Shown here: positions 1 through 64,000 of the stretch, one piece after another
How the letters are laid out: each line of letters begins with the position of its first letter
Numbering within the stretch: position 1 is the stretch's first letter
Source: an uncultured Actinomycetes bacterium
GTDB lineage: Bacteria > Actinomycetota > UBA4738 > HRBIN12
Direction of reading: 5' to 3'
NCBI GenBank assembly: GCA_963704885.1
Contig: CAVPIB010000004.1
Location: 832,001 to 896,000, forward strand
DNA length: 64,000 nucleotides
Notes under the pieces: generated by a model
Told to the model about the DNA's origin: nothing
The model's input: the letters and a program-made list of their open reading frames with translations, nothing else
Databases searched by the model: none
Program-made: the position numbers and the translations under genes

Positions 1-1029
1 GGCTCTGGACGGCTCCTGTGGTCAACATCTGCCGCCCGGGGGATGAACGAGGTGCTTGCCGACTTCCGCCCGGACGTCGTGCACCTTCACAACATCTACC
101 ACCAGCTCTCCCCGTCGATCCTGCAGCCCGTCAGGCGACGGCGGATCCCGGCCGTCATGACGCTTCACGACTACAAGCTCGCGTGCCCCACGTATCGGTT
201 CATCGATCACGGCGAGATCTGCGAGGCGTGCCTCCCCCACCGGTTCTGGGAACCGATCGCTCGGCGCTGCAACGGCGGATCGTTGGCGGCGAGCGCGCTC
301 AACGCCGTCGAGATGACCCTCCACACGTTCGGACGGGCCTACGGACCGGTGCAGATCTTCGCGTGCCCCAGCCGTTTCCTGCTGGGCAAGATGGAAGCGG
401 GCCGAGTCTTCCCGGACCGCCTGCGGTGGATCCCGAACTTCGTGGATCTGGACGCGTTCACTCCGAAGCAGGAACCTGGCGGTGACGTTGTCTTCGCGGG
501 GAGACTCTCCGATGAGAAGGGCGTGGACGTCCTGGTCGAGGCCGTGGCAGGCCGTTCGGATCTCCGTCTGGACGTTGCGGGTGACGGCCCGGCACGCCCA
601 CGGCTCGAGACGCTCGCCGCGGAGCGTGGCGCCGCCGACCGGATCCGGTTCCACGGGCGGCTTGCTGCGGATGCGCTCCAAGACCTGCTCCGATCGGCGA
701 GCGTCGCGGTAGTCCCCTCACGCTGGTACGAGAACATGCCGCTCGCCGTGCTCGAGGCGTTCGCATCCGGGCTACCTGTCGTGGGGACGGCTCTCGGAGG
801 CGTGCCCGAGCTGATCGAGCCGGGTGTCGACGGCGCGATCGTGGCTCCGAACGACCCAGCGGCTCTGGGTGAGACGCTCGCTGCATTCGTGGGCGAGCCG
901 GAACGATCGATGACCCTGGGTCGGAACGCACGTGCCAAGGCCGAGCGCGAATACTCCCCGGCCGTGCACATGGAGCGGCTGGACGCGCTTTACGCGGAGG
1001 CCGCCACGCGATTGCAGGGCGTGGCATGA
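1..1029 (+). CDS. Glycosyltransferase family 4 (GT-B), 5'-truncated by window edge
   Basis: Frame open from base 1. DVVHLHNIYHQLSPS and TLHDYKLACP N-terminal motifs, FAGRLSDEKG, ENMPLAVLEA (EX7E). Confidence 0.92.
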   Translation, partial: GSGRLLWSTSAARGMNEVLADFRPDVVHLHNIYHQLSPSILQPVRRRRIPAVMTLHDYKLACPTYRFIDHGEICEACLPHRFWEPIARRCNGGSLAASALNAVEMTLHTFGRAYGPVQIFACPSRFLLGKMEAGRVFPDRLRWIPNFVDLDAFTPKQEPGGDVVFAGRLSDEKGVDVLVEAVAGRSDLRLDVAGDGPARPRLETLAAERGAADRIRFHGRLAADALQDLLRSASVAVVPSRWYENMPLAVLEAFASGLPVVGTALGGVPELIEPGVDGAIVAPNDPAALGETLAAFVGEPERSMTLGRNARAKAEREYSPAVHMERLDALYAEAATRLQGVA

Positions 1030-2156
1030 AGCGTCTGCGGATCGCCATGGTGGGCCAGCGAGGCGTCCCGGCGACCTTCGGCGGGATCGAGCACCACGTG
1101 GAGGAGTTGGGCTCCCGACTGGTCGAGCGGGGTCACGACGTGGTGGTCTACGCCCGCCCCAATTATCTGGAAGAGCCGATCCAGGAGCATCGGGGGATGC
1201 GGATCAAGGTGCTCCCAACGGTCAGCAGCAAGCACCTGGACGCCATCGTTCACAGCGGCGTTTCCACCGTGGCAGCGATGCGAGAGCGTGTGGACATCGT
1301 CCACTACCACGCGATCGGACCGGGCATCCCTGCGGTCTTGCCCAGGTTCGCGTCGCGGGCCAAGGTGGTCCTCACGGTGCACGGACGCGATAGCGAACGC
1401 GGGAAGTGGGGCGGCGGCGCCCGAACCGTGCTGCGGACCGCCGAGTGGATGTCCGCGAGGGTTCCCGACGCCACGATCGTGGTCTCGCGCGACCTGCAGA
1501 ACCACTACGCCGACGCCTACCGGCGCCGTACCTGGTACATCCCCAACGGGGTCGATCCGGGCGAGCCACTGGCCGCGAATGAGATCGCGAAGCGGTGGGG
1601 ACTCTCCAAAGGCTCCTACGTGTTGTTCGTGGGACGGCTTGTCCCCGAGAAGGCGCCGGACCTGCTGATCCGCGCGTTCCGACGTTTGCCGGGCGACCTA
1701 CGGCTGGTGATCGTGGGCGGCTCGAGCTTCACGGACGACTACGTCACATCGCTCGAGACGCTCGCGTCGCAGGACAACCGGGTGATCATGGCGGGATACG
1801 TGTATGGAGCCGTCCTCTCCGAGCTCTACTCCAACACCGCCGCCTTCGTGCTGCCGTCCGCGCTGGAGGGGCTGCCGCTCACCCTCCTCGAAGCCTCGTC
1901 GTTCGGGGCTCCGGTCGTGGTGAGCGACATCCCTCCGCACCTGGAGGTCGTGGGTGAGGACGCCCCAGGACATAGGGTGTTCACGAGCGGATCTGAAGAC
2001 GGGGCCGTTGCCGCGCTAGAGCGAGCGCTGGTTGATCCAGCCGTCGAAAGGGAGGCTGCGGCGGCCTTCCGAGCGGACGTGCTGGAGCGCTATCGCTGGG
2101 ATCGAGCGGTCGAGCGAACCGAGGAGGTCTACGCGTCGATCCTGCGACGCGGCTAG
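1026..2156 (+). CDS. Glycosyltransferase family 4
   Basis: GQRGVPATFGGIE, LFVGRLVPEK, EGLPLTLLEA. ATGA overlap with the upstream GT. Confidence 0.93.
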   Translation: MKRLRIAMVGQRGVPATFGGIEHHVEELGSRLVERGHDVVVYARPNYLEEPIQEHRGMRIKVLPTVSSKHLDAIVHSGVSTVAAMRERVDIVHYHAIGPGIPAVLPRFASRAKVVLTVHGRDSERGKWGGGARTVLRTAEWMSARVPDATIVVSRDLQNHYADAYRRRTWYIPNGVDPGEPLAANEIAKRWGLSKGSYVLFVGRLVPEKAPDLLIRAFRRLPGDLRLVIVGGSSFTDDYVTSLETLASQDNRVIMAGYVYGAVLSELYSNTAAFVLPSALEGLPLTLLEASSFGAPVVVSDIPPHLEVVGEDAPGHRVFTSGSEDGAVAALERALVDPAVEREAAAAFRADVLERYRWDRAVERTEEVYASILRRG

Positions 2157-2160
2157 CGAG

Positions 2161-3405
2161 TCAGTCGTGTATCAGGATCGAAGCCCTGTGCGCGCCCAGG
2201 ACGACCGGCGCCGCGCGACGAAGGCCGGACCCACGGAGCGCGCTCAGTCCGACCCGGATGCGAGCAGCCGTCGGGTTCACTACCACTACCCCGTTCTCGA
2301 ACCGCCGGACGAACGCGCCACGGACGCGATGGGCGCGACCGAGCGGGTCCCCTAGATCGACCGACCAGAGGGGCCGAAACGAGGTCAGCCCGTGACCGAC
2401 CCGGAACGAGAAGTAGCCCTGGCCGGGCTGATAGCCCAGGAGGAACGTTCCCAGCGCGTACCGGTGTAGGGCCGTGCGTTGGCGCGACGAGGCCTCCGTC
2501 CACACCTTCGTCATGGAGAGGGCCCGCACACCGTGCTTCGCGACATCGGTGAGCATGCGAACGTCCTCCCGCCACTCCCAACGACCGCGGAAATCCTCGG
2601 CAGGAGCCGTCGGGTCACGGACGAAAGTCTCCGCCATGGCACCGTCCAAACCGTCAAGTAGGGAAGACGAAGGAACGTCGGCGAAGTATCGATCGCCGTT
2701 GGCGAGCCCGTTGCCGAATACGGCGGCTGGCGAGACCAGCCTGCGTGTCACGTTGGCGATCCGCCGGGTCGCGGAGAGCCAGGCAGCAGCGGTCCATGTG
2801 CCTCCCGTTCGAGGATCGACAGGCAGCGCCGTCACGTAGGCATCGCTCAACGGTGCAGTCCCCAACACGTCTAGGAAGCATCCGTCGTAGCCGCTCTCAC
2901 TCATGAAGGCGTCGCAGCGCCGGGCCACGTCGGCGATCCAGCCGGATCGATCCGGTCGCATCAGGTAGTTGCCGAACCCCAAGGACCGAACGCGGTCGCC
3001 GTTCGCGTCGGTCGCATACCAGGAGTCAGGGTAGGTGTCTCCCTCGTTCGACTGGGCCATGACCCCGTTCAGATACACAAGGAGGGTGAGGTCGGGGTTC
3101 GCGGCCTTCATGTCGGCCACGTACTTCGCATATGTCCCCTTGAGCGCCACGATGAGGTCGAAATCCCGAGCCTGGCGGAGTGCCCGCTCGCGAGAAACGT
3201 CGACGACGCCCGCCATGAAATCCGCGGCCCACACCGGGATGTGCTCGGGGTCGGCCGGCTGGTTAGAAGGAGCGGAGGCCGAACGGGTCGCTGAAGCTTC
3301 GTCAAGGTGCCCGCCGCCCGCGTGCGCGGGGATGGCTGATACCGAGATCGTCGCGATGAACGCGACGATCGAGGCTAGAACGTTCCTGGTCGTCCGGTTG
3401 GCCAC
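2161..3405 (-). CDS. Secreted putative glycoside hydrolase, GHL15-like TIM barrel
   Basis: Signal peptide (...IPAHA). YDGCFLD and DGAMAE acidic motifs, C-terminal RRFENGVVVVNP. GTG start with GGAGGGA RBS. Confidence 0.65.
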   Translation of the reverse strand: MANRTTRNVLASIVAFIATISVSAIPAHAGGGHLDEASATRSASAPSNQPADPEHIPVWAADFMAGVVDVSRERALRQARDFDLIVALKGTYAKYVADMKAANPDLTLLVYLNGVMAQSNEGDTYPDSWYATDANGDRVRSLGFGNYLMRPDRSGWIADVARRCDAFMSESGYDGCFLDVLGTAPLSDAYVTALPVDPRTGGTWTAAAWLSATRRIANVTRRLVSPAAVFGNGLANGDRYFADVPSSSLLDGLDGAMAETFVRDPTAPAEDFRGRWEWREDVRMLTDVAKHGVRALSMTKVWTEASSRQRTALHRYALGTFLLGYQPGQGYFSFRVGHGLTSFRPLWSVDLGDPLGRAHRVRGAFVRRFENGVVVVNPTAARIRVGLSALRGSGLRRAAPVVLGAHRASILIHD

Positions 3406-3426
3406 GTCGTTCCCTCCAGTCCAGGC

Positions 3427-3452
3427 ATCGGCGGACCTGAAGGGCCCCTTTA
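3427..3452 (-). promoter_or_regulatory. Candidate sigma28/WhiG-type promoter (TAAA-N16-GCCGAT)
   Basis: Minus strand reads TAAA ggggcccttcaggtcc GCCGAT, ending about 21 nt before the GTG at 3405. Confidence 0.4.
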
Positions 3453-3540
3453 GCCATCCGGGGGACGCGAGGTAGCTCGGCTAGACTGGACCTTTGGCGG
3501 GCCGCGGAATCGCCGTCGGCCGGATCCCCCCGGGGGTGGC

Positions 3541-4482
3541 GTGAGCGCGAAGGTCCTCTACATCGCCGGCTCCGGCCGGAGCGGTAGCACCATCCTCGAC
3601 AACATCCTGGGACAGCTCGAGGGCTTCGTTTCCGCAGGTGAGGTGCGCTTCTTGTGGGAGCGGGGGATGCGGGAGGATCGCACCTGTTCGTGCGGAACGG
3701 CGTTCTCGTCGTGCTCCTTCTGGGGCGAGGTGCTCACGACGGCGTACGGCGACCGTGCAACGCCGGACCCGGAACGGATGATGGCCCTCCTGGCCCGAGG
3801 GACGCGGGCTAGGCACATCCCCCGGCTCGTCGGTTCGGCCCGTCGGCGAGAAGCGTTCGTAGGAGGGCTCGACGAGCTCCCCGACCGGCTCTCGTCGCTG
3901 TACGGAGCTATCGCCGATGCCGCCGGGGCCCGCGTCATCGTGGACTCGTCCAAGCTCCCCACATACGGGATGGTCTTGGATCAGGTCCCCGGCGTCGACC
4001 TGCGGATCGTGCACCTGGTGCGCGACCCACGCGCGACCGCATACTCGTGGCGCCGCAAGAAGTCGCTGCCAGACAAGCCTGGCAGCACTATGCAACGACA
4101 AGGTCCGCTGAAGGCCTCGGCACTCTGGATGCTCTGGAACGGAGCAGCGGGTGTGTTCTGGCGCAAGGACCGCGAGCGGTATCTACGGCTGCGCTACGAG
4201 GACTTCGTGCGGGATCCGAGATCGAGCATCGAGCGGGTCTGCGCATTCGTGGGCGAGGACCCAAGCGGGTCACCCTTCGTGTCGGAGACCGAGGTGGAGC
4301 TGACCCCGTCGCACTCGGTCGCGGGGAACCCGAGCCGGTTCACCACGGGACGCGTAGCGCTTTGGCCCGATGACGAGTGGCGAACCGCGATGCGCCCGAG
4401 AGACCGCGCGATAGTCACAGCCGTAACGTGGCCGCTGCTGTGGCGGTACGGGTACGTCGCGGGGACGCGCGGTGATGGTTAG
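3541..4482 (+). CDS. Sulfotransferase (PAPS-dependent)
   Basis: 5'-PSB loop IAGSGRSGST, VDSSK, 3'-PB HLVRDPRATAYS, LRYEDFV. Confidence 0.9.
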   Translation: MSAKVLYIAGSGRSGSTILDNILGQLEGFVSAGEVRFLWERGMREDRTCSCGTAFSSCSFWGEVLTTAYGDRATPDPERMMALLARGTRARHIPRLVGSARRREAFVGGLDELPDRLSSLYGAIADAAGARVIVDSSKLPTYGMVLDQVPGVDLRIVHLVRDPRATAYSWRRKKSLPDKPGSTMQRQGPLKASALWMLWNGAAGVFWRKDRERYLRLRYEDFVRDPRSSIERVCAFVGEDPSGSPFVSETEVELTPSHSVAGNPSRFTTGRVALWPDDEWRTAMRPRDRAIVTAVTWPLLWRYGYVAGTRGDG

Positions 4483-7442
4483 GCGATCGCGAAGTTGATC
4501 CACGGACGCGTGGCGTCTGCGTTCCCGGCCGCATCGAGGGCACGGACCGTGATCGTGTAGTTGCCCGTCACGGAAGGCGTCCATGCGTAGGTCCATGAGG
4601 TAGGACTACCGCCGGGCAGAGAGAGCACGGCGCCAGGATTCCACGTGAACGACGTCACCCACGTTCCTGTGGAGGCCTTCCACCACTGCCCCGTGTCGCG
4701 ATCCTTGATCCCCACCCGCACATCGACCACGCCGACGTCGTCGGTGGCAGCGCCGGTGAAGATGATCGGTCCGAACGGGAGGATCTCGTTCCTCGCGACC
4801 GACGACACCGTGCCGTCGGGAGCCACGGTGTCGGGACCACCGAGATCGACCGTGATCCCCGTTTGAACCTGGCTGCTTCGATCTCCGACCAGGTCCACCG
4901 AGCGGGCTACGATCGCGTAGTTGCCAGTCGCAGGCGGCGACCACGACCATGACCACGACGTAGATGCGGCGCCCGGAGTCGCAGGCGTCACCGCGAACCA
5001 GGTCTGCGTGGAGGACCATGCCGAACCCATCCACCACTGCCCACTGCCCATGTGCTGGACGGCCGTCTCGAGCGAGGCCACGCCTGTGTCGTCGCTCGCC
5101 GTTCCGGCCACGCTGAGTGAAGCGAGGGGAACAACGGAGCCGTCGATCGGGTCATCGAGCGTGACCGTCGGCGGACCAGCATCACTGGTCAGCTTTCGGA
5201 CATGTATGTCCCGCGTCACATTCCCAGCGGTAAGGGTGTTGTTGCTATCGCGCGCACGAACTTCGACGTGATAATCGCCTCCGTACTGGGCGCCGGGGAA
5301 GGTCCAGGACCAGGTTACGTTCGTCGGGGACGCGCCGACGTAAGGAACGATGCTCCACGACTGGTTGGTCTTCCAAGTGCCGGTCGCCGGCTCCCACCAG
5401 CTGCCGGTGGCCTGGTCCTGGATCGCAAGCTCCACGTTGGCGATGAGCGCGTTATCGGACGCCGTCCCCGTGAACGTCACCGGCGAATCGATGAACGCGC
5501 CGTCCGCCGGGGCCGTGACGCTCAGGGTCGGCCGAGAGAACTCATAGGCGGGCTTCGGCGTCGCGGGGTCGAACACCTCGATCCGGTCGTTCGTGGCGTC
5601 GGCCACATAGAGCAGCCCGCCGGCGTCGACCGACAGACCGGACGGGTTCCGGAACTGATAGGGGTTCGTGCCGTAGCCGCCCCACTTGCCCGCGAAGGCC
5701 GGGGGTGTGGTCTTCGAGACGGTCGGGGGGACCGTGAACGCCTGGATGCGGGAGAGCGCGTCATCGCTCGTGTAGAGCATGCTGCCGATGATCGCGACGT
5801 CCGACAGGGCCTGGAACTGGCCGTTTCCCGAACCTTTGCTTCCGAAGCTCGCTAGCGCCGTTCCTCCCAGCGGCGGGAACACGGAGACCTTGTTGCCGGC
5901 GAGCGCCACGAAGACGTTCCCTGTGGCTTGGTCAACGACGACGCCGCGACTGTTCCCGGGGATGGTCCCAACCTGGGTTCCCGTCGATGCGTCGAGGATC
6001 TTCACGACGGGACTGTCGCCCGGGTACTGGTTGCCGACGTCCGTGACATAGGCGTAGCCGTTGCCGAATGCCACCGCTTGGGGTTTCTCGAAGAACCCAG
6101 GTTGTGCGCTTCGCCGGATGCTCTCGTCACCGATCTGGAACAGGAAGTTCGCCTGGTCGTCGTAGACGTAGATCGTCCCGGCCGCGAAGTTCGTCACCCA
6201 GACGCGACGGTTCACCGGGTCGAATCCGATGCCTCGGGGGTATTTGAGGCCGTAGGGAGCCGTGCTGCCGCGGAACCCCCACGAGCCCAGCAAGGTCCCG
6301 TCCTGTGCGAACTTCTGGAACCGCTCGTTCCAAGAATCGGCGACCCAGACGTTCCCGGTCGTCGTGTCCACAGCGACGTCGCGTGGTTGTCCGAGCTGAC
6401 CTGCAGGCGGTGCCGGCGACGGTGATGGGAACGTTCGGAGCGCCGTCCCATCCACGTCGAAGCATTGGATCCGATAGCCTCCGTACTCGCTGACGCAGAC
6501 GTTCCCGTCGGCGTCGAGCGCGAGCTGACGCGGTCCCAGCAGCTGACCGAGAGCGGTCCCCTGCCCACCGAAATGGAACAGTGGCACGCCTGCGGTCGTG
6601 TACACCTCGATCTGCGACTGTATGGAGTCGACCACGTAGACGCGGTCGATCGCGTCGTCAACGAGGACGCTCCTCAGGTCACCCGACAAAGCGCCGACCG
6701 TGTCCGAGTCCCCTGCGGATCCGAACGACCCCCAGTAGGACCCGTCCGGTCCGATCATCTGGATGCGGCGATTGATCGAGTCCGAGATGTAGATCCGCCC
6801 CGTGGAGGCGACGTCGATCCCATAGGCCTGCGTCGGAAGCTGCTGGGGGAACAGGAGAGGGAGCGACCACAGTTGGGAGGTGCCGCCCGGCGCGAGCTTG
6901 ATAAGTCGCGCCGGATGGGTCGCGCTGCTCGCGAGGCTGCTGTCGAGCACGTAGATCGATCCGTCGTCGCCGACGGTCAGCCATCCTGTGTAGGTCTGAG
7001 CCGGAACGCCGCCTGGGTCGACCGCGATGTCCGGCAACCGGTTGCCCTGCGCGTCGTAGTGAGCGATGGTGTCTGGTTTCGGCTTGGCGACGTAGGTGTC
7101 GCCGTTGGTCGGATCGACTGCTACGGCGGCCAGGACCGATTCGGGGTCGCCGTTGGCACCGGTGGGCTGGGGCAGGTCGCGGACATACGTTCCGTCATCC
7201 GCGTACACGCGGAGCTGGTAGTTCAGATAGTCGGACACGATGAACTCGTCGCTGAAGCCGTTGTAGGCCATCCCCCAAGGGAAGAGGGCGGCCCTACCAG
7301 TGCCGGCGATCGTGCGAACGAGCGAGGGCGTCGCGAACGCCGCGTTCGCAGGACCGGCGGGAAGCGCAAGTAGTGGTAGCGAGATCGACAGCCCGACGAG
7401 CGCTCGCGCTACGCCTCTGCGGATGGTTGTGGATGTGTTCAT
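4479..7442 (-). CDS. Secreted NHL-repeat double beta-propeller + 3 Trp-rich Ig-like domains (protein C, ~987 aa)
   Basis: Signal peptide from MNTSTTIRRG to ANA-A. About 12 NHL-type blades (G.G.GQF..P.G...D....YVAD..N.RI..F). Three GTA.D..G(V/I)...WW....W...W.W modules. Confidence 0.85.
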   Translation of the reverse strand: MNTSTTIRRGVARALVGLSISLPLLALPAGPANAAFATPSLVRTIAGTGRAALFPWGMAYNGFSDEFIVSDYLNYQLRVYADDGTYVRDLPQPTGANGDPESVLAAVAVDPTNGDTYVAKPKPDTIAHYDAQGNRLPDIAVDPGGVPAQTYTGWLTVGDDGSIYVLDSSLASSATHPARLIKLAPGGTSQLWSLPLLFPQQLPTQAYGIDVASTGRIYISDSINRRIQMIGPDGSYWGSFGSAGDSDTVGALSGDLRSVLVDDAIDRVYVVDSIQSQIEVYTTAGVPLFHFGGQGTALGQLLGPRQLALDADGNVCVSEYGGYRIQCFDVDGTALRTFPSPSPAPPAGQLGQPRDVAVDTTTGNVWVADSWNERFQKFAQDGTLLGSWGFRGSTAPYGLKYPRGIGFDPVNRRVWVTNFAAGTIYVYDDQANFLFQIGDESIRRSAQPGFFEKPQAVAFGNGYAYVTDVGNQYPGDSPVVKILDASTGTQVGTIPGNSRGVVVDQATGNVFVALAGNKVSVFPPLGGTALASFGSKGSGNGQFQALSDVAIIGSMLYTSDDALSRIQAFTVPPTVSKTTPPAFAGKWGGYGTNPYQFRNPSGLSVDAGGLLYVADATNDRIEVFDPATPKPAYEFSRPTLSVTAPADGAFIDSPVTFTGTASDNALIANVELAIQDQATGSWWEPATGTWKTNQSWSIVPYVGASPTNVTWSWTFPGAQYGGDYHVEVRARDSNNTLTAGNVTRDIHVRKLTSDAGPPTVTLDDPIDGSVVPLASLSVAGTASDDTGVASLETAVQHMGSGQWWMGSAWSSTQTWFAVTPATPGAASTSWSWSWSPPATGNYAIVARSVDLVGDRSSQVQTGITVDLGGPDTVAPDGTVSSVARNEILPFGPIIFTGAATDDVGVVDVRVGIKDRDTGQWWKASTGTWVTSFTWNPGAVLSLPGGSPTSWTYAWTPSVTGNYTITVRALDAAGNADATRPWINFAIA

Positions 7443-7568
7443 GCCTGACACGCCCGATCGACGGTCCCGGAAGGAGACATCGTGGATTTGGGACCGATCT
7501 GCCCATCGAGCGTAAACGGTCCCCCTTCGGTCGACCATCGGCCGATAGGCTAAACCGTAGGACCTAGG

Positions 7569-9158
7569 CTATGCCTCTTCGGTGGAGGAACGCAGCCTCC
7601 GAAGATCGGGCAACCGTAGGGCCGATCCGACCGCTGCGAACACCCCGAGGCCCACCAGCCCCACGAGGCCGGTTTCGAGCAAGAGCTGCCACCGGGGCTG
7701 GGGGACACCCAGATCGAAGAGCTTGTAGCCGACGAGGAGCGCGCCAGTTGACGCCAGGGCCGCCGCCGTCAACGGTATGGCGAGCTCTCTCATCCCAGTC
7801 GACCGGATCCCAAGGTCATGTCTCAGGTGATACCAAGCGTGACCGACGTTCACGTACTGCGCGAGCGAATAGGCCGCGGCGACACCGATCACCGCGTACG
7901 GATCATGTCGCCCGAACGGGAGCATGCAGATAGGGATCAGCGCCAGGTTGGCGAGGACGCCGTAAACCGTGTTGCGCAACGGCGTGCGGGTATCCAGCCG
8001 GGCGAAGAAAGGCGCCAGCATCCCTCGCTGGACTCCCGAACCGATGATGCTCGCCGAGTAGACGGCAAGCGCGTAGCCGAGGATCGCCGCATCCTCGCTC
8101 GAGAAGCTTCCTCGGTGGAAGAGCGCACGGACCGCGGGCTCCGCCAAGACCGCCATCAGCACGGTCAATGCGACCGAGACCACCAGCAGGATGCGGATGC
8201 CGAGCCTCGTCGTCGATCGGATCGCGCGCTCGTCCTTCTGCGCCGTCACCTTCGTGAGCCGCGGCAGGAGAACGACCATCACCGAGCGGAACAGCACGGT
8301 GCCACCGATGGCTGAGATCAGGCGGTACCCGTAGTTGAGGATCGTGATGGACCCAGCGGGCAAGAAGGAAACGAAGAGTTGCTCGCCGACACGCGCGAGC
8401 GGGTTCAGTCCTGCCCCGAGCAGCGGTCGCACGCATAGCCCGCCGACCGAGATCACCTCCGGGTCGCGGATCCGTGCGCTGGCGCGGAACCGGAACCCCT
8501 TGCGGATCGCGATGAACGCCATGAAGACCAGCTGAGTGAGCGCCCCTGCCGCGTAGGCCCACACGATCACATGGACGTTGCTATCGCCCCGCCAAAGGAT
8601 CGCGCCGGCGGCGAGGCCGTTCATCACAACGTTCATGGCGGCGGGCGCCACGAACGAGTGAAAGGCGTTCAGGAGGGCACGAAGGACCTCCGCGAGCGCC
8701 ACGAGCGGCACGACGATGAACATCACCCGGGCGAGCGAGGCCGCCAGGTCCACCTCCGCCGCCGAGAGGCCGGGCGCCGTCACGCGCATCAACGGCCAGG
8801 CCAGCAGGCCCCCGACGAGGGCGATCCCCCCAGCGACGATCAAGGTCGCCGTCAACAACAGCGAGGTCAGCCGCCAAGTCTCCAGTCGGTCCTTGCGGAC
8901 GAGCCAGGTGGAGATGGCCGGCACCAGCGCCTGGTTCGCGCCGACCATGACGATCGCGACGAGCCCAAGCGGGATCCGAGCGGCCACGAAGAACGCGTCC
9001 GTGGAACTTCCGGCGCCGAAGGTCGCCGCGATCGCGACATCGAGGACGAGCCCGGAGAGGACCGATGCCGCAGCCGCGACGCTCGTCGTGCCGGACTGGC
9101 GGATGACGTCGCGCGTGGTGCGCTTCGGCCTGGACGCCTCGGGATCGCTCTCGCTCAG
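7569..9158 (-). CDS. murJ: MurJ/MviN-family (MOP) lipid-linked oligosaccharide flippase, likely CTG start
   Basis: Many hydrophobic TM segments. FGAGSSTDAFFVAARIP, LNYGYRL, LFHRGSFS, FFARLDTRTP. The conserved N-terminus lies upstream of the track start (8987). The best in-frame start candidate before the TAG at 9192-9194 is CTG at 9158, preceded by GAAGG. Confidence 0.82.
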   Translation of the reverse strand: MSESDPEASRPKRTTRDVIRQSGTTSVAAAASVLSGLVLDVAIAATFGAGSSTDAFFVAARIPLGLVAIVMVGANQALVPAISTWLVRKDRLETWRLTSLLLTATLIVAGGIALVGGLLAWPLMRVTAPGLSAAEVDLAASLARVMFIVVPLVALAEVLRALLNAFHSFVAPAAMNVVMNGLAAGAILWRGDSNVHVIVWAYAAGALTQLVFMAFIAIRKGFRFRASARIRDPEVISVGGLCVRPLLGAGLNPLARVGEQLFVSFLPAGSITILNYGYRLISAIGGTVLFRSVMVVLLPRLTKVTAQKDERAIRSTTRLGIRILLVVSVALTVLMAVLAEPAVRALFHRGSFSSEDAAILGYALAVYSASIIGSGVQRGMLAPFFARLDTRTPLRNTVYGVLANLALIPICMLPFGRHDPYAVIGVAAAYSLAQYVNVGHAWYHLRHDLGIRSTGMRELAIPLTAAALASTGALLVGYKLFDLGVPQPRWQLLLETGLVGLVGLGVFAAVGSALRLPDLRRLRSSTEEA

Positions 9159-9247
9159 TGGGATCGCCTTCGGATCGGGTTCCGGGTCAGCCTACGGTCT
9201 GGACTTGGCTACGTGTCGCAAGGCTGGAGTGCGTTCGACCTGACAAC

Positions 9248-9277
9248 ACGGAAGCGGGCCCGAAGGCCCGCTTCCGT
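9248..9277 (-). terminator. Hairpin terminator after NHL gene B2
   Basis: 13-bp perfect stem ACGGAAGCGGGCC/GGCCCGCTTCCGT with a cUUCGg loop on the minus strand. Weak U tail (GTTGT). Confidence 0.7.
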
Positions 9278-9298
9278 TCTCGCCCTCGCCTTCGAGGC

Positions 9299-12200
9299 TC
9301 AGGTTATGTTGAAGCTACGCCAGATGCTGTTGGCACCCAGGTTGCCCGCCGCATCGACGGCCCGGACCTGGAGCCCGTAGTTACCGGTCGACGGTGGTGT
9401 GAACGTGTAGCTCCACCCCGTGGAGGTTCCGCCCGGGTTGTCGAGCGTCGCGAACACGTAGGTGTACGGACCGAACGATGAGCCGTTCCACCATGTGGTG
9501 GTCGGGTTCAGCCGGATGGCGACCCGAACCAGGGTGACCCCGACGTCGTCGGTGGCCGTCCCTTCGATCGTGACGGTCGTGGACGTGCTCGAACCACCCG
9601 CCGGAGACGTCACGACGGCCTGCCCGGGGTTGGTCGTGTCAGACGGACCTCCCGTGCTGACGCTGAAGCTCCGCCACGTGCTGTTGGCACCCACGTTGGC
9701 CGCCGCATCGACCGCCCGGGTCTGCAACCCGAAGCTGCCCGAGGCCGGCGGTGCGAACGTGTAGCTCCACCCCGTGGTGGTCCCGCCGGGGTTGTCGAGC
9801 GTCGCGAGCACGTAGGTGTACGTACCGAACGATGAGCCGTTCCACCATGTCGTGGTCGGGTTCAGCCGGATGGCGACCCGAACCTCGGTGACTCCGACGT
9901 TGTCGCTCGCCGTCCCGGTGATCGTGAGGGGCGACGGGCCGCTCGAACCACCCGCCGGCGACGTCACGACGGTCTGGTCGGGGTCGGTCGTGTCGGCCGA
10001 ACCGAACGTCGAGAACCCGACCGGCCCAGCCGGCGACGGGTCGGCGACGAACGACGTGTCGACCGCTGTTGCGGTCACCGTGTACGCCCCGTTCGACGGC
10101 GCGATGAAGCTGTACGACCAGTTGGTCGCCGCCGCACCCGGACTCGCCAGGGTGGCGTTCACCGACGCGTCGAGGGTCGACCAGCCGGAGCCGGTCCAGT
10201 ACTCGCCCCCGCCGTTCACTATCCGAACCTGCACGGAATCCACCGCGATGTTGTCTGTGGCCGACCCGGTGATGGACACCGGTCCGGTCGGGAACGACTC
10301 ACCCTCGGTCGGCGTGCTCAGCACCGTATCCGGCGCCACGGTATCCGGCGGGCTCGAGGTCACAGTGAAGTCGACGTTGGGCATGGAGTTGTCGGTGTTG
10401 CCCGCCCCGTCACGCGCCTGCACCAGGATCCGGTAGTTACCGGCCGCGCGTGGCGTCCATGGCCACGTCCACCCGGTGGACAGACCCCCCGGTGTGTCCA
10501 GGGTGGTTTCGAACCACGCGAACCCTGTGCTGAATCCGGAGCCCGTCGCGGAGCCGTTCCACCACCGTCCGTCGGAAAGTCGCCTCAACGCGACACGCAC
10601 CGAGGTGACGCCGACGTTGTCCGTCGCCTGTCCCGCGAACTCAACGGTCGTGTAGGGGAGCTGAGCGCCCACCGTCGGGAAGGTCAGCGTCCCGTCCGGC
10701 CGCGTCGTGTCCAAGGCGGGAGGCGGAGGAGGAGGCGGCGGCGTGGTCCCCGGCATCCCGAACGTTCTCTGAGCGAACTGGCTCAGGTTCCCGTTGAAGT
10801 CCCGGGTCTTGACCTGGAGCAGGTACACACCTCCCGCGCTCACTCCGGTGAACGTGTATCGCCAGTTCACGAACGTGGCAGGGGCATTGTTGCTTGTCCA
10901 CCCCGCCAGGATCGACCGGCTGTTCGCCGTCTCCCAAGACGAGTTAGAGGGGTTCCACCATTTGCCGGTGTTCATATCCTGGATAGAGAGCTCGACGTTC
11001 CCGATAGCTGTGTTGTCCGTGGCCGTTCCCGTCATGTTCACCGGGTTCAACGGCTGGACGCTCTGGTTCGCCGGAGTGTTTATCGCCGGCGTTGGCGGAT
11101 TCGTCGGGTCCGTCAGCTTGGGCAGGTTGGGGTCGAAGACCTGGATCCGGTCGTTGCCCGAATCCGTCACGTACAGACGACCTTGGGCGTCGGCGTCGAT
11201 ACCGGATGGTCCGCGGAAATCGTACGACCCGTCGCCGTAGGTCGAGCCCCACTTGCCGAGGAAGTTGCCGGACAGGTCGAATGCCTGGATCCTAGAGGCG
11301 GCCTCGTCCGTCACGTACAAGACGTTGTTCGTGATGACGCCATCGGACCCGTCGCGGAACTGGCCGTCGCCGGTGCCCGCCGACCCGAACTGGGACAACT
11401 TAGTCCCGGCCTGGTCGTAGACATCGATTCGGTCATTCGATGGGTTGACCACGTAGATGTTGCCGGTGGCCGGATCGACCGCCGTCCCATGGTTCGCGTT
11501 CGGGATCATCAAGAGCTCTTGGAACGTCGTAGCGTTGAAGATCTTCACGCTCGCAGCCATCCGGTCACCGATGATGGCGACGCGTGTGCCGTCGGTCCGC
11601 GTGAAGAACTCGATGTCGACCGGCCAGCGGAAGTGACCCGGGTCTGTATCGTCGCTGCCGATCAGGCCGATCTGCGTCACGTAGGTCGGAGCCGCGGCGT
11701 TGCTCGTCGGGTAGTTGTAGACCTGGATATGGTGTCCCCGTTCGTTCGCTAGCCAGATCCGCCGGCTAACGGGGTCGATCGCGATGCTCCGCGGGTAGTT
11801 CATGTTGAACGGCCCGCCGGGACCGCGCTCGCCCCACGTACCGATGAGGGCCCCCGTGGAGGAGAACCGGTCGAAACGCTGAGCCCACGCGTCGGCGACC
11901 CAGACATCACCGGTGAGGTCGTCGACCGCGGCGTCCCGCGGCTGAGCCAGCAGCCCTGCCGGAGGCTTGCGCGGCGGGGCGGGAGCGGTCAGCAAGGGCG
12001 TGCCGTTGGCGGTGTACTTCTCGGTCTCGAACCCGCCGAAGTCAGGCACCCAGACGTTCCCGCTCCCGTCGATGTCGATCTGGCGACCACCACCCGCGAA
12101 CTGACCCGGGCCGTTGCCTTCACTCCCGAAGGAGAACAGGTAGTTCCCGTCCAGGTCGAAGACGTCGACATTCGAGAACTGGGCGTCGACCAGGTAGACG

Positions 12201-13048
12201 CGGTCGAGGTCCTCGTTGATAACGACCCCTCGGTTGTCTCCGCCGGTTTGGGTCTGGCCGAACGTCTGGAGGAGGTTCCCCGTCTCGTCGTAGATGTACG
12301 CGCGGCGGTTCCAGGCGTCCGAGAGGTAGACCCGGTTATCGTTGCCGACGTCGATGCCGTAGAGGCGCGGCGTCGTGTCGTCGGTCGTCCCCGGCGGGAG
12401 GACATCCCATTCGGAGATGAGGGTCACGTTCTGCGTCGCATCGTCGAAGTGGTAGCGAAGGACCCGCGGAGGGATCGTCGTGTCGTGCGTGAAGTGGCTG
12501 TCGAGCATCCAGACGTCGCCCGTGTCCTCCTCGACAGTGAGCCACACCGTGTAGAAGGCGCAGATCGTGGTCGAAGGGGTAGCGTTGCAGGTCCTTCCGA
12601 CCGTCGTTCCCCCGTTGTTCTGCTTCGCGTACATGAAGTTCCCGTCCTTGTCGTACTTCGCGATCCCGACAGTGATGGGGTTGTCCTTCAGCTCGGCTAC
12701 GTAGATGCTTCCGTCGCTCGGGTCCACACCGATCGTGTAAGGCTGTCCTAGGGCATCGTTCCTCCAGAAGTCGCCCAGGTGGTTCCCGTTCGTGTCGTAC
12801 CGGCGGACCTGGAAGTTGAGGTAGTCACCGACCAGGACCTCGTTGGTCACGGGGTTCCACTGGACGCCCCACGAGAAGACCCCGGGTCGCCCGCTGCCTC
12901 CGATCGTCCTTTCGAAGCGCGGCGGGAATGACGCGGCGGATGCCGGCGCCGTCGGTACCAGCACGAGCACCGTGCTGGCGATCAGCGCGAGGGCGACCAG
13001 AGTCACCCCGGGGCGTCTGTGCGGTCCGTCGTTACGTTTCATGTGCAC
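9299..13048 (-). CDS. Secreted NHL double propeller + 5 Trp-rich Ig-like domains (protein B2, 1249 aa)
   Basis: GTG start with AGGAGGA RBS. Signal peptide ending ASA-A. NHL repeats, five Ig-like modules, poly-Pro linker. Confidence 0.87.
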   Translation of the reverse strand: MHMKRNDGPHRRPGVTLVALALIASTVLVLVPTAPASAASFPPRFERTIGGSGRPGVFSWGVQWNPVTNEVLVGDYLNFQVRRYDTNGNHLGDFWRNDALGQPYTIGVDPSDGSIYVAELKDNPITVGIAKYDKDGNFMYAKQNNGGTTVGRTCNATPSTTICAFYTVWLTVEEDTGDVWMLDSHFTHDTTIPPRVLRYHFDDATQNVTLISEWDVLPPGTTDDTTPRLYGIDVGNDNRVYLSDAWNRRAYIYDETGNLLQTFGQTQTGGDNRGVVINEDLDRVYLVDAQFSNVDVFDLDGNYLFSFGSEGNGPGQFAGGGRQIDIDGSGNVWVPDFGGFETEKYTANGTPLLTAPAPPRKPPAGLLAQPRDAAVDDLTGDVWVADAWAQRFDRFSSTGALIGTWGERGPGGPFNMNYPRSIAIDPVSRRIWLANERGHHIQVYNYPTSNAAAPTYVTQIGLIGSDDTDPGHFRWPVDIEFFTRTDGTRVAIIGDRMAASVKIFNATTFQELLMIPNANHGTAVDPATGNIYVVNPSNDRIDVYDQAGTKLSQFGSAGTGDGQFRDGSDGVITNNVLYVTDEAASRIQAFDLSGNFLGKWGSTYGDGSYDFRGPSGIDADAQGRLYVTDSGNDRIQVFDPNLPKLTDPTNPPTPAINTPANQSVQPLNPVNMTGTATDNTAIGNVELSIQDMNTGKWWNPSNSSWETANSRSILAGWTSNNAPATFVNWRYTFTGVSAGGVYLLQVKTRDFNGNLSQFAQRTFGMPGTTPPPPPPPPALDTTRPDGTLTFPTVGAQLPYTTVEFAGQATDNVGVTSVRVALRRLSDGRWWNGSATGSGFSTGFAWFETTLDTPGGLSTGWTWPWTPRAAGNYRILVQARDGAGNTDNSMPNVDFTVTSSPPDTVAPDTVLSTPTEGESFPTGPVSITGSATDNIAVDSVQVRIVNGGGEYWTGSGWSTLDASVNATLASPGAAATNWSYSFIAPSNGAYTVTATAVDTSFVADPSPAGPVGFSTFGSADTTDPDQTVVTSPAGGSSGPSPLTITGTASDNVGVTEVRVAIRLNPTTTWWNGSSFGTYTYVLATLDNPGGTTTGWSYTFAPPASGSFGLQTRAVDAAANVGANSTWRSFSVSTGGPSDTTNPGQAVVTSPAGGSSTSTTVTIEGTATDDVGVTLVRVAIRLNPTTTWWNGSSFGPYTYVFATLDNPGGTSTGWSYTFTPPSTGNYGLQVRAVDAAGNLGANSIWRSFNIT
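9302..10000 (-). repeat. Intragenic ~354-bp tandem duplication (last two Ig-like domains of B2)
   Basis: AGCCGTTCCACCATGT at 9481 and 9835. The proteins share VRVAIRLNPTTTWWNGSSFG.YTYV.ATLDNPGGT.TGWSYTF. Confidence 0.85.
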
Positions 13049-13069
13049 CTTTCCTCCTGATGATGCTAG

Positions 13070-13391
13070 CTAGCTGGCCACGACAGCGAACTCTTGGACC
13101 CGCTCGCCATTCATCTCGACTACGTACAGCGAAGTTCCCAACGGGGACAGGTCCATGCCCCACGGGAAGTTGAACCGTCCCAAAGTCATCCCCGGGCCAC
13201 CGAAGGCCCGACGAACGTCCCATCCTTCCTCCAGAGGGCGGCCCGACCGGTGCCGGCGATCGTGCGAACGGGCGAGGGGACGCGAACGCCGCATCCGCGG
13301 GACCGGCAGGAAGCGTGAGTAGCGGTAGCGGGCTCGAGAGCCCGACGAGCGCTCGCGCTACGCCTCTGCGGATGGATCTGGATATCTTCAT
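13070..13391 (-). pseudogene. Chimeric remnant: 5' end of gene C fused to 3' end of gene A, with two 1-bp deletions
   Basis: 13233-13391 matches 7283-7442 and 13070-13235 matches 17385-17551. Joined at AGA (13233-13235), reading ...TGRAAL|WRKDGTFVG... Confidence 0.8.
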
Positions 13392-13519
13392 TCCCGGCAG
13401 GCCCCACCGACGGTCCCGGAGGGAGGAAGGCAACGCGAACTGGGACCGATCTGCTATCGAGCGTATCCGGTCCTCATCCGGACAACAATCGGCCGATGGG
13501 CTAGACCTTAAGACTTAGG

Positions 13520-13787
13520 TCATGCCTCTTCGGTGGAGGAACGCAGCCTCCGAAGATAGGGCGACCGTAGGCCGACCCGACCGCAGCGAACACCCCGAGA
13601 CCAACTAGTCCAAGGAGGCCGGCTTCAAGCAAGAACGGCCGGCGCCGTAGGTCGCTGCGATCGCGACATCGAGGACGAGCCCGGAGAGGACCGATGCCGC
13701 AGCCGCGACGCTCGTCGTGCCGGACTGGCGGATCACGTCGCGCGTGGTGCGCTTGGGCCTGGGCGCCTCGGGATCGCTCTCGCTCAG
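13520..13787 (-). pseudogene. Internally deleted second copy of murJ (5' and 3' ends only)
   Basis: 13520-13640 matches the murJ 3' end (7569-7690). 13639-13871 matches the murJ 5' end and leader (9010-9242). About 1.3 kb is missing. Confidence 0.85.
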
Positions 13788-13878
13788 TGGGATCGCCTTC
13801 GGATCGGGTTCCGGGTCAGCCTACGGTCTGGACTTGGCTACGTGTCGCAAGGCCGGGGTGCGTTCGACCTGGGAACGG

Positions 13879-13904
13879 GAGAGCGGGCCCGAAGGCCCGC
13901 TCTC
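13879..13904 (-). terminator. Hairpin terminator after NHL gene B1
   Basis: Stem GAGAGCGGGCC/GGCCCGCTCTC with a UUCG loop on the minus strand. Paralogous to 9248-9277, with different but still paired outer stem bases. Confidence 0.7.
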
Positions 13905-13930
13905 GCTCTCGCCCGCCTCGCCTTCCGAGG

Positions 13931-16900
13931 TTAGGTGATGTTGAAGTTCTTCCAGACGCTGGTGGCGCCTACGTTGCCCGCAGCGTCGACCCCACGGGAC
14001 TGGAGCCCGTAGTTACCGGTCGAAGGTGGCGTGAACGTGTAGCTCCACCCGGTGGTGGTGCCGCCTGGGTTGTCCAACGTGGCGAGCACGTAGGTGTAGG
14101 CACCGAACGTAGTGCCGTTCCACCACGTGGTTCCCGGGTTCAGCCGGATGTAAATCCGCACCGACGTCACCCCCACGTTGTCCGAGACCGTCCCGGTGAT
14201 CGTCACCGTGCCGCCCGGATTGTTGCTGTTATTCCCGACCGGGAACGTGACCACGCTCTGGCCGGGGTTCGTCGTGTCGGCCGAACCGAACGTCGAGAAC
14301 CCGACCGGGCCGGCCGGTGAGGCATCCGCCACGAACGACGAATCCACGGCGGTTGCCGTCACCTGGTACGAGTCGGATGATGGCGCGATGAAGTTGTACG
14401 ACCACGTCGTCGATGTCGTGCCCGGCGTCGCGAGGGTGGCGTTCACCACCGCGTCCGTGGGTGACCAGGTTGAGCCGGTCCAGTACTGACCACCGGAGTT
14501 GGTGATCCGCACCGCGACGGAGCCCACGGCGAGGTTGTCCGTCGCGGACCCGGTGATGGATACCGGTCCGGTCGGGAACGACCCGCCCTCCGTGGGCGTG
14601 TTCAGCACGGTGTCCGGCGCCACCGTATCCGGCGGCACGTTGCTCACGGTGAACCGCACGTTCGGCGTGGAGTTGTCCACGTTGCCGGCCGCGTCGAGCG
14701 CCTGAACCAGGATCTGGAAGTCACCGGGGACTGTGCTCGATCTCGGCGTCCATGCCCATGTCCATCCGGTCGACGTGCCTCCCGGAGTATCCAGCGTCGT
14801 ATCCCACCACCGGAACGTCGAGCTGAACCCCGATCCCGAGGTCGACCCGCTCCAGTACTGGTTGTTCGACAGGCGCTTCAACGAGACCCGCACCTGGTTC
14901 ACACCCACGTCGTCGGTCGCCTGACCGGTGAACGTGATCGGCGCGAACGGCAGCGTCTGCTGAGGCGTCGCGATGGGGAACGTCAGCGTGCCGTCGGGGC
15001 GGGTCGTGTCCTGCGGCGGCAGCGGCGGCGCCGGGGCCACCGGAGCGGTGCCCGGCGTGCCGAACGTCCGCTGCGTCATCAAGCCGATTCCGCCGTTCGC
15101 GTCACGCGTTCGGGCGCGCACGAGGTACTCGTGCCCCGAGGTGATCCCGAGGAACGTATACCGCCACTGCACGCTGGTCATCGGCGAGCCGATACTCCCG
15201 CCTGAGTACGCGGCCAGGATCGGCCGGGTGGACGTGGCCACCCACGAGCTCTGACCGGGATCCCACCAGAGACCCGTGGTCATATCCTGGATGTAGAGGT
15301 CCACGCTCGCCACCGAGACCGCGTCCGTCGCCGTACCCGTGATCGTCACGGGCCCGAGCGTCGCCACGGCCTGCTGGTTCGCAGGCGCCGTGATTGCCGG
15401 GGCAGGCGGGGCGCCGGAATCCTGGAGCTTCGCCAGGTTCGGGTTGTAGACCTGGATCCGGTCGTTGCCGGCGTCGGTCACGTACAGGCGACCAGCGCTA
15501 TCCGCATCCAGCCCGATGGCACCGCGATAGTTGTAGGCGCCGTCGGTGAACGCGCCGCCCCACCCGCCGAGGTAGGTGCCCTGCAGGTCGAACGCCTGCA
15601 CGCGTGACAGGGCCTCGTCCGATTGGTACAGGACGCCCTCGCTGATAACGGCGTCCACGCCGTCGCGCATCTGGCCGGGGCCGGTACCGCTCGATCCGAA
15701 CCTGAACGGCGTAACGCCATCCGCGTTCAACACCTGTGTCCCTGCCTGCGTGTAGACCTCGAACCGGTCGGCTTGCGGGTTATTGATGTAGATGTTCCCG
15801 GTCGCCAAGTCGATCGCGGTGCCGTGGTTCGCCACCGGGATCATAAGGATCTCTTGCCGCGTGACCGCGTCGAAGATCTTCACACTGGCGGCCATCCGGT
15901 CGCCGATGACCACCCTCATGTTGCCCGTGGGTGGCTGGTAGAACTCGAAGTCCACCGGCCACCGGAAATGTCCGGGATCGGTGTCGTCGCTCCCGATCTG
16001 CCCGATCTGGGCGACGTAGGTCGGCGACCCCGCCGCGCTGGTGGGGTAGTTGTAGACCTGGAGGTGGTGCCCACGCTCGTTCGCCACCCAGATCTGGCGG
16101 TTCTGCGGATTGATCCCGATGCTCCGCGGGTAGTTCATGTCGAATGGTCCGCCGGGACCACGCTGGCCCCAGGAACCCATGAGGGCCCCGGTCGAAGAGA
16201 ACCGCTGGAACCGCTGGTTCCAGGCGTCGGCGACCCAGATCTCACCGGTCTGGTCGTCGACAGCCACGTCCCGCGGCTGGCCGAGGAGCCCCGCCGCCGG
16301 CTTCTCCGCGGGCACCGGGGCTCGCAGGAGCGGCGTGCCGTTCCAGCTGAACTTCTCGACCTCGAAGCCACCGAAGTCCCCAACCCACACGTTCTCGTCG
16401 TCGTCGATCGCCAGCTGGCGACCGCCACCGGTGAACTGACCGGGGCCGTTGCCCTCGCTACCGAACGAGCCCACGTATGCCCCCGCGAGCGTGAACATGT
16501 CGACATCGGAGTTCTGCGCATCGACCACGTAGACCCGGTTGCGGGCCTCATTGACCTCGACACCCCGGTTGTCCCCGCCGGTCTGAGTCACCCCGAACGT
16601 TCCGAGCAGCTCACCCTGCGGGAACGCCGTGCTCGTGGGCGCGTAGTGGTAGACGCGGCGATTCCAAGCGTCGCTGATGAAGAACGTGCCATCCGAGATC
16701 CGATCGATCCCGTAGAGCCGCGGGATGTCGTCGTCCGTCAGCACGTCTGGCGGCAGCACGATGATGTCCTGCGTCGCGTCCCGGGTCTCACCGGTCAACG
16801 TCGCGTTCGGGATGTACTTTGAGATCTTCGGCGGATCTGCGATCGTGTGCCAATAGTGGCTGTTGAGCATCCAAAGGAATCCCTGGTCGTCGACCGTGAT

Positions 16901-17362
16901 CCACACCGAGTACGGCAACGCTGAACCCGTCGGTCGGATCTCGTACAGGAAGTTCCCGTTGACGTCGTACTTCGCGATCCGGTTGGAGTAGGGGTTGTCC
17001 TTCAGCTCCGCGACGTAGATCGACCCGTCTACGGGGCTGACCGCACAGGTGTACGGCTGCCCGTCCTGGTCGGAACGATAGAAATCGAAGATGTGGTTCC
17101 CCTGCTTGTCGTAGACACGGACCTGGAAGTTCAAGTAGTCCGTGACGTAGACATAGCCGGTGAACTTGCTGAAGCACGTTCCCCAGGCGAACACGCCCGG
17201 ACGCCCACTGCCCCCGATCGACCGCAAGAACCGCGGCGGGAAGGTTGCGGCGGATGCCGGCGACGCCGGTATGAGCACCAGCACCGTGCTTGCGATGAGC
17301 GCGAGAGCAACAAGTGTCACCCCGCGGCGCTTGTTCGGTACGTCGTTGCGTCTCAAGTGCAC
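13931..17362 (-). CDS. Secreted NHL double propeller + 4 Trp-rich Ig-like domains (protein B1, ~1143 aa)
   Basis: GTG start at 17362 with AAGGAGGA RBS, homologous to the B2 start. Signal peptide, NHL repeats, four Ig-like modules. Confidence 0.87.
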   Translation of the reverse strand: MHLRRNDVPNKRRGVTLVALALIASTVLVLIPASPASAATFPPRFLRSIGGSGRPGVFAWGTCFSKFTGYVYVTDYLNFQVRVYDKQGNHIFDFYRSDQDGQPYTCAVSPVDGSIYVAELKDNPYSNRIAKYDVNGNFLYEIRPTGSALPYSVWITVDDQGFLWMLNSHYWHTIADPPKISKYIPNATLTGETRDATQDIIVLPPDVLTDDDIPRLYGIDRISDGTFFISDAWNRRVYHYAPTSTAFPQGELLGTFGVTQTGGDNRGVEVNEARNRVYVVDAQNSDVDMFTLAGAYVGSFGSEGNGPGQFTGGGRQLAIDDDENVWVGDFGGFEVEKFSWNGTPLLRAPVPAEKPAAGLLGQPRDVAVDDQTGEIWVADAWNQRFQRFSSTGALMGSWGQRGPGGPFDMNYPRSIGINPQNRQIWVANERGHHLQVYNYPTSAAGSPTYVAQIGQIGSDDTDPGHFRWPVDFEFYQPPTGNMRVVIGDRMAASVKIFDAVTRQEILMIPVANHGTAIDLATGNIYINNPQADRFEVYTQAGTQVLNADGVTPFRFGSSGTGPGQMRDGVDAVISEGVLYQSDEALSRVQAFDLQGTYLGGWGGAFTDGAYNYRGAIGLDADSAGRLYVTDAGNDRIQVYNPNLAKLQDSGAPPAPAITAPANQQAVATLGPVTITGTATDAVSVASVDLYIQDMTTGLWWDPGQSSWVATSTRPILAAYSGGSIGSPMTSVQWRYTFLGITSGHEYLVRARTRDANGGIGLMTQRTFGTPGTAPVAPAPPLPPQDTTRPDGTLTFPIATPQQTLPFAPITFTGQATDDVGVNQVRVSLKRLSNNQYWSGSTSGSGFSSTFRWWDTTLDTPGGTSTGWTWAWTPRSSTVPGDFQILVQALDAAGNVDNSTPNVRFTVSNVPPDTVAPDTVLNTPTEGGSFPTGPVSITGSATDNLAVGSVAVRITNSGGQYWTGSTWSPTDAVVNATLATPGTTSTTWSYNFIAPSSDSYQVTATAVDSSFVADASPAGPVGFSTFGSADTTNPGQSVVTFPVGNNSNNPGGTVTITGTVSDNVGVTSVRIYIRLNPGTTWWNGTTFGAYTYVLATLDNPGGTTTGWSYTFTPPSTGNYGLQSRGVDAAGNVGATSVWKNFNIT

Positions 17363-17384
17363 CTTATCCTCCTTCTGATGCCAG

Positions 17385-19202
17385 CTAACTGGCCACGACA
17401 GCGAACTCTTGGACCCGCTCGCCATTCATCTCGACTACGTACAACGAGGTTCCCGATGGGGACAGGTCCATACCCCACGGGAAGTTGAACCGTCCCAGTG
17501 AACCGCCCGGGCCTCCGAAGGCCCCGACGAACGTCCCACCCTTCCTCCAGACCTTGATCATGTTGGCGCTCGAATCCGCCACGAAGACGAAGTCGGCGTC
17601 GATCTCAACATCTCCCACTTGACCGAGGTTGCTCGTCCCGCTCCCGGGTGTGCCGACCGAACCGAGGTAGCTCCCCGCGTTGGTGTAGTGGCGGACCCGG
17701 CCGGCGTCGGCGATCCAGATCGAGTTGTCGATGGGATCGAGGCCGATCCCTCGGGGCTGGCTGAACAACGGCCCTGCTCCGCTCCCGAACGAATAGAGGA
17801 GCGCCCCGACCGAACTGAGTACGTTCACCCTGCGCGTACCGATGTCGCCGAAGTAGATCCGACCGTCGGCACCGACGTCTACCTGGAACGCCTTGCCGTT
17901 CGCCTGCCATTGGTAGACGCCATCGTTCGTGTACTTCTTGATCCGGGAGTTGTCCGTGTCTGCGACGACGACCGCGCCGGTGGTGCGGTCGACGGCGATC
18001 CCGCGTTGGTAGTTGAAACCGTACGAGCCGCCCCCGCGGGAGCCCCATTGGGTCATGTATGACCCGTCTGCCGCGAACTTCTGGATGCGCCAGTTCCGCT
18101 GGTCGGCCACGAAGATCTGGCCGTTCGCATCAACAGCCACGCCGGAAGATGCGTTGAATCCGCCGTCGGGAGGTCCGAGGGTAGATGTTGCCAAGATGAA
18201 TTGACCGCTGGAAGTGAACTTCTGCGCCTTGAAATCGGGCATGTCAGCGACCCACACGTTCCCATCGTGATCCACCGTCACCCCTCGACCTCCACCGACG
18301 AACTTCCCAGGGGTCGAGCCGACCCCGCCGAAGCGGAGGAGGTATGTGCCGGTCGTCGTGAACTTGCTCACATACCCGTTCGAGGCGTCGACGATGTAGA
18401 CCCACTCGTTCGCCTGATCGACCGCGAGGCCGCGCATGTCCCCACCGAACCGGCCGGGGCTCGACCCGCTCGAGCCGAAAGAGCGGACGAACGACACGCT
18501 CGAAGCCGTGGTCCCCGCGTCTTGGAGCCGGAAGACGTCGACGCGCCGGCCCGACGCCTCGGCGACGAACAGGAGATCGCTCGTCGGGGAGTCGCAGTGA
18601 TAGCAGATGTCCATACCCCGTGGCGTCTGAACCCTCCCCGGGCTCGTCGTGCCGAACTGGAACAGCTCAGTGCCGGTGGGTGACACCATGACCAAGTTGT
18701 TGTCACGGGAGTCGGCGACGACGAGCCTGCCGTTGCTCGTCACGGCTTGATAGGCGGGATAGATGAACCGCCCGCTTCCCGAGCCTGCGCTCGGCCCGCC
18801 TACGCTGTACAGGAACGAACCGGTCGCCGAGTACTTGTCGACAGTCGCTCCCGCGTCGACGTCGCCGAAATAGAAGTCACCGTTCCGCGGATCGACCGCG
18901 ACGCTGTAGGGCGCCTGGTGAGCCGCCGGTCCGGTGAAGTTCGGCCCGACGAGCTGTTGGTCGAAGGAGCCGTCAGTGTTGAAGGTTACGACGCGCCAGT
19001 TCCAGTAGTCGGTCATCAGGATCTTGCCGTCGAGCGTGGTCGCGAGACCCCACGGGTAGACGTCGGCGTGTCCTGGGTCACCGATCTGACGCACAGGCAC
19101 CAGTGAGACCGTCGTCGCTGCACCCGCGGCGACGGGAACGAACCACGCCACGGCGACCAGCGCAGCGAGGGCAGCCGACAGGGCGCCGAGCCGTTTCGTC
19201 AT
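17385..19202 (-). CDS. Secreted NHL double-propeller protein without Ig domains (protein A, 605 aa)
   Basis: Signal peptide ending AGA-A. About 12 NHL blades. 22-nt gap to B1, so likely co-transcribed. Confidence 0.85.
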   Translation of the reverse strand: MTKRLGALSAALAALVAVAWFVPVAAGAATTVSLVPVRQIGDPGHADVYPWGLATTLDGKILMTDYWNWRVVTFNTDGSFDQQLVGPNFTGPAAHQAPYSVAVDPRNGDFYFGDVDAGATVDKYSATGSFLYSVGGPSAGSGSGRFIYPAYQAVTSNGRLVVADSRDNNLVMVSPTGTELFQFGTTSPGRVQTPRGMDICYHCDSPTSDLLFVAEASGRRVDVFRLQDAGTTASSVSFVRSFGSSGSSPGRFGGDMRGLAVDQANEWVYIVDASNGYVSKFTTTGTYLLRFGGVGSTPGKFVGGGRGVTVDHDGNVWVADMPDFKAQKFTSSGQFILATSTLGPPDGGFNASSGVAVDANGQIFVADQRNWRIQKFAADGSYMTQWGSRGGGSYGFNYQRGIAVDRTTGAVVVADTDNSRIKKYTNDGVYQWQANGKAFQVDVGADGRIYFGDIGTRRVNVLSSVGALLYSFGSGAGPLFSQPRGIGLDPIDNSIWIADAGRVRHYTNAGSYLGSVGTPGSGTSNLGQVGDVEIDADFVFVADSSANMIKVWRKGGTFVGAFGGPGGSLGRFNFPWGMDLSPSGTSLYVVEMNGERVQEFAVVAS

Positions 19203-19463
19203 CCGACTTGCCCTCCCATCTCAGCTGCCCCGATCTCGGTAGCCGGAACCTGATACCGGCGTAACTAGTCCCCGCTGTGGGTTCTGCCTTCTTCTTCTGT
19301 TCGGACGCCCGACCTAGCCCTCGGAGTGTCGATGTGTTCCGGGGATTCTGACGGTCATCAAGGGGATACGGCATCCCCACAATGGGGGATACGGGTCATA
19401 GCCTTTGTCGTAGGCCAACTGCGGGGTCGACGACCGTCGCGGATGGTTAGTCGCATCTGGAGC

Positions 19464-19531
19464 GGGTTGCCCTTAGGCCGATCGTTTGACGGGCAACCCT
19501 ACACGGTCACGGAGCGACCGTGTAGGGTTGC
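19464..19531. promoter_or_regulatory. Overlapping, mutually exclusive inverted repeats in the divergent intergenic region
   Basis: Perfect 16-bp stem 19493-19508/19516-19531 (GCAACCCTACACGGTC/GACCGTGTAGGGTTGC). Alternative 9-bp stem 19464-19472/19491-19499 (GGGTTGCCC/GGGCAACCC). Confidence 0.6.
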
Positions 19532-19646
19532 TGGCTACATCGATCAGAGGTCGGTGCCGCCCGGACCAATGCCTTAAGGCGAAGGACCCGAGCGTCCCCA
19601 GGTCACCGACCAGGTACTTCCCCCCGAGCGACCAAGGAGTCTCGCC

Positions 19647-21822
19647 ATGTCACTTGAGCGTACGTCCCCGTCTGGGGCGCCCGTTCGTTCAGAGCACCCC
19701 CCCTCCCGGCGGAGGGTCGGAGTCGCCCTGGCCCTCACGCTGGTCGCGGCGCTGCTGGCTGTCGCCCCGACGGTTGGAGCCGGAGCCGCGGCATCGTCAT
19801 TCCTGGGAACCAAGCCCTATCTTCGTCTCTTCACGCAAGCCGGGGACTGCATGCAGATCATCAACGCCAACAACCTCATGGGCTCAGCCCTCACGGCCAA
19901 GCTCGACGAGCTCACGTCGTACTACGTGCACTTCCACAGTGAGGGGAGCAACAACTTCCAGCTCGGCAAGGACTGCCAGGGCTCGTCACCGACCACGTTC
20001 GCGTCCAAGCTGGCGGGTCGGGGCGCGTGGGTTTCGAACTATAGGAACGGCTCGTTCGTCTCCCAGGCGAACCTTGGTCAGATCAACTTCGGTGAGGCGG
20101 CCGACATCGAGACGAAGGCGCCCCTGCGCGATCGGCACATACTGGCCCGGCAACTACATCCCCAACCAAGCCGGGAACGACAATTCCACCGGCGCCCGGC
20201 TGACGGCGGCCCTGACCGCGAACGCCACCACGGTGAGGGTCTCTTCGGTGGCATCGAGCGGTCGCCCGTCAGGGAGTTCCTCCACCTGGCCGTACATCAA
20301 TTCGAAGGGTTCAGGCCTGAACGCGAACGCACATTCGAAGAGCACGGCCGACTACGTCTCGTGGATCAGGGTGGACAACGAGCTGATGCAGATCACATCG
20401 AATCCCGCCACCAGCGGCACCGACGTGGTTCTGACCGTCCGTCGCGGGCTCTGGGGGACCGGGGCGACATCACACTCCGTGAGTAGCAGGGTCATGGCTC
20501 CTACCTACCTCGGGAACCGGAACGCCGACTCCAGCCTGAGCGGGACCCCGAGCCGCAACAACGCAAGCTACCCCCTCCGCTACGCCATCAAGATCTGGCA
20601 GTCGAACGGCTACGGCTGGCTGGCAGACCGTATCCAGGCGTCGTTCGGCTCCGGGCTCCAAGGGTTCAACACGGTGTGGCTGGACGTGTCGAGCTGTCAC
20701 CAGGACAACCATTCCGACCCCTACGGCAACCCGGTCTTCGGCTGGTACGACGCCAGCAACACGAAGATGATGGCCACGCAGTACGGCGCTGCCCAGAAGA
20801 CGAAGCTCGCAGGTCTTCGCTCGCGTTTCCCCGGCGTGAAGTTCACAGGGAACAACATGTTCCAGAACGACGCCTGTAACTTCGACCTGCTGGGAAACGC
20901 GTACGACGGCGGCGTCATCGAGAACTACCTCCAGTCCGCGAACGGCTCGTGGGCCGAGCAGATGGAAACGACCTTCGCCGCGATGGTCGGCAACTGGCCT
21001 GCGCTCTACTGGGCCCGGTGGGATTACGGCTTCGGTGGATCGGTTCCCGCCTACAAGCGGTTCACGTATGGCTCGGTTCTCCTGGCCTACCGCACGTCAG
21101 ATACGCGCTACCAGTACGGCGGCACGTTCAACCTGAACAAGCCCGACGAGCTCTTCTTCTGGAACTTCGGAGCCCCGCAGGGCAGCCCGAGCTCGATAAC
21201 CGATGTCGATATCCCTGGTACCTCGCTCTACAGGCGTGACTTCGCGAACGGGTTCGTGGTCGTGAATCCATCGAACTCGTCGGCGAACTACAGCCTGGGG
21301 GGCACCTTCTACGACGCGGTCAACAAGGACGCTTCGGGCAACCCGGAGGCCGTCACGTCCGTGACGATCGCCGCACACGACGCCGCCTTCCTCCTGCGCG
21401 ACTCAAGCTCTGGCGGTGGCGGTGGCGGCGGTGGCGGTGGCGGTGGCGGTGGCGGCGATACGACGACGCCCAATACCACGCTGACCCAGCCGGCCGCGGG
21501 AGCGTCGATCCCCAGAGGCACCATCAACATAAGCGGCACTGCGACCGACAACACGGGCGTCACGCGAGTGAGCGTCGGCATCCAGCGGACTTCGACCGGT
21601 CTTTGGTGGCATGCCAACGGAACCTGGGGGTCCTACCAAGCCCTCACGGCGACCCTGGTGTCCGCCGGCGCCACGACCACGACGTGGCGCTACCGGTGGC
21701 CTGCGCCCAACACAGGGAACTTCTTGATCCAGGCTACTGCGCGAGATGCCGCGAACAACGTCGACGCGTCACCCGCCACGAGGTCGTTCAGGGTCAGATG
21801 GAGAGCCCGAACTTCGACTTAG
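19647..21822 (+). CDS. Secreted GHL15-like glycoside hydrolase + poly-Gly linker + Trp-rich Ig-like domain (GH-1), +1 frameshift near 20127
   Basis: AAGGAG RBS and signal peptide. Joins ORFs 19647..20486 and 19486..21822 at ETKAPL|AIGTYW by alignment with the paralogue. FNTVWLD, YDGGVIE, YRRDFANGFVVVNPS. Confidence 0.75.
21412..21456 (+). repeat. (GGY)15 trinucleotide repeat encoding a poly-Gly linker
   Basis: ggcggtggcggtggcggc... between the GH and Ig-like domains. Confidence 0.85.
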
Positions 21823-22158
21823 GGTCGAGTCTGACCTTGATCCTGACCTGACGCGAGCGATCGTAACCTGATCTTCTTCTGGGACGCCGGTCGAGGGTGT
21901 CCGTAGCTCCCGCTGATGCGCCGACACATGTCAAGGGCCGCATGGCGAAGAACCACTCACCCGAGAGGGTGACACCCGCCGTGGGCCCCGTTCGTCACCG
22001 AATCAGCCGACCGACCGATACAGGAGGGGCGCCCACCAAGCCGACGTAGCCAGTACGGAATCGAACCGTGATGCCGGAACCCACCGAGGGGGCGGAGTCG
22101 CACACACGTGCCACCGTCCTGCACCCACGGAGGTCTGGTCAGGGGGAGGTACGCACTG

Positions 22159-25100
22159 ATGCGAACGAAGCGATCGATCGGGACGGCGCTCGCGATCTTC
22201 ATGGTGTTCCAGCTGGTGGGAGCGCTCGGCTCGGCGGGGCCTCGGCTTCCGCTCCCGACTTCCCGTCGCTGCTTCCGAACCATCCGTACCTCAGGCTCTT
22301 CACGCAGGTGAACGACTGCCTTCAAACCCGTACTGCGAACCAGCTCACGGGGTCGTCTCTCTCGGCCCGGCTCGACGAGCTCACTCGCTGGTTCGTCCAC
22401 TTCCACAGCGAGGGCAGCAATAACTGGTTGCTCGGGAAGGACTGCCAAGGGTCGTCGACGACGACGCTCGCCAGCAAGCTCTCCGACCGAGGCGTCTGGA
22501 CGTCGAACTATCGCAACGGCTCGTTCGTCTCCCAAGCCAATCAGGGCCAGATCAACTTCGGGGAGGCCGCCGACATCGAGACGAAGGCGCCCCTTTCCAT
22601 CGGCACCTACTGGGCGGGCAACTACCGGCCCAACGTAGCCGGCAACGACGCCTCGACTGCGGCACGGCTCACGCAATCGCTTTCCTCCGGAGCCACGACC
22701 GTCACCGTATCGGCGGTACCTGCGTCCGAACGCCCCTCCGGCACGTCCGGAACATGGCCATTCCTCAACTCCAGAGGAGCCGGACTGAACATCAACGCAC
22801 ACTCGCAGAACACCTATGACTTCGTTTCGTGGATCCGCGTGGACAACGAGATGATGCAGGTCATCGCCAACCCACAGCTGAGTGGAAACGACGTCATCCT
22901 CACGGTTCGCCGCGGGCTGTGGGGCACCAACGCCGCCTCGCACACGGTCGACAGCCGGGTCATGTCGCCGACCTACATCGGCAACGTCAACGGTGAGTCG
23001 CAGCTGAACGGCACGCCGCTACGAGCGGACCCGAGCTCCCCGCTCCGATACGCGCTGAAGCTATGGCAGTCCGACGCCGCCAACTGGATCGCCGACCGGA
23101 TCCAGACGACCTTCGGCGCGGGACTGCAAGGCTTCAACACCGTTTGGCTCGACGTGTCGAGCTGTCATCAGGACAACCACGCCGATCCCTCCGGGAACCC
23201 GGTGTTCGGTTGGTACGACGCTGGGAACACGAAGATGAACGGCACCCGATACGGGGAGACGCAGAAGGCGAAGCTCGCTGTCCTGCGCTCCCGCTTCCCA
23301 GGCGTGAAGTTCACGGGCAACAACATGACCTACAACGACACGTGCAACAACGATCTGCTGAACAACGCCTACGACGGTGGTGTGCTCGAGCACTACCTGA
23401 AGTTGGAGATGGGAGCCAGCTTCACGAGCCAGATGGACCTGACGTTCGACTCGATGGCCAACAACTCGCCGGCACTGTTCTGGGTTCGGTGGGACTACCT
23501 CATGAACGGCAACGTCGAGGCCTACAAGCGCTTCGCGTACGCGTCCGTCCTGCTCGGCTACCGCACCAGCGCCAGCCGATACCAGTACGGCGGCACGTTC
23601 AATCTCGACAAGCCCGGGAACCTGTACTTCTGGGATTGGGGCACTCCCCAGGGCACTCCATCGCAGCTCTCCGATGTCGCGATCCCGGGAACTCCCCTGT
23701 ACCGTCGAGACTTCCAGAATGGCTTCGTCTTGGTGAACCCCTCGAACTCACCGGTCAGCTACAACCTTGGCGGCACCTTCTACGACGCTGTCGCGAACGA
23801 CACGAACCCGGTGCCGGTGACGTCCGTGACCGTCGGCGCACGAGACGCTGCTTTCCTGCTGCGTCCCGCCTCTGGCTCGGGGAGCCAGACGCCTGCCCCG
23901 ACGCCGACTCCCTCGCCGAGCCAGGCCCCGCCGCCCAGCCCGGCGCCGTCGCCTTCGCCTTCGCCTTCGCCATCTCAGTCGCCCACAACCACGTTCCCGA
24001 TCGGAACCACGACGATCACCGTGCCGTCGGGATCGAAGAACCTGTCGGTGACGGTGCACTATCCAGCCACGAGCGCCGGCGCCGACAAGCCGGTCGCTCC
24101 CGGTACGCATCCGCTCATCGTGGTCGGTCATGGAGCCGCGTTGACAGGGGTCGATTCGGCCACGCAGAACGACTACCTCGCCTCCGCTGGCTACATCGTG
24201 GCTGGGCCGTCGTTCGGGAACATCGTCTACGACATCCCGCAGGGCGCACGCGACGTGACGGCCGTGATCACGAACATGTCGGGGCTCTCGTCGGGCCTCC
24301 TGGCGAACAAGGTCGATGTCGCACGGGTCGGGTATCTGGGGACCTCGATGGGCGGCATGATCGGCCTCGCCCTGCTACAGCCCGCCACCTATGACGCCCG
24401 TGTCAAGGCCATCGTCGTACGTGCCGGGAGCACCACCGGAAGCGGAGCGCTGGTTGCAGGGCCCGCCCTGCTCCAGATGCATGGCACGGCGGATACGACG
24501 GTACCGTTCGCATCCGGTCAGGCGGCCTACGCGCGAGCCCAAGCACCCAAGGCGTTCATCTCGCTCGCCGGTGTGGGACATGACCTCGTCGTCCAGGGCC
24601 CGCTCTTCAAGGAGGGTCCGCTGGGGTTCTTCGCGCGGTTCGTGCTCGGCGACCCGGGTGGTCTCGAGCGCCTGAACGCTGCCGTCGCGGCAACGCCTAT
24701 CGCGACGATGGAATCGCAGTGGGGAGCGGCACCGCCCCCTTCGCCGAGCCCGATCCCGTCGGCCCCGCCGTCGCCGAGCCCTGTGCCTTTGCCGTCGCCG
24801 TCTCCGTCGACCCCGCAGGGGCCAGCACCGCCTGCCCCGTCACCCAGCCCGGCGCCTTCGCCTTCACCAAGTCCTCAGCCGATCCCCGACAACACGGCGC
24901 CCGATACATCGGTGAACTCGCCGGCTAACGACGCCACCCTACCCTTGAAGTCCGTCGCGATCCGCGGGGGGGCAACGGACAACGTGGGTGTGGCCCAGGT
25001 CTTCGTTGCCATCCGCAACAAGGTCTCTCGCTTGTGGCTGCAGCCGAACGGGAACTGGGGCTCGACTTATCAGAACCTGCCGGCGAGCGTACCCTCGCCT

Positions 25101-25589
25101 GGAGCCACTTCAACATCCTGGTCGTACAACTGGGCGCCTCAGACCCCAGGATCATTCATCCTGGTCATCAAGGCGAAGGACAGTGCGGGGAACCTTGATC
25201 CCTCCCCCGCCGGTTCATCCTTCAAGGTGGGCTCCGATAAGCTCGCGGCGCGAGCGCGGGTGGCAACCAGGAACGTTCGCGCCCGGCCCAACGCTCGACC
25301 CGGTCGGAACGTCCTCCTGCGCGGGTCGGCGTTCGACAACCAGGCGGTCGGCGCGGTGTTGGTCGCCATCAAGAGCAAGGCCACCGGCCGCTACTGGCAC
25401 CCGGGCGGCAAGTGGGGGCGCCAGCACTACTACCGCTCGAGGCTGGGCACGCCGGGAGCCCGCTCGTCGAACTGGCGGTTCCGCGTGCAGCTTCGCCCCG
25501 GACGCTATCGATTGCAGCTTGCTTCGATCGACTCCTCGGGCAACCTGTACATCAGGTGGATCAGGATCCGCGTACGCTATCACCGCTGA
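22159..25589 (+). CDS. Secreted GHL15-like hydrolase + alpha/beta-hydrolase (esterase) + 2 Ig-like domains, Pro/Ser linkers (GH-2), -1 frameshift near 22236-22240
   Basis: ATG at 22159 after GGGGGAGG gives the signal peptide MRTKRSIGTALAIFMVFQLVGALGSA, which joins ORF 22068..25589 at a G run. The GH part is paralogous to GH-1. GTSMGG, HGTADTTVP and GVGHD supply Ser/Asp/His triad motifs. Confidence 0.78.
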
Positions 25590-25615
25590 CCCACGCGCCC
25601 GGCCGTGGACACGGC

Positions 25616-25639
25616 AAGGGCGGCCCTCGGGCCGCCCTT
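25616..25639. terminator. Hairpin between convergent genes (possibly bidirectional terminator)
   Basis: AAGGGCGGCC-ctcg-GGCCGCCCTT. Confidence 0.65.
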
Positions 25640-25670
25640 CCGGCTCCCCCGGTGCTCATCCGGTGGAAGC

Positions 25671-28600
25671 TTAGGTAACCGTGAAGACCCTCCAGATGGT
25701 GTTCGCGCCCAGGTTCCCGGCCGCATCCAACGCTCGCGCCTGGAAGCCATAGCCACCGGTCCCCGGTGGGTTGAAGATGTATGTCCAACCCGTGTTGACG
25801 CCGCCGGGCGTATCCAGAACGGCCGTCACGAAGGTGAAGGCTCCCCACCCCGATCCGTTCCACCACTGGCCGGTGGCAGCGTTCCTGATCGAGACGCGAA
25901 CCACCGTGACGCCGACCTCGTCGGAGGCGGTGCCGCTCACCGTGATCGGCGCCGGCCCCGACGAGTTGTTCAATGGCGTGCTGACGAGGGTCACAGGTGC
26001 CGACGTGTCGACGAACGGCGGCTGGATCGTGAAGCTCCGCGGCGCGGTGCTCGTGCCGAGGTTGCCGATCGAATCGACACCGCGGACCTGTACCGCGTAG
26101 CTGCCCGCGGCCGCGGGGTTGAACGTGTATGCGTAGCCCGTACTCGTGCCGCCCGGGTCGTCGAGCGTCGCGGTAACGAACGTGGTGCCGGTAACCCAGC
26201 CCGATCCGTTCCACCACTGCAGACTGTTGCTGTCCTGGATCGACACCCTCACGGCGGCGACCCCTGAGGGGTCTGAGGACGTCCCGCTCACGCCGACCGA
26301 GCCGAAAGGCAGAGACTGGCCGCTCGAGGGTGTGATCAGAGCGATCGTCGGCCCGGTCGTGTCTCCGCCGGGAGCCGTGATGTTGAAGTTCCTCCAGGTC
26401 GTGTTGCCGCCGACGTTCCCGCTGGTGTCCACCGACTTCACTTGGATCCCGAAGTTGCCTGCTATCCCGGGGTCGAACGGATAACTCCAGTTCACGGCGA
26501 CGCCGCCGGGATCGTCCAACGTGGCCACGACGTATGAACCACCGGCCCCCCAACCGGTGCCGGTCCACCATTGCAGGGTGGCGTTGTTGCGGATGGCCAC
26601 GCGGACCGCGGCCACCCCCGAGTTGTCGGTTGCGGATCCGCTGATGCCGATCGGTGCCGGTCCTGATGAACCGTTGACCGGTGAGGAGATGGTCGTGTCG
26701 GGCAAGGTCGTGTCCACAGGAAGAACCGTGAATGCACGGGACGCAGGTGACGTGTCGACGTTGGTCGCGGCGTCGGTCGCTCTGGCGAACGCCGTATAAC
26801 CGCCCGAGGCTGGCGAGTGCCAGGCGTATGACCAACCCGTCGAGGGAGCACCCGGAGAGAAGAGCGTAGTGCCGAGCCACTGCTGCGAACCGGTCCAGGC
26901 CGACCCACTCCACCACTGGCCGGTTCCGTCGTCGCGGATCGATACGGCGACCGACACGACGCCGACGTTGTCGGTCGCGTCTCCCGCTATCCCCACCGTG
27001 CCCGCCGGCACGGACTGCCCCGAGGTCGGCGCCGTGATAGAGGTATCGGGCGAAACCGCATCGCTGACACCTGCCACCGTGAACCGCGTGAAGGGGGCAT
27101 CGGTTTCGACGTTCCCGGCAGCATCCAGCGCCCTCGACGTAACGAAGTAAGAGCCACTGCCTGCGGCTCCACCGAAGAAGCTGTAGCTCCAGGTCGTCTC
27201 GAGCGCCCCCGGAGTGACCACGGTGCCCGGGATCCAGATCTGGGATCCGTTGACGAACGTCCCCGTGCCCGGGTTGAACCAGCGGTTCGTGTTCCGATCC
27301 TTGATCGAGACCTGAGCTTGCGTGATGCCGACGTTGTCGCCCGCGGTCCCCTGGAATGTGACCGGGCCTACCGGCACCGTGGCGTCGATGGGCGGCGCGG
27401 TGATCGAAGTGACCGGCGGAAGCTTGTCGCCGGGTGACCCAGCGGTCGAGAAGTCGACGACCGGGATCGTCGCCGATGCGATCGACGAGATGTCGGTACC
27501 CCGCACCTCAGCGTGGTAATGCCTGTCGTAATCCGCGCCATTGAACGCGAACGAATAGGTCATGCTCGTGATCGAGGCGCCGGAAACAGGCGCCTGGTTC
27601 CATCTCTGCGCGGAGCCCCAAGTGGCGGTCCTGGAATCCCACCAGAGGTTCGTGTCGGTGTCCTTCACGGATACCTCGACCTGCGCGACGCCGAACGGCG
27701 CCGAATCCGTCGCCGAGCCCGAGATCCGAAGGCCACTCGCCGCGATGGTGGCACCGTTCGTAGGCGACGAGATCGTCACGACTGGTTTCTTGTTGTCGCC
27801 CGTCGGCTTAGGCACGGTGGTGGAGTAGACCTGGATGCGGTCGTTGGCCGAGTCGGCTACGTACAGGTTGCCCACAGCATCGTGAGTGATACCGGCCGGA
27901 TTGCTGAATTGGTAGGGACCAGTTCCGTAACCCCCCCACTTCCCCAAGTAGGCCCCGTTCAGGTCGAACGCCTGGATCCGCGAGAGTTGCGTGTCGGTGA
28001 TGTAGACGACCCCGTTCACTATGGTGATGCCCCAAGGGTTCTGAAACTGGCCGTTTCCGGACCCTGTGCTTCCCCACGTCCGGATCGTCGTCCCGAGGTT
28101 GGGTGACAGCACAGTTACCTTGTCGCTGGACCATGAGACCACGTACACGTTGCCGGTGGACGGATCGACGGCGACACCGTTGTTGCTCAGGCTCTTCTGA
28201 TTGATCTCGACACCGGTGTCTGCGTTCAGACGTTTGACCACTCCCGAGTTGTAGTCGCCGATGTACGCAAACCCTCCGTAGAAGTCTGCATCAACCGGCC
28301 ACCGGAAGTACCCCGCGGCAGAGGAGTCGTTCGTCTCCGACCCGAGCGTGTCAACGTAGCTTGCGTCGGCGTTGAACCGGCGGATGTTGTGCGCACGGGT
28401 GTTCGTCACCCAGAGCCGGTTGAGGTCCTGGTCGAACCCGATACCGCGCGGATAGTCGAAACCGTACGGAGCGAGCGAGTTGCGTTTGCCGTACGACGCC
28501 TCGACCGATCCATCTGGCAGGAAGACCTGGAAGCGCTGCGCCCAGGTATCAGCGACGTAGACCTTGCCTGTGTCGTTGTCGACGGCGACGCCACGCGGCT

Positions 28601-29687
28601 GGGAGAGCGAACCAACGGGCGCGCCGGCAGCCGGGTCGGGATATATGCCCTTCAGCGTGCCGTTCGGCGTGAACCGTTGGAACCGGAAGTTGCCGTAGTC
28701 GGCGTCCCAAACGTCGCCGTCGGGCCCAACCGTGAGTTGGCGGCCGCCGTCTGCGAACTGGCCCGGCCCCGAGCCGTTGGAGCCCCAGTTCTTGAGCGGC
28801 GTACCGGTGAGCGTGAACTTCTCCACCTGCCCGGCGTCCGAGTCGTTCACGTAGAGCCAGCCGTTGACCTCGTCGACCGCGACACCGCGAAGGTCGCTCG
28901 AGAATTGCCCGACCGCGTCCCCGGGGCCTCCGATATCGCGGATCCACGTGGGCGTCGAAGTGCCGGCCGTCGCGTAGACGTGGACCTCTTTGTTCGTAGA
29001 GTCGTTGATATAGAGGTTGTCGCTTGCGTCCATCGCGATGCCGTACCCGATCCCCATCGCCCCGTTGTTGCTCCCCCACGTACCGAAGCTCCGGCAGGCG
29101 TAGGTACCGGAGGTTGCCTTGAGGCAACCCGATGTGCTGCCGGTAGGCGAGAACTGGCGGATCTTGGGCGGCGTAGACGAGTTGTTCCAGTAATGAGCGT
29201 CCTGTACCCAGATGTTGCCGTACGAGTCGACCGTCAGCCACACGTGATAGTGGTTGCCGCTCGTGAACCCGGACAGTGAGATCCTGGCGAGGAAGACCCC
29301 CGTCTTGTCGTAGCGGGCCACCACCCCTCGCGCGCCGCCGTCCGCGAGCTCGGGCACCAGGATGTCACCGTTTCTGGGATCGACCGCTAGCGAGTATGGC
29401 TGTCCATCCGGGTTGGGTCGATAGAACGACCCCAGCAGGTTCCCGTTCATGTCGTATCGACGGATCTGGAAGTTCAGGTAGTCCCCGACCACGATCTCGT
29501 TGCTCACGGGGTTGTATTGGATCCCCCAGGCGAACACAGCAGGCTCGCCATTGCCGCTTATCGACCTCATGATCGAGGGAGGAGACCATGCGGCTTCCGC
29601 AGGGGCGGCGGAGGCGACCGTCAACGCGACCGACGACACGCAAAGGGCCAGGGCGCCGACGAAGAGACGGGGGAGGCGAGCGTGCAT
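25671..29687 (-). CDS. Secreted NHL double propeller + 6 Trp-rich Ig-like domains (protein D, 1338 aa)
   Basis: Signal peptide ending AEA-A. NHL repeats, six Ig-like modules. 8 nt downstream of the gene E stop. Confidence 0.87.
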   Translation of the reverse strand: MHARLPRLFVGALALCVSSVALTVASAAPAEAAWSPPSIMRSISGNGEPAVFAWGIQYNPVSNEIVVGDYLNFQIRRYDMNGNLLGSFYRPNPDGQPYSLAVDPRNGDILVPELADGGARGVVARYDKTGVFLARISLSGFTSGNHYHVWLTVDSYGNIWVQDAHYWNNSSTPPKIRQFSPTGSTSGCLKATSGTYACRSFGTWGSNNGAMGIGYGIAMDASDNLYINDSTNKEVHVYATAGTSTPTWIRDIGGPGDAVGQFSSDLRGVAVDEVNGWLYVNDSDAGQVEKFTLTGTPLKNWGSNGSGPGQFADGGRQLTVGPDGDVWDADYGNFRFQRFTPNGTLKGIYPDPAAGAPVGSLSQPRGVAVDNDTGKVYVADTWAQRFQVFLPDGSVEASYGKRNSLAPYGFDYPRGIGFDQDLNRLWVTNTRAHNIRRFNADASYVDTLGSETNDSSAAGYFRWPVDADFYGGFAYIGDYNSGVVKRLNADTGVEINQKSLSNNGVAVDPSTGNVYVVSWSSDKVTVLSPNLGTTIRTWGSTGSGNGQFQNPWGITIVNGVVYITDTQLSRIQAFDLNGAYLGKWGGYGTGPYQFSNPAGITHDAVGNLYVADSANDRIQVYSTTVPKPTGDNKKPVVTISSPTNGATIAASGLRISGSATDSAPFGVAQVEVSVKDTDTNLWWDSRTATWGSAQRWNQAPVSGASITSMTYSFAFNGADYDRHYHAEVRGTDISSIASATIPVVDFSTAGSPGDKLPPVTSITAPPIDATVPVGPVTFQGTAGDNVGITQAQVSIKDRNTNRWFNPGTGTFVNGSQIWIPGTVVTPGALETTWSYSFFGGAAGSGSYFVTSRALDAAGNVETDAPFTRFTVAGVSDAVSPDTSITAPTSGQSVPAGTVGIAGDATDNVGVVSVAVSIRDDGTGQWWSGSAWTGSQQWLGTTLFSPGAPSTGWSYAWHSPASGGYTAFARATDAATNVDTSPASRAFTVLPVDTTLPDTTISSPVNGSSGPAPIGISGSATDNSGVAAVRVAIRNNATLQWWTGTGWGAGGSYVVATLDDPGGVAVNWSYPFDPGIAGNFGIQVKSVDTSGNVGGNTTWRNFNITAPGGDTTGPTIALITPSSGQSLPFGSVGVSGTSSDPSGVAAVRVSIQDSNSLQWWNGSGWVTGTTFVTATLDDPGGTSTGYAYTFNPAAAGSYAVQVRGVDSIGNLGTSTAPRSFTIQPPFVDTSAPVTLVSTPLNNSSGPAPITVSGTASDEVGVTVVRVSIRNAATGQWWNGSGWGAFTFVTAVLDTPGGVNTGWTYIFNPPGTGGYGFQARALDAAGNLGANTIWRVFTVT

Positions 29688-29695
29688 GATCTTCC

Positions 29696-32600
29696 TCAGG
29701 TCACCGTGAAGTTCACGAACGGGTTGGTCGTGAAGTTGCCTGCCGCGTCATCTGCGCGGACCATCAGGCCGTAGCTGGCGGCGGTCGCCACGAACCCGGA
29801 ACTCCACGATGTGGATGGTGCACCCGGCGAACCCATGGTGGCATCGCTGGCCCACGTGAATGTCGACTGCCACGTCGCGCCGTTCCACCACTGGTTCGTC
29901 GTCTTGTTCTTGATCGCGACACGCACCCTGGTGACACCGACGTTGTCCGTGGCGTTCCCGGACAAGTTGATCATGCCCGCCGGGAAGCCCTGGTTGTTCG
30001 TCGGCACCGTCGTGGTCGGCACCGGAGCTTGGGTGTCAGAGGTCGTCGACGTGACGGTGAAGTTCACGAACGAGTTGGTCGTGAAGTTGCCCGCGGCATC
30101 ATCTGCGCGAACCATCAGGCCGTAGCTGGCGGCGGTCGCCACGAACCCGGAACTCCACGATGTGGATGGTGCACCCGGCGAACCCATGGTGGCATCGCTG
30201 GCCCACGTGAATGTCGACTGCCACGTCGCGCCGTTCCACCACTGGTTCGTCGTCTTGTTCTTGATCGCGACACGCACCCTGGTGACACCGACGTTGTCCG
30301 TGGCGTTCCCGGACAAGTTGATCATGCCCGCCGGGAAGCCCTGGTTGTTCGTCGGCACCGTCGTGGTCGGCACCGGAGCTTGGGTGTCAGGTGCGCTCGC
30401 GGTAACGCTGAACTGGATCCACGGGCGCGTTGGATCTTCATTCCCGACGGCATCTTTCGTCACGACGCTTACGGCGAAGTTACCGACGACGGGGGTCCAC
30501 GTTGCCGTCCAGTTCACCGCCGTCGAACCAGGGACATCCAGTGTCGCCATCTGCCGGTAGACCTTCGACCCCCAAGTGCCGTCGGACTGCAGCCACAGGC
30601 CGCTGTCGCGGTTCTTGATCCCTACTTCGACCGACGCGACGCCGCTCTGGTCGTCGATCGCCGTGCCTGCGATGGTGCCGATCGAACCCACCACATAAAC
30701 ACCGTTCTGGATAGGCAGTGTCACGGAAGCGTCGGGCGCACCCGTGTCCGGCGGCGCGGGCGGCGTTTGCATGACGCTCCAGAACGTCACGCTGTTGTGG
30801 AGGTGATCGGAGACGGCCAGCGTTTGTCCGTCGGGTGATAGAGCGACGCCCTTGGGGGCATCTAGCGCGCCCGCACCGAAAGCCGCGATCGGAGTACCGG
30901 AGGTACCGAATATCTGCACGCGGTCGTTACCCGTATCCGCGACGAACAGGACTTCGGCGTCGTTCACGACGCCGAAGGAGATGTTGTGCGGGTCCTTCAG
31001 CAGCCCCGGCCCGGTCCCCTTGTTAACGATCGTGCCGATAAGGGTGCCTGTGTCGTCGTACTTCGTGATCGAGTCCGCCGCTCCGTCGTTCGCCACGAAG
31101 ACGTCACCGGCGGAATCGATCGCGATGCCGCGCGGCTGGCTGACGCCGTTCGTTACGGTCTTGAGGACGATCCCCGCGGCATCGAAGTGGAGCAGCCGGT
31201 TGTTGTCCGTGTCGGCGACCCAGTAGGTGCCGTTCGCGGCGATCGCCGTCTCGTGCGGCCGACCTAGTCCGGTCGAGAGCGGAGCGATCGCGTTGATGAA
31301 GGAGCCGCTCGGGTTGAACAACGAGAGTCTGTTGTTCTCGCTGTCGGTGACGACGATCGTGCCGTCGGTAGCCACCGTGACCGCCCGTGGGAACGTCAAG
31401 CCTCCAGCGACCGGGCCATAGGTGCCCCACTGGGTGGCGAAACTGCGGTTGGCGTTGAACTTCTCGATCCGGTGGTTGAACCAGTCCGCCACGTACAACT
31501 CACCGCCGGGCCCGTAAGTGAGGCCGAACGGTCCGTTGAAGCCGCCCGCCGCTGGCGGCGTACCGCCGATCGTCTCGGCGTAGACCGGGGCACCCGATCC
31601 GTCCACCGTGAAGCGCTCGAGTTGGAAGGACCACTGATCGCCCACGACGACACTGCCGTTGGCGAGGAAGATGCCGGACTGCTGACGGAACTGGCTCGGG
31701 CCGGTGCCGTAACCAGCGCTCGTTGCCGCGATCAGGGATCCGTTGTTCTGCACGTGGACCAGGAGGTAGTTCTTCGCGTCGCCGATCCAGAGACCTCCGC
31801 TGCCATCGGACGCGATGGCGCGAGGCCGATCGATCGCGAAGCTGCCGATCCCGGCACCGGTGGTCTTGTTGATCGAGACCACGCGGTCGTTGTCAGTGTC
31901 GCCGGCGTACAGGTTGCCGTCGCTGCCGATGGTCACGGTTCTCGGCCGGGATAGCGGGGTGCCGCCCACCGACGTCGTCGACCAGATCTCGGCATCGGTG
32001 TTCGGGTCGATCTTCACTATCCGGTCGTGATACGTGTCGGCCACATAGACGCCGGTGCTGTCGACCGCCAGGCCCCATGGGCCGTCCAGGCCGGCCCCGT
32101 CGATCTGTTTGACGACTGTGCCGGTCTTCGTGATCTGGACCACCTGATGGTTGGCGCCCGTTTGATCGCCTATCCACAGGTGGATACCGTCGGGGTCCAG
32201 AGCGATCGAGCGGGGATCGTTCCAGCCCGTCGCAGAGACGACCGTCACGTTGCGCGCCGCGTCGATCCTAACGACGCGGCTGTTGCCGGAGTCCGCGACG
32301 TACCAGTTGGTTCCGTCGGAGACGCCCCCGCCGGGATACAACGGAGCGACTCCCCCGGGGTTAGAGATCGACCCGTCCGCGGTCACGCTCAGGCTGACTG
32401 TGGTCTCGCCGATGCGGAACTTCTGCACCCGGTGGTTGTACGTGTCAGCCACGTACAAGAAGCCATTCGCGGCCACCAAGGAGTGCGGACGGTCGAACTG
32501 CCCCTCCGCGCTTCCCAAGTTGCCGAACCCGTCGCCCAGGTCGTTCAGGTTCGCATCGAAGTGACGGATCCGTCCGTTGCCGGTGTCGGCGACCCATATG

Positions 32601-35600
32601 GAACCGTCGGCCGCGACCGTGATGCCTTCCGGTGCCTTGAGCCCTGCCCCGGCCTGCCCCACGTACTGACCGGTGAGGGTGAACTTCTGGATCCGGTTGT
32701 TGTCCGTGTCGGCGACGTAGACGTTGGTGGCACTCGCAGCCACGCCCTGGGGATGCTTCAGTTGACCGTCGCCGATCCCGCCCACACCGATAGGTGCCCC
32801 GTAGGTCCCCGTCGAGGGGTCGTATGCGACCACGCGATCCTTCCAGCTGTCGGCGATCCACAGCCTGCCATCGGGGGCGAAGGACAGATCGGTCGGATGG
32901 TCGAAGCCGCCGATCTGGGCGCCATCGATCGAGAGGTCGGCTCCCGACAGCCCCGGGTCCCATCGCTGGATGTTGTTCCCGCGCGTGTCCGCGGCCCAGA
33001 CCCGGCCGTCGGCAGCAACCGCAACGGCTTCGGGCCACGAGAACTTGCCCAGTCCGGTGCCACGGCTCCCACCTGAGGAGATGTAATTCCCCACGGAGTC
33101 GAGGGACTGGATGCGCTGGTTGAGACGTTCCATCACGTACACGTTCCCGTTGGGTCCGACGTCGATGCCGTACGGCTGGGCGAATCCCGGAACGGGCGCC
33201 GAGGCTCCCTCGATCGACGACGCATAGGTGCCGTTGGCGTTGAAGACCTCGACGCCATTGCCCCAGAAGTCGAGCCCATACACCTTGCCGGCGCCGTCGA
33301 CAGCTACACGTCGAAGGTGGTTGAACTTGCCGGGCTCGAAACCGGGGACCCCAGGATCGGGACAGGGAGCCGGGTGCGCGGCGCAGCGGCCGCCCCAGGC
33401 GGTCGTGTAGGTCCAGTTGCCGCCGGAGAGGTCGTAGACCACGATCCGGCCCGTGCCCGTGTCCGCGACGTACATCCGGGTCCCCGTCGCGCTCCACACC
33501 ATGTTGTAGGGGAAGTTCAGATCGCCGTCACCGGGACCGCCCAGCGTGACAGCGGGAGTTGGATTCCAATTCCCCGCAGCGTCCGCAACGAACGCCTTGA
33601 TGCGGTGGTTCGAGTAATCCGAGACCCAGATCCGCCCATCGGGACCTCTCGCGGCGTCGCGCGGACCGTTGACGCCGATATCCGGTGACGTCCACTTGAA
33701 CACTCCGTTCGCGTCCCATGCCTTGATGCGGTCCTGGGACGACGAGGAGACCAGGATCTGCTGGTTCACGGGGTCCCACGTAACGCCGATGGGCGTGAAC
33801 AGACAGTCGCTACAGGAACCGGTGGTGCCGCGTGTCCACAGATGGTTGCCGGCGGGATCGAACTTCTGGATCCGGTTGTTCTCCGCGTCGGCGACGTAGA
33901 TGTTGCCCGCCCCATCGAGGGCGGCGTCTCGGGGGCTCTCGAACTGACCGTCGGCCGAGCCGGGCGAACCGAACTCGGACACCTTGGTCCCGTTGAGGCT
34001 GTAGCGCAGGATCCGGTCCAGACCAGTGTCCGCGATAACGAGTTGATTCGTCGTCGCGTCGAAGTCGAAGCCGGACGGGTACATAGCAGCCAATGACGGG
34101 CCAGCCAGCGTGCGGACGATCGGTGCCGGTGCGTCTTGGACGGGGATGTCCCAGGTGAACACATCCACCTGGTCGTTGTAGGTATCGGACACGTACACGA
34201 GGTCACCATCAACCGTGACCTGAGCGGGATGCGCGAATCCACCGTCCGGACCGCTGAAGATCGCGATGACGTCGAAGGTACTGTTCAGGATCACCACACG
34301 GTCGTTGCCCGAGTCGGCCACGTAGATGCGGCCTTGGGCATCGACCGAGACCCCCTCGGGATGATTGAAACCGCGGTCGATGTTGCGTTCGGTCGTGTAG
34401 TTGATTCCGTTGGTCGTGGCAACGACCTTGATCCGGTTGTTGTCCGTGTCGGCGATCAGCAGCCGCCCCGTGACCGGGTGGATCGCGATGCTCTGTGGGT
34501 TCAGCATCTGTCCCCAGTTCGAACCCTTGGATCCGTACGTCCCGATAGCTTGCCGAGTGGCGACGTCGTACGCCACGATCCGGTTGTTCTGAGTGTCAGC
34601 GATGAACGCCTTCCGGTCCGTCTCGCGGATGTCGAGCGCGTACGGCCAGTCCATCTGAGTCAGACCGCTCCCGGCGCCCGTGCCCACGTATTCCACACCG
34701 CTGCAATCGGGGTTGATGATCTGGACCCGGTTCTGCTTCGTGTCGGCGACCCAGATCTGCCCGGTCACGGTGTCGACCTTGAGGCCTCGCGGCCAGTTGA
34801 ACTTTCCGAGGGTGGACCCCTCAGAGGCGCGTTCTCCACAGATCTGCTGTATGTGACCGTCCGAGTCCATGCGGACGAACCGATGGTGAACGGTGTCGAT
34901 GATGTTCAGGATGCCGTCGGGACCTATCCCGATCTGGCGCGGTTCATGGAACACCGAGGTGTCGCTGGAGGCGCCGAGAGGGGCCCCGATCGACTGCGCC
35001 CAGTCGTAGCTCAAACCCCGTCCGCGGTCGTACCGCTCTACCTGAAACCCCCAGAGGTCGGCCGTCCACACATCGCCGGTTCCGTCGGTGGCCACGGCGA
35101 CGCGACGCATCGTCGTGATCGTCCCCTGTTGGCCCGGCGTGCCTTCCACACCGAACTGCGTTAGGTAGTTTCCGTTCAACGTGAACTCCTGCACCCGGAA
35201 ATTCAGCGCATCCGCCACGAAGAGGACATCCTGATCGAGGACCGGGTCATGAGCGACACGGACGCCGTACGGCGTCCTGAACTGACCGCTGCCGCCACCT
35301 GTGGAACCCCAGAAGCTACAGGCGCCACCCGGCGTGACCTTGGCGATCTGGTTGAAGGAGTACCCAGCCACGTAGATGTTCCCGGCGCTGTCGGCGTCGG
35401 CGTCGCGGATGTCAAAGAAGCTTTGGCATGTGTTGGATCCGTTCGGGTCGTTCTTGATGACCTCGCGAACGACGGACCAGTCGGTTGTGCTAACCGCCAA
35501 CACTCGCTTCCGCCCGGTGTCGGCGACGTAGAGGACGTTGTTGGTGACGCTACCGCCCACCGGGAAGTTGATCTGCAGCGAGGTGCCGGCGCCGTCATAC

Positions 35601-36046
35601 GTCGAGAGCCAGCTCCCGTCCTTATCGAGCTTCACTATCCGCGAGTTTCGAGTGTCGATCACCAGAACGTTGCCGAGCGAATCGACCCCCACGTCACGCG
35701 GGTTGTCGAACTGGCCCACGCCCGCGCCCCATGAGCCGATCCGCCAGATCTGGTTGCCGGTCTGGTCGTACTTGACGATCTGGTTGTTCCCAGTGTCGGC
35801 GACCACGAGCGTGTTGTCTATCGCCGACGTCTCGAGTCCGCCCGGGTAGATCTCACTGTGCTGGGGCCCCCCCAGGGTCTTCACGAACAACGGAGGAAGT
35901 CCGGCGTCTGCGCGCGCGGGAGCGGCGAGAGGACCGACCACCGTCAGCAGCGAAACGACGAGCGCTATGACGGCGCCCGAAGCGGTCGCGAGATGGGACC
36001 CTCCCCGCCTGCTGCCGCGGGAGACATGTGCAACGGGCCGAGTCAT
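29696..36046 (-). CDS. Giant secreted NHL protein: 3 tandem double-propeller units + 3 Trp-rich Ig-like domains (protein E, ~2116 aa)
   Basis: ATG at 36046 with GGAGG RBS. Signal peptide ending ARA-D. Units start at FVKTLGG..EIYPGG, IVRTLAG..AMYPSG and ISNPGG..PLYPGG. Confidence 0.87.
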   Translation of the reverse strand: MTRPVAHVSRGSRRGGSHLATASGAVIALVVSLLTVVGPLAAPARADAGLPPLFVKTLGGPQHSEIYPGGLETSAIDNTLVVADTGNNQIVKYDQTGNQIWRIGSWGAGVGQFDNPRDVGVDSLGNVLVIDTRNSRIVKLDKDGSWLSTYDGAGTSLQINFPVGGSVTNNVLYVADTGRKRVLAVSTTDWSVVREVIKNDPNGSNTCQSFFDIRDADADSAGNIYVAGYSFNQIAKVTPGGACSFWGSTGGGSGQFRTPYGVRVAHDPVLDQDVLFVADALNFRVQEFTLNGNYLTQFGVEGTPGQQGTITTMRRVAVATDGTGDVWTADLWGFQVERYDRGRGLSYDWAQSIGAPLGASSDTSVFHEPRQIGIGPDGILNIIDTVHHRFVRMDSDGHIQQICGERASEGSTLGKFNWPRGLKVDTVTGQIWVADTKQNRVQIINPDCSGVEYVGTGAGSGLTQMDWPYALDIRETDRKAFIADTQNNRIVAYDVATRQAIGTYGSKGSNWGQMLNPQSIAIHPVTGRLLIADTDNNRIKVVATTNGINYTTERNIDRGFNHPEGVSVDAQGRIYVADSGNDRVVILNSTFDVIAIFSGPDGGFAHPAQVTVDGDLVYVSDTYNDQVDVFTWDIPVQDAPAPIVRTLAGPSLAAMYPSGFDFDATTNQLVIADTGLDRILRYSLNGTKVSEFGSPGSADGQFESPRDAALDGAGNIYVADAENNRIQKFDPAGNHLWTRGTTGSCSDCLFTPIGVTWDPVNQQILVSSSSQDRIKAWDANGVFKWTSPDIGVNGPRDAARGPDGRIWVSDYSNHRIKAFVADAAGNWNPTPAVTLGGPGDGDLNFPYNMVWSATGTRMYVADTGTGRIVVYDLSGGNWTYTTAWGGRCAAHPAPCPDPGVPGFEPGKFNHLRRVAVDGAGKVYGLDFWGNGVEVFNANGTYASSIEGASAPVPGFAQPYGIDVGPNGNVYVMERLNQRIQSLDSVGNYISSGGSRGTGLGKFSWPEAVAVAADGRVWAADTRGNNIQRWDPGLSGADLSIDGAQIGGFDHPTDLSFAPDGRLWIADSWKDRVVAYDPSTGTYGAPIGVGGIGDGQLKHPQGVAASATNVYVADTDNNRIQKFTLTGQYVGQAGAGLKAPEGITVAADGSIWVADTGNGRIRHFDANLNDLGDGFGNLGSAEGQFDRPHSLVAANGFLYVADTYNHRVQKFRIGETTVSLSVTADGSISNPGGVAPLYPGGGVSDGTNWYVADSGNSRVVRIDAARNVTVVSATGWNDPRSIALDPDGIHLWIGDQTGANHQVVQITKTGTVVKQIDGAGLDGPWGLAVDSTGVYVADTYHDRIVKIDPNTDAEIWSTTSVGGTPLSRPRTVTIGSDGNLYAGDTDNDRVVSINKTTGAGIGSFAIDRPRAIASDGSGGLWIGDAKNYLLVHVQNNGSLIAATSAGYGTGPSQFRQQSGIFLANGSVVVGDQWSFQLERFTVDGSGAPVYAETIGGTPPAAGGFNGPFGLTYGPGGELYVADWFNHRIEKFNANRSFATQWGTYGPVAGGLTFPRAVTVATDGTIVVTDSENNRLSLFNPSGSFINAIAPLSTGLGRPHETAIAANGTYWVADTDNNRLLHFDAAGIVLKTVTNGVSQPRGIAIDSAGDVFVANDGAADSITKYDDTGTLIGTIVNKGTGPGLLKDPHNISFGVVNDAEVLFVADTGNDRVQIFGTSGTPIAAFGAGALDAPKGVALSPDGQTLAVSDHLHNSVTFWSVMQTPPAPPDTGAPDASVTLPIQNGVYVVGSIGTIAGTAIDDQSGVASVEVGIKNRDSGLWLQSDGTWGSKVYRQMATLDVPGSTAVNWTATWTPVVGNFAVSVVTKDAVGNEDPTRPWIQFSVTASAPDTQAPVPTTTVPTNNQGFPAGMINLSGNATDNVGVTRVRVAIKNKTTNQWWNGATWQSTFTWASDATMGSPGAPSTSWSSGFVATAASYGLMVRADDAAGNFTTNSFVNFTVTSTTSDTQAPVPTTTVPTNNQGFPAGMINLSGNATDNVGVTRVRVAIKNKTTNQWWNGATWQSTFTWASDATMGSPGAPSTSWSSGFVATAASYGLMVRADDAAGNFTTNPFVNFTVT
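29706..30390 (-). repeat. Near-perfect 351-bp tandem duplication (last two Ig-like domains of E)
   Basis: 29761-30039 reads identical to 30112-30390. The few mismatches lie at the 3' end of the coding repeat. Confidence 0.92.
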
Positions 36047-36198
36047 GAGATACGTACCTCCAAAGGCGTGAGGGTGACGCCGGAGAGAACGATCTCCACT
36101 CCTGTCGCGGCCCGCTCCGTACAACAACCGCTAACGGGGATGTCGGGAGCATCGATGACAACGGCGAGCACCGGGTGATGACTTGCTTTCATCGCTCC

Positions 36199-37130
36199 CT
36201 ATCCTCTCTCAACAGATGGGTTACTGCCTTCGGACTTTCGTCGGTGACCTTCGACGTAGGCATAGCGCTCGAGGGTCGGAGCCAGGGCTGCATCGAGCAG
36301 CGCCACGTCGTGGATGCCCAGGTCGGCGCGGTAGGCCTCCTTGCGTCCAGCGTCGAACCGATACCTGCGGAACCCATCCTCGAACGCTGGCGTCCAGTCC
36401 AGGCCGAGGAACAGCAGGATCTGCTCGCGTCCGCTCACGCGGTTCGGCAACGAAGTCCTCATACCGAACGTCGAGCCACTGCCCTGAGGAACCGCGCCTG
36501 CGCGACCTCGAACGCCTCCATCAGGATCCTCCACTCGAGACCGGCAAGGACGGCGAACGACGGTCCGAGTCGTCCCAGACTCTCTCGTACTCCTCGGGCA
36601 GAGGACCCCAACCCCATTCCGCCGGGCCACGGTACCCGCGCCACCAGGGCATCTGTAGGAAGGAGTTCGCCACCGCGCGCCCGTCGCGGATCACATGGAC
36701 GAACCGCGCGTCGGGCACGATCCGCCGCAGGAAACCAGATCGCGGCCAGCCCGTGAACTTGTGGAGGAAGAGAGGCTTGTTCTGCACGCGGGCGCGCTCC
36801 TGGAAGAACCGCCGGGTTCGAACCTCCAGCCAAGGCGTGACGTCTTCAGCCACCAGGTCGCGGACCGGCGTCGACAAGGCGGGAGACACGTCTCGGTTCA
36901 ACGCGTGGTACGCCTCAGAGGGTGCGAACCGCAGCCGGCCCTTGCGCGTGAATCGCTCCGGAACGCGCCGGTAGAGTTCGTTGTTCCACTCTACCCGTCC
37001 ACGCAGGAAGCGGCAGCCGATCCTCGATGTTGGAGACGAAGCCCACGTCGGGGTGACGGGCGATGACCTCGTGAACCAGCGTCGAACCGCAGCGCCCGGT
37101 CCCCAAGACGAACGCGAACTCAGACGTCAT
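36199..37130 (-). CDS. Sulfotransferase, at least 4 frameshifts (assembly error or pseudogene)
   Basis: MTSEFAFVLGTGRCGST (5'-PSB), FVHVIRDGRAVANS (3'-PB) and VRYEDFV lie in different frames. Confidence 0.75.
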
Positions 37131-38062
37131 AGCCGTAGGCCTCCAACCGCTCGGCTTGGATGGCCGTTGATCGTGGCGACCGCGTCGGCGTCGAGCGTGA
37201 CGCGCCAGGCCTCGTTCCGGTCGGGGAATCGAAGCGCAGCGACCGTCTCGCTCCACCCATCGTCGTCCGGCAGACCCGCGAAACTTGCGATACGGGCGAG
37301 GGTCGTCTGCGGACCCTCCACGAACGATTCGTAAGATAGGCGTAGCACCTGCTCGGGTGGGATCAGATCCAGGCCACGCTCCATGACGTCCGAGCTCCTC
37401 CACCCAGTTGCGCGCGCAGAGCTCCCATGGGTCGCCGCCCTCGAGCCGCCCAGTCTTGCGGCGTTCCTCCGTACCACCACACGTTGCTTTCGGGCCACCA
37501 GTCCACTCGCGAGAGTGAGAGCGCGACCGCGCGACCGTCTCGAACCAGGAAACGAACCGCGCCTCTGGGATAGGCGGCCGCCAGGAACGCGATCCGCAGG
37601 TTGTTGGCGATGCGCTTGTTGATGAACACTGATCCACCGGATGCGGTCCGGATGGACAAGAGTACGTGGCGGAGCGCCTGACTTTGTTCCCACATGCCCT
37701 CGGCCTGAAGCTCCACGTCCTGCGTGATGCCGCACGACGTGTAGATCGGCTCGCCCTCCACCGGCATCGGGAACAGCCTGCGCCGCAACGAGCGACGGCC
37801 GCCGTACACGTAGGCGTTCGAGTCCCGACCGAACCAGACCCTCCGGCGCGTCTTCGGCATGGCACGCGCCAGCCTGTTCGCGACAGCGAGACGGGGGAAC
37901 CTTGGGAAGCGTGCCACCCAGTTCGACACGAACGCCGTCTCGGGGTGAAGACACAATGCTTTGTACAGCAGGCTGGTCCCAGAGCGAGCCGGACCCACCA
38001 GGAACACCGGTGCGGTCGAGAGATCGCGCTCGTCTTCCTTAGGTTCTTGCCGATTCGATCAC
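37127..38062 (-). CDS. Sulfotransferase, at least 4 frameshifts, start uncertain
   Basis: VFLVGPARSGTS, LVRDGRAVALSL and LSYESFVEGP across ORFs 37363..38007, 36915..37865 and 37127..37954. Confidence 0.72.
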
Positions 38063-38093
38063 CCGATGCACGCCCCTGCTCCCGGCGTACGGA

Positions 38094-38825
38094 TCAGTAG
38101 GCGCCACGGCCGGTGAGGACCGCCGGCACCGTCTTAGCCAGCAGCTTGAGATCCAGCCCCAGCGACCACGTCTCGATGTATTCGAGATCCATGTCGACCC
38201 ATGTCTGGAAATCGAGATCGGAGCGTCCGCTGACCTGCCAGATGCATGTCACGCCGGGCTTCACCAGCAGCCGTCGCCGCTCCCGCTCCGTGTAGTCCAG
38301 GAACTCCTCGGGGAGCGGCGGACGAGGACCGACCAAACTCATGTCGCCCTTCAACACGTTCAGCAGCTGGGGCATCTCGTCGATCGAGAGCCTCCTTATC
38401 GCGCGGCCGACGGGGGTCACACGCGGGTCATCGCGGATCTTGAAGATCGGGCCTTCGTGCATGTTGTCGAGGATGTGCTCGTGGCGACGATCGTGGGCGT
38501 CGCGATACATGGAGCGGAACTTGATGATCCGGAACGGCTCCCCGCCCCTGCCCACCCTCTGCTGGATATACATCACGGGACCCCGCGATGTGAGCTTGAC
38601 CAGAAGCGCGACCGCCAGGAAGAGCGGCATCAGCATCAGGATCGCGAGCACGCTCACCGTGATGTCGACCGCCCTCTTCAACGCGAGCTGCCACCAAGAG
38701 GCGCCCGGCAGTCCTCGGGCACGGTCGAGTGCGATCGAGGGAACGCCAGGGACGAGCTCGAGGAGCATCTCGCCATCGCTGGGGTCGAGCCGTATCTCCT
38801 GCTCCATCTTCTCCCTCAGCCTCAC
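38094..38825 (-). CDS. Priming sugar transferase / monotopic phosphoglycosyl transferase (Bac_transf)
   Basis: KRAVDI + one TM segment, KFRSM, DPRVTPVGR, SIDEMPQL, GDMSLVGPRP, KPGVT, D..Y...WSL.LD. Confidence 0.93.
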   Translation of the reverse strand: MRLREKMEQEIRLDPSDGEMLLELVPGVPSIALDRARGLPGASWWQLALKRAVDITVSVLAILMLMPLFLAVALLVKLTSRGPVMYIQQRVGRGGEPFRIIKFRSMYRDAHDRRHEHILDNMHEGPIFKIRDDPRVTPVGRAIRRLSIDEMPQLLNVLKGDMSLVGPRPPLPEEFLDYTERERRRLLVKPGVTCIWQVSGRSDLDFQTWVDMDLEYIETWSLGLDLKLLAKTVPAVLTGRGAY

Positions 38826-39012
38826 GTTCGGTAGCTCGACGGAGGTTCTCCCCCAGCGGAACCAGTCGATATGGGGATTGTCCCGTGTTGGCCGGGTGAT
38901 GCGCTTCCCCCATACGGAGGGATTGCAACTAGTCTCTTCGACCTAATCACTGACTAGAGATTCATACCCCCTAGCGGGCCTACTCGGCAAGCCCGCCACC
39001 CAAGGTAGCGCG

Positions 39013-39942
39013 TCAGGAGGTGCGATCGCGATACGCCTGGTCAAGGCGTGCTTCCAAGTCGTCGCAGAGAGCTTCGATCTCCGGCTCCAGGTCCAGCGGG
39101 GGTGCCGACCGGCGCGAACGGCTGTCGACGTGTGCGATCAGCTTGGGTTGGTAAAGGAGCTCAAGCGCCGAACATAGGGCCCGCATAGCCCGTTCGGGCT
39201 CCTCCACCATCCCGCTGTAGGACGCCAGGACCACATCTGGTCGACGATCCAGCCCCAGGTCGAAGAAGAGCGAGTTCCGCAGGAACCAGAACAGTGCCGC
39301 GGCGCTCTCCGGCGACATCTCATCGAGGTCGAACCGCCGGATGAGCGCGAGCTGTTCGGGTCCCAGGCCCCCCGCCTGCCACATCGCCGCGCCGTCTCCG
39401 GCCGCGATCCGGCGGAGGGCATCTAGGTTGGCGGCTCCGAACTTCTGCACAGCGGAACGGACGCGACCATTGACGTCGCGATACGCCCAGATCGCGCGGC
39501 CGGCACTGGGTGTCCCGAGCTCGTCCAGGATCTGTGCGACCCGGTGCGAGTCGCAGAGCGGCTTGAAGAGGACGTACCGGTGACCGCTCTCCTCCACCAG
39601 ATGCTTGATGACCGGATCGGGGCGCAAGAGGAACCGGTCGAAGGCCGCGTCGTCGTTCTCGTTGCGTACCTCGAACTCGGGCGCGTGCTCCAGACCTCGT
39701 ACCAGCATGTTCGTACCGGACCGTTGGACCCCCACCACGAACACGGGGACAGCGTTCGGCGCCACATCGTGGGAGCGGCGCCAGCGCGCCTTGTGCATCG
39801 CGATCGGGATCCGCTCGAACGGGTTGAGTTGGTCCTCCTCGATCAGGCGACCTACGCCCTGGTTCCGGGCCCAGTGGATGTGGCGCCCGACCCGGCCGAA
39901 CAGGCGTCGCGGACCGGAGCGATCCTGGAGTGGAGTAGGCAC
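39013..39942 (-). CDS. Sulfotransferase-like P-loop protein
   Basis: VFVVGVQRSGTN (5'-PSB-like), WAYRDVNGRVRS (3'-PB-like), SYSGMVEEP. Confidence 0.6.
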   Translation of the reverse strand: MPTPLQDRSGPRRLFGRVGRHIHWARNQGVGRLIEEDQLNPFERIPIAMHKARWRRSHDVAPNAVPVFVVGVQRSGTNMLVRGLEHAPEFEVRNENDDAAFDRFLLRPDPVIKHLVEESGHRYVLFKPLCDSHRVAQILDELGTPSAGRAIWAYRDVNGRVRSAVQKFGAANLDALRRIAAGDGAAMWQAGGLGPEQLALIRRFDLDEMSPESAAALFWFLRNSLFFDLGLDRRPDVVLASYSGMVEEPERAMRALCSALELLYQPKLIAHVDSRSRRSAPPLDLEPEIEALCDDLEARLDQAYRDRTS

Positions 39943-39950
39943 TCGGCCCT

Positions 39951-40703
39951 TCAGGCGGACCGATCCGCGTAGACGAGACCGTTGCGGAGGGCGTACGAGA
40001 CGGCTTCCAACTTGGAATGGACGCCGAGCTTGACCAGGATGCTCTTCACGTGGCTGCGAACGGTTAGCGGGCTGATATGGAGTGCGGCGGCAGTCTCGGA
40101 GGTTGACCGCCCGTGGGTCAGCAGCGCAAGGATCTGGTGTTCGCGAGTGGTCAGGAGGCCGAACGAGCGGCGCGCCTCGCTTTCCCGTCGACGGGACCGC
40201 TGGAGCCGCCCGATCAGGTTCGGCACGTCGGCCAGGGTGATCGCGATCCCACCGTTCGCCACCTGGCGGATGATCGCGACCAATTCGTTCAAAGCGCGGG
40301 TCTTCAGGACGTAGCCGCGAGCGCCGGCTCGGACGGCCGCCGTGATGAAGTCGGCGTCGTCGATGTCGGTCAGAACGATCACCGATGTTCCGGGGGAGGC
40401 ACGACGGATCTCACGGATCCCTCGTCCCCCGTCCAGATCGTGGACCCGCAGGTCGAGCAGGACAACGTCCGGTTGCATCCGGAGACAAGTGGCCACGGCG
40501 GCCCCGACCGTGCTCACCGCGCCGATCGGCTCCAGATCAGGATCGCTCGATAGATGCATAGCCAAGGCATCCGTGAACATGCGTTGTTCGTCCACCAAGA
40601 GCAGACTGATCCCTGAGGGGTTGACGCCGGGCGACCTCGGAGAAGGGTGATCTCGACCGAGCGGGGAGGAAGCTCCCGCCGGGGACGTGGGGATGACGGG
40701 CAT
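39951..40703 (-). CDS. NarL/FixJ (LuxR-HTH) response regulator, no cognate kinase in window, start uncertain
   Basis: LLVDEQ, PDVVLLD, VLT and GYVLK receiver motifs. LTTREHQIL...TVRSHVKSILVKLGV HTH. Confidence 0.88.
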   Translation of the reverse strand: MPVIPTSPAGASSPLGRDHPSPRSPGVNPSGISLLLVDEQRMFTDALAMHLSSDPDLEPIGAVSTVGAAVATCLRMQPDVVLLDLRVHDLDGGRGIREIRRASPGTSVIVLTDIDDADFITAAVRAGARGYVLKTRALNELVAIIRQVANGGIAITLADVPNLIGRLQRSRRRESEARRSFGLLTTREHQILALLTHGRSTSETAAALHISPLTVRSHVKSILVKLGVHSKLEAVSYALRNGLVYADRSA

Positions 40704-40785
40704 GACTCGTCGAGTCTGACCCAGACCACGTGCGAACGTCAATCCACCGTTAGCGGCTCGGGCGCTCGCCGTCGCTCCCCCTTCC

Positions 40786-41807
40786 TCAGGCTGCCGAGGC
40801 CTCCAGGTCCACCGAGTAGTCGCCGTCGCGTGCCAGGCCGTTCATGCGCGCGCGGTGCGCCAGGGCGCGCTGAGCCGCCTGAACGTTCGCCGGATCCCCA
40901 CCCCACGCGGCAAGGGCCGGCGCCTGAAGAGCTCGCCCGTAGGAGAACGACAGCTCCCACGGATGAGGACCCATGGTGTTCATCTCGTTCAGATGGATGG
41001 TGGCGTCCTGGTCGGACTGCCCACCCGACAGGAACACGATGCCTGGTACGTCCTCCGGGACGTTCGCCGTCAGGCAGCGGACCGTGGCCTCGGCCACCTG
41101 GGGTGGTTCGCGCGCGCCGAGGCGTCCGCGCCCGAAAGGACCATGTTGACCTTGAGGAGCGACCCCGGCAGATCCACCCGCGCGTCCGCGAGCTGCTCGT
41201 AGAGAGCCAGGAGCGTTCGCTGCGTCGCGTCCTCGCAGGCGTCGATCGAGTGGTCGCCATCCATCAGCACCTCTGGCTCCACGATCGGCACGATGGCGGC
41301 CTCCTGACACAGCGCCGCGTATCGCGCCATGGCGTGGGCGTTCGCGCGGATCGCCGATCCCGTGGGGAGGTCTTGGCCGCAGAAGACCGTGGCCCGCCAC
41401 TTCGCGAACCGAGCGCCCAACTCCCGGTACTCAGCGAGCCGCTCCCGCAGCCCGTCCAAACCCTCTGTGACGGTCTCGCCCGGGTAGCCCGCCAGCGACT
41501 TCGCGCCGGTGTCCACCTTGATCCCAGGGATCATGCCCGCCGCGGCCAGTTGCTCCGGGAACGGCGTGCCGTCTTGCGCGGCCTGGCGGATCGTCTCATC
41601 GAACAGGATCACGCCGCTCACATGATCGGCCAAGCCCGGTGTGGTGAACAACAGATCTCGGTAGGCGCGACGGTTGTCCTTGGTCGACTCGACGCCGATC
41701 GAGTCGAACCGCTTCTTGATCGTCCCGCTGCTCTCGTCCGCGGCCAGGATCCCCTTGCCGGGGCCGACCAGCTCACGCGCTGTCGCGCGCAGCGTCTCGG
41801 TGTCCAT
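40786..41807 (-). CDS. fba: Class I fructose-bisphosphate aldolase, frameshift near 41100
   Basis: GILAADES, IKVDTG, FAKWR, VPIVEPEV, LLKVNMV in one frame, then IVFLSGGQS and FSYGRALQ in a second. AAGGAGGA RBS. Confidence 0.92.
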
Positions 41808-41870
41808 GGATGTCCTCCTTAGAAGGTATGGCTCGAACGCGCGTGCCTCGACCGTCCGTCTGGATGGAGC

Positions 41871-42386
41871 CTACCGTTCCACGAACCGGCGCAGGTCGGG
41901 CAGGTGGGCATCGGCGTGGCGGTAAAGACCCTTCGGCCCGCCGAGGATGGAGCCCAGGCGGACGGCGAGCGGACGGCCCCGGCCGAGGGGAGGCTGACGC
42001 CAGGCCGCAGTCGGCACCTGCTCGATGGCGTCGACGAGCTCACGGTGCGTGATGGCGGCTTGGTCCAAGATCCGTCTAGGCGTCAAGCCGGCGACCGCGG
42101 CGAGGGAGTCGGCGTTCACGCCGGTAAGGCCGCGCTCGCGGAGCGCGTCATCGATGGGGGCGCGTGCATCCTCCCCCCAGGCGTCGAGCGCCTCGACGGC
42201 GTGCCGCTCCCAGCTGGCGAGGTGGGCCACCAGATCCACCGGCGACCAGTCTCCTCCGCCGATGCCGGTCCGGACCAGCCGGCCCGCCGGGACCCGACCG
42301 AGCAGCGCGCGCAACTCGCGATCACCGCGTTCCAGTGTCGTGAGCACCTGACGCTTGGTAGGGATGCTTGGTTCGACCGCCACCAT
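41871..42386 (-). CDS. DinB-like four-helix-bundle protein (ClbS/DfsB or MDMPI-like)
   Basis: WSPVDLVAHLASWE and LYRHADAH His motifs. 3' part of track ORF 41871..43481. Confidence 0.6.
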   Translation of the reverse strand: MVAVEPSIPTKRQVLTTLERGDRELRALLGRVPAGRLVRTGIGGGDWSPVDLVAHLASWERHAVEALDAWGEDARAPIDDALRERGLTGVNADSLAAVAGLTPRRILDQAAITHRELVDAIEQVPTAAWRQPPLGRGRPLAVRLGSILGGPKGLYRHADAHLPDLRRFVER

Positions 42387-42430
42387 CCATCGCTCCGCCG
42401 TAGCAAGGACGGCGCTACGGTACCCGAACG

Positions 42431-43819
42431 TCAGTCGTCGGTGATCAGGTGGGCCGTCTCGATCGCCGCAGCTGCCACCTGCCGGAACACGGGCTCCAGG
42501 TCGGACGTCCCCGGGGTGCAGAAGTAGTGATCCCCATCCTGGTTCTCGCTCGGCCCGCAGCCTCCGGGAACATCGTCGATCGTGGGCTGCGTGGCCGCGT
42601 AGGCGAGGTTGGTGGTGGCGGGACGGTTCCTGAAGAGCGCGCTGTCGCTGCCGGAGCAGTTCACCGGCGGGCTGTCCAGCCCATAGGCGATCGTGAAGAT
42701 CGTCTGGCCCTCGTTCTTGGCGATCGTCGCCTTGTTGTTGAAGTAGCCGCACGGCTGCATGGTGCTGGGTTGGTTCGCCTGGCCGTCCGTCATGAAGATG
42801 ATCACGTCGGGCACGTCGTCTCGACCCTGGGTCGCGAGCATCTCGCGTGCCGCGTCCAGCGGGTCGCCCAAGTTCGTGTGGTTGCCGCTCGGCGTTCCGC
42901 CCTGCGACCGAGCCCAGACGTAGTTCTCCGCCCGCTGCAGGCAGTTGATCTGCTGCACCAAGGGATCCGACAGATTGATCGATCCGTCGGCCCGCTTGTA
43001 GCCCTGGCTCAAGGCGGCGTTCTGCCACGTGGAAGCAGCGGAGTTCGGATACAGCTGGTAGGTGGGCGGAGTCGCCCACCGATCCCCGTAGGCGATGCAC
43101 TTGTTCGACGACTGGCCGTACGGCAGCGCGACCATCCCTATCCACTGCGAGGCAGGCTCGTAGAAGTCGAGCACCGAGAGGGCCGCGTTCTTCACGTTGG
43201 TGACGTCGCTCGGCGTCATGCTCCCGGTCCGGTCGAGCACCATCACCACGTCGATGGGAGACGAGGCGGCGCCACACGCCCCCTTGCACGACGCGGCGCT
43301 CACCGCTCCGGTCGAGCCCGAGTTGATGCCGATCACGGGCGCGAAGAAGTAGGGGATGGAGTTGGCCGTCGACAGACGGATGGTGTTGCACTTGTCGCCC
43401 GCGAACGGATCGCACGCGTGGGTGGACCTCCCGGCGCGCGTGGTCCAGCCGGACGACCAGTTGCCGGATGTGGGGCCACATACGAACGGGATGTCGGAGG
43501 CGTCGGGCACGCCGTCGCCGTCACGATCGCCCACCACGCACTTGTAGGAGATGTTCACGCCGACCGAGGCGATCTGCGGCGCATTGGCCACGGCCACGGT
43601 CCTCGCCACATCGGATGCGATGGTCGCTTGCGACGAGCCCTCCACGGGAAGGTCCTGGGCGCCCGCCAGGGCGCCGAAGTCCACCGCGTTCTGCAGGACC
43701 TGGCGCTCGTGGTACAGCCTGCTGATGTCGATCACGAACGCGACAGCAGCGAACAGGATGACGATCGTCAGCGCGAACAGCACGGCGATCGCGCCTCGCT
43801 CGTCCTTAAGACGCTTCAT
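42431..43819 (-). CDS. TadG-like pseudopilin with vWA domain
   Basis: DERG|AIAVLFAL prepilin cleavage site, LQNAVDFGALAGA, MIDAS DRTGS...T...IIFMTDG. Confidence 0.82.
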   Translation of the reverse strand: MKRLKDERGAIAVLFALTIVILFAAVAFVIDISRLYHERQVLQNAVDFGALAGAQDLPVEGSSQATIASDVARTVAVANAPQIASVGVNISYKCVVGDRDGDGVPDASDIPFVCGPTSGNWSSGWTTRAGRSTHACDPFAGDKCNTIRLSTANSIPYFFAPVIGINSGSTGAVSAASCKGACGAASSPIDVVMVLDRTGSMTPSDVTNVKNAALSVLDFYEPASQWIGMVALPYGQSSNKCIAYGDRWATPPTYQLYPNSAASTWQNAALSQGYKRADGSINLSDPLVQQINCLQRAENYVWARSQGGTPSGNHTNLGDPLDAAREMLATQGRDDVPDVIIFMTDGQANQPSTMQPCGYFNNKATIAKNEGQTIFTIAYGLDSPPVNCSGSDSALFRNRPATTNLAYAATQPTIDDVPGGCGPSENQDGDHYFCTPGTSDLEPVFRQVAAAAIETAHLITDD

Positions 43820-43848
43820 GAGCCCTTCGCGTCCGGGGGGCGTTCGCC

Positions 43849-44307
43849 TCATTGCCCCTCGAACCTGGACTCGGACTGCGAGTGCAGGGACAGGGTCGGA
43901 CCCAGACCGGGAACGAACGACCCCACCGGCGTGATCATGTCGTACTCGTAGTCCACGACGACCCTGACGATGTCGCCCTCGACCCACGTGGAGCCCGCCG
44001 GGCATGCGGAGAAGGTGCTGCCGCCGCGGCTGCAGAGCACGCTGATCGTGAGCTTCGATTGGTCGAGGGTCTCTCCGGAGTCGCGCACTCGATCGGTGAT
44101 CGCGCTAACGCTGGAGTTCACCGCAGCGGTGCGTGCGCCCTCACGAGCGGAGTTCACGGCGTTGTTCCATGAGTGGAAGGCGAACCCGAAGTCGATGATG
44201 CCGAACACCAACATGAAGAACAGGGTCGCTACGATCGCGAACTCCACGGCCGCCGCGCCCTTCTGTTCCCGGTGGAACCTGCTCCGGATGCGCTGTGAAC
44301 TCTTCAT
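43849..44307 (-). CDS. TadE-like pseudopilin
   Basis: EQKG|AAAVEFA and AREGARTAAV. Confidence 0.85.
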   Translation of the reverse strand: MKSSQRIRSRFHREQKGAAAVEFAIVATLFFMLVFGIIDFGFAFHSWNNAVNSAREGARTAAVNSSVSAITDRVRDSGETLDQSKLTISVLCSRGGSTFSACPAGSTWVEGDIVRVVVDYEYDMITPVGSFVPGLGPTLSLHSQSESRFEGQ

Positions 44308-44404
44308 TCGCTCCCTCACGAGGAAGACAGAACGCCAAGAGCAACGCTAGGGTTCGGGGCGCATTGGCGGTATTCCGTGTTTCCCGCAGGGCGCTTACGT
44401 ACTT

Positions 44405-45349
44405 CTACGTACGTGTATCGGGGTGGTCAGGGTCATCCACCGGTCCGCTGGGTAGATCCAGCTTCCCTGCCACGCGTCCGAGCCGCTCCATGTAGGCCAC
44501 GATCTTCTCGCGCGCCAGCTCGGCCTCATCGGAAAGACCCTCTAGCTCCGCCAGCCGCCAATGCGACAACAGGACAGGCGTGAGCACCTGCTCCAAGTGG
44601 ATCCGGAAGTTGTAGACGCCGGCCGCCGCCATGCGCTTGGCCTTGCCGGCGAACCCCGGCATGGCCGCACCGGGCATCTGGAAGTTGGTCACCTGGCGGT
44701 GCATGGAGAGAACGGCGGACGAGGGGTCGATCTCCAGGGCCGCCGCGACCATGTCCCGGTAGAACACGTAGTGGAGGTTCTCGTCGGTGGCGATGCGCGA
44801 CGTCAGTCGGATGGCGCTCTCGTCCTCGGTGATGAGGCCGGTGTTGCGGTGCGAGATCCGGGTCGCCAGCTCCTGCATCGTGGTGAAGACCACGGTGTCG
44901 AGTGGGCCGAGCAGCGGCCACTCGGGGTAGTAACCGAGCTCCACCATCTCCATGCGGCCCCGCTCCAGCGGCACGGGATCGATGCCGCGGGTAACCGTGA
45001 GGTAGTCGCGCAGGACGATCGAGTGCCGGCCTTCTTCGGCCGTCCAGCGCCGCAACCACTCGCCCCACGCCTCGTGCCGCCCGAACGCGTCCCAGAGGTT
45101 GAGGTGATAGTAGGGCAGGTTGTCCTCGGTGAGCAGGTTCACCTCTAGCGAGACCGTAGCGATGTCGGAAAGGCGGCTGTCCGAGGGCTGCCACGGCTCC
45201 GCGATGAAGTTGCGTCCTTCCTCATAGGGGACGTACTCGTGCGGGAACCACTCAGCGGTGGTGGCGAGGTGGCGCTCAAGGCCGCTCGTCACTGCCGGCG
45301 CCAGCTCACTCAACAGGTCGGCTGACGCGACCGCGGGGACAACCTTCAT
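44405..45349 (-). CDS. Acyl-ACP desaturase (DesA family, di-iron)
   Basis: WFPHEYVP, LLTEDNLPYY, WTAEEGRH, QELATRISHRNTG, IATDENLH. Confidence 0.9.
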   Translation of the reverse strand: MKVVPAVASADLLSELAPAVTSGLERHLATTAEWFPHEYVPYEEGRNFIAEPWQPSDSRLSDIATVSLEVNLLTEDNLPYYHLNLWDAFGRHEAWGEWLRRWTAEEGRHSIVLRDYLTVTRGIDPVPLERGRMEMVELGYYPEWPLLGPLDTVVFTTMQELATRISHRNTGLITEDESAIRLTSRIATDENLHYVFYRDMVAAALEIDPSSAVLSMHRQVTNFQMPGAAMPGFAGKAKRMAAAGVYNFRIHLEQVLTPVLLSHWRLAELEGLSDEAELAREKIVAYMERLGRVAGKLDLPSGPVDDPDHPDTRT

Positions 45350-45505
45350 CCAGGAGCTCCTCGTTTCGACGTTCGCCAAGGGTACCGGACGTCCAAGCCG
45401 TTCCGTCGATGGTCTGCACTTCGCGCTTCGGGTTCAAGTTCACGCGCGCGCGTCGCCGATAGCAGCCAGGTGAGGGGGAGCCAGACCATCGAACGCGAAG
45501 AAGCT

Positions 45506-47038
45506 ATGCCTGCCCTCTCGCGACGCGCGCTGCTCCGCGGCGCCGCTTTGGGGACCGCGGTCGTGGGGTCGGGAGCCGCTTCTGTCTTGCTGGGCGCCAC
45601 CCCCGCTGAGGCGGCTGCCAGCTTCGCCCCCAAGGATCGGGAACTGCACCTGCTACGCCGGGCCACGCACGGACCCACGCCGGCAACGCTCGCCGAGATC
45701 CGCAGGATGGGGGCCGACAGGTGGCTCGACCAGCAGCTGAAGCCGGGCTCGATCAACGACCAGGCGTGCGAGCAGCTGATCAAGAGCCGCTTCCCCCGAC
45801 TGCAGTGGAGCGTCGTCCAGGCCACGAACACCCTCGACTTCGGATGGGACCTGATGTTCGACCTGGGGGTCGCCTCGATCGCCAGGGCGGCGTGGAGCAA
45901 GCGGCAACTCCTCGAGGTGATGGTCGACTTCTGGTCGAACCATCTGAACGTGACTAACCCGAGCGATGGGGTCTGGTCCACGCGGCACGACTACGACCGG
46001 ACCGTTATCCGCAAGCACGCACTGGGCAAGTACTCCGACATGCTTGTCGCCTCGGCGACGCACCCGTCGATGATGGTCTACCTCAACAACGCCGAGTCCA
46101 CCAAGGACCAACCCAACGAGAACTACGGGCGCGAGCTGTTGGAGCTCCATTCGGTCGGCGTGGAAGCCGGGTACAGCGAGGAGGAGATGTACAACTCCAC
46201 GCTGATCATGACCGGGTTCGCGATCGACTGGGAAACATACCTATTCAAGTACTACCCGGACTGGCACTACACGGGAAACGTGAAGGTCCTCGGGTGGTCA
46301 TCCAGCAACTCGAGCGAGAACGGCCGTGACCTGGGGCTCAAGTACGTTCGCTACCTGGCGCACCACCCAGCGACCGCCAGGCGGATCGCCAAGAAGCTCT
46401 GCGAACGGTTCGTCGGCGACAAGCCTCCCGCCCCACTGGTGACCCTCCTCGCCAAGACCTACCTGAATAACGACACGGCGATCGTCCCGGTTCTGCGCGC
46501 GCTGTTCGCGTCGAAGTCGTTCGCCGACTCGGTGGGACAGAAGGTCCGCCGACCGCGGGAGGACATCGTGGCCACCCTGAGGGCGCTCGGCGTGGGCCCC
46601 GACACGGGGGGCGGAACCGAGGGCATGCAGGGCCTCTACTGGATGATCAGCGATCTAGGCGACCTGCCGCTCGCCTGGTCGCAGCCGAACGGCTACCCCG
46701 ACACGGCCGATGCGTGGCGATCCGCCGGGAGCAGCCTGGGCCGGTGGAACAGCCACATGTCGCTCGCGGCGCACTGGTGGCCGTCCCAGCTCTCGCTCCC
46801 CGACCTGCGCAAACACCTGCTGCCCAAGAAGCTCCCGAAGACGCATGGCGAGATGATCGACGAGCTCGCAAAGAGACTGGTCTTCCGGGCGCTCAGCTCG
46901 AACCACCGCGCGGCCGTGCTCGGGTTCTTGAGGAAGGGCGCCAACGCCCCCCTGAGCGAGGGCGACAACGCGGTCAACGACCAGCTTGCGTCCGTCGTGG
47001 CGCTGATCCTCGACTCCCCCTACTTCCAGGTGCGGTGA
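45506..47038 (+). CDS. DUF1800 family protein, Tat signal
   Basis: SRRALLRG, HLLRRATHG, MVDFWSNHL, MMVYLNN, PNENYGRELLELHSVG. Confidence 0.88.
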   Translation: MPALSRRALLRGAALGTAVVGSGAASVLLGATPAEAAASFAPKDRELHLLRRATHGPTPATLAEIRRMGADRWLDQQLKPGSINDQACEQLIKSRFPRLQWSVVQATNTLDFGWDLMFDLGVASIARAAWSKRQLLEVMVDFWSNHLNVTNPSDGVWSTRHDYDRTVIRKHALGKYSDMLVASATHPSMMVYLNNAESTKDQPNENYGRELLELHSVGVEAGYSEEEMYNSTLIMTGFAIDWETYLFKYYPDWHYTGNVKVLGWSSSNSSENGRDLGLKYVRYLAHHPATARRIAKKLCERFVGDKPPAPLVTLLAKTYLNNDTAIVPVLRALFASKSFADSVGQKVRRPREDIVATLRALGVGPDTGGGTEGMQGLYWMISDLGDLPLAWSQPNGYPDTADAWRSAGSSLGRWNSHMSLAAHWWPSQLSLPDLRKHLLPKKLPKTHGEMIDELAKRLVFRALSSNHRAAVLGFLRKGANAPLSEGDNAVNDQLASVVALILDSPYFQVR

Positions 47039-47042
47039 CCAG

Positions 47043-48338
47043 ATGACGACAGAGACATCGAGCGATCCGAACGCTCCCAAGCTGAAGGCGTGTGGCTGCC
47101 CGGAGACGGGCATCTCCCGCAGAGACTTCCTGAAGAGCGCCGCCGCCGCAGGCGTGATAGCCAGCGTTGCCTCGGACACGCTCGCCACCCGGCTCGCCTT
47201 CGCCGCCTCGCCGTACACGGGCGACGTCCTGATCGTCCTGTCTCTGCGGGGTGGGTTCGACGGGCTGCAGGCGATCGTGCCCGCAGCCGACCCCGATTAC
47301 CTGACGTGGCGGCCGAACGTCGGCATCCCTACATCCACGCTGATCCAGCTGGACGCCACGTTCGGGATGCACCCGGCCATGGCCCCGCTCAAGCCGCTCT
47401 GGGACTCGGGGCAGTTCGGCGTCGTCCAGGCAGTGGGTCAGGAGCAGCCGAACCGCTCGCACTTCTCGGCCATGGAGGAGATGGAGCGGTCGGCGCCGGG
47501 GGCGTCGGTCCGAACGGGCTGGATCGATCGCGTCCTTGGTGGTCGCGGCACCGGCAGCGCGTTCCAGGGGATGCAGGTCGGCAGCGGGATGGCTGCGCCT
47601 GCCTTCCTGGGACCCAGCGCGGAGCTGGCGGTCTGGTCCGTGGATTCGTTCGGCCTGGACGCGGCGTGGGACGCCGAGCAGCGCGGTCTGTGGGATGCGG
47701 CGCTCCGCGGTCTGCATACGGGCGCGCCCGACAGCCTGAAGCAGCCGGCGAACGCCGCACTCGGCGCGCTCAACACCACATCAGCGATGCAGGCGGCGGG
47801 TTACGTGCCGGAGGGCGGCGCTGCCTATCCGGACGGCTACCTGGGAGACGCTCTCATGGACGTCGCGCGCCTGATCAAGGCGAACGTGGGCTTGCAGGTG
47901 GCGGCCGTGGACTACGGCGACTGGGACATGCACGCTGGGATGGGCACGGTGGACGACGGGTGGCTGTTCGAACACCTCACGGAGCTATCGCAGGCTCTCG
48001 CGGCGTTCGCGACAGATCTGGGTCCGTTCATGGCCAACGTGACCCTGGTGACGCTCACGGAGTTCGGCCGCCGGGTGGAAGAGAACGGCTCAGGCGGCAC
48101 GGACCACGGCTTCGGCCAGCTGGTCCTGCTGCTCGGCGGCGGGGTCGAGGGTGGCATGGTTCACGGGGTCTGGCCCGGTCTGGCTCCCTCCAGCCTGATC
48201 GACGGCGACCTGAACGGCACGAACGACTACCGAACGGTGCTGGCCGAGATCTTGGAGAAGCGCTGCGAGGCCAGTTCGGTCAACCAGATCTTCCCGGGCG
48301 TGCCGTCCAGCCGGATCGGCGTCGTCCGCCCGCGCTGA
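47043..48338 (+). CDS. DUF1501 family protein, Tat signal
   Basis: SRRDFLK, LRGGFDGL, NRSHF, WDMH, TEFGRR, GTDHG. Confidence 0.88.
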   Translation: MTTETSSDPNAPKLKACGCPETGISRRDFLKSAAAAGVIASVASDTLATRLAFAASPYTGDVLIVLSLRGGFDGLQAIVPAADPDYLTWRPNVGIPTSTLIQLDATFGMHPAMAPLKPLWDSGQFGVVQAVGQEQPNRSHFSAMEEMERSAPGASVRTGWIDRVLGGRGTGSAFQGMQVGSGMAAPAFLGPSAELAVWSVDSFGLDAAWDAEQRGLWDAALRGLHTGAPDSLKQPANAALGALNTTSAMQAAGYVPEGGAAYPDGYLGDALMDVARLIKANVGLQVAAVDYGDWDMHAGMGTVDDGWLFEHLTELSQALAAFATDLGPFMANVTLVTLTEFGRRVEENGSGGTDHGFGQLVLLLGGGVEGGMVHGVWPGLAPSSLIDGDLNGTNDYRTVLAEILEKRCEASSVNQIFPGVPSSRIGVVRPR

Positions 48339-48353
48339 CGGGACATCCCTTCG

Positions 48354-48439
48354 TGCCCGGGGTGGGATTCGAACCCACACGCCCCGCTAGGGGCAGGCGC
48401 TTTTAAGGCGCCGTCGTCTGCCAGTTCCGACACCCGGGC
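48354..48439 (-). tRNA. tRNA-Leu(UAA), bldA-type, CCA not encoded
   Basis: GCCCGGG acceptor stem, D-loop GGAACTGGCAGAC, anticodon arm GGCGC-CTTAAAA-GCGCC, long variable arm GCCCC-TAGC-GGGGC, T arm GTGGG-TTCGAAT-CCCAC, discriminator A. Confidence 0.96.
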
Positions 48440-48452
48440 TGGGCACACGATG

Positions 48453-49427
48453 CTAGCCGCTGACGGGCCGTTGAGGGACGTGTTCCCCTCGACCGGCGAT
48501 CCATCCGATCGTTCGGCGGAGTCCTTCCTCGAACGTGACGGTCGGTCGGTAGCCGAGTCCCTCGAGCGCCGCGCCGATATCGCTCCAGCTATCGCGGATC
48601 TCACCGCGTCGCGCCGGTCCATGGACCGCTTCCGGGTGATCGCCGGGAACGAGGGAGCGGATCGTGGTCAGGAGTTCGTTCACCGTCCGACGCTCGCCTC
48701 GGCCGATGTTGAACGCGCGACCCCACGCCGCCTCGGGTGCCGTCGATGCCAGAAGGTTGGCGCGTACGACGTCCTCCACGAAGACGAAGTCGCGCGCTTG
48801 CTCGCCGTCACCGAACACGGTGGGGATCCCGCGGGCCAGGGAGAGCGAGATGAATCGCGGGATCGCCGACGCATAGTCGGAGCTCGGGTCCTGTCGCGGA
48901 CCGAAGACGTTCAGGTATCGCAGGGCGACCGTGGGCAGTCCCCAGGTGCGGGTGAACGCCTCGAGGTAGCGCTCCCCGGCCAGTTTGGAAACCCCGTACG
49001 GAGATACCGGACGCGTGGGCATAGCCTCGTGGAGCGGAAGCACATCGGAGTTCCCGTAAACCGCCGCGGATGACGCGTAGACCACACGCTCTACCTCGGC
49101 GTCTCGCGCGGCCACCAGGACGTTCAGCGTTCCCGTCACGTTGACCTGGTTGGTGGCGACCGGGTCGTCGACGGAACGCGCTACGGATGGGATGGCCGCC
49201 TCATGGAACACGAGTTGAGATCCGCGGACGGCTCGAGCCACAGCGTCTAGATCGCGCACGTCGCCGTCGATCAGCTCGATGTCGGCAGAGACATCCGCCA
49301 GGTTGTCGAGCCGGCCGGTCGAGAGATCGTCCAGGACGCGCACACCGTGCCCCTCGTTCAACAGGGCGTGCACCAGGTTGGAACCTATGAAGCCGGCGCC
49401 TCCGGTAACGACACTAGTCTGACTCAT
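48453..49427 (-). CDS. NAD-dependent nucleotide-sugar epimerase/dehydratase (extended SDR, WbpP/GalE-like)
   Basis: VTGGAGFIGS, YGVSK (YxxxK), LRYLNVFGPRQ, GDGEQARDF. Confidence 0.92.
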   Translation of the reverse strand: MSQTSVVTGGAGFIGSNLVHALLNEGHGVRVLDDLSTGRLDNLADVSADIELIDGDVRDLDAVARAVRGSQLVFHEAAIPSVARSVDDPVATNQVNVTGTLNVLVAARDAEVERVVYASSAAVYGNSDVLPLHEAMPTRPVSPYGVSKLAGERYLEAFTRTWGLPTVALRYLNVFGPRQDPSSDYASAIPRFISLSLARGIPTVFGDGEQARDFVFVEDVVRANLLASTAPEAAWGRAFNIGRGERRTVNELLTTIRSLVPGDHPEAVHGPARRGEIRDSWSDIGAALEGLGYRPTVTFEEGLRRTIGWIAGRGEHVPQRPVSG

Positions 49428-49550
49428 ACTAGTAAGCTCCAGAGGGAGGCTCCTATATCGCCGCAGGCGTAGTGCGCTTCGGACACCGACCGAACCTAAC
49501 AGGCGACCACCGGCAGGTGGCGCCCCGGACTATGCCGCTACCATCGATCG

Positions 49551-50546
49551 ATGCGAGACCTAGTGTCGTTGCCCAAGACGGAATTGCACATCCATCTCGA
49601 GGGTTCGATCCGCGTCGCTACGGTGTTGGACCTGGCCGACCGCAGAGGACGTCCGGCGCCGGATGCGCTGGGGCCGGACGGGATCTGGCGCTTCGACGGG
49701 TTCGCGCACTTCATCGACTCCTACGGTGAGGTGTGCAACCTGCTCCGAGATCAGGATGACTTCCGGCGGGTCGGTACTGAGTTCTGCGAAGACCTGGCAG
49801 CACAAGGGATCCGGTATGCCGAGGTGGTCTTCTCGCCGGCGCAGCACGCTGGTCGGCTGGGCGACTGGTTCGGTCCGATAGAGGCCGTGCTGGACGGCTT
49901 CGCGGCCGGCGAGCGCGAGCACGGGATCGTTGCCCGGCTGGAGCCTGACTTCATCCGCGACATGGACGAGGAGAGCAACCAGGGGACGCTCGAGGTCGCG
50001 CTGAAGTACGCGGGACGCGGCGTGGTGGCGATCAACTCGGCCGGCAGCGAGCGTCAGCCCGTCGATCGATACGCGCACCTGATGCGGCAGGCGATCGAGG
50101 CAGGATTGCCCTCCGTTCCTCACGCCGGCGAGTGGGCCGGGCCCCAGAACGTGTGGGAGACGCTCCAGACCCTGCAGCCGTCTCGGATCGGTCATGGAGT
50201 CCGCTCCATCGAGGACCCCGCGCTGGTCGCACACCTGGCCGAGATCGGGATACCCCTCGAGATATCTCCCTCGTCGAACGTGGCGACTGGGGTGTTCGCG
50301 TCGCTCCAGGAGCATCCCTTCCCGAAGCTCCGCGAGGCAGGGGTGGTGGTGACGCTCAACTCGGATGACCCGGCGATGTTCGGATCGTGGCTGAGCGACG
50401 AGTACCGGGTGGCCCGTGAGGTGTTCGGCTATGACGACAAGGAGTTGGCCGATATCGCGCGGGCAGGCGTGGGGGCGTCGTTCGCGGACGACGGACTGAA
50501 GGCGCTGATCGAGCGAGACATCGACGGTTGGCTGGCGGTCGGCTGA
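49551..50546 (+). CDS. add: Adenosine deaminase
   Basis: LPKTELHIHLEG, HAGE, RIGHG, LNSDDP. Confidence 0.9.
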   Translation: MRDLVSLPKTELHIHLEGSIRVATVLDLADRRGRPAPDALGPDGIWRFDGFAHFIDSYGEVCNLLRDQDDFRRVGTEFCEDLAAQGIRYAEVVFSPAQHAGRLGDWFGPIEAVLDGFAAGEREHGIVARLEPDFIRDMDEESNQGTLEVALKYAGRGVVAINSAGSERQPVDRYAHLMRQAIEAGLPSVPHAGEWAGPQNVWETLQTLQPSRIGHGVRSIEDPALVAHLAEIGIPLEISPSSNVATGVFASLQEHPFPKLREAGVVVTLNSDDPAMFGSWLSDEYRVAREVFGYDDKELADIARAGVGASFADDGLKALIERDIDGWLAVG

Positions 50547-50571
50547 GGCCGGCCGGCCGGCAGGAAGGCCG

Positions 50572-51381
50572 CTACCGCTCCGAGATGTTGATGGACTCGA
50601 TGTAGACGGTCTGCGTCGGGACGCTGTTCTCGCCGGGCAGACCGGGATTCTCGGTTCCGCTGATCGCTCCGATCTGGCGCACCACGTCGAAGCCCTTGAT
50701 GACCCTGCCGAAGATCGTGAAGCTCCCCTGCGGCGAAGGATCCAGTTGCGGCGTCGGCTTCAAGGTGATGAAGAACTGACTCCCGTTGCTGTCGGGGCCA
50801 CTGTTCGCGTAGGCCAGGACACCCCTCTTCGCGAAAGTTACGTCGGGCGTGGTCTCGATCTTGAACCCGTAGCCGGGACCGCCCGTGCCGTCGCCCTTCG
50901 GATCGCCACCTTGGATCACGAAGTCGGCGACGATCCTGTGGAACGTGAGCCCGTCGTAGAACCCGTCCTCCGACAGGAAGATGAAATTGTTCACGCCGAT
51001 GGGGGCGGCCTTCTGGTTCAAGAGGACCTCGATCTCGCCGCACGAAGTAACGATCGTCGCCGTGTAGGTGGCCTTCCTATCGATGATCATCTTCGGGGGC
51101 TTCTTGTACGTCTGCTTCTGCACGCCGGCGTCTGCAGGAACGGATCCACCGCAGGCGACCGTAGCCTCGGCCGGGCTCTCGCTGGTGCTGGGCGTTGGGC
51201 TCGCGGCCACCTCGTCGCCGCCGTCGAACACGAACAGAGCGAGTACCGCGACCAGACCTATCGCCAGGACCAAACCGATCGCACCGAGGATGCGATCGCG
51301 ACGTCGGCGCCTGAGATCGCGCTCGGCCTGACGGCGGGCGGCAAGCTTCGCGAGATGGCGTTCTCGGGATCGTTTGGACAT
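50572..51381 (-). CDS. Membrane-anchored cyclophilin-type peptidyl-prolyl isomerase
   Basis: N-terminal TM, FYDGLTFHR, IQGGDP.GDGTGGPGY, NGSQFFIT. Confidence 0.92.
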   Translation of the reverse strand: MSKRSRERHLAKLAARRQAERDLRRRRRDRILGAIGLVLAIGLVAVLALFVFDGGDEVAASPTPSTSESPAEATVACGGSVPADAGVQKQTYKKPPKMIIDRKATYTATIVTSCGEIEVLLNQKAAPIGVNNFIFLSEDGFYDGLTFHRIVADFVIQGGDPKGDGTGGPGYGFKIETTPDVTFAKRGVLAYANSGPDSNGSQFFITLKPTPQLDPSPQGSFTIFGRVIKGFDVVRQIGAISGTENPGLPGENSVPTQTVYIESINISER

Positions 51382-51394
51382 CCGGCCGACGAGG

Positions 51395-52825
51395 TTACCG
51401 GATGTCCAGCATCTCCAAGGCGAGCCCGTCCAAGATGTCCGTCTCGCTCACGAGTGCCCGGTCGAAGCCGAACCGTCGCATGACGGCGGTCAGGATGAGG
51501 CCCCCCGCGACGATCACGTCGCCGCGACCGGGTGCCATGACGGGCAACGCGGCGCGCTCCGCGGCGGTCATGGCGACCAGAGCGGCCAGAACCCGCTCTG
51601 CCCCCGCGAGCGAGAGCCACGTCCGGTGGATCGCCTCGGGGTCGTAACGGTCGAGGCCCAGCGCGATCGCCTGGAGCGTGGTGGCTGTTCCGGCGACGGC
51701 CACGAGCGTGCGCGCATCACCGAGCGGGATCTGCGCCTCAGCCTCGTCCAGCACGTCGTCTACGGCGAGCCGGAGGGTGGTCAACTCCTGCTGGATGGGC
51801 GGATCCGAGCGGATGAACCGCTCGGTCAGCCGGACGCTCCCGATCTGTGTCGAGATCGAGTGCTCCGCGTCACCGGGCTCGTTCCCCATGACGAGCTCCG
51901 TGGAACCGCCGCCGATGTCCAGCACCAGGTAGGGCGAGAGGACGTCGCCGGGGAGTCCGCGTGTCCCACCGAGGAACGACAGGCCGGCCTCCCGTTCGCC
52001 GGAGATGACCTCAAGCTCGGACCCCGCGTGCTCCAGAACGGCTGCGGCGAACTCCTCGCGGTTCTCGGCGTCGCGGACAGCGCTCGTCGCGGCGACGCGG
52101 ATGCGCTCGGCGCCGAGCGCCCGTGCGCGACGACAGTAGCCCGCGAGCACGGCCACGGTTCGCGCCAGCGCGATCGGATCGATCCGGCCGGTGCGATCCA
52201 CACCTTGCCCCAGCCGGGTGATGACCATGTCTCGCGCGAGCTCCGTGGGATCGCCGCCGGTGGCCGTGGCCGGCTCCACGACTAGCAGCCTGATCGAGTT
52301 CGTACCTTGATCGATCGCCGCGACGCGCCCGGCCCGCTGCTCCGGGTGGACGGGCCCCACCTGCCGGGCAACCCAAGCGCCGACCGGATCGACGCCACCG
52401 GCCAGATGGAAGGCGTAGTGCGCGTGGAGGCACTTGACGCCCATCCGGGTGCCTCCGACGCCGCCATCCTCACGCGCCTCGGAAAGTTCGCGCGCGCGAT
52501 CCGCGGCGTAGGCCTCATGGGCGGAGCGCAGGTCGGCCGCGAACACCGGATCCGTCCGTTCCCGCTCGTTGAAACGGGCGATCGCCCCACTCGCCTCGAT
52601 GCGCGCGACCGCCTTGACCGCAGAAGGACAGGTCAGCCAATAGGTCGTGGGGAAGGGTGCGTCGTCGGCGCCCCGAGGGGCGTTGCGGATCACGAGCGGG
52701 TGACCCCCGGTGCAGCGCGCTACGACCGAGAAGGGCACCGTCGGCTCGCGTCCGAGCTGCTCGCGCACGGCGACGAGGTCAGAGCCTCGGAGCTCTCTGT
52801 TCGAGGTTGCGGGGAACGTTTCCAC
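51395..52825 (-). CDS. DUF501 domain fused to Ppx/GppA exopolyphosphatase
   Basis: N-terminal PFPTTYWLTCP...VKCLHAH (DUF501). C-terminal AAIDQGTNSIRL, ATSAVRDA, DIGGGSTE, DILDG (Ppx/GppA). Confidence 0.88.
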   Translation of the reverse strand: METFPATSNRELRGSDLVAVREQLGREPTVPFSVVARCTGGHPLVIRNAPRGADDAPFPTTYWLTCPSAVKAVARIEASGAIARFNERERTDPVFAADLRSAHEAYAADRARELSEAREDGGVGGTRMGVKCLHAHYAFHLAGGVDPVGAWVARQVGPVHPEQRAGRVAAIDQGTNSIRLLVVEPATATGGDPTELARDMVITRLGQGVDRTGRIDPIALARTVAVLAGYCRRARALGAERIRVAATSAVRDAENREEFAAAVLEHAGSELEVISGEREAGLSFLGGTRGLPGDVLSPYLVLDIGGGSTELVMGNEPGDAEHSISTQIGSVRLTERFIRSDPPIQQELTTLRLAVDDVLDEAEAQIPLGDARTLVAVAGTATTLQAIALGLDRYDPEAIHRTWLSLAGAERVLAALVAMTAAERAALPVMAPGRGDVIVAGGLILTAVMRRFGFDRALVSETDILDGLALEMLDIR

Positions 52826-52897
52826 GAGCGCTCATCTTGGCAGGGCGGCCTTGAACTCACCGCCACACCGAGCTGGTTCGAGCCGAGCGTCGCCCGG

Positions 52898-53260
52898 CTA
52901 CTTGCGCTTGTTCTCGACCGCTCGCTTGTAGTCGACCAGGTTCTCTTCGCTCGACTTCATGAACTTCTTGAGCATCTGTTCGAACCCGGGGTCCGCACCC
53001 CGACGCTGCCGGACAGGCGCGGGGTCCTGCAGGGCCTTGATCGAGAGGTCGATCTTCCCGTCCTCCTTGATCGCCTGGACCTTCGCCTGGACGACGTCAC
53101 CTTCGCGGAGGTGCTCGTGGACATCCTTGACGTAGTTCCGGTCGATCTCGGATATGTGAACGAGGCCTAGACGGCCGTCATCGAGCTTGAGGAACGCTCC
53201 GTACGGCGTGATGCGTTCAACGGTGCCGTCGATCACGGCCCCTACTTCGATCTCAGCGAT
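52898..53260 (-). CDS. S1 RNA-binding domain protein (YabR/GSP13-like), start uncertain (ATC at 53260 or GTG at 53236)
   Basis: ITPYGAF, GLVHISEI, GKIDLSIK, FEQMLKKFMKSSEE. Confidence 0.85.
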   Translation of the reverse strand: MAEIEVGAVIDGTVERITPYGAFLKLDDGRLGLVHISEIDRNYVKDVHEHLREGDVVQAKVQAIKEDGKIDLSIKALQDPAPVRQRRGADPGFEQMLKKFMKSSEENLVDYKRAVENKRK

Positions 53261-53370
53261 GTCGTGAACCCACTTTCGGTGCAGACTGCTCGGGCCGTCC
53301 CGAGCGGCAGGTGGCCAGTGTGCGGGAATCGTTCCTGCACGTCAATGCCGGTGCGGTAGGGTCCGGCCTC

Positions 53371-53970
53371 ATGGACTTCAAGGAGGTCGTTCGCCGCCGC
53401 CGTATGGTCCGGCGGTTCGATCAGCGACCGGTGCCCACCGACATGATGGATCGCATACTTGACGCGGGTCGTCGGGCGCCATCCGCGGGTTTCTCACAAG
53501 GGCTCGAGCTGCTGGTCCTGGACACCCGCGAGACGGTCGCCGATTTCTGGGCGATCACTCGCGACCCCGAGTTTCCCTGGGAGGACGATGACATCGCGGT
53601 CGGCCCCACCGTGCTGGTCTTACCGCTGCCCGACAAGGCGCGCTACATAGATAGGTACTCGCAGCCGGACAAGATCGCGTTCGGCATGGACGACGAGGCG
53701 CAGTGGCCGGTGCGTTTCTGGGAAATCGACGCAGCCATGGCCTCCATGCTCATGTTGCTCGCCGCTGTCGACGAGGGCCTGGGCGGCTGGTACTTCGGCA
53801 TCGTCCACGGGGAACGCGAGCTGCTGGACCGGTTCGGCGTCCCCGCCGAGCTCAGGCCGATCGGCATCGTCGGGTTCGGCTACCGAGCAGAGGACGAACA
53901 GCCGCAGGGGTCGTGGACGAAGCGACGCCGCCGACCGTTCGAGGAGCAGATCCACCGCAACGGCTGGTGA
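53371..53970 (+). CDS. Nitroreductase family protein
   Basis: RRRRMVRRF, APSAGFSQG, LLAAVDEGLG. Contains one in-frame TTA codon at 53620. Confidence 0.88.
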   Translation: MDFKEVVRRRRMVRRFDQRPVPTDMMDRILDAGRRAPSAGFSQGLELLVLDTRETVADFWAITRDPEFPWEDDDIAVGPTVLVLPLPDKARYIDRYSQPDKIAFGMDDEAQWPVRFWEIDAAMASMLMLLAAVDEGLGGWYFGIVHGERELLDRFGVPAELRPIGIVGFGYRAEDEQPQGSWTKRRRRPFEEQIHRNGW

Positions 53971-53976
53971 CGGGCC

Positions 53977-56473
<2,497 letters not shown>

Positions 56474-56509
56474 GGCGCCAAGCGTACCGAAGCGCTCATC
56501 CGGTACGAC

Positions 56510-57460
56510 TCAGACCACCGAGGAGGGATCCGTGTTCGCACCGCAAACCAGGACCACCACCCGCTCGCCGACTTCGGGGCGGTACACGCCGGAAAGGAGC
56601 GCCGCCAAGGCCGCGGCGCCTCCGGGCTCGGCCACCACATGGACGTCGCGCCAGAGTTGGCGTTGCGCATCGAAGATCGCATCGTCGGTGATAAGCACGA
56701 CCCGGTCCACGAACGCGCGGGCGATGTCGAAGGCGATCGCACCCACCCGGCGGGGCCCGAGGGAGTCGGCGGCCATGCCGCCCACGGCGACGTCGACCGG
56801 CTCTCCGGCTTGAAGCGCCGCATGCATGGTGGGACAGGCCTCGGGCTCCACACCGACCACCCGGACGTCACCTCCGAACCATGCCGCGATCCCGGCGATC
56901 AGCCCGCCGCCGCCGATCGCTACCAGCACCGTGTCGACGTCGGGCACCTGCTCCGTGATCTCCATACCGACCGTTCCCCCGCCGGCGATCACCTCGGGCT
57001 GATCGAACGGATGCATCCACAGGGCTCCGCTCCCACCGGCGTACTCGTGAGCGGCAGCGGAGGCCTCACTGTAATAGCCGGGGACAACGTGGACGTCGGC
57101 GCCCAGCTCGCGGATCCGGTCGATCTTGGCCGCCGGCGACGTGTCCGGTACGAAGATCTCGGCGCGATGGCCGAGCGATCGCGCGGCGTAGGCCACCGCC
57201 AGCCCGAAGTTGCCACCAGAGGCGGCGATCACGCCGGTCTCCGGGACGTCTGAGACAAGCATCTTGTTGAACGCCCCTCGCGGCTTGAACGATCCTGTGT
57301 GTTGGAGCAGCTCGAGCTTGAGCGTGACCGGTCCGTCCAGGCCGAACGCCCCCGGCCCCGGCTGGAGCACAGGCGTCACGCGGACGTGCGGGGCGATCCG
57401 ATCGCGGGCATCGCGGATATCCGCTGGCTCGACGGATGGCGACGTTACGGGAGCGCTCAT
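56510..57460 (-). CDS. PLP-dependent threonine/serine dehydratase (fold type II)
   Basis: LKLELLQHTGSFKPRG, ASGGNFG, IGGGGL, CGAN. Confidence 0.9.
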   Translation of the reverse strand: MSAPVTSPSVEPADIRDARDRIAPHVRVTPVLQPGPGAFGLDGPVTLKLELLQHTGSFKPRGAFNKMLVSDVPETGVIAASGGNFGLAVAYAARSLGHRAEIFVPDTSPAAKIDRIRELGADVHVVPGYYSEASAAAHEYAGGSGALWMHPFDQPEVIAGGGTVGMEITEQVPDVDTVLVAIGGGGLIAGIAAWFGGDVRVVGVEPEACPTMHAALQAGEPVDVAVGGMAADSLGPRRVGAIAFDIARAFVDRVVLITDDAIFDAQRQLWRDVHVVAEPGGAAALAALLSGVYRPEVGERVVVLVCGANTDPSSVV

Positions 57461-58257
57461 GATGTGCGCGCCTGGCGGAACAGCGAGCGGATATCCGACT
57501 CGGACATCGTGTCCAAGTCCAAACCGCGCTCCTTCACGATCGCCATGAACCTCTCGTACCGCTGGGCGAACCCGCGGATCGTGCGGCGAAGGGCGCTCTC
57601 CGCGTCAACGTCGAGCTTCCGCGCAACCGCGACGACGGAGAAGAGCACGTCGCCGATCTCCTCCTCCGCGTCGTCGACCTCACCCGTCTGGATCGCGGCC
57701 TCAAGCTCGTCTACCTCTTCGTGAAGCGCCGCAAGCGCGCTCTGAACAGAACGCCATTCGAAGCCCCACCCGGCTGCGCGGCGCTGGACCTTGCCGGCGC
57801 GCGCGAGAGCCGGGAGCGTGACTGGGATGTCGTCCTCGAGTGGGCGTTCGCCCTTCTCGTGGGTCTTGAGCCTCTCCCAGTTCACGAGCACCTCGTCTGA
57901 GTCCTCGACCTGGACGTCGCCGAACACATGCGGGTGTCGGTGGATCAGCTTTCCGACCAACCCCTCCGCCACGTCGTCCACGTCCCACAGGCCGTCGTCG
58001 GCCGCGATCTGGGCGTGGAAAGTGACCTGCAGCAGCAGGTCGCCCAGCTCCTCGCGGATCGCGTCGGAGTCGTCGGCGTCGATCGCCTCCATCAGCTCGT
58101 GGGTCTCTTCGAGCAGGTGCTTAGCGAGCGTCTGGTGCGTCTGTTCGGCGTCCCACGGACAGCCGCCCGGGGCACGCAACCGTGCCTGGATGCGGACCAG
58201 GTCCAGCAGGCGCTCCCCACCCTGGCTGGACGGAACCGGCTCGCCCACTTGGCTCAC
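57457..58257 (-). CDS. mazG: Nucleoside triphosphate pyrophosphohydrolase MazG
   Basis: LRAPGGCPWD, EELGDLLLQV, RHPHVF, second EEEIGD motif. Confidence 0.95.
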   Translation of the reverse strand: MSQVGEPVPSSQGGERLLDLVRIQARLRAPGGCPWDAEQTHQTLAKHLLEETHELMEAIDADDSDAIREELGDLLLQVTFHAQIAADDGLWDVDDVAEGLVGKLIHRHPHVFGDVQVEDSDEVLVNWERLKTHEKGERPLEDDIPVTLPALARAGKVQRRAAGWGFEWRSVQSALAALHEEVDELEAAIQTGEVDDAEEEIGDVLFSVVAVARKLDVDAESALRRTIRGFAQRYERFMAIVKERGLDLDTMSESDIRSLFRQARTS

Positions 58258-59267
58258 GCCGAAGGGCTGGAGACCGAGGCCGCGCCGGCGTCGGTCTCGG
58301 TGCTGGAGATGCGGACGACCTGAAGGGTCTCGACGTCGAACCTGCCGTAACTCGGGTTCACGTCCACGCCCTGTGCCTCTGCCTGCTCACGCATCCATGC
58401 GTTGAACTCCACGATGGAGCGCGAGTCGATCAACGACGCCTTCACCTCGTCTAAGGACTGGACCTGCTTATCCACCATCCGTATCACGTGCCAGCCGAAC
58501 TCCGTCTTCACCGGCTGAGATATCTCACCGGACTCGAGGGCGGCGGCGGCCGTCGCGAACGGCGTCACGTACTGCGAAGCGGGCGCAGACCCCAAGCCGC
58601 CGCCGTTCTCCGCAGCGCTCGGATCGATCGAAACCTCTTTGGCCAGGTCCGTGAACGTCTGCTCCGTGGCGCTGGGAGCGGTGACCTGTGCGTACACGTC
58701 TAGGGCCTCGGACTGCGTGTCCACCAAGATGTGCTGCACCTGCACGGTGGTGTGGTCGAGGATGCCGTCCTGATAGAGCTTCTCCAGGTCGGCCTGGGAC
58801 ACGCGATCCTCGGTCACAGCCGTCTTCACCCTGCCGTACAGGATGATGCGGCGCGCCAGATCGGCGAGATCGTCGCGCGTCAGATCGTTCTGGTCGAGTT
58901 GTTCGTTCACGGCTTTCTTGCCGAGCGAGTCGTCCAGCTGCTTCAGCGTTGCCGTTACGTCGGCGTCGGTCACGGCGATGTCGTTCGCCACGGCGTAGTC
59001 GGCCACGATGCGCTCCTGGATCACGTTCGTGAGTGCGAACCGCGCACAAGCCGACTGCTGGGTCTCACCCTCCTCCTTGGTGCCGCACGGCTGCTGGTTG
59101 AGGGCCGAGAGGAACGAGACGACGTTCTCCTCGTGCGCGAGCTGCTCGTCGGTGACGTCGACGCCGTTGATCGTCGCGGCCGGCGAGGCAGCGTCTGCGC
59201 ACCCCACCAGGAAGGTGAGTGCGAGCGCCAGGAGCACGACGGCAAGACGAAGGATGCGGGGAGTCAC
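58254..59267 (-). CDS. Parvulin-type PPIase / PrsA-like foldase lipoprotein
   Basis: Lipobox LVGC, HILV, S.DPSAAENGG.LG, SQPVKTEFGWHVI. Confidence 0.88.
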   Translation of the reverse strand: MTPRILRLAVVLLALALTFLVGCADAASPAATINGVDVTDEQLAHEENVVSFLSALNQQPCGTKEEGETQQSACARFALTNVIQERIVADYAVANDIAVTDADVTATLKQLDDSLGKKAVNEQLDQNDLTRDDLADLARRIILYGRVKTAVTEDRVSQADLEKLYQDGILDHTTVQVQHILVDTQSEALDVYAQVTAPSATEQTFTDLAKEVSIDPSAAENGGGLGSAPASQYVTPFATAAAALESGEISQPVKTEFGWHVIRMVDKQVQSLDEVKASLIDSRSIVEFNAWMREQAEAQGVDVNPSYGRFDVETLQVVRISSTETDAGAASVSSPSA

Positions 59268-59278
59268 GAGCGGTGAGT

Positions 59279-62200
59279 CTATCCGACGGTCCCGCTAAGG
59301 CCGGCCGCCTCCAACAGACGCGACTCGACCGCACGAACCAGGTCCTGCCCGAACACCCGTCCGGGGGTGAGGTTCAGCGTCTGCTTCGCGTCGTGGAACG
59401 TGGCGCCCGGCACCCGCTGATCCAGATCGGCGAGCAGGTCATCCGCGAGCGCGACGGGCCGGAGCCGGACCTGGTCGCGGAAGGTCACGATCTCCTCGAC
59501 GCCGATGGCGGCGGCGGTCACGCGGAGCGACGCGACGGCGAATAGCGTCTCGACCTCAGGCGGGAGCGCGCCGTAGCGGTCGATCGTCTCGGTCCGGACC
59601 CGCTCGAGTTCGTCGTGCTCGCCGGCCGTGGAGATCCGCCGGTAGAGGTCCAGACGGAGCGCTTCCTGCGCGACCCATCCCGGCGGAACGAACGCCTTGA
59701 TCGGCAGGTCTATCCGGAGCTCCTTCTGCACCGGCATGGGCTCGCCCTTCATCTCGGCGACCGACTCCTGGAGGATCCGGCAGTACGTGTCGAAGCCCAC
59801 CGCCGCGATATGCCCGTGCTGTTCGGCGCCGAGCAGGTTGCCGGCGCCTCGGATCTCCAGGTCGCGCAACGCGATCTGGAAACCGCTCCCGAGCGACTGG
59901 TGCTTGCTGATCGTGGCCAATCGCTCGTGCGCCTCCTCGGTCAGCTCGCGGGTCGGAGGGAAGAAGAAGTAGGCGAACGCTCGCTCGCTGGAACGCCCGA
60001 CCCGGCCGCGCAGCTGGTACATCTGCGCAAGGCCGAGCAGATGAGACGCGTCCACGATGAGGGTGTTGGCGTTGGGCACATCCAGACCACTTTCGATGAT
60101 CACGGAGCAGACCAGCACGTCGGCCTCGCGCTCCCAGAACTTCATCATCTGCTTCTCCAGGTCGGCCTCGTCCATCTGGCCGTGCGCGATCACCACGCGC
60201 GCATCCGGGAGCTGCTCCTGCAGCCACGCAGCCTGTCGGTCGATGGTGGCCACGCGGTTGTGGACCCAGAACACCTGACCTTCCCGCAGCAGTTCGCGTC
60301 TGACCGCGCCGAGCGCCAGACCCTCGTCGTACGGGCCCACGTAGGTAAGCACCGGCTGGCGATCCTCGGGCGGTGTGTCGATCGTGGACATGTCGCGGAT
60401 CCCCGTCAACGCCATCTCCAGCGTGCGCGGGATGGGCGTGGCGGTCATGGTCAACACGTCTACGTGCGCTCGCATGGTCTTGAGCCGCTCCTTGTGGACC
60501 ACGCCGAACCGCTGCTCCTCATCGACGACGACGAGGCCCAGATCCTTGAACATCACGTCGCTGCTCAGCAGACGGTGCGTCCCGATCACGACGTCGATCG
60601 CGCCCCTGCCCACGTCGGCGATCACGCGTTTCTGCTCGGGCGGCGCCACGAACCGCGACAGCATGGCCACCTTCACCGGGAACGGCGCGAATCGTTCGCC
60701 GAAGGTGATGAAGTGCTGCTCCGCGAGGAGCGTGGTGGGAACCAAGACCGCCACCTGCTTGCCCTCCATCACGGCTTTGAACGCCGCTCGGACGGCGACC
60801 TCCGTCTTGCCGAACCCCACGTCGCCGCAGATCAGGCGGTCCATCGGCTTCGGGAGCAGCATGTCCTGCTTGACCTCTTCGATCGCGGTGAGCTGGTCTC
60901 CGGTCTCGTCGTGAGGGAACGCGTCCTCCAGCTCTAGCTGCCAAGGGGTGTCGGGGCCGAACGCGTGACCGACCACCGACATCCGAACGCTGTAGAGGCG
61001 GACCAGCTCGCCGGCCATGTCGCGGACCGCACGCTTCACCTTGGTGGTCGCGCGCGCCCAGTCGGAGCCGCCCAGGCGGTGCAGCCTGGGCGCGTCGCCG
61101 CCCAGGTAGCGTGCGACCATGCCCACCTGGTCGCTCGGCACGAAAAGCTTGTCGCCCTGCGCGTACTCCAAGATCAGGTAGTCGCGTTCGGCGCCCGCGA
61201 GCGCGCGGTGCGTGATCCCCGTGTACCTCCCCACGCCGTGTATGCGGTGGACCGCGAAGTCGCCGGGTTCGAGCTCCTCGGCGATCGTGTCGGTTCGCCG
61301 GTGGATGAACCGCGGTGCGGTGCGCGTGTGCCGGCGCGCTCCGAAGAGGTCCTCCTCGGTTGCGACGGCGAGCGTCGCGGCCGCCGAGACGAAGCCGTTC
61401 GTGAGCGGAGCCTCGACCGTCTGCGCCTCCACGTCGCCGATCAGCTCGCGCACGCGGTCGAGCGAACCGTGCCCGCGCGCGGACACGATGAGCCGGTACC
61501 CCTGGGAGGAAAGGGCCGCGAGCCGCTGAGCGAGCTCGGCGGGATTCCCTTGCGCGCTCCCCCAGTCGGACAACCCCAGATCGAGGCCTTCCGTGAACTC
61601 GGACAGGTGCATCTGTACGTGATCGCCGAGCGAGTCCTCGAGCGGACGCAGGACGTGCGGGCCGGGCCATGCCGTCGCCTCTGCGAGCGCCTCGGCCTCC
61701 TCATGCGCCTGACGCCCGCGATCTTGGGTCCGCCGCGCCTGAGCGAGCACGACCCACGAGCCGCTCGGCAACAGCTCCGCGACGGTGGGCATCAGATCGA
61801 ACAGGAACGGCGCGAACGTCTCGGTGCCCTCGACGTACAGCCCATCGCCTATCCGCTGCAGCGCGTCGCGGAACCGGTCTCCCTCGAGCTGCGCCCGGCG
61901 CGTGGCGAGCGCGCGGAGCGCGTCGTCGGGGATCAGCTCGCGCACCGCCGGCGCCAGCACTCGCGCGACCTTGGCCGTGGAGAGCTGGGTGGACGGCGAG
62001 AACTCGCGGAGCGATTCGATCGCATCGCCTACGTACTCCAGACGAGCTGGGCGGCGTGCGTCGCCAGCGAATACGTCGACCACTCCCCCGCGGACCGCGA
62101 ACTCGCCGCGGTGCTCCACCACGTCGGCTCGTGTGTAACCAAGGTCGACGAGGCGTTCGGCGAGCGCGTCCGGCGGGAGCTCCCTACCGACGACCAGCTC

Positions 62201-62611
62201 GAGCGGCGGTACAGCGCCCAAGGTTGGGATCAAGCCCTGCATGGCCGCGAGGGCGGGGGCGACCACGACGAACGGTCCGGTAGCCTCGCGCAGCCGGTGG
62301 ATGGCATCAGCACGGCGGGCGGCGATCTCCGGCGTGGGGCCTATGCCCTCGTACGGGAGGGCCTCCCACGCCGGAAGCAGCGCCACGCTCTCCTCGTCCA
62401 GATAGGCGGCCGCGCCCGTGGCCAGAGCCTCGGCCTCCCTGGGTCCGGGGGTCACCGCCAAGATCACGGTGTCCAGGGCACGCGCCAGCCCGGCGAGAAG
62501 TGCGTCCTCGCCGGCCTCGGAGTGCGCCAGGATCGGACGCGCTCGCTCGAGCAGCAAGCGCTCGAACGGCTCCGATGCCACGAGCGCGTCCAGCGCCCCC
62601 TCCAGGCTCAC
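59279..62611 (-). CDS. mfd: Transcription-repair coupling factor
   Basis: UvrB-like N-terminus, CarD/RID (VHRIHGVG), GDVGFGKT, DEEQRFG, TATPIPRT, QLRGRVGR, TRG motif, TRCF C-terminus. Confidence 0.98.
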   Translation of the reverse strand: MSLEGALDALVASEPFERLLLERARPILAHSEAGEDALLAGLARALDTVILAVTPGPREAEALATGAAAYLDEESVALLPAWEALPYEGIGPTPEIAARRADAIHRLREATGPFVVVAPALAAMQGLIPTLGAVPPLELVVGRELPPDALAERLVDLGYTRADVVEHRGEFAVRGGVVDVFAGDARRPARLEYVGDAIESLREFSPSTQLSTAKVARVLAPAVRELIPDDALRALATRRAQLEGDRFRDALQRIGDGLYVEGTETFAPFLFDLMPTVAELLPSGSWVVLAQARRTQDRGRQAHEEAEALAEATAWPGPHVLRPLEDSLGDHVQMHLSEFTEGLDLGLSDWGSAQGNPAELAQRLAALSSQGYRLIVSARGHGSLDRVRELIGDVEAQTVEAPLTNGFVSAAATLAVATEEDLFGARRHTRTAPRFIHRRTDTIAEELEPGDFAVHRIHGVGRYTGITHRALAGAERDYLILEYAQGDKLFVPSDQVGMVARYLGGDAPRLHRLGGSDWARATTKVKRAVRDMAGELVRLYSVRMSVVGHAFGPDTPWQLELEDAFPHDETGDQLTAIEEVKQDMLLPKPMDRLICGDVGFGKTEVAVRAAFKAVMEGKQVAVLVPTTLLAEQHFITFGERFAPFPVKVAMLSRFVAPPEQKRVIADVGRGAIDVVIGTHRLLSSDVMFKDLGLVVVDEEQRFGVVHKERLKTMRAHVDVLTMTATPIPRTLEMALTGIRDMSTIDTPPEDRQPVLTYVGPYDEGLALGAVRRELLREGQVFWVHNRVATIDRQAAWLQEQLPDARVVIAHGQMDEADLEKQMMKFWEREADVLVCSVIIESGLDVPNANTLIVDASHLLGLAQMYQLRGRVGRSSERAFAYFFFPPTRELTEEAHERLATISKHQSLGSGFQIALRDLEIRGAGNLLGAEQHGHIAAVGFDTYCRILQESVAEMKGEPMPVQKELRIDLPIKAFVPPGWVAQEALRLDLYRRISTAGEHDELERVRTETIDRYGALPPEVETLFAVASLRVTAAAIGVEEIVTFRDQVRLRPVALADDLLADLDQRVPGATFHDAKQTLNLTPGRVFGQDLVRAVESRLLEAAGLSGTVG

Positions 62612-62766
62612 GCAACCTCCTCCGCGATCGATCCGGACAGCACGAACAGGCCCGGTCGCGACTGCGACGGGCCTCCGCGGCCAGTGTACCGAGCCCCTCG
62701 CGATCCGGACTCGACCAGATACGCGCCCTCCGCTTTACGTTTGTCGGGATCCACGGTCATGTGAGC

Positions 62767-62795
62767 TTGACGATTTTACGTTTAGCGGTTAGATT
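62767..62795 (+). promoter_or_regulatory. Sigma70-type promoter TTGACG-N17-TAGATT
   Basis: -35 at 62767-62772 and -10 at 62790-62795 in an AT-rich patch, 36 nt before the ATG at 62832. Confidence 0.65.
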
Positions 62796-62831
62796 CCACC
62801 GTAATCGTCTAATCGTAAAGGGAAGGAAGGC

Positions 62832-63852
62832 ATGCCCTCGGGACTCCCGTCAGAGGTCAAGGAAGCCATCCGATCGCGATTGGCGGCCGAAGGCTCCGTT
62901 TCAGCCGGGGAGGTCGCCGCTGCCCTTGGTGTCAGCCGACAGACCGCGCATCACCACTTGGCGCAGATGCATTCCAACGGAGAGGTCGGGCGGGTCGGGG
63001 CGGGTCGATCTACCCGGTACGTTCGAACCTCAACCTTCGAGCGCCGGTGGCCTCTGACAGGACTTCTTGAGGAACACGTGTGGCGTGAGACCCGGGAGGC
63101 CGTGCCCTGTCTTCAGGATCTCCCTACGGGATCGAAGGGCATCCTTCACTACGCGATGACGGAGATGGTCAACAACGCCATCGACCATTCCTCCGGGACG
63201 TTCGTCGACGTGACGGTCTGGTGCGAACAGGATCGCATCGCTTTCGAGGTAGCGGACGACGGAGTGGGGGCGTTCGCGAACGTTCGCGAGAAGCTCGGTC
63301 TGGCAGACGAGTTCGCCGCGATCCAGGAGTTGACGAAGGGCAAACAGACGACCGCCCCCGACCGACACACAGGTGAGGGCATCTTCTTCACCTCGAAAGC
63401 CGTTGATGTCTTCGAGCTCGAGAGCTCCGGGCTGCGTTGGATCGTGGACACGATCAGACACGATCAAGCCGTCGCCGATTCCGCCAGGCGCATCGGCACT
63501 CGGGTGCGGTGCGAGCTCGACCCGGCCACCAGCAGACGCATGGCCGACGTCTTCAACGAGTTCGCCGACCCCGACACCGGCGCCTTCGACCGAACGGAGG
63601 TCACAGTTCGGCTGTTCGAGATGTCGGACACGTTCGTGTCCCGCTCCGAAGCCAAACGACTGGGATCCCAGCTGGAACGGTTCGAGCAGGTGGTGATCGA
63701 CTTCTCGGGTGTCGAAACGGTAGGACAAGGCTTCGTCGACGAACTCTTCCGGGTCTGGGCGCGGGAGCACCCGGGGACGGTGTTGGTGCCAAGAGCACAT
63801 GAGCCCCGCCGTCGAGAGGATGATCAGGAGAGGGCTAACCGCAGGCGATTGA
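62832..63852 (+). CDS. wHTH + HATPase_c (GHKL) + STAS-like (DUF4325) protein, absent from the ORF track, +1 frameshift near 63792
   Basis: Manual translation: VAAALGVSRQTAHHHL...GAGRSTRY (wHTH), EMVNNAIDHS, DDGVG, HTGEGIFF (N/G1/G2 boxes), VSRSEAKR...IDFSGVETVGQGFVDELFRV. GGAAGG RBS. Confidence 0.82.
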
Positions 63853-63897
63853 CCCGGGGGAAGCTCTCAGCGTGCCGAGCGAGGATCAGCCGTTCCA

Positions 63898-64000
63898 TCA
63901 GCCGGTGGGGCCGGAGCGTGTGTGGCGATCCTGCGCCGCCGCGAGGCCGGCGACCACGAGCGTGCGCACGGCCTCCACGCCTTCGTCGACCAGCAGCGCA
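63898..64000 (-). CDS. pth: 3' end of probable peptidyl-tRNA hydrolase
   Basis: ALLVDEGVEAVRTLVVAGLAAAQDRH...* resembles the Pth C-terminal helix. pth commonly precedes mfd. Confidence 0.55.
   Translation of the reverse strand, partial: ALLVDEGVEAVRTLVVAGLAAAQDRHTRSGPTG

Follow-up and report, generated by a model that had tools for sequence, protein, structure and literature searches.

A soil actinobacterium gene cluster that most likely directs synthesis of a heavily sulfated surface sugar polymer

Two polysaccharide clusters are among the described systems closest to the locus reported here. In Synechocystis PCC 6803, a Wzx/Wzy-type cluster, xss, directs synthesis of the sulfated exopolysaccharide synechan (eLife 2021, PMC8205485). 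In Actinoplanes missouriensis, wps-1 is predicted to be a Wzx/Wzy cluster for a sulfated polysaccharide, a product that the paper itself gives as unverified (AEM 2026, PMC13390465). As far as the published description of xss allows a comparison, the present locus resembles it in gene content: both combine glycosyltransferases and more than one sulfotransferase with regulators of their own, the product of xss being a sulfated extracellular polysaccharide. It differs from xss in belonging to another phylum, in using a MurJ-family flippase and a small Bac_transf priming enzyme, and in the secreted NHL and GHL15-type proteins embedded in it.

We analyzed a 64,000-nucleotide stretch of genomic DNA (the window), in which genes were called with Pfam and NCBIfam profiles. 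Positions 1 to 40742 contain two GT4 glycosyltransferases, a small priming phosphoglycosyl transferase (PGT), a MurJ-family flippase paralog, four sulfotransferases and a NarL/LuxR response regulator, all of which an earlier note on this DNA had named and which were recovered by Pfam and NCBIfam profiles (ST2 and ST3 also by tblastn). The same region encodes six secreted proteins combining NHL propellers with Big_7 modules and three GHL15-type hydrolases (Pfam, NCBIfam, hhalign). The locus is real and partly novel, and its glycan genes form a conserved, uncharacterized cluster that is sparse across Actinomycetota. Judged from sequence, its product is most likely a heavily sulfated surface sugar polymer. 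The glycan genes are as follows.

1 to 1029, plus strand: GT4 glycosyltransferase a (GT4a); Pfam Glycos_transf_1, 127 bits; 5' end to the left of the window
1026 to 2156, plus strand: GT4 glycosyltransferase b (GT4b); Pfam Glycos_transf_1 and Glyco_transf_4
3541 to 4482, plus strand: sulfotransferase ST1; Sulfotransfer_3, 55.8 bits
7569 to 8987, minus strand: MurJ-family flippase paralog; PF03023, 179.6 bits; TIGR01695, 181.6 bits, under the cut-off of 235.55
36437 to 37115, minus strand: sulfotransferase ST3; tblastn with the N. kribbensis ortholog; Sulfotransfer_3, 39.7 bits, with an internal stop
37202 to 38019, minus strand: sulfotransferase ST2; tblastn; Sulfotransfer_3, 40.1 and 27.3 bits in two frames
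38094 to 38825, minus strand: small priming PGT; Bac_transf, 226.7 bits; TIGR03025, 295.4 bits against a cut-off of 295.55
39013 to 39942, minus strand: sulfotransferase ST4, which marks the conserved cluster; Sulfotransfer_3, 31.5 bits
39951 to 40742, minus strand: NarL/LuxR-type response regulator; Response_reg (receiver) and GerE (Pfam)

The flippase gene, whose open frame extends to about 9191, is flanked by two NHL genes on the same strand, as previously noted. Because a murJ search of the same genome found a stronger copy on contig C1 (303 bits versus 202 bits for the locus copy), we consider the locus flippase a dedicated paralog. APS kinase and ATP sulfurylase are encoded on C1 as well, outside the window; Pfam and NCBIfam profiles bore out the earlier statement that polymerase and PAPS genes are absent from the window. 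Profile searches found no chain-length regulator there, and Wzy_C had no match in this genome, which is 97% complete and was searched in all but 16 kb of its sequence.

All four sulfotransferases carry a PAPS-loop motif (GSGRSGST, GPARSGTS, GTGRCGST and VQRSGTNM). The first of these is the loop of ST1, which has no signal peptide, and the last is that of ST4, where all 8 orthologs compared have it unchanged. ST2 changes frame between 37396 and 37462, and ST3 near 36990. Both are intact in a related genome (G012), and both are genuine sulfotransferase genes, each frame-split in this assembly. Frameshifts affect five genes, among them ST2, ST3 and the two large hydrolases P778 and P1173 (one each). 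They may be assembly errors; since these four genes are out of frame, part of the pathway may alternatively be dead here.

The glycan genes recur together elsewhere. The order ST4-MurJ-Wzy-GT4a-GT4b, with ST1, ST2, ST3, PGT and response regulator nearby, is found in Nocardioides kribbensis, Nocardioides sp. SR21 and metagenome-assembled genomes (MAGs), and the core itself in many metagenome loci. Orthologs of GT4a in syntenic clusters are 41-65% identical, and those of GT4b, which adjoin GT4a in other genomes, 47-64%. MurJ-family orthologs adjoin ST4 in other clusters, and in Nocardioides and peat-type loci the cluster is bordered by a response regulator homolog. One metagenome locus (L114) has a fused APS kinase/ATP sulfurylase (PAPS synthase) inside the cluster. 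A syntenic MAG, MFD04935.bin.2.73, gave ST2, ST3 and NHL matches, with no PGT match in the DNA examined. Orthologs of every part of our locus occur in one genome, G018. The ST4 marker was present in 8 of 401 genomes of an Actinomycetota sample and had 271 metagenome relatives.

Interspersed with the glycan genes are those for the secreted proteins.

2161 to 3405, minus strand: secreted GHL15 TIM-barrel glycanase; PF14885, 54.8 bits against a cut-off of 27; N-terminus signal-peptide-like by eye
4479 to 7538, minus strand: NHL1, secreted NHL propeller with Big_7 (Pfam NHL, Big_7)
9299 to 13048, minus strand: NHL2, secreted NHL propellers with four Big_7-type modules (Pfam)
13032 to 13914, minus strand: duplication remnant, a 5' NHL1-like fragment together with a murJ copy that carries an internal deletion (direct repeats, ORF translations)
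13931 to 17425, minus strand: NHL3, an NHL2 paralog (Pfam NHL, Big_7), 63% identical to NHL2 over 1165 aa
17385 to 19202, minus strand: NHL4, a secreted NHL propeller that lacks an Ig tail; Pfam NHL, 82.8 bits; its own signal-peptide-like N-terminus
19486 to 21822, plus strand: P778, GHL15/GH168-like glycanase with Big_7, 68% identical to P1173 over 429 aa
22068 to 25589, plus strand: P1173, GHL15/GH168-like glycanase with an alpha/beta-hydrolase domain and two basic Big_7 modules (AF2 model, hhalign)
25671 to 29687, minus strand: NHL5, secreted NHL propellers with four Big_7 modules (Pfam)
29696 to 36127, minus strand: NHL6, 2143 aa, secreted, many NHL blades and a Big_7 tail; Pfam NHL, 394 bits

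The earlier note had called all three hydrolases GHL15-like. The gene at 2161-3405 matches PF14885 and is the sole match in the genome, and the two large proteins are homologous to it by hhalign (P1173 against the GHL15 protein: 97.8%, E 7e-13, 262 columns), but neither P778 nor P1173 has a Pfam GHL15 match at E<=0.001. Likewise, Sec signal peptides had been assigned to all of the secreted proteins. N-termini of NHL1 to NHL6 and the GHL15 protein are signal-peptide-like by eye, whereas those of the two large hydrolases are off-frame from the gene body: P778 changes frame near 20110, at a CCCC run, leaving its N-terminal 200 aa, signal peptide included, in the other frame, and P1173 near 22235, within the signal-peptide region.

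In an AF2 model of P1173 (pLDDT 93), the hydrolase domain has a predicted fold most like that of GH168 sulfated-fucan endo-hydrolases. It aligned with GH168 chains at Z 16.9-18.5 over 308-315 residues (rmsd 4.2-4.5, VIA-align), followed by GH66 (Z 13.2-13.6) and by PgaB, GH114, GH191, PelA and Ega3 (Z 11.8-12.7); matches to PelA, PgaB, Ega3 and Cwp19 (GHL10) spanned Z 11.2-12.7. GH168 endo-alpha-1,3-L-fucanases, as described in Nat Commun 2025 (PMC12534559), act on a sulfated glycan through a catalytic Asp/Glu pair and share with the P1173 domain a (beta/alpha)8 barrel and a small C-terminal beta subdomain. The Asp of WLDVSS and the Glu of GGVLE are conserved without exception in the 31 sequences of the hydrolase family, lie at strand ends, align with an Asp and a Glu of the GHL15 protein and are, on the model, candidate counterparts of the GH168 pair. 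However, the two families are only 12-13% identical, a sequence-level search between GH168 and the P1173 domain gave no match, and the P1173-type domain is about 180 residues larger. The substrate differs too: algal or echinoderm fucan for GH168 and, likely, the cell's own polymer for the hydrolases here. P1173 also has a weak PETase-like match at residues 629-838 (Pfam) and a tail of pI 11.7. GHL15 homologs adjoin ST4 in 14 of 80 metagenome loci.

Where five NHL-propeller paralogs had been reported, we counted six, plus a truncated NHL fragment at 13032-13433 (minus strand). The fragment lies within a remnant whose repeats D14, D17, D19 and D4 share 83-94% identity with 7327-7690 and 9004-9285; by these repeats, 13032-13914 is the apparent leftover of a segmental duplication. 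The last two Big_7 modules of NHL6 are 98% identical, with the tandem copy at 29700-30350. NHL1 is 35-37% identical to NHL2, NHL3 and NHL5, and orthologs in G018 are 64% (NHL1), 59% (NHL4), 71% (NHL5) and 46-55% (NHL6) identical. All 23 matches of NHL6 in its own genome fall inside the locus, and the clustering is therefore not by chance. Residues 30-700 of NHL2 (AF2 pLDDT 92.6) matched the TRIM71 NHL domain at Z 39.8-40.4, and structural matches of the NHL heads were generic NHL domains only. At pI 4.5-5.5 the NHL proteins are acidic, so that charge does not favor their direct binding to a polyanion.

We favor, with a probability of roughly 0.6, the reading that the locus is a lineage-specific, expanded form of a conserved actinobacterial cluster that would use a lipid carrier to assemble a heavily sulfated glycan and equip it with its own glycanases and accessory NHL proteins. 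The steps below are drawn from family membership and synteny. The small PGT would prime undecaprenyl phosphate, the two GT4 enzymes would extend a short repeat, and up to four cytoplasmic PAPS-dependent sulfotransferases would sulfate it, with PAPS from the ATP sulfurylase and APS kinase of contig C1. The MurJ-family paralog would then flip the unit, polymerization or transfer would fall to a Wzy_C protein of the kind present in relatives and not found in this genome, and the NarL/LuxR regulator would control the genes. The three secreted GHL15-type TIM-barrel enzymes, one of which has an Ig tail that is strongly basic and a domain resembling esterases, may serve as the polymer's own glycanases in trimming, release or turnover. 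The six acidic NHL and Big_7 proteins, sharing their Big_7 tail with the glycanases, would be accessory surface or matrix proteins and are candidate binding partners, modifying enzymes or glycosylation targets; their genes probably joined the cluster in some lineages and multiplied here through recent duplications. The sulfated-polymer reading of the earlier note gains from the conservation of a lipid-carrier pathway cluster with four PAPS-type sulfotransferases and from the likeness of the hydrolases to enzymes that cut sulfated glycans. The dedicated protein layer or matrix that the note proposed would be a hypothetical further component.

The region could instead be a variable cell-surface island, in which a glycan cluster and hypervariable propeller-on-Ig-stalk proteins (adhesins, receptors or sensors) lie together without biochemical coupling, both under diversifying pressure from phages, epibionts or habitat. 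We regard this as possible, if somewhat unlikely. The stretch between typA and an aldolase gene also encodes RTX, PD40 and TIG proteins, a second sulfotransferase locus on contig C16 is followed by other propeller and fn3 giants, and the window locus itself bears the signs of recent duplication and decay described above. The distribution is patchy as well, with ST4 in only 4 of 41 relatives and close NHL6 orthologs in only 1 of 40. The earlier note had made linkage of NHL+Ig genes to glycan loci in other genomes decisive. Close homologs of NHL2 (376 homologs found) do lie inside the cluster in N. kribbensis DSM 16314, Nocardioides sp. SR21 and several MAGs, and NHL genes adjoin cluster genes in 10 of 23 genomes found via NHL homologs. 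The linkage is nevertheless optional: NHL genes occur in 13 of 80 ST4-anchored metagenome loci (6 of 30 at >=12 kb; 6 of 23 after de-duplication) and in none of six phylum-sample flanks, four of which hold the cluster core, so that most ST4 clusters are without NHL in the DNA examined; many NHL homologs, in turn, are without the cluster, and the distant NHL+Ig homologs lie mostly among housekeeping genes. The NHL proteins are thus a recurrent yet optional accessory of the glycan cluster. Mere co-location sits poorly, however, with the fixed slot between ST3 and PGT that an NHL+Big_7 gene occupies in four Nocardioides genomes, with the interleaving of NHL and GHL15 genes with cluster genes in the independent metagenome loci L103, L120 and L066, and with the Big_7 tails common to NHL proteins and hydrolases (28-49% identity).

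Surface sensors with a propeller on an Ig stalk have been described in Actinomycetota, which is in keeping with such an island. As far as the EsrA-type sensors of oral Actinomycetota are described (bioRxiv 10.64898/2026.09.08.750141), they share with the NHL proteins a Sec signal, a head formed by a beta-propeller, several Ig-like repeats in a row and the lack of an LPXTG motif, and are linked to changes in cell-wall polysaccharide genes. Their head, however, is a WD40 propeller, and profile searches found none of their partners (MoxR, vWA, kinase, FHA) beside the NHL genes in the window, which weighs against the island reading. A TadE/VWA protein 2 kb to the right is the only Esr-partner-like gene nearby.

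Protein O-glycosylation, in which a Wzy_C-family O-oligosaccharyltransferase moves a lipid-linked sulfated oligosaccharide onto the NHL and Big_7 proteins to form a glycoprotein surface layer, appears improbable. Wzy_C (PF04932, O-antigen ligase family) is usual in clusters elsewhere and adjoins the flippase in relatives, and its family also includes the PilO/PglL-type transferases. Large, acidic, secreted and with linkers rich in Pro and Thr, the NHL proteins are encoded inside the glycan cluster, much as S-layer glycosylation clusters adjoin their target genes. Yet most Wzy_C-bearing clusters are without a nearby NHL gene, six intact NHL genes persist here in a genome where Wzy_C was not found, and next to the N. 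kribbensis cluster lies a gene for an LCP ligase, as would suit a polymer that is attached to the wall. That the secreted proteins degrade foreign sulfated polysaccharides beside unrelated synthesis genes is very improbable: the GH168-like fold, the lyases and lactonases among the structural matches of NHL-type propellers and a sulfatase after the NHL genes in L066 and L033 fit catabolism, but sulfatase, sugar transporter and sugar catabolic genes are absent from positions 1-40742 (Pfam), the hydrolase genes accompany ST4 clusters in a range of genomes, and the genes for the secreted proteins interleave with synthesis genes on the same strands.

Taken as a locus for synthesis of a sulfated glycan, the cluster can be set beside wps-1, likewise an actinomycete cluster with sulfotransferases (two) and an embedded glycoside hydrolase (GH26). 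As the available text on wps-1 presents it (PMC13390465), that cluster differs in having Wzx, Wzy, Wzz, a methyltransferase and a kinase-like protein, with no mention of NHL proteins, and it is nearer to the second locus on C16 (GH26-like protein, Wzx, Wzz-kinase, sulfotransferases) than to the window locus. Because SLH and Pel parts are absent from the window, the analogies to SLH proteins on secondary cell-wall polymers and to PelA drawn in the earlier note hold at the level of function only. The loci of PelA, PgaB, Ega3 and Cwp19 (GHL10; the C. difficile anionic-polymer locus) differ from ours in polymer chemistry and in their Pel, Pga and CWB2/SLH components, which are absent here. They are alike in encoding secreted TIM-barrel hydrolases within the synthesis locus of the polymer, and Cwp19, as reported in FEBS J 2017 (PMC5765458), shares its wall-targeting module with S-layer proteins, just as Big_7 is common to the hydrolases and NHL proteins here.

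The window lies in a 3.0-Mb genome of 66% G+C that is assembled into 20 contigs. Scanning the long open reading frames (ORFs) of the window with Pfam and NCBIfam gave the following gene order for the glycan locus.

Genes of the locus (window coordinates, strand, product and, where one applies, the supporting scan or family)
1-1029, plus strand, glycosyltransferase GT4a (Pfam/NCBIfam scan)
1026-2156, plus strand, glycosyltransferase GT4b (Pfam/NCBIfam scan)
2161-3405, minus strand, GHL15 protein (PF14885)
3541-4482, plus strand, sulfotransferase ST1 (Sulfotransfer_3)
4479-7538, minus strand, secreted propeller protein NHL1 (Pfam NHL)
7569-8987, minus strand, MurJ-family protein (family HMM)
9299-13048, minus strand, NHL2 (Pfam NHL)
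13931-17425, minus strand, NHL3 (Pfam NHL)
17385-19202, minus strand, NHL4 (Pfam NHL)
19486-21822, plus strand, P778, large hydrolase-like protein
22068-25589, plus strand, P1173, large hydrolase-like protein
25671-29687, minus strand, NHL5 (Pfam NHL)
29696-36127, minus strand, NHL6, 2143 aa (Pfam NHL)
36437-38019, minus strand, sulfotransferases ST3 then ST2
38094-38825, minus strand, small priming transferase (Bac_transf)
39013-39942, minus strand, sulfotransferase ST4 (Sulfotransfer_3)
39951-40742, minus strand, regulator with receiver and GerE domains

The gene list of the earlier note was right except for the NHL count, which is six genes and one fragment rather than five genes. The four sulfotransferases it named are all present, but two of them are out of frame in this assembly, and the Sec signal peptides it reported lie, for P778 and P1173, in a different frame from the remainder of the gene. 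To the right of the locus are housekeeping genes (class I aldolase, desaturase, epimerase, adenosine deaminase, ppx, eno, mazG and mfd); a TadE and VWA protein is encoded at 42431-44005, and a DUF1800/DUF1501 (Tat signal) gene pair at 45470-48338. In the left flank (C4:812001-832000), the stretch from typA to GT4a encodes AAA/DUF4143, P-domain, PD40+RTX and TIG proteins, three RTX-repeat proteins, an ECF-sigma fusion (597 aa) and a PhoD-like protein (888 aa), the PD40+RTX, TIG and RTX-repeat proteins being 559-881 aa long. The wzy, wzz and cysNC genes that the note had suggested looking for in this flank are absent from the genes between typA and GT4a. The PhoD-like gene may belong to the locus, because its 56% identical ortholog in G018, a genome from another genus of the same family, adjoins GHL15, murJ and NHL1.

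Searching public genomes with an NHL2-type protein alignment, followed by tblastn with the window proteins, identified one syntenic cluster carried by Nocardioides kribbensis DSM 16314, Nocardioides sp. SR21, two Nocardioides metagenome-assembled genomes (MAGs) and three uncultured Actinomycetota MAGs. The order in N. kribbensis is an LCP ligase gene, four NHL genes, ST4, MurJ, Wzy_C, GT4a and GT4b, then ST1 on the opposite strand, followed by ST2, ST3, an NHL+Big_7 gene (Big_7 being an Ig-like module), the priming phosphoglycosyl transferase (PGT) and LuxR regulator genes (opposite strand) and a GAF histidine kinase gene. The two flanking genes of this cluster encode a LytR-CpsA-Psr ligase (L024:2134-3285) and a GAF and HisKA_3 histidine kinase (L030:16973-19174); the former suggests that the polymer may be attached to the wall, and the latter may be the partner kinase of the LuxR regulator. 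We also searched metagenomes with ST4 alone, a query independent of the NHL proteins, and obtained 271 relatives; the analysis used the best 80. Within these best 80 of 271, 30 loci reach 12 kb or more, and of these 30 Wzy, GT4 and ST1 were each present in 19, ST2 or ST3 in 17, the MurJ paralog in 16 and PGT in 15. Of the 80 ST4-anchored loci, 8 were scanned with Pfam (114 ORFs), with L086, L097 and L099 left out. One metagenome contig (L114:971-2809) encodes a fused APS kinase, PUA and ATP sulfurylase protein between a LuxR regulator and ST2.

The distribution of the glycan cluster is sparse and patchy. Of 41 relatives, 4 have ST4. In an even sample of 401 genomes across the phylum it occurs in 8, representing seven families other than its own; the unpublished genomes G181 and G029 are counted both in this tally of eight and in that of the ST4 flanks. 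G018 carries, on short contigs, orthologs of NHL1, NHL2, NHL4, NHL5, NHL6, P1173, GHL15, the PhoD-like protein and MurJ, together with PGT, ST4, ST2 and ST3 (46-74% identity). The expanded form of the cluster is therefore common to at least two genera.

Several components of a lipid-carrier polysaccharide pathway were recovered in the source genome. The priming transferase matches Bac_transf at 226.7 bits, and the MurJ-family paralog of the locus, a dedicated flippase of the MOP superfamily, scores 179.6 bits, a stronger murJ match being present on contig C1. Against a Sulfotransfer_3 cut-off of 27, ST1 and ST4 score 55.8 and 31.5 in the window Pfam scan, and ST2 and ST3 score 40.1 and 39.7 in the genome search. 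All four sulfotransferases contain a PAPS loop, which we take to be the 5'-phosphosulfate-binding loop and which is invariant in 8 of 8 ST4 orthologs, and all four lack signal peptides. PAPS could be supplied by an APS kinase (209 bits) and an ATP sulfurylase (343 bits), both encoded on C1. No Wzy polymerase was detected with PF04932, nor by tblastn with the N. kribbensis protein, in this 97% complete genome apart from 16 kb of C4 outside the search, although Wzy_C is present in the clusters of relatives; this organism may use another kind of polymerase, its polymerase gene may be unassembled, or it may lack part of the pathway. No chain-length regulator (PCP/Wzz) matched among the scanned window ORFs, and one is encoded in a separate locus on C16. 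The synteny of the cluster, the PAPS loops, the lack of signal peptides, the second and stronger murJ, and the APS kinase and ATP sulfurylase support a lipid-carrier pathway in which a short repeat would be built, sulfated in the cytoplasm and then flipped, each step being predicted from family membership and synteny.

The GHL15 protein at 2161-3405 matches PF14885 at 54.8 bits. Pfam gave no PF14885 match at E<=0.001 for P778 or P1173, and hhalign aligned both as homologs of the GHL15 protein with a probability of 97.8%. In a large protein collection the P1173 domain has 29 relatives, mostly Big_7 fusions, and 4 of the 29 carry PF14885. When the AlphaFold model of the P1173 domain (pLDDT 93.0, pTM 0.90) was compared with known structures using an aligner independent of Foldseek, four GH168 chains ranked first (Z 16.9-18.5, 308-315 residues, rmsd 4.2-4.5). 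These alignments cover nearly whole chains and outscore the next family by roughly 3.3 Z units or more, the subsequent matches being GH66 (13.2-13.6), PgaB (12.7), GH114 (12.6), GH191 (12.3-12.4), PelA (11.9) and Ega3 (11.8). Foldseek concurs, with TM scores to the GH168 targets of 0.52-0.57, and the closest fold of the P1173 domain is that of GH168, a TIM barrel with a C-terminal beta subdomain. Membership of GH168 by sequence was not found: identity is 12-13%, and a profile search of PDB sequences returned no GH168 chain, its sole match, which was insignificant (E 0.14), being between the Ig tail and a putative S-layer protein.

In the part of its description that we draw on, GH168 comprises enzymes that cleave sulfated fucans and have a TIM barrel, a small C-terminal beta subdomain and an Asp/Glu pair, D172/E243 in the reference enzyme (PMC12534559). 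The P1173 family has an invariant Asp (WLDVSS, Asp303) and an invariant Glu (GGVLE, Glu382) at strand ends, 79 residues apart. Because these residues align with an Asp and a Glu of the window GHL15 protein in the profile comparison (97.8%), P778, P1173 and the GHL15 protein are by predicted homology one family, and all three look catalytically competent. P1173 also contains an alpha/beta-hydrolase domain with a GTSMGG elbow and a very basic Ig tail (pI 11.7, net charge +26) that would match a polyanionic substrate. GHL15 homologs adjoin ST4 in 14 of 80 metagenome loci (the best 80 of 271). Family membership, synteny and fold together give good support to the reading of the locus as a cluster that synthesizes a predicted sulfated glycan and has glycanases of its own.

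The six NHL proteins match Pfam NHL at 67-394 bits and belong to a large family, with 376 relatives at E<=0.001. NHL1, NHL2, NHL3 and NHL5 are 35-63% identical to one another over their whole length; NHL4 and NHL6 are more divergent, at 26-30% identity. The model of NHL2 residues 30-700 is all beta (pLDDT 92.6), and the six-bladed NHL domains of TRIM71 and Lin41 match about half of it (Z 39.8-40.4, rmsd 1.4-1.6, 29% identity; for TRIM71, Z 39.8 and rmsd 1.4 over 267 of 277 residues). The modeled NHL2 head would therefore comprise some twelve blades, arranged either as a pair of six-bladed propellers or as a single larger assembly. Binding proteins as well as enzymes make up the remaining fold matches of NHL2 (NHLRC2, PAL, lactonases and the PknD sensor), and when the NHL head was searched by fold, only generic NHL, lactonase and lyase propellers came up, with no enzyme class prominent. 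The NHL proteins are acidic (pI 4.5-5.5) and have no LPXTG-like end. All but NHL4 carry Big_7 Ig-like C-termini, and the C-terminal modules of P778 and P1173 are of the same kind, 28-49% identical to those of the NHL proteins. We rejected the possibility that P778 and NHL3/NHL4 are one split gene, as NHL3 and NHL4 begin with separate signal peptides.

The earlier note had suggested surveying whether NHL genes and the glycan cluster occur together. In 10 of the 23 genomes found through NHL, the NHL locus lies beside at least one cluster gene; most ST4 loci are without NHL. All NHL loci with a best segment at least 53% identical to NHL2 on a long enough contig are linked to the cluster, except L023. 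The neighbors of more distant homologs (31-46%) outside clusters are dnaG, polA, purA, pnp and genes of that type; of the 266 unassigned ORFs neighboring such homologs, the first 133 were scanned with Pfam and the other 133 (L042-L055) were compared by tblastn with the window proteins only. Starting from ST4, NHL genes were present in 13 of 80 loci (the best 80 of 271), in 6 of the 30 that reach 12 kb or more, and in 6 of 23 once near-identical loci were merged. The ST4 flanks from the phylum sample contained NHL genes in none of six cases and the core in four of six. In L103, Wzy, GT4, three GHL15, two NHL, ST3 and ST2 genes are interleaved, and L120 is also interleaved.

These data leave room for plain co-location of NHL and glycan genes in a variable surface island. 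They fit a functional tie between the NHL proteins and the glycan cluster, given the fixed slot of NHL genes in Nocardioides, their interleaving in independent loci and the tail they have in common with the glycanases. The NHL proteins are a recurrent, lineage-restricted addition to the cluster. The source genome has a second sulfated-glycan locus, at C16:11786-37966, encoding a sulfatase, two GH26-like proteins, a Wzx flippase, a GT2, a Wzz-tyrosine-kinase and three sulfotransferases, one of them fused to a GT28 domain; it is followed by genes for DUF5122-propeller and fn3 proteins (1058, 455 and 802 aa) and an RCC1 propeller. The position of these unrelated propeller and fn3 giants after a sulfotransferase locus can be read either for or against a functional tie.

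The NHL array bears marks of duplication. The 880-bp gap between NHL2 and NHL3 (13032-13914) is what remains of a second, tandem NHL1-murJ block made by segmental duplication: an NHL1-like N-terminal fragment of 133 aa and a copy of murJ with the middle missing, 83-94% identical to their intact counterparts. In NHL6, the final two Big_7 modules (29700-30350) form a 351-nt tandem copy with 98% identical DNA, suggesting that the copy arose very recently, by duplication within the gene or by gene conversion. Within its own genome NHL6 has 23 matches, all inside the locus.

Five genes in the left 42 kb of the window (P778, P1173, ST2, ST3 and the aldolase) contain one frame change each. The breaks in the aldolase, P1173 and P778 occur at a run of four C or G, where adding or removing one base restores the reading of their homologs, and look like consensus errors of a long-read assembly. 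The class I fructose-bisphosphate aldolase gene (40786-41807, minus strand) is split at a CCCC run, and one extra C keeps the second-frame reading; its split is probably a homopolymer assembly error and calls for caution with every other frame change in the genome. NHL genes in related long-read MAG loci are also broken into pieces, and the approximately 21.6 kb of NHL coding sequence in the window contains no break. The ST2 and ST3 breaks lie away from obvious runs. Both genes are intact in G012, a genome of the same genus, and nucleotide alignment with it, noisy at about 75% identity, contains several single-base gaps in the two genes. The one DNA run sharing 7% of sampled words yielded six short contig pieces, none over the frame-change sites, and no RNA run matched. 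We favor assembly error as the cause of three or more of the five frame changes; ST2 and ST3 may have truly decayed.

Sulfated polysaccharides are still regarded as rare in bacteria outside cyanobacteria. Our analysis defines a second, different, conserved sulfotransferase-rich glycan cluster in Actinomycetota, with 271 metagenome relatives of its marker gene ST4, and the presence of this cluster in the cultured strains N. kribbensis DSM 16314 and Nocardioides sp. SR21 makes its chemistry directly testable. The uncharacterised GHL15 family gains a concrete candidate substrate class and a model-based fold link to GH168, and for the secreted NHL and Big_7 family (376 relatives) linkage to the cluster is the sole functional clue so far. 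At a tentative one chance in four, the secreted twin-propeller and Ig proteins, the GH168-like glycanases and a highly sulfated wall or capsule polymer would together form an undescribed protein-glycan surface matrix in some soil Actinomycetota, in which the Big_7 tail would dock enzymes and structural proteins on the polymer, or be the site of polymer attachment, and paralog arrays would diversify the exposed propeller faces. In excerpts of a study of Actinoplanes, production of sulfated polysaccharides by actinomycetes is described as awaiting verification (Actinoplanes 2026, PMC13390465).

Among known systems, the analogies that the earlier note drew with SLH proteins on SCWP and with Pel hold at the level of function only. 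Membership of either system was rejected, as neither set of defining parts is among the Pfam matches of the scanned window ORFs, which include no SLH or pyruvyl-transferase (CsaB) family. An Esr module was not found either: window 1-41822 has no MoxR ATPase, vWA, Ser/Thr kinase or FHA, the Tad/VWA protein lying at 42431-44005. Searches of the literature on NHL/Ig-like proteins, sulfated EPS, actinobacterial sulfotransferases, GHL15 and Nocardioides, supplements aside, turned up no account of the cluster. The embedded glycanase recalls PelA, PgaB and Cwp19, and the C16 locus resembles the wps-1 cluster of Actinoplanes missouriensis as far as excerpts of its description go. The synechan and wps-1 sulfated-EPS clusters represent the same kind of pathway as the window cluster, which is built from different parts.
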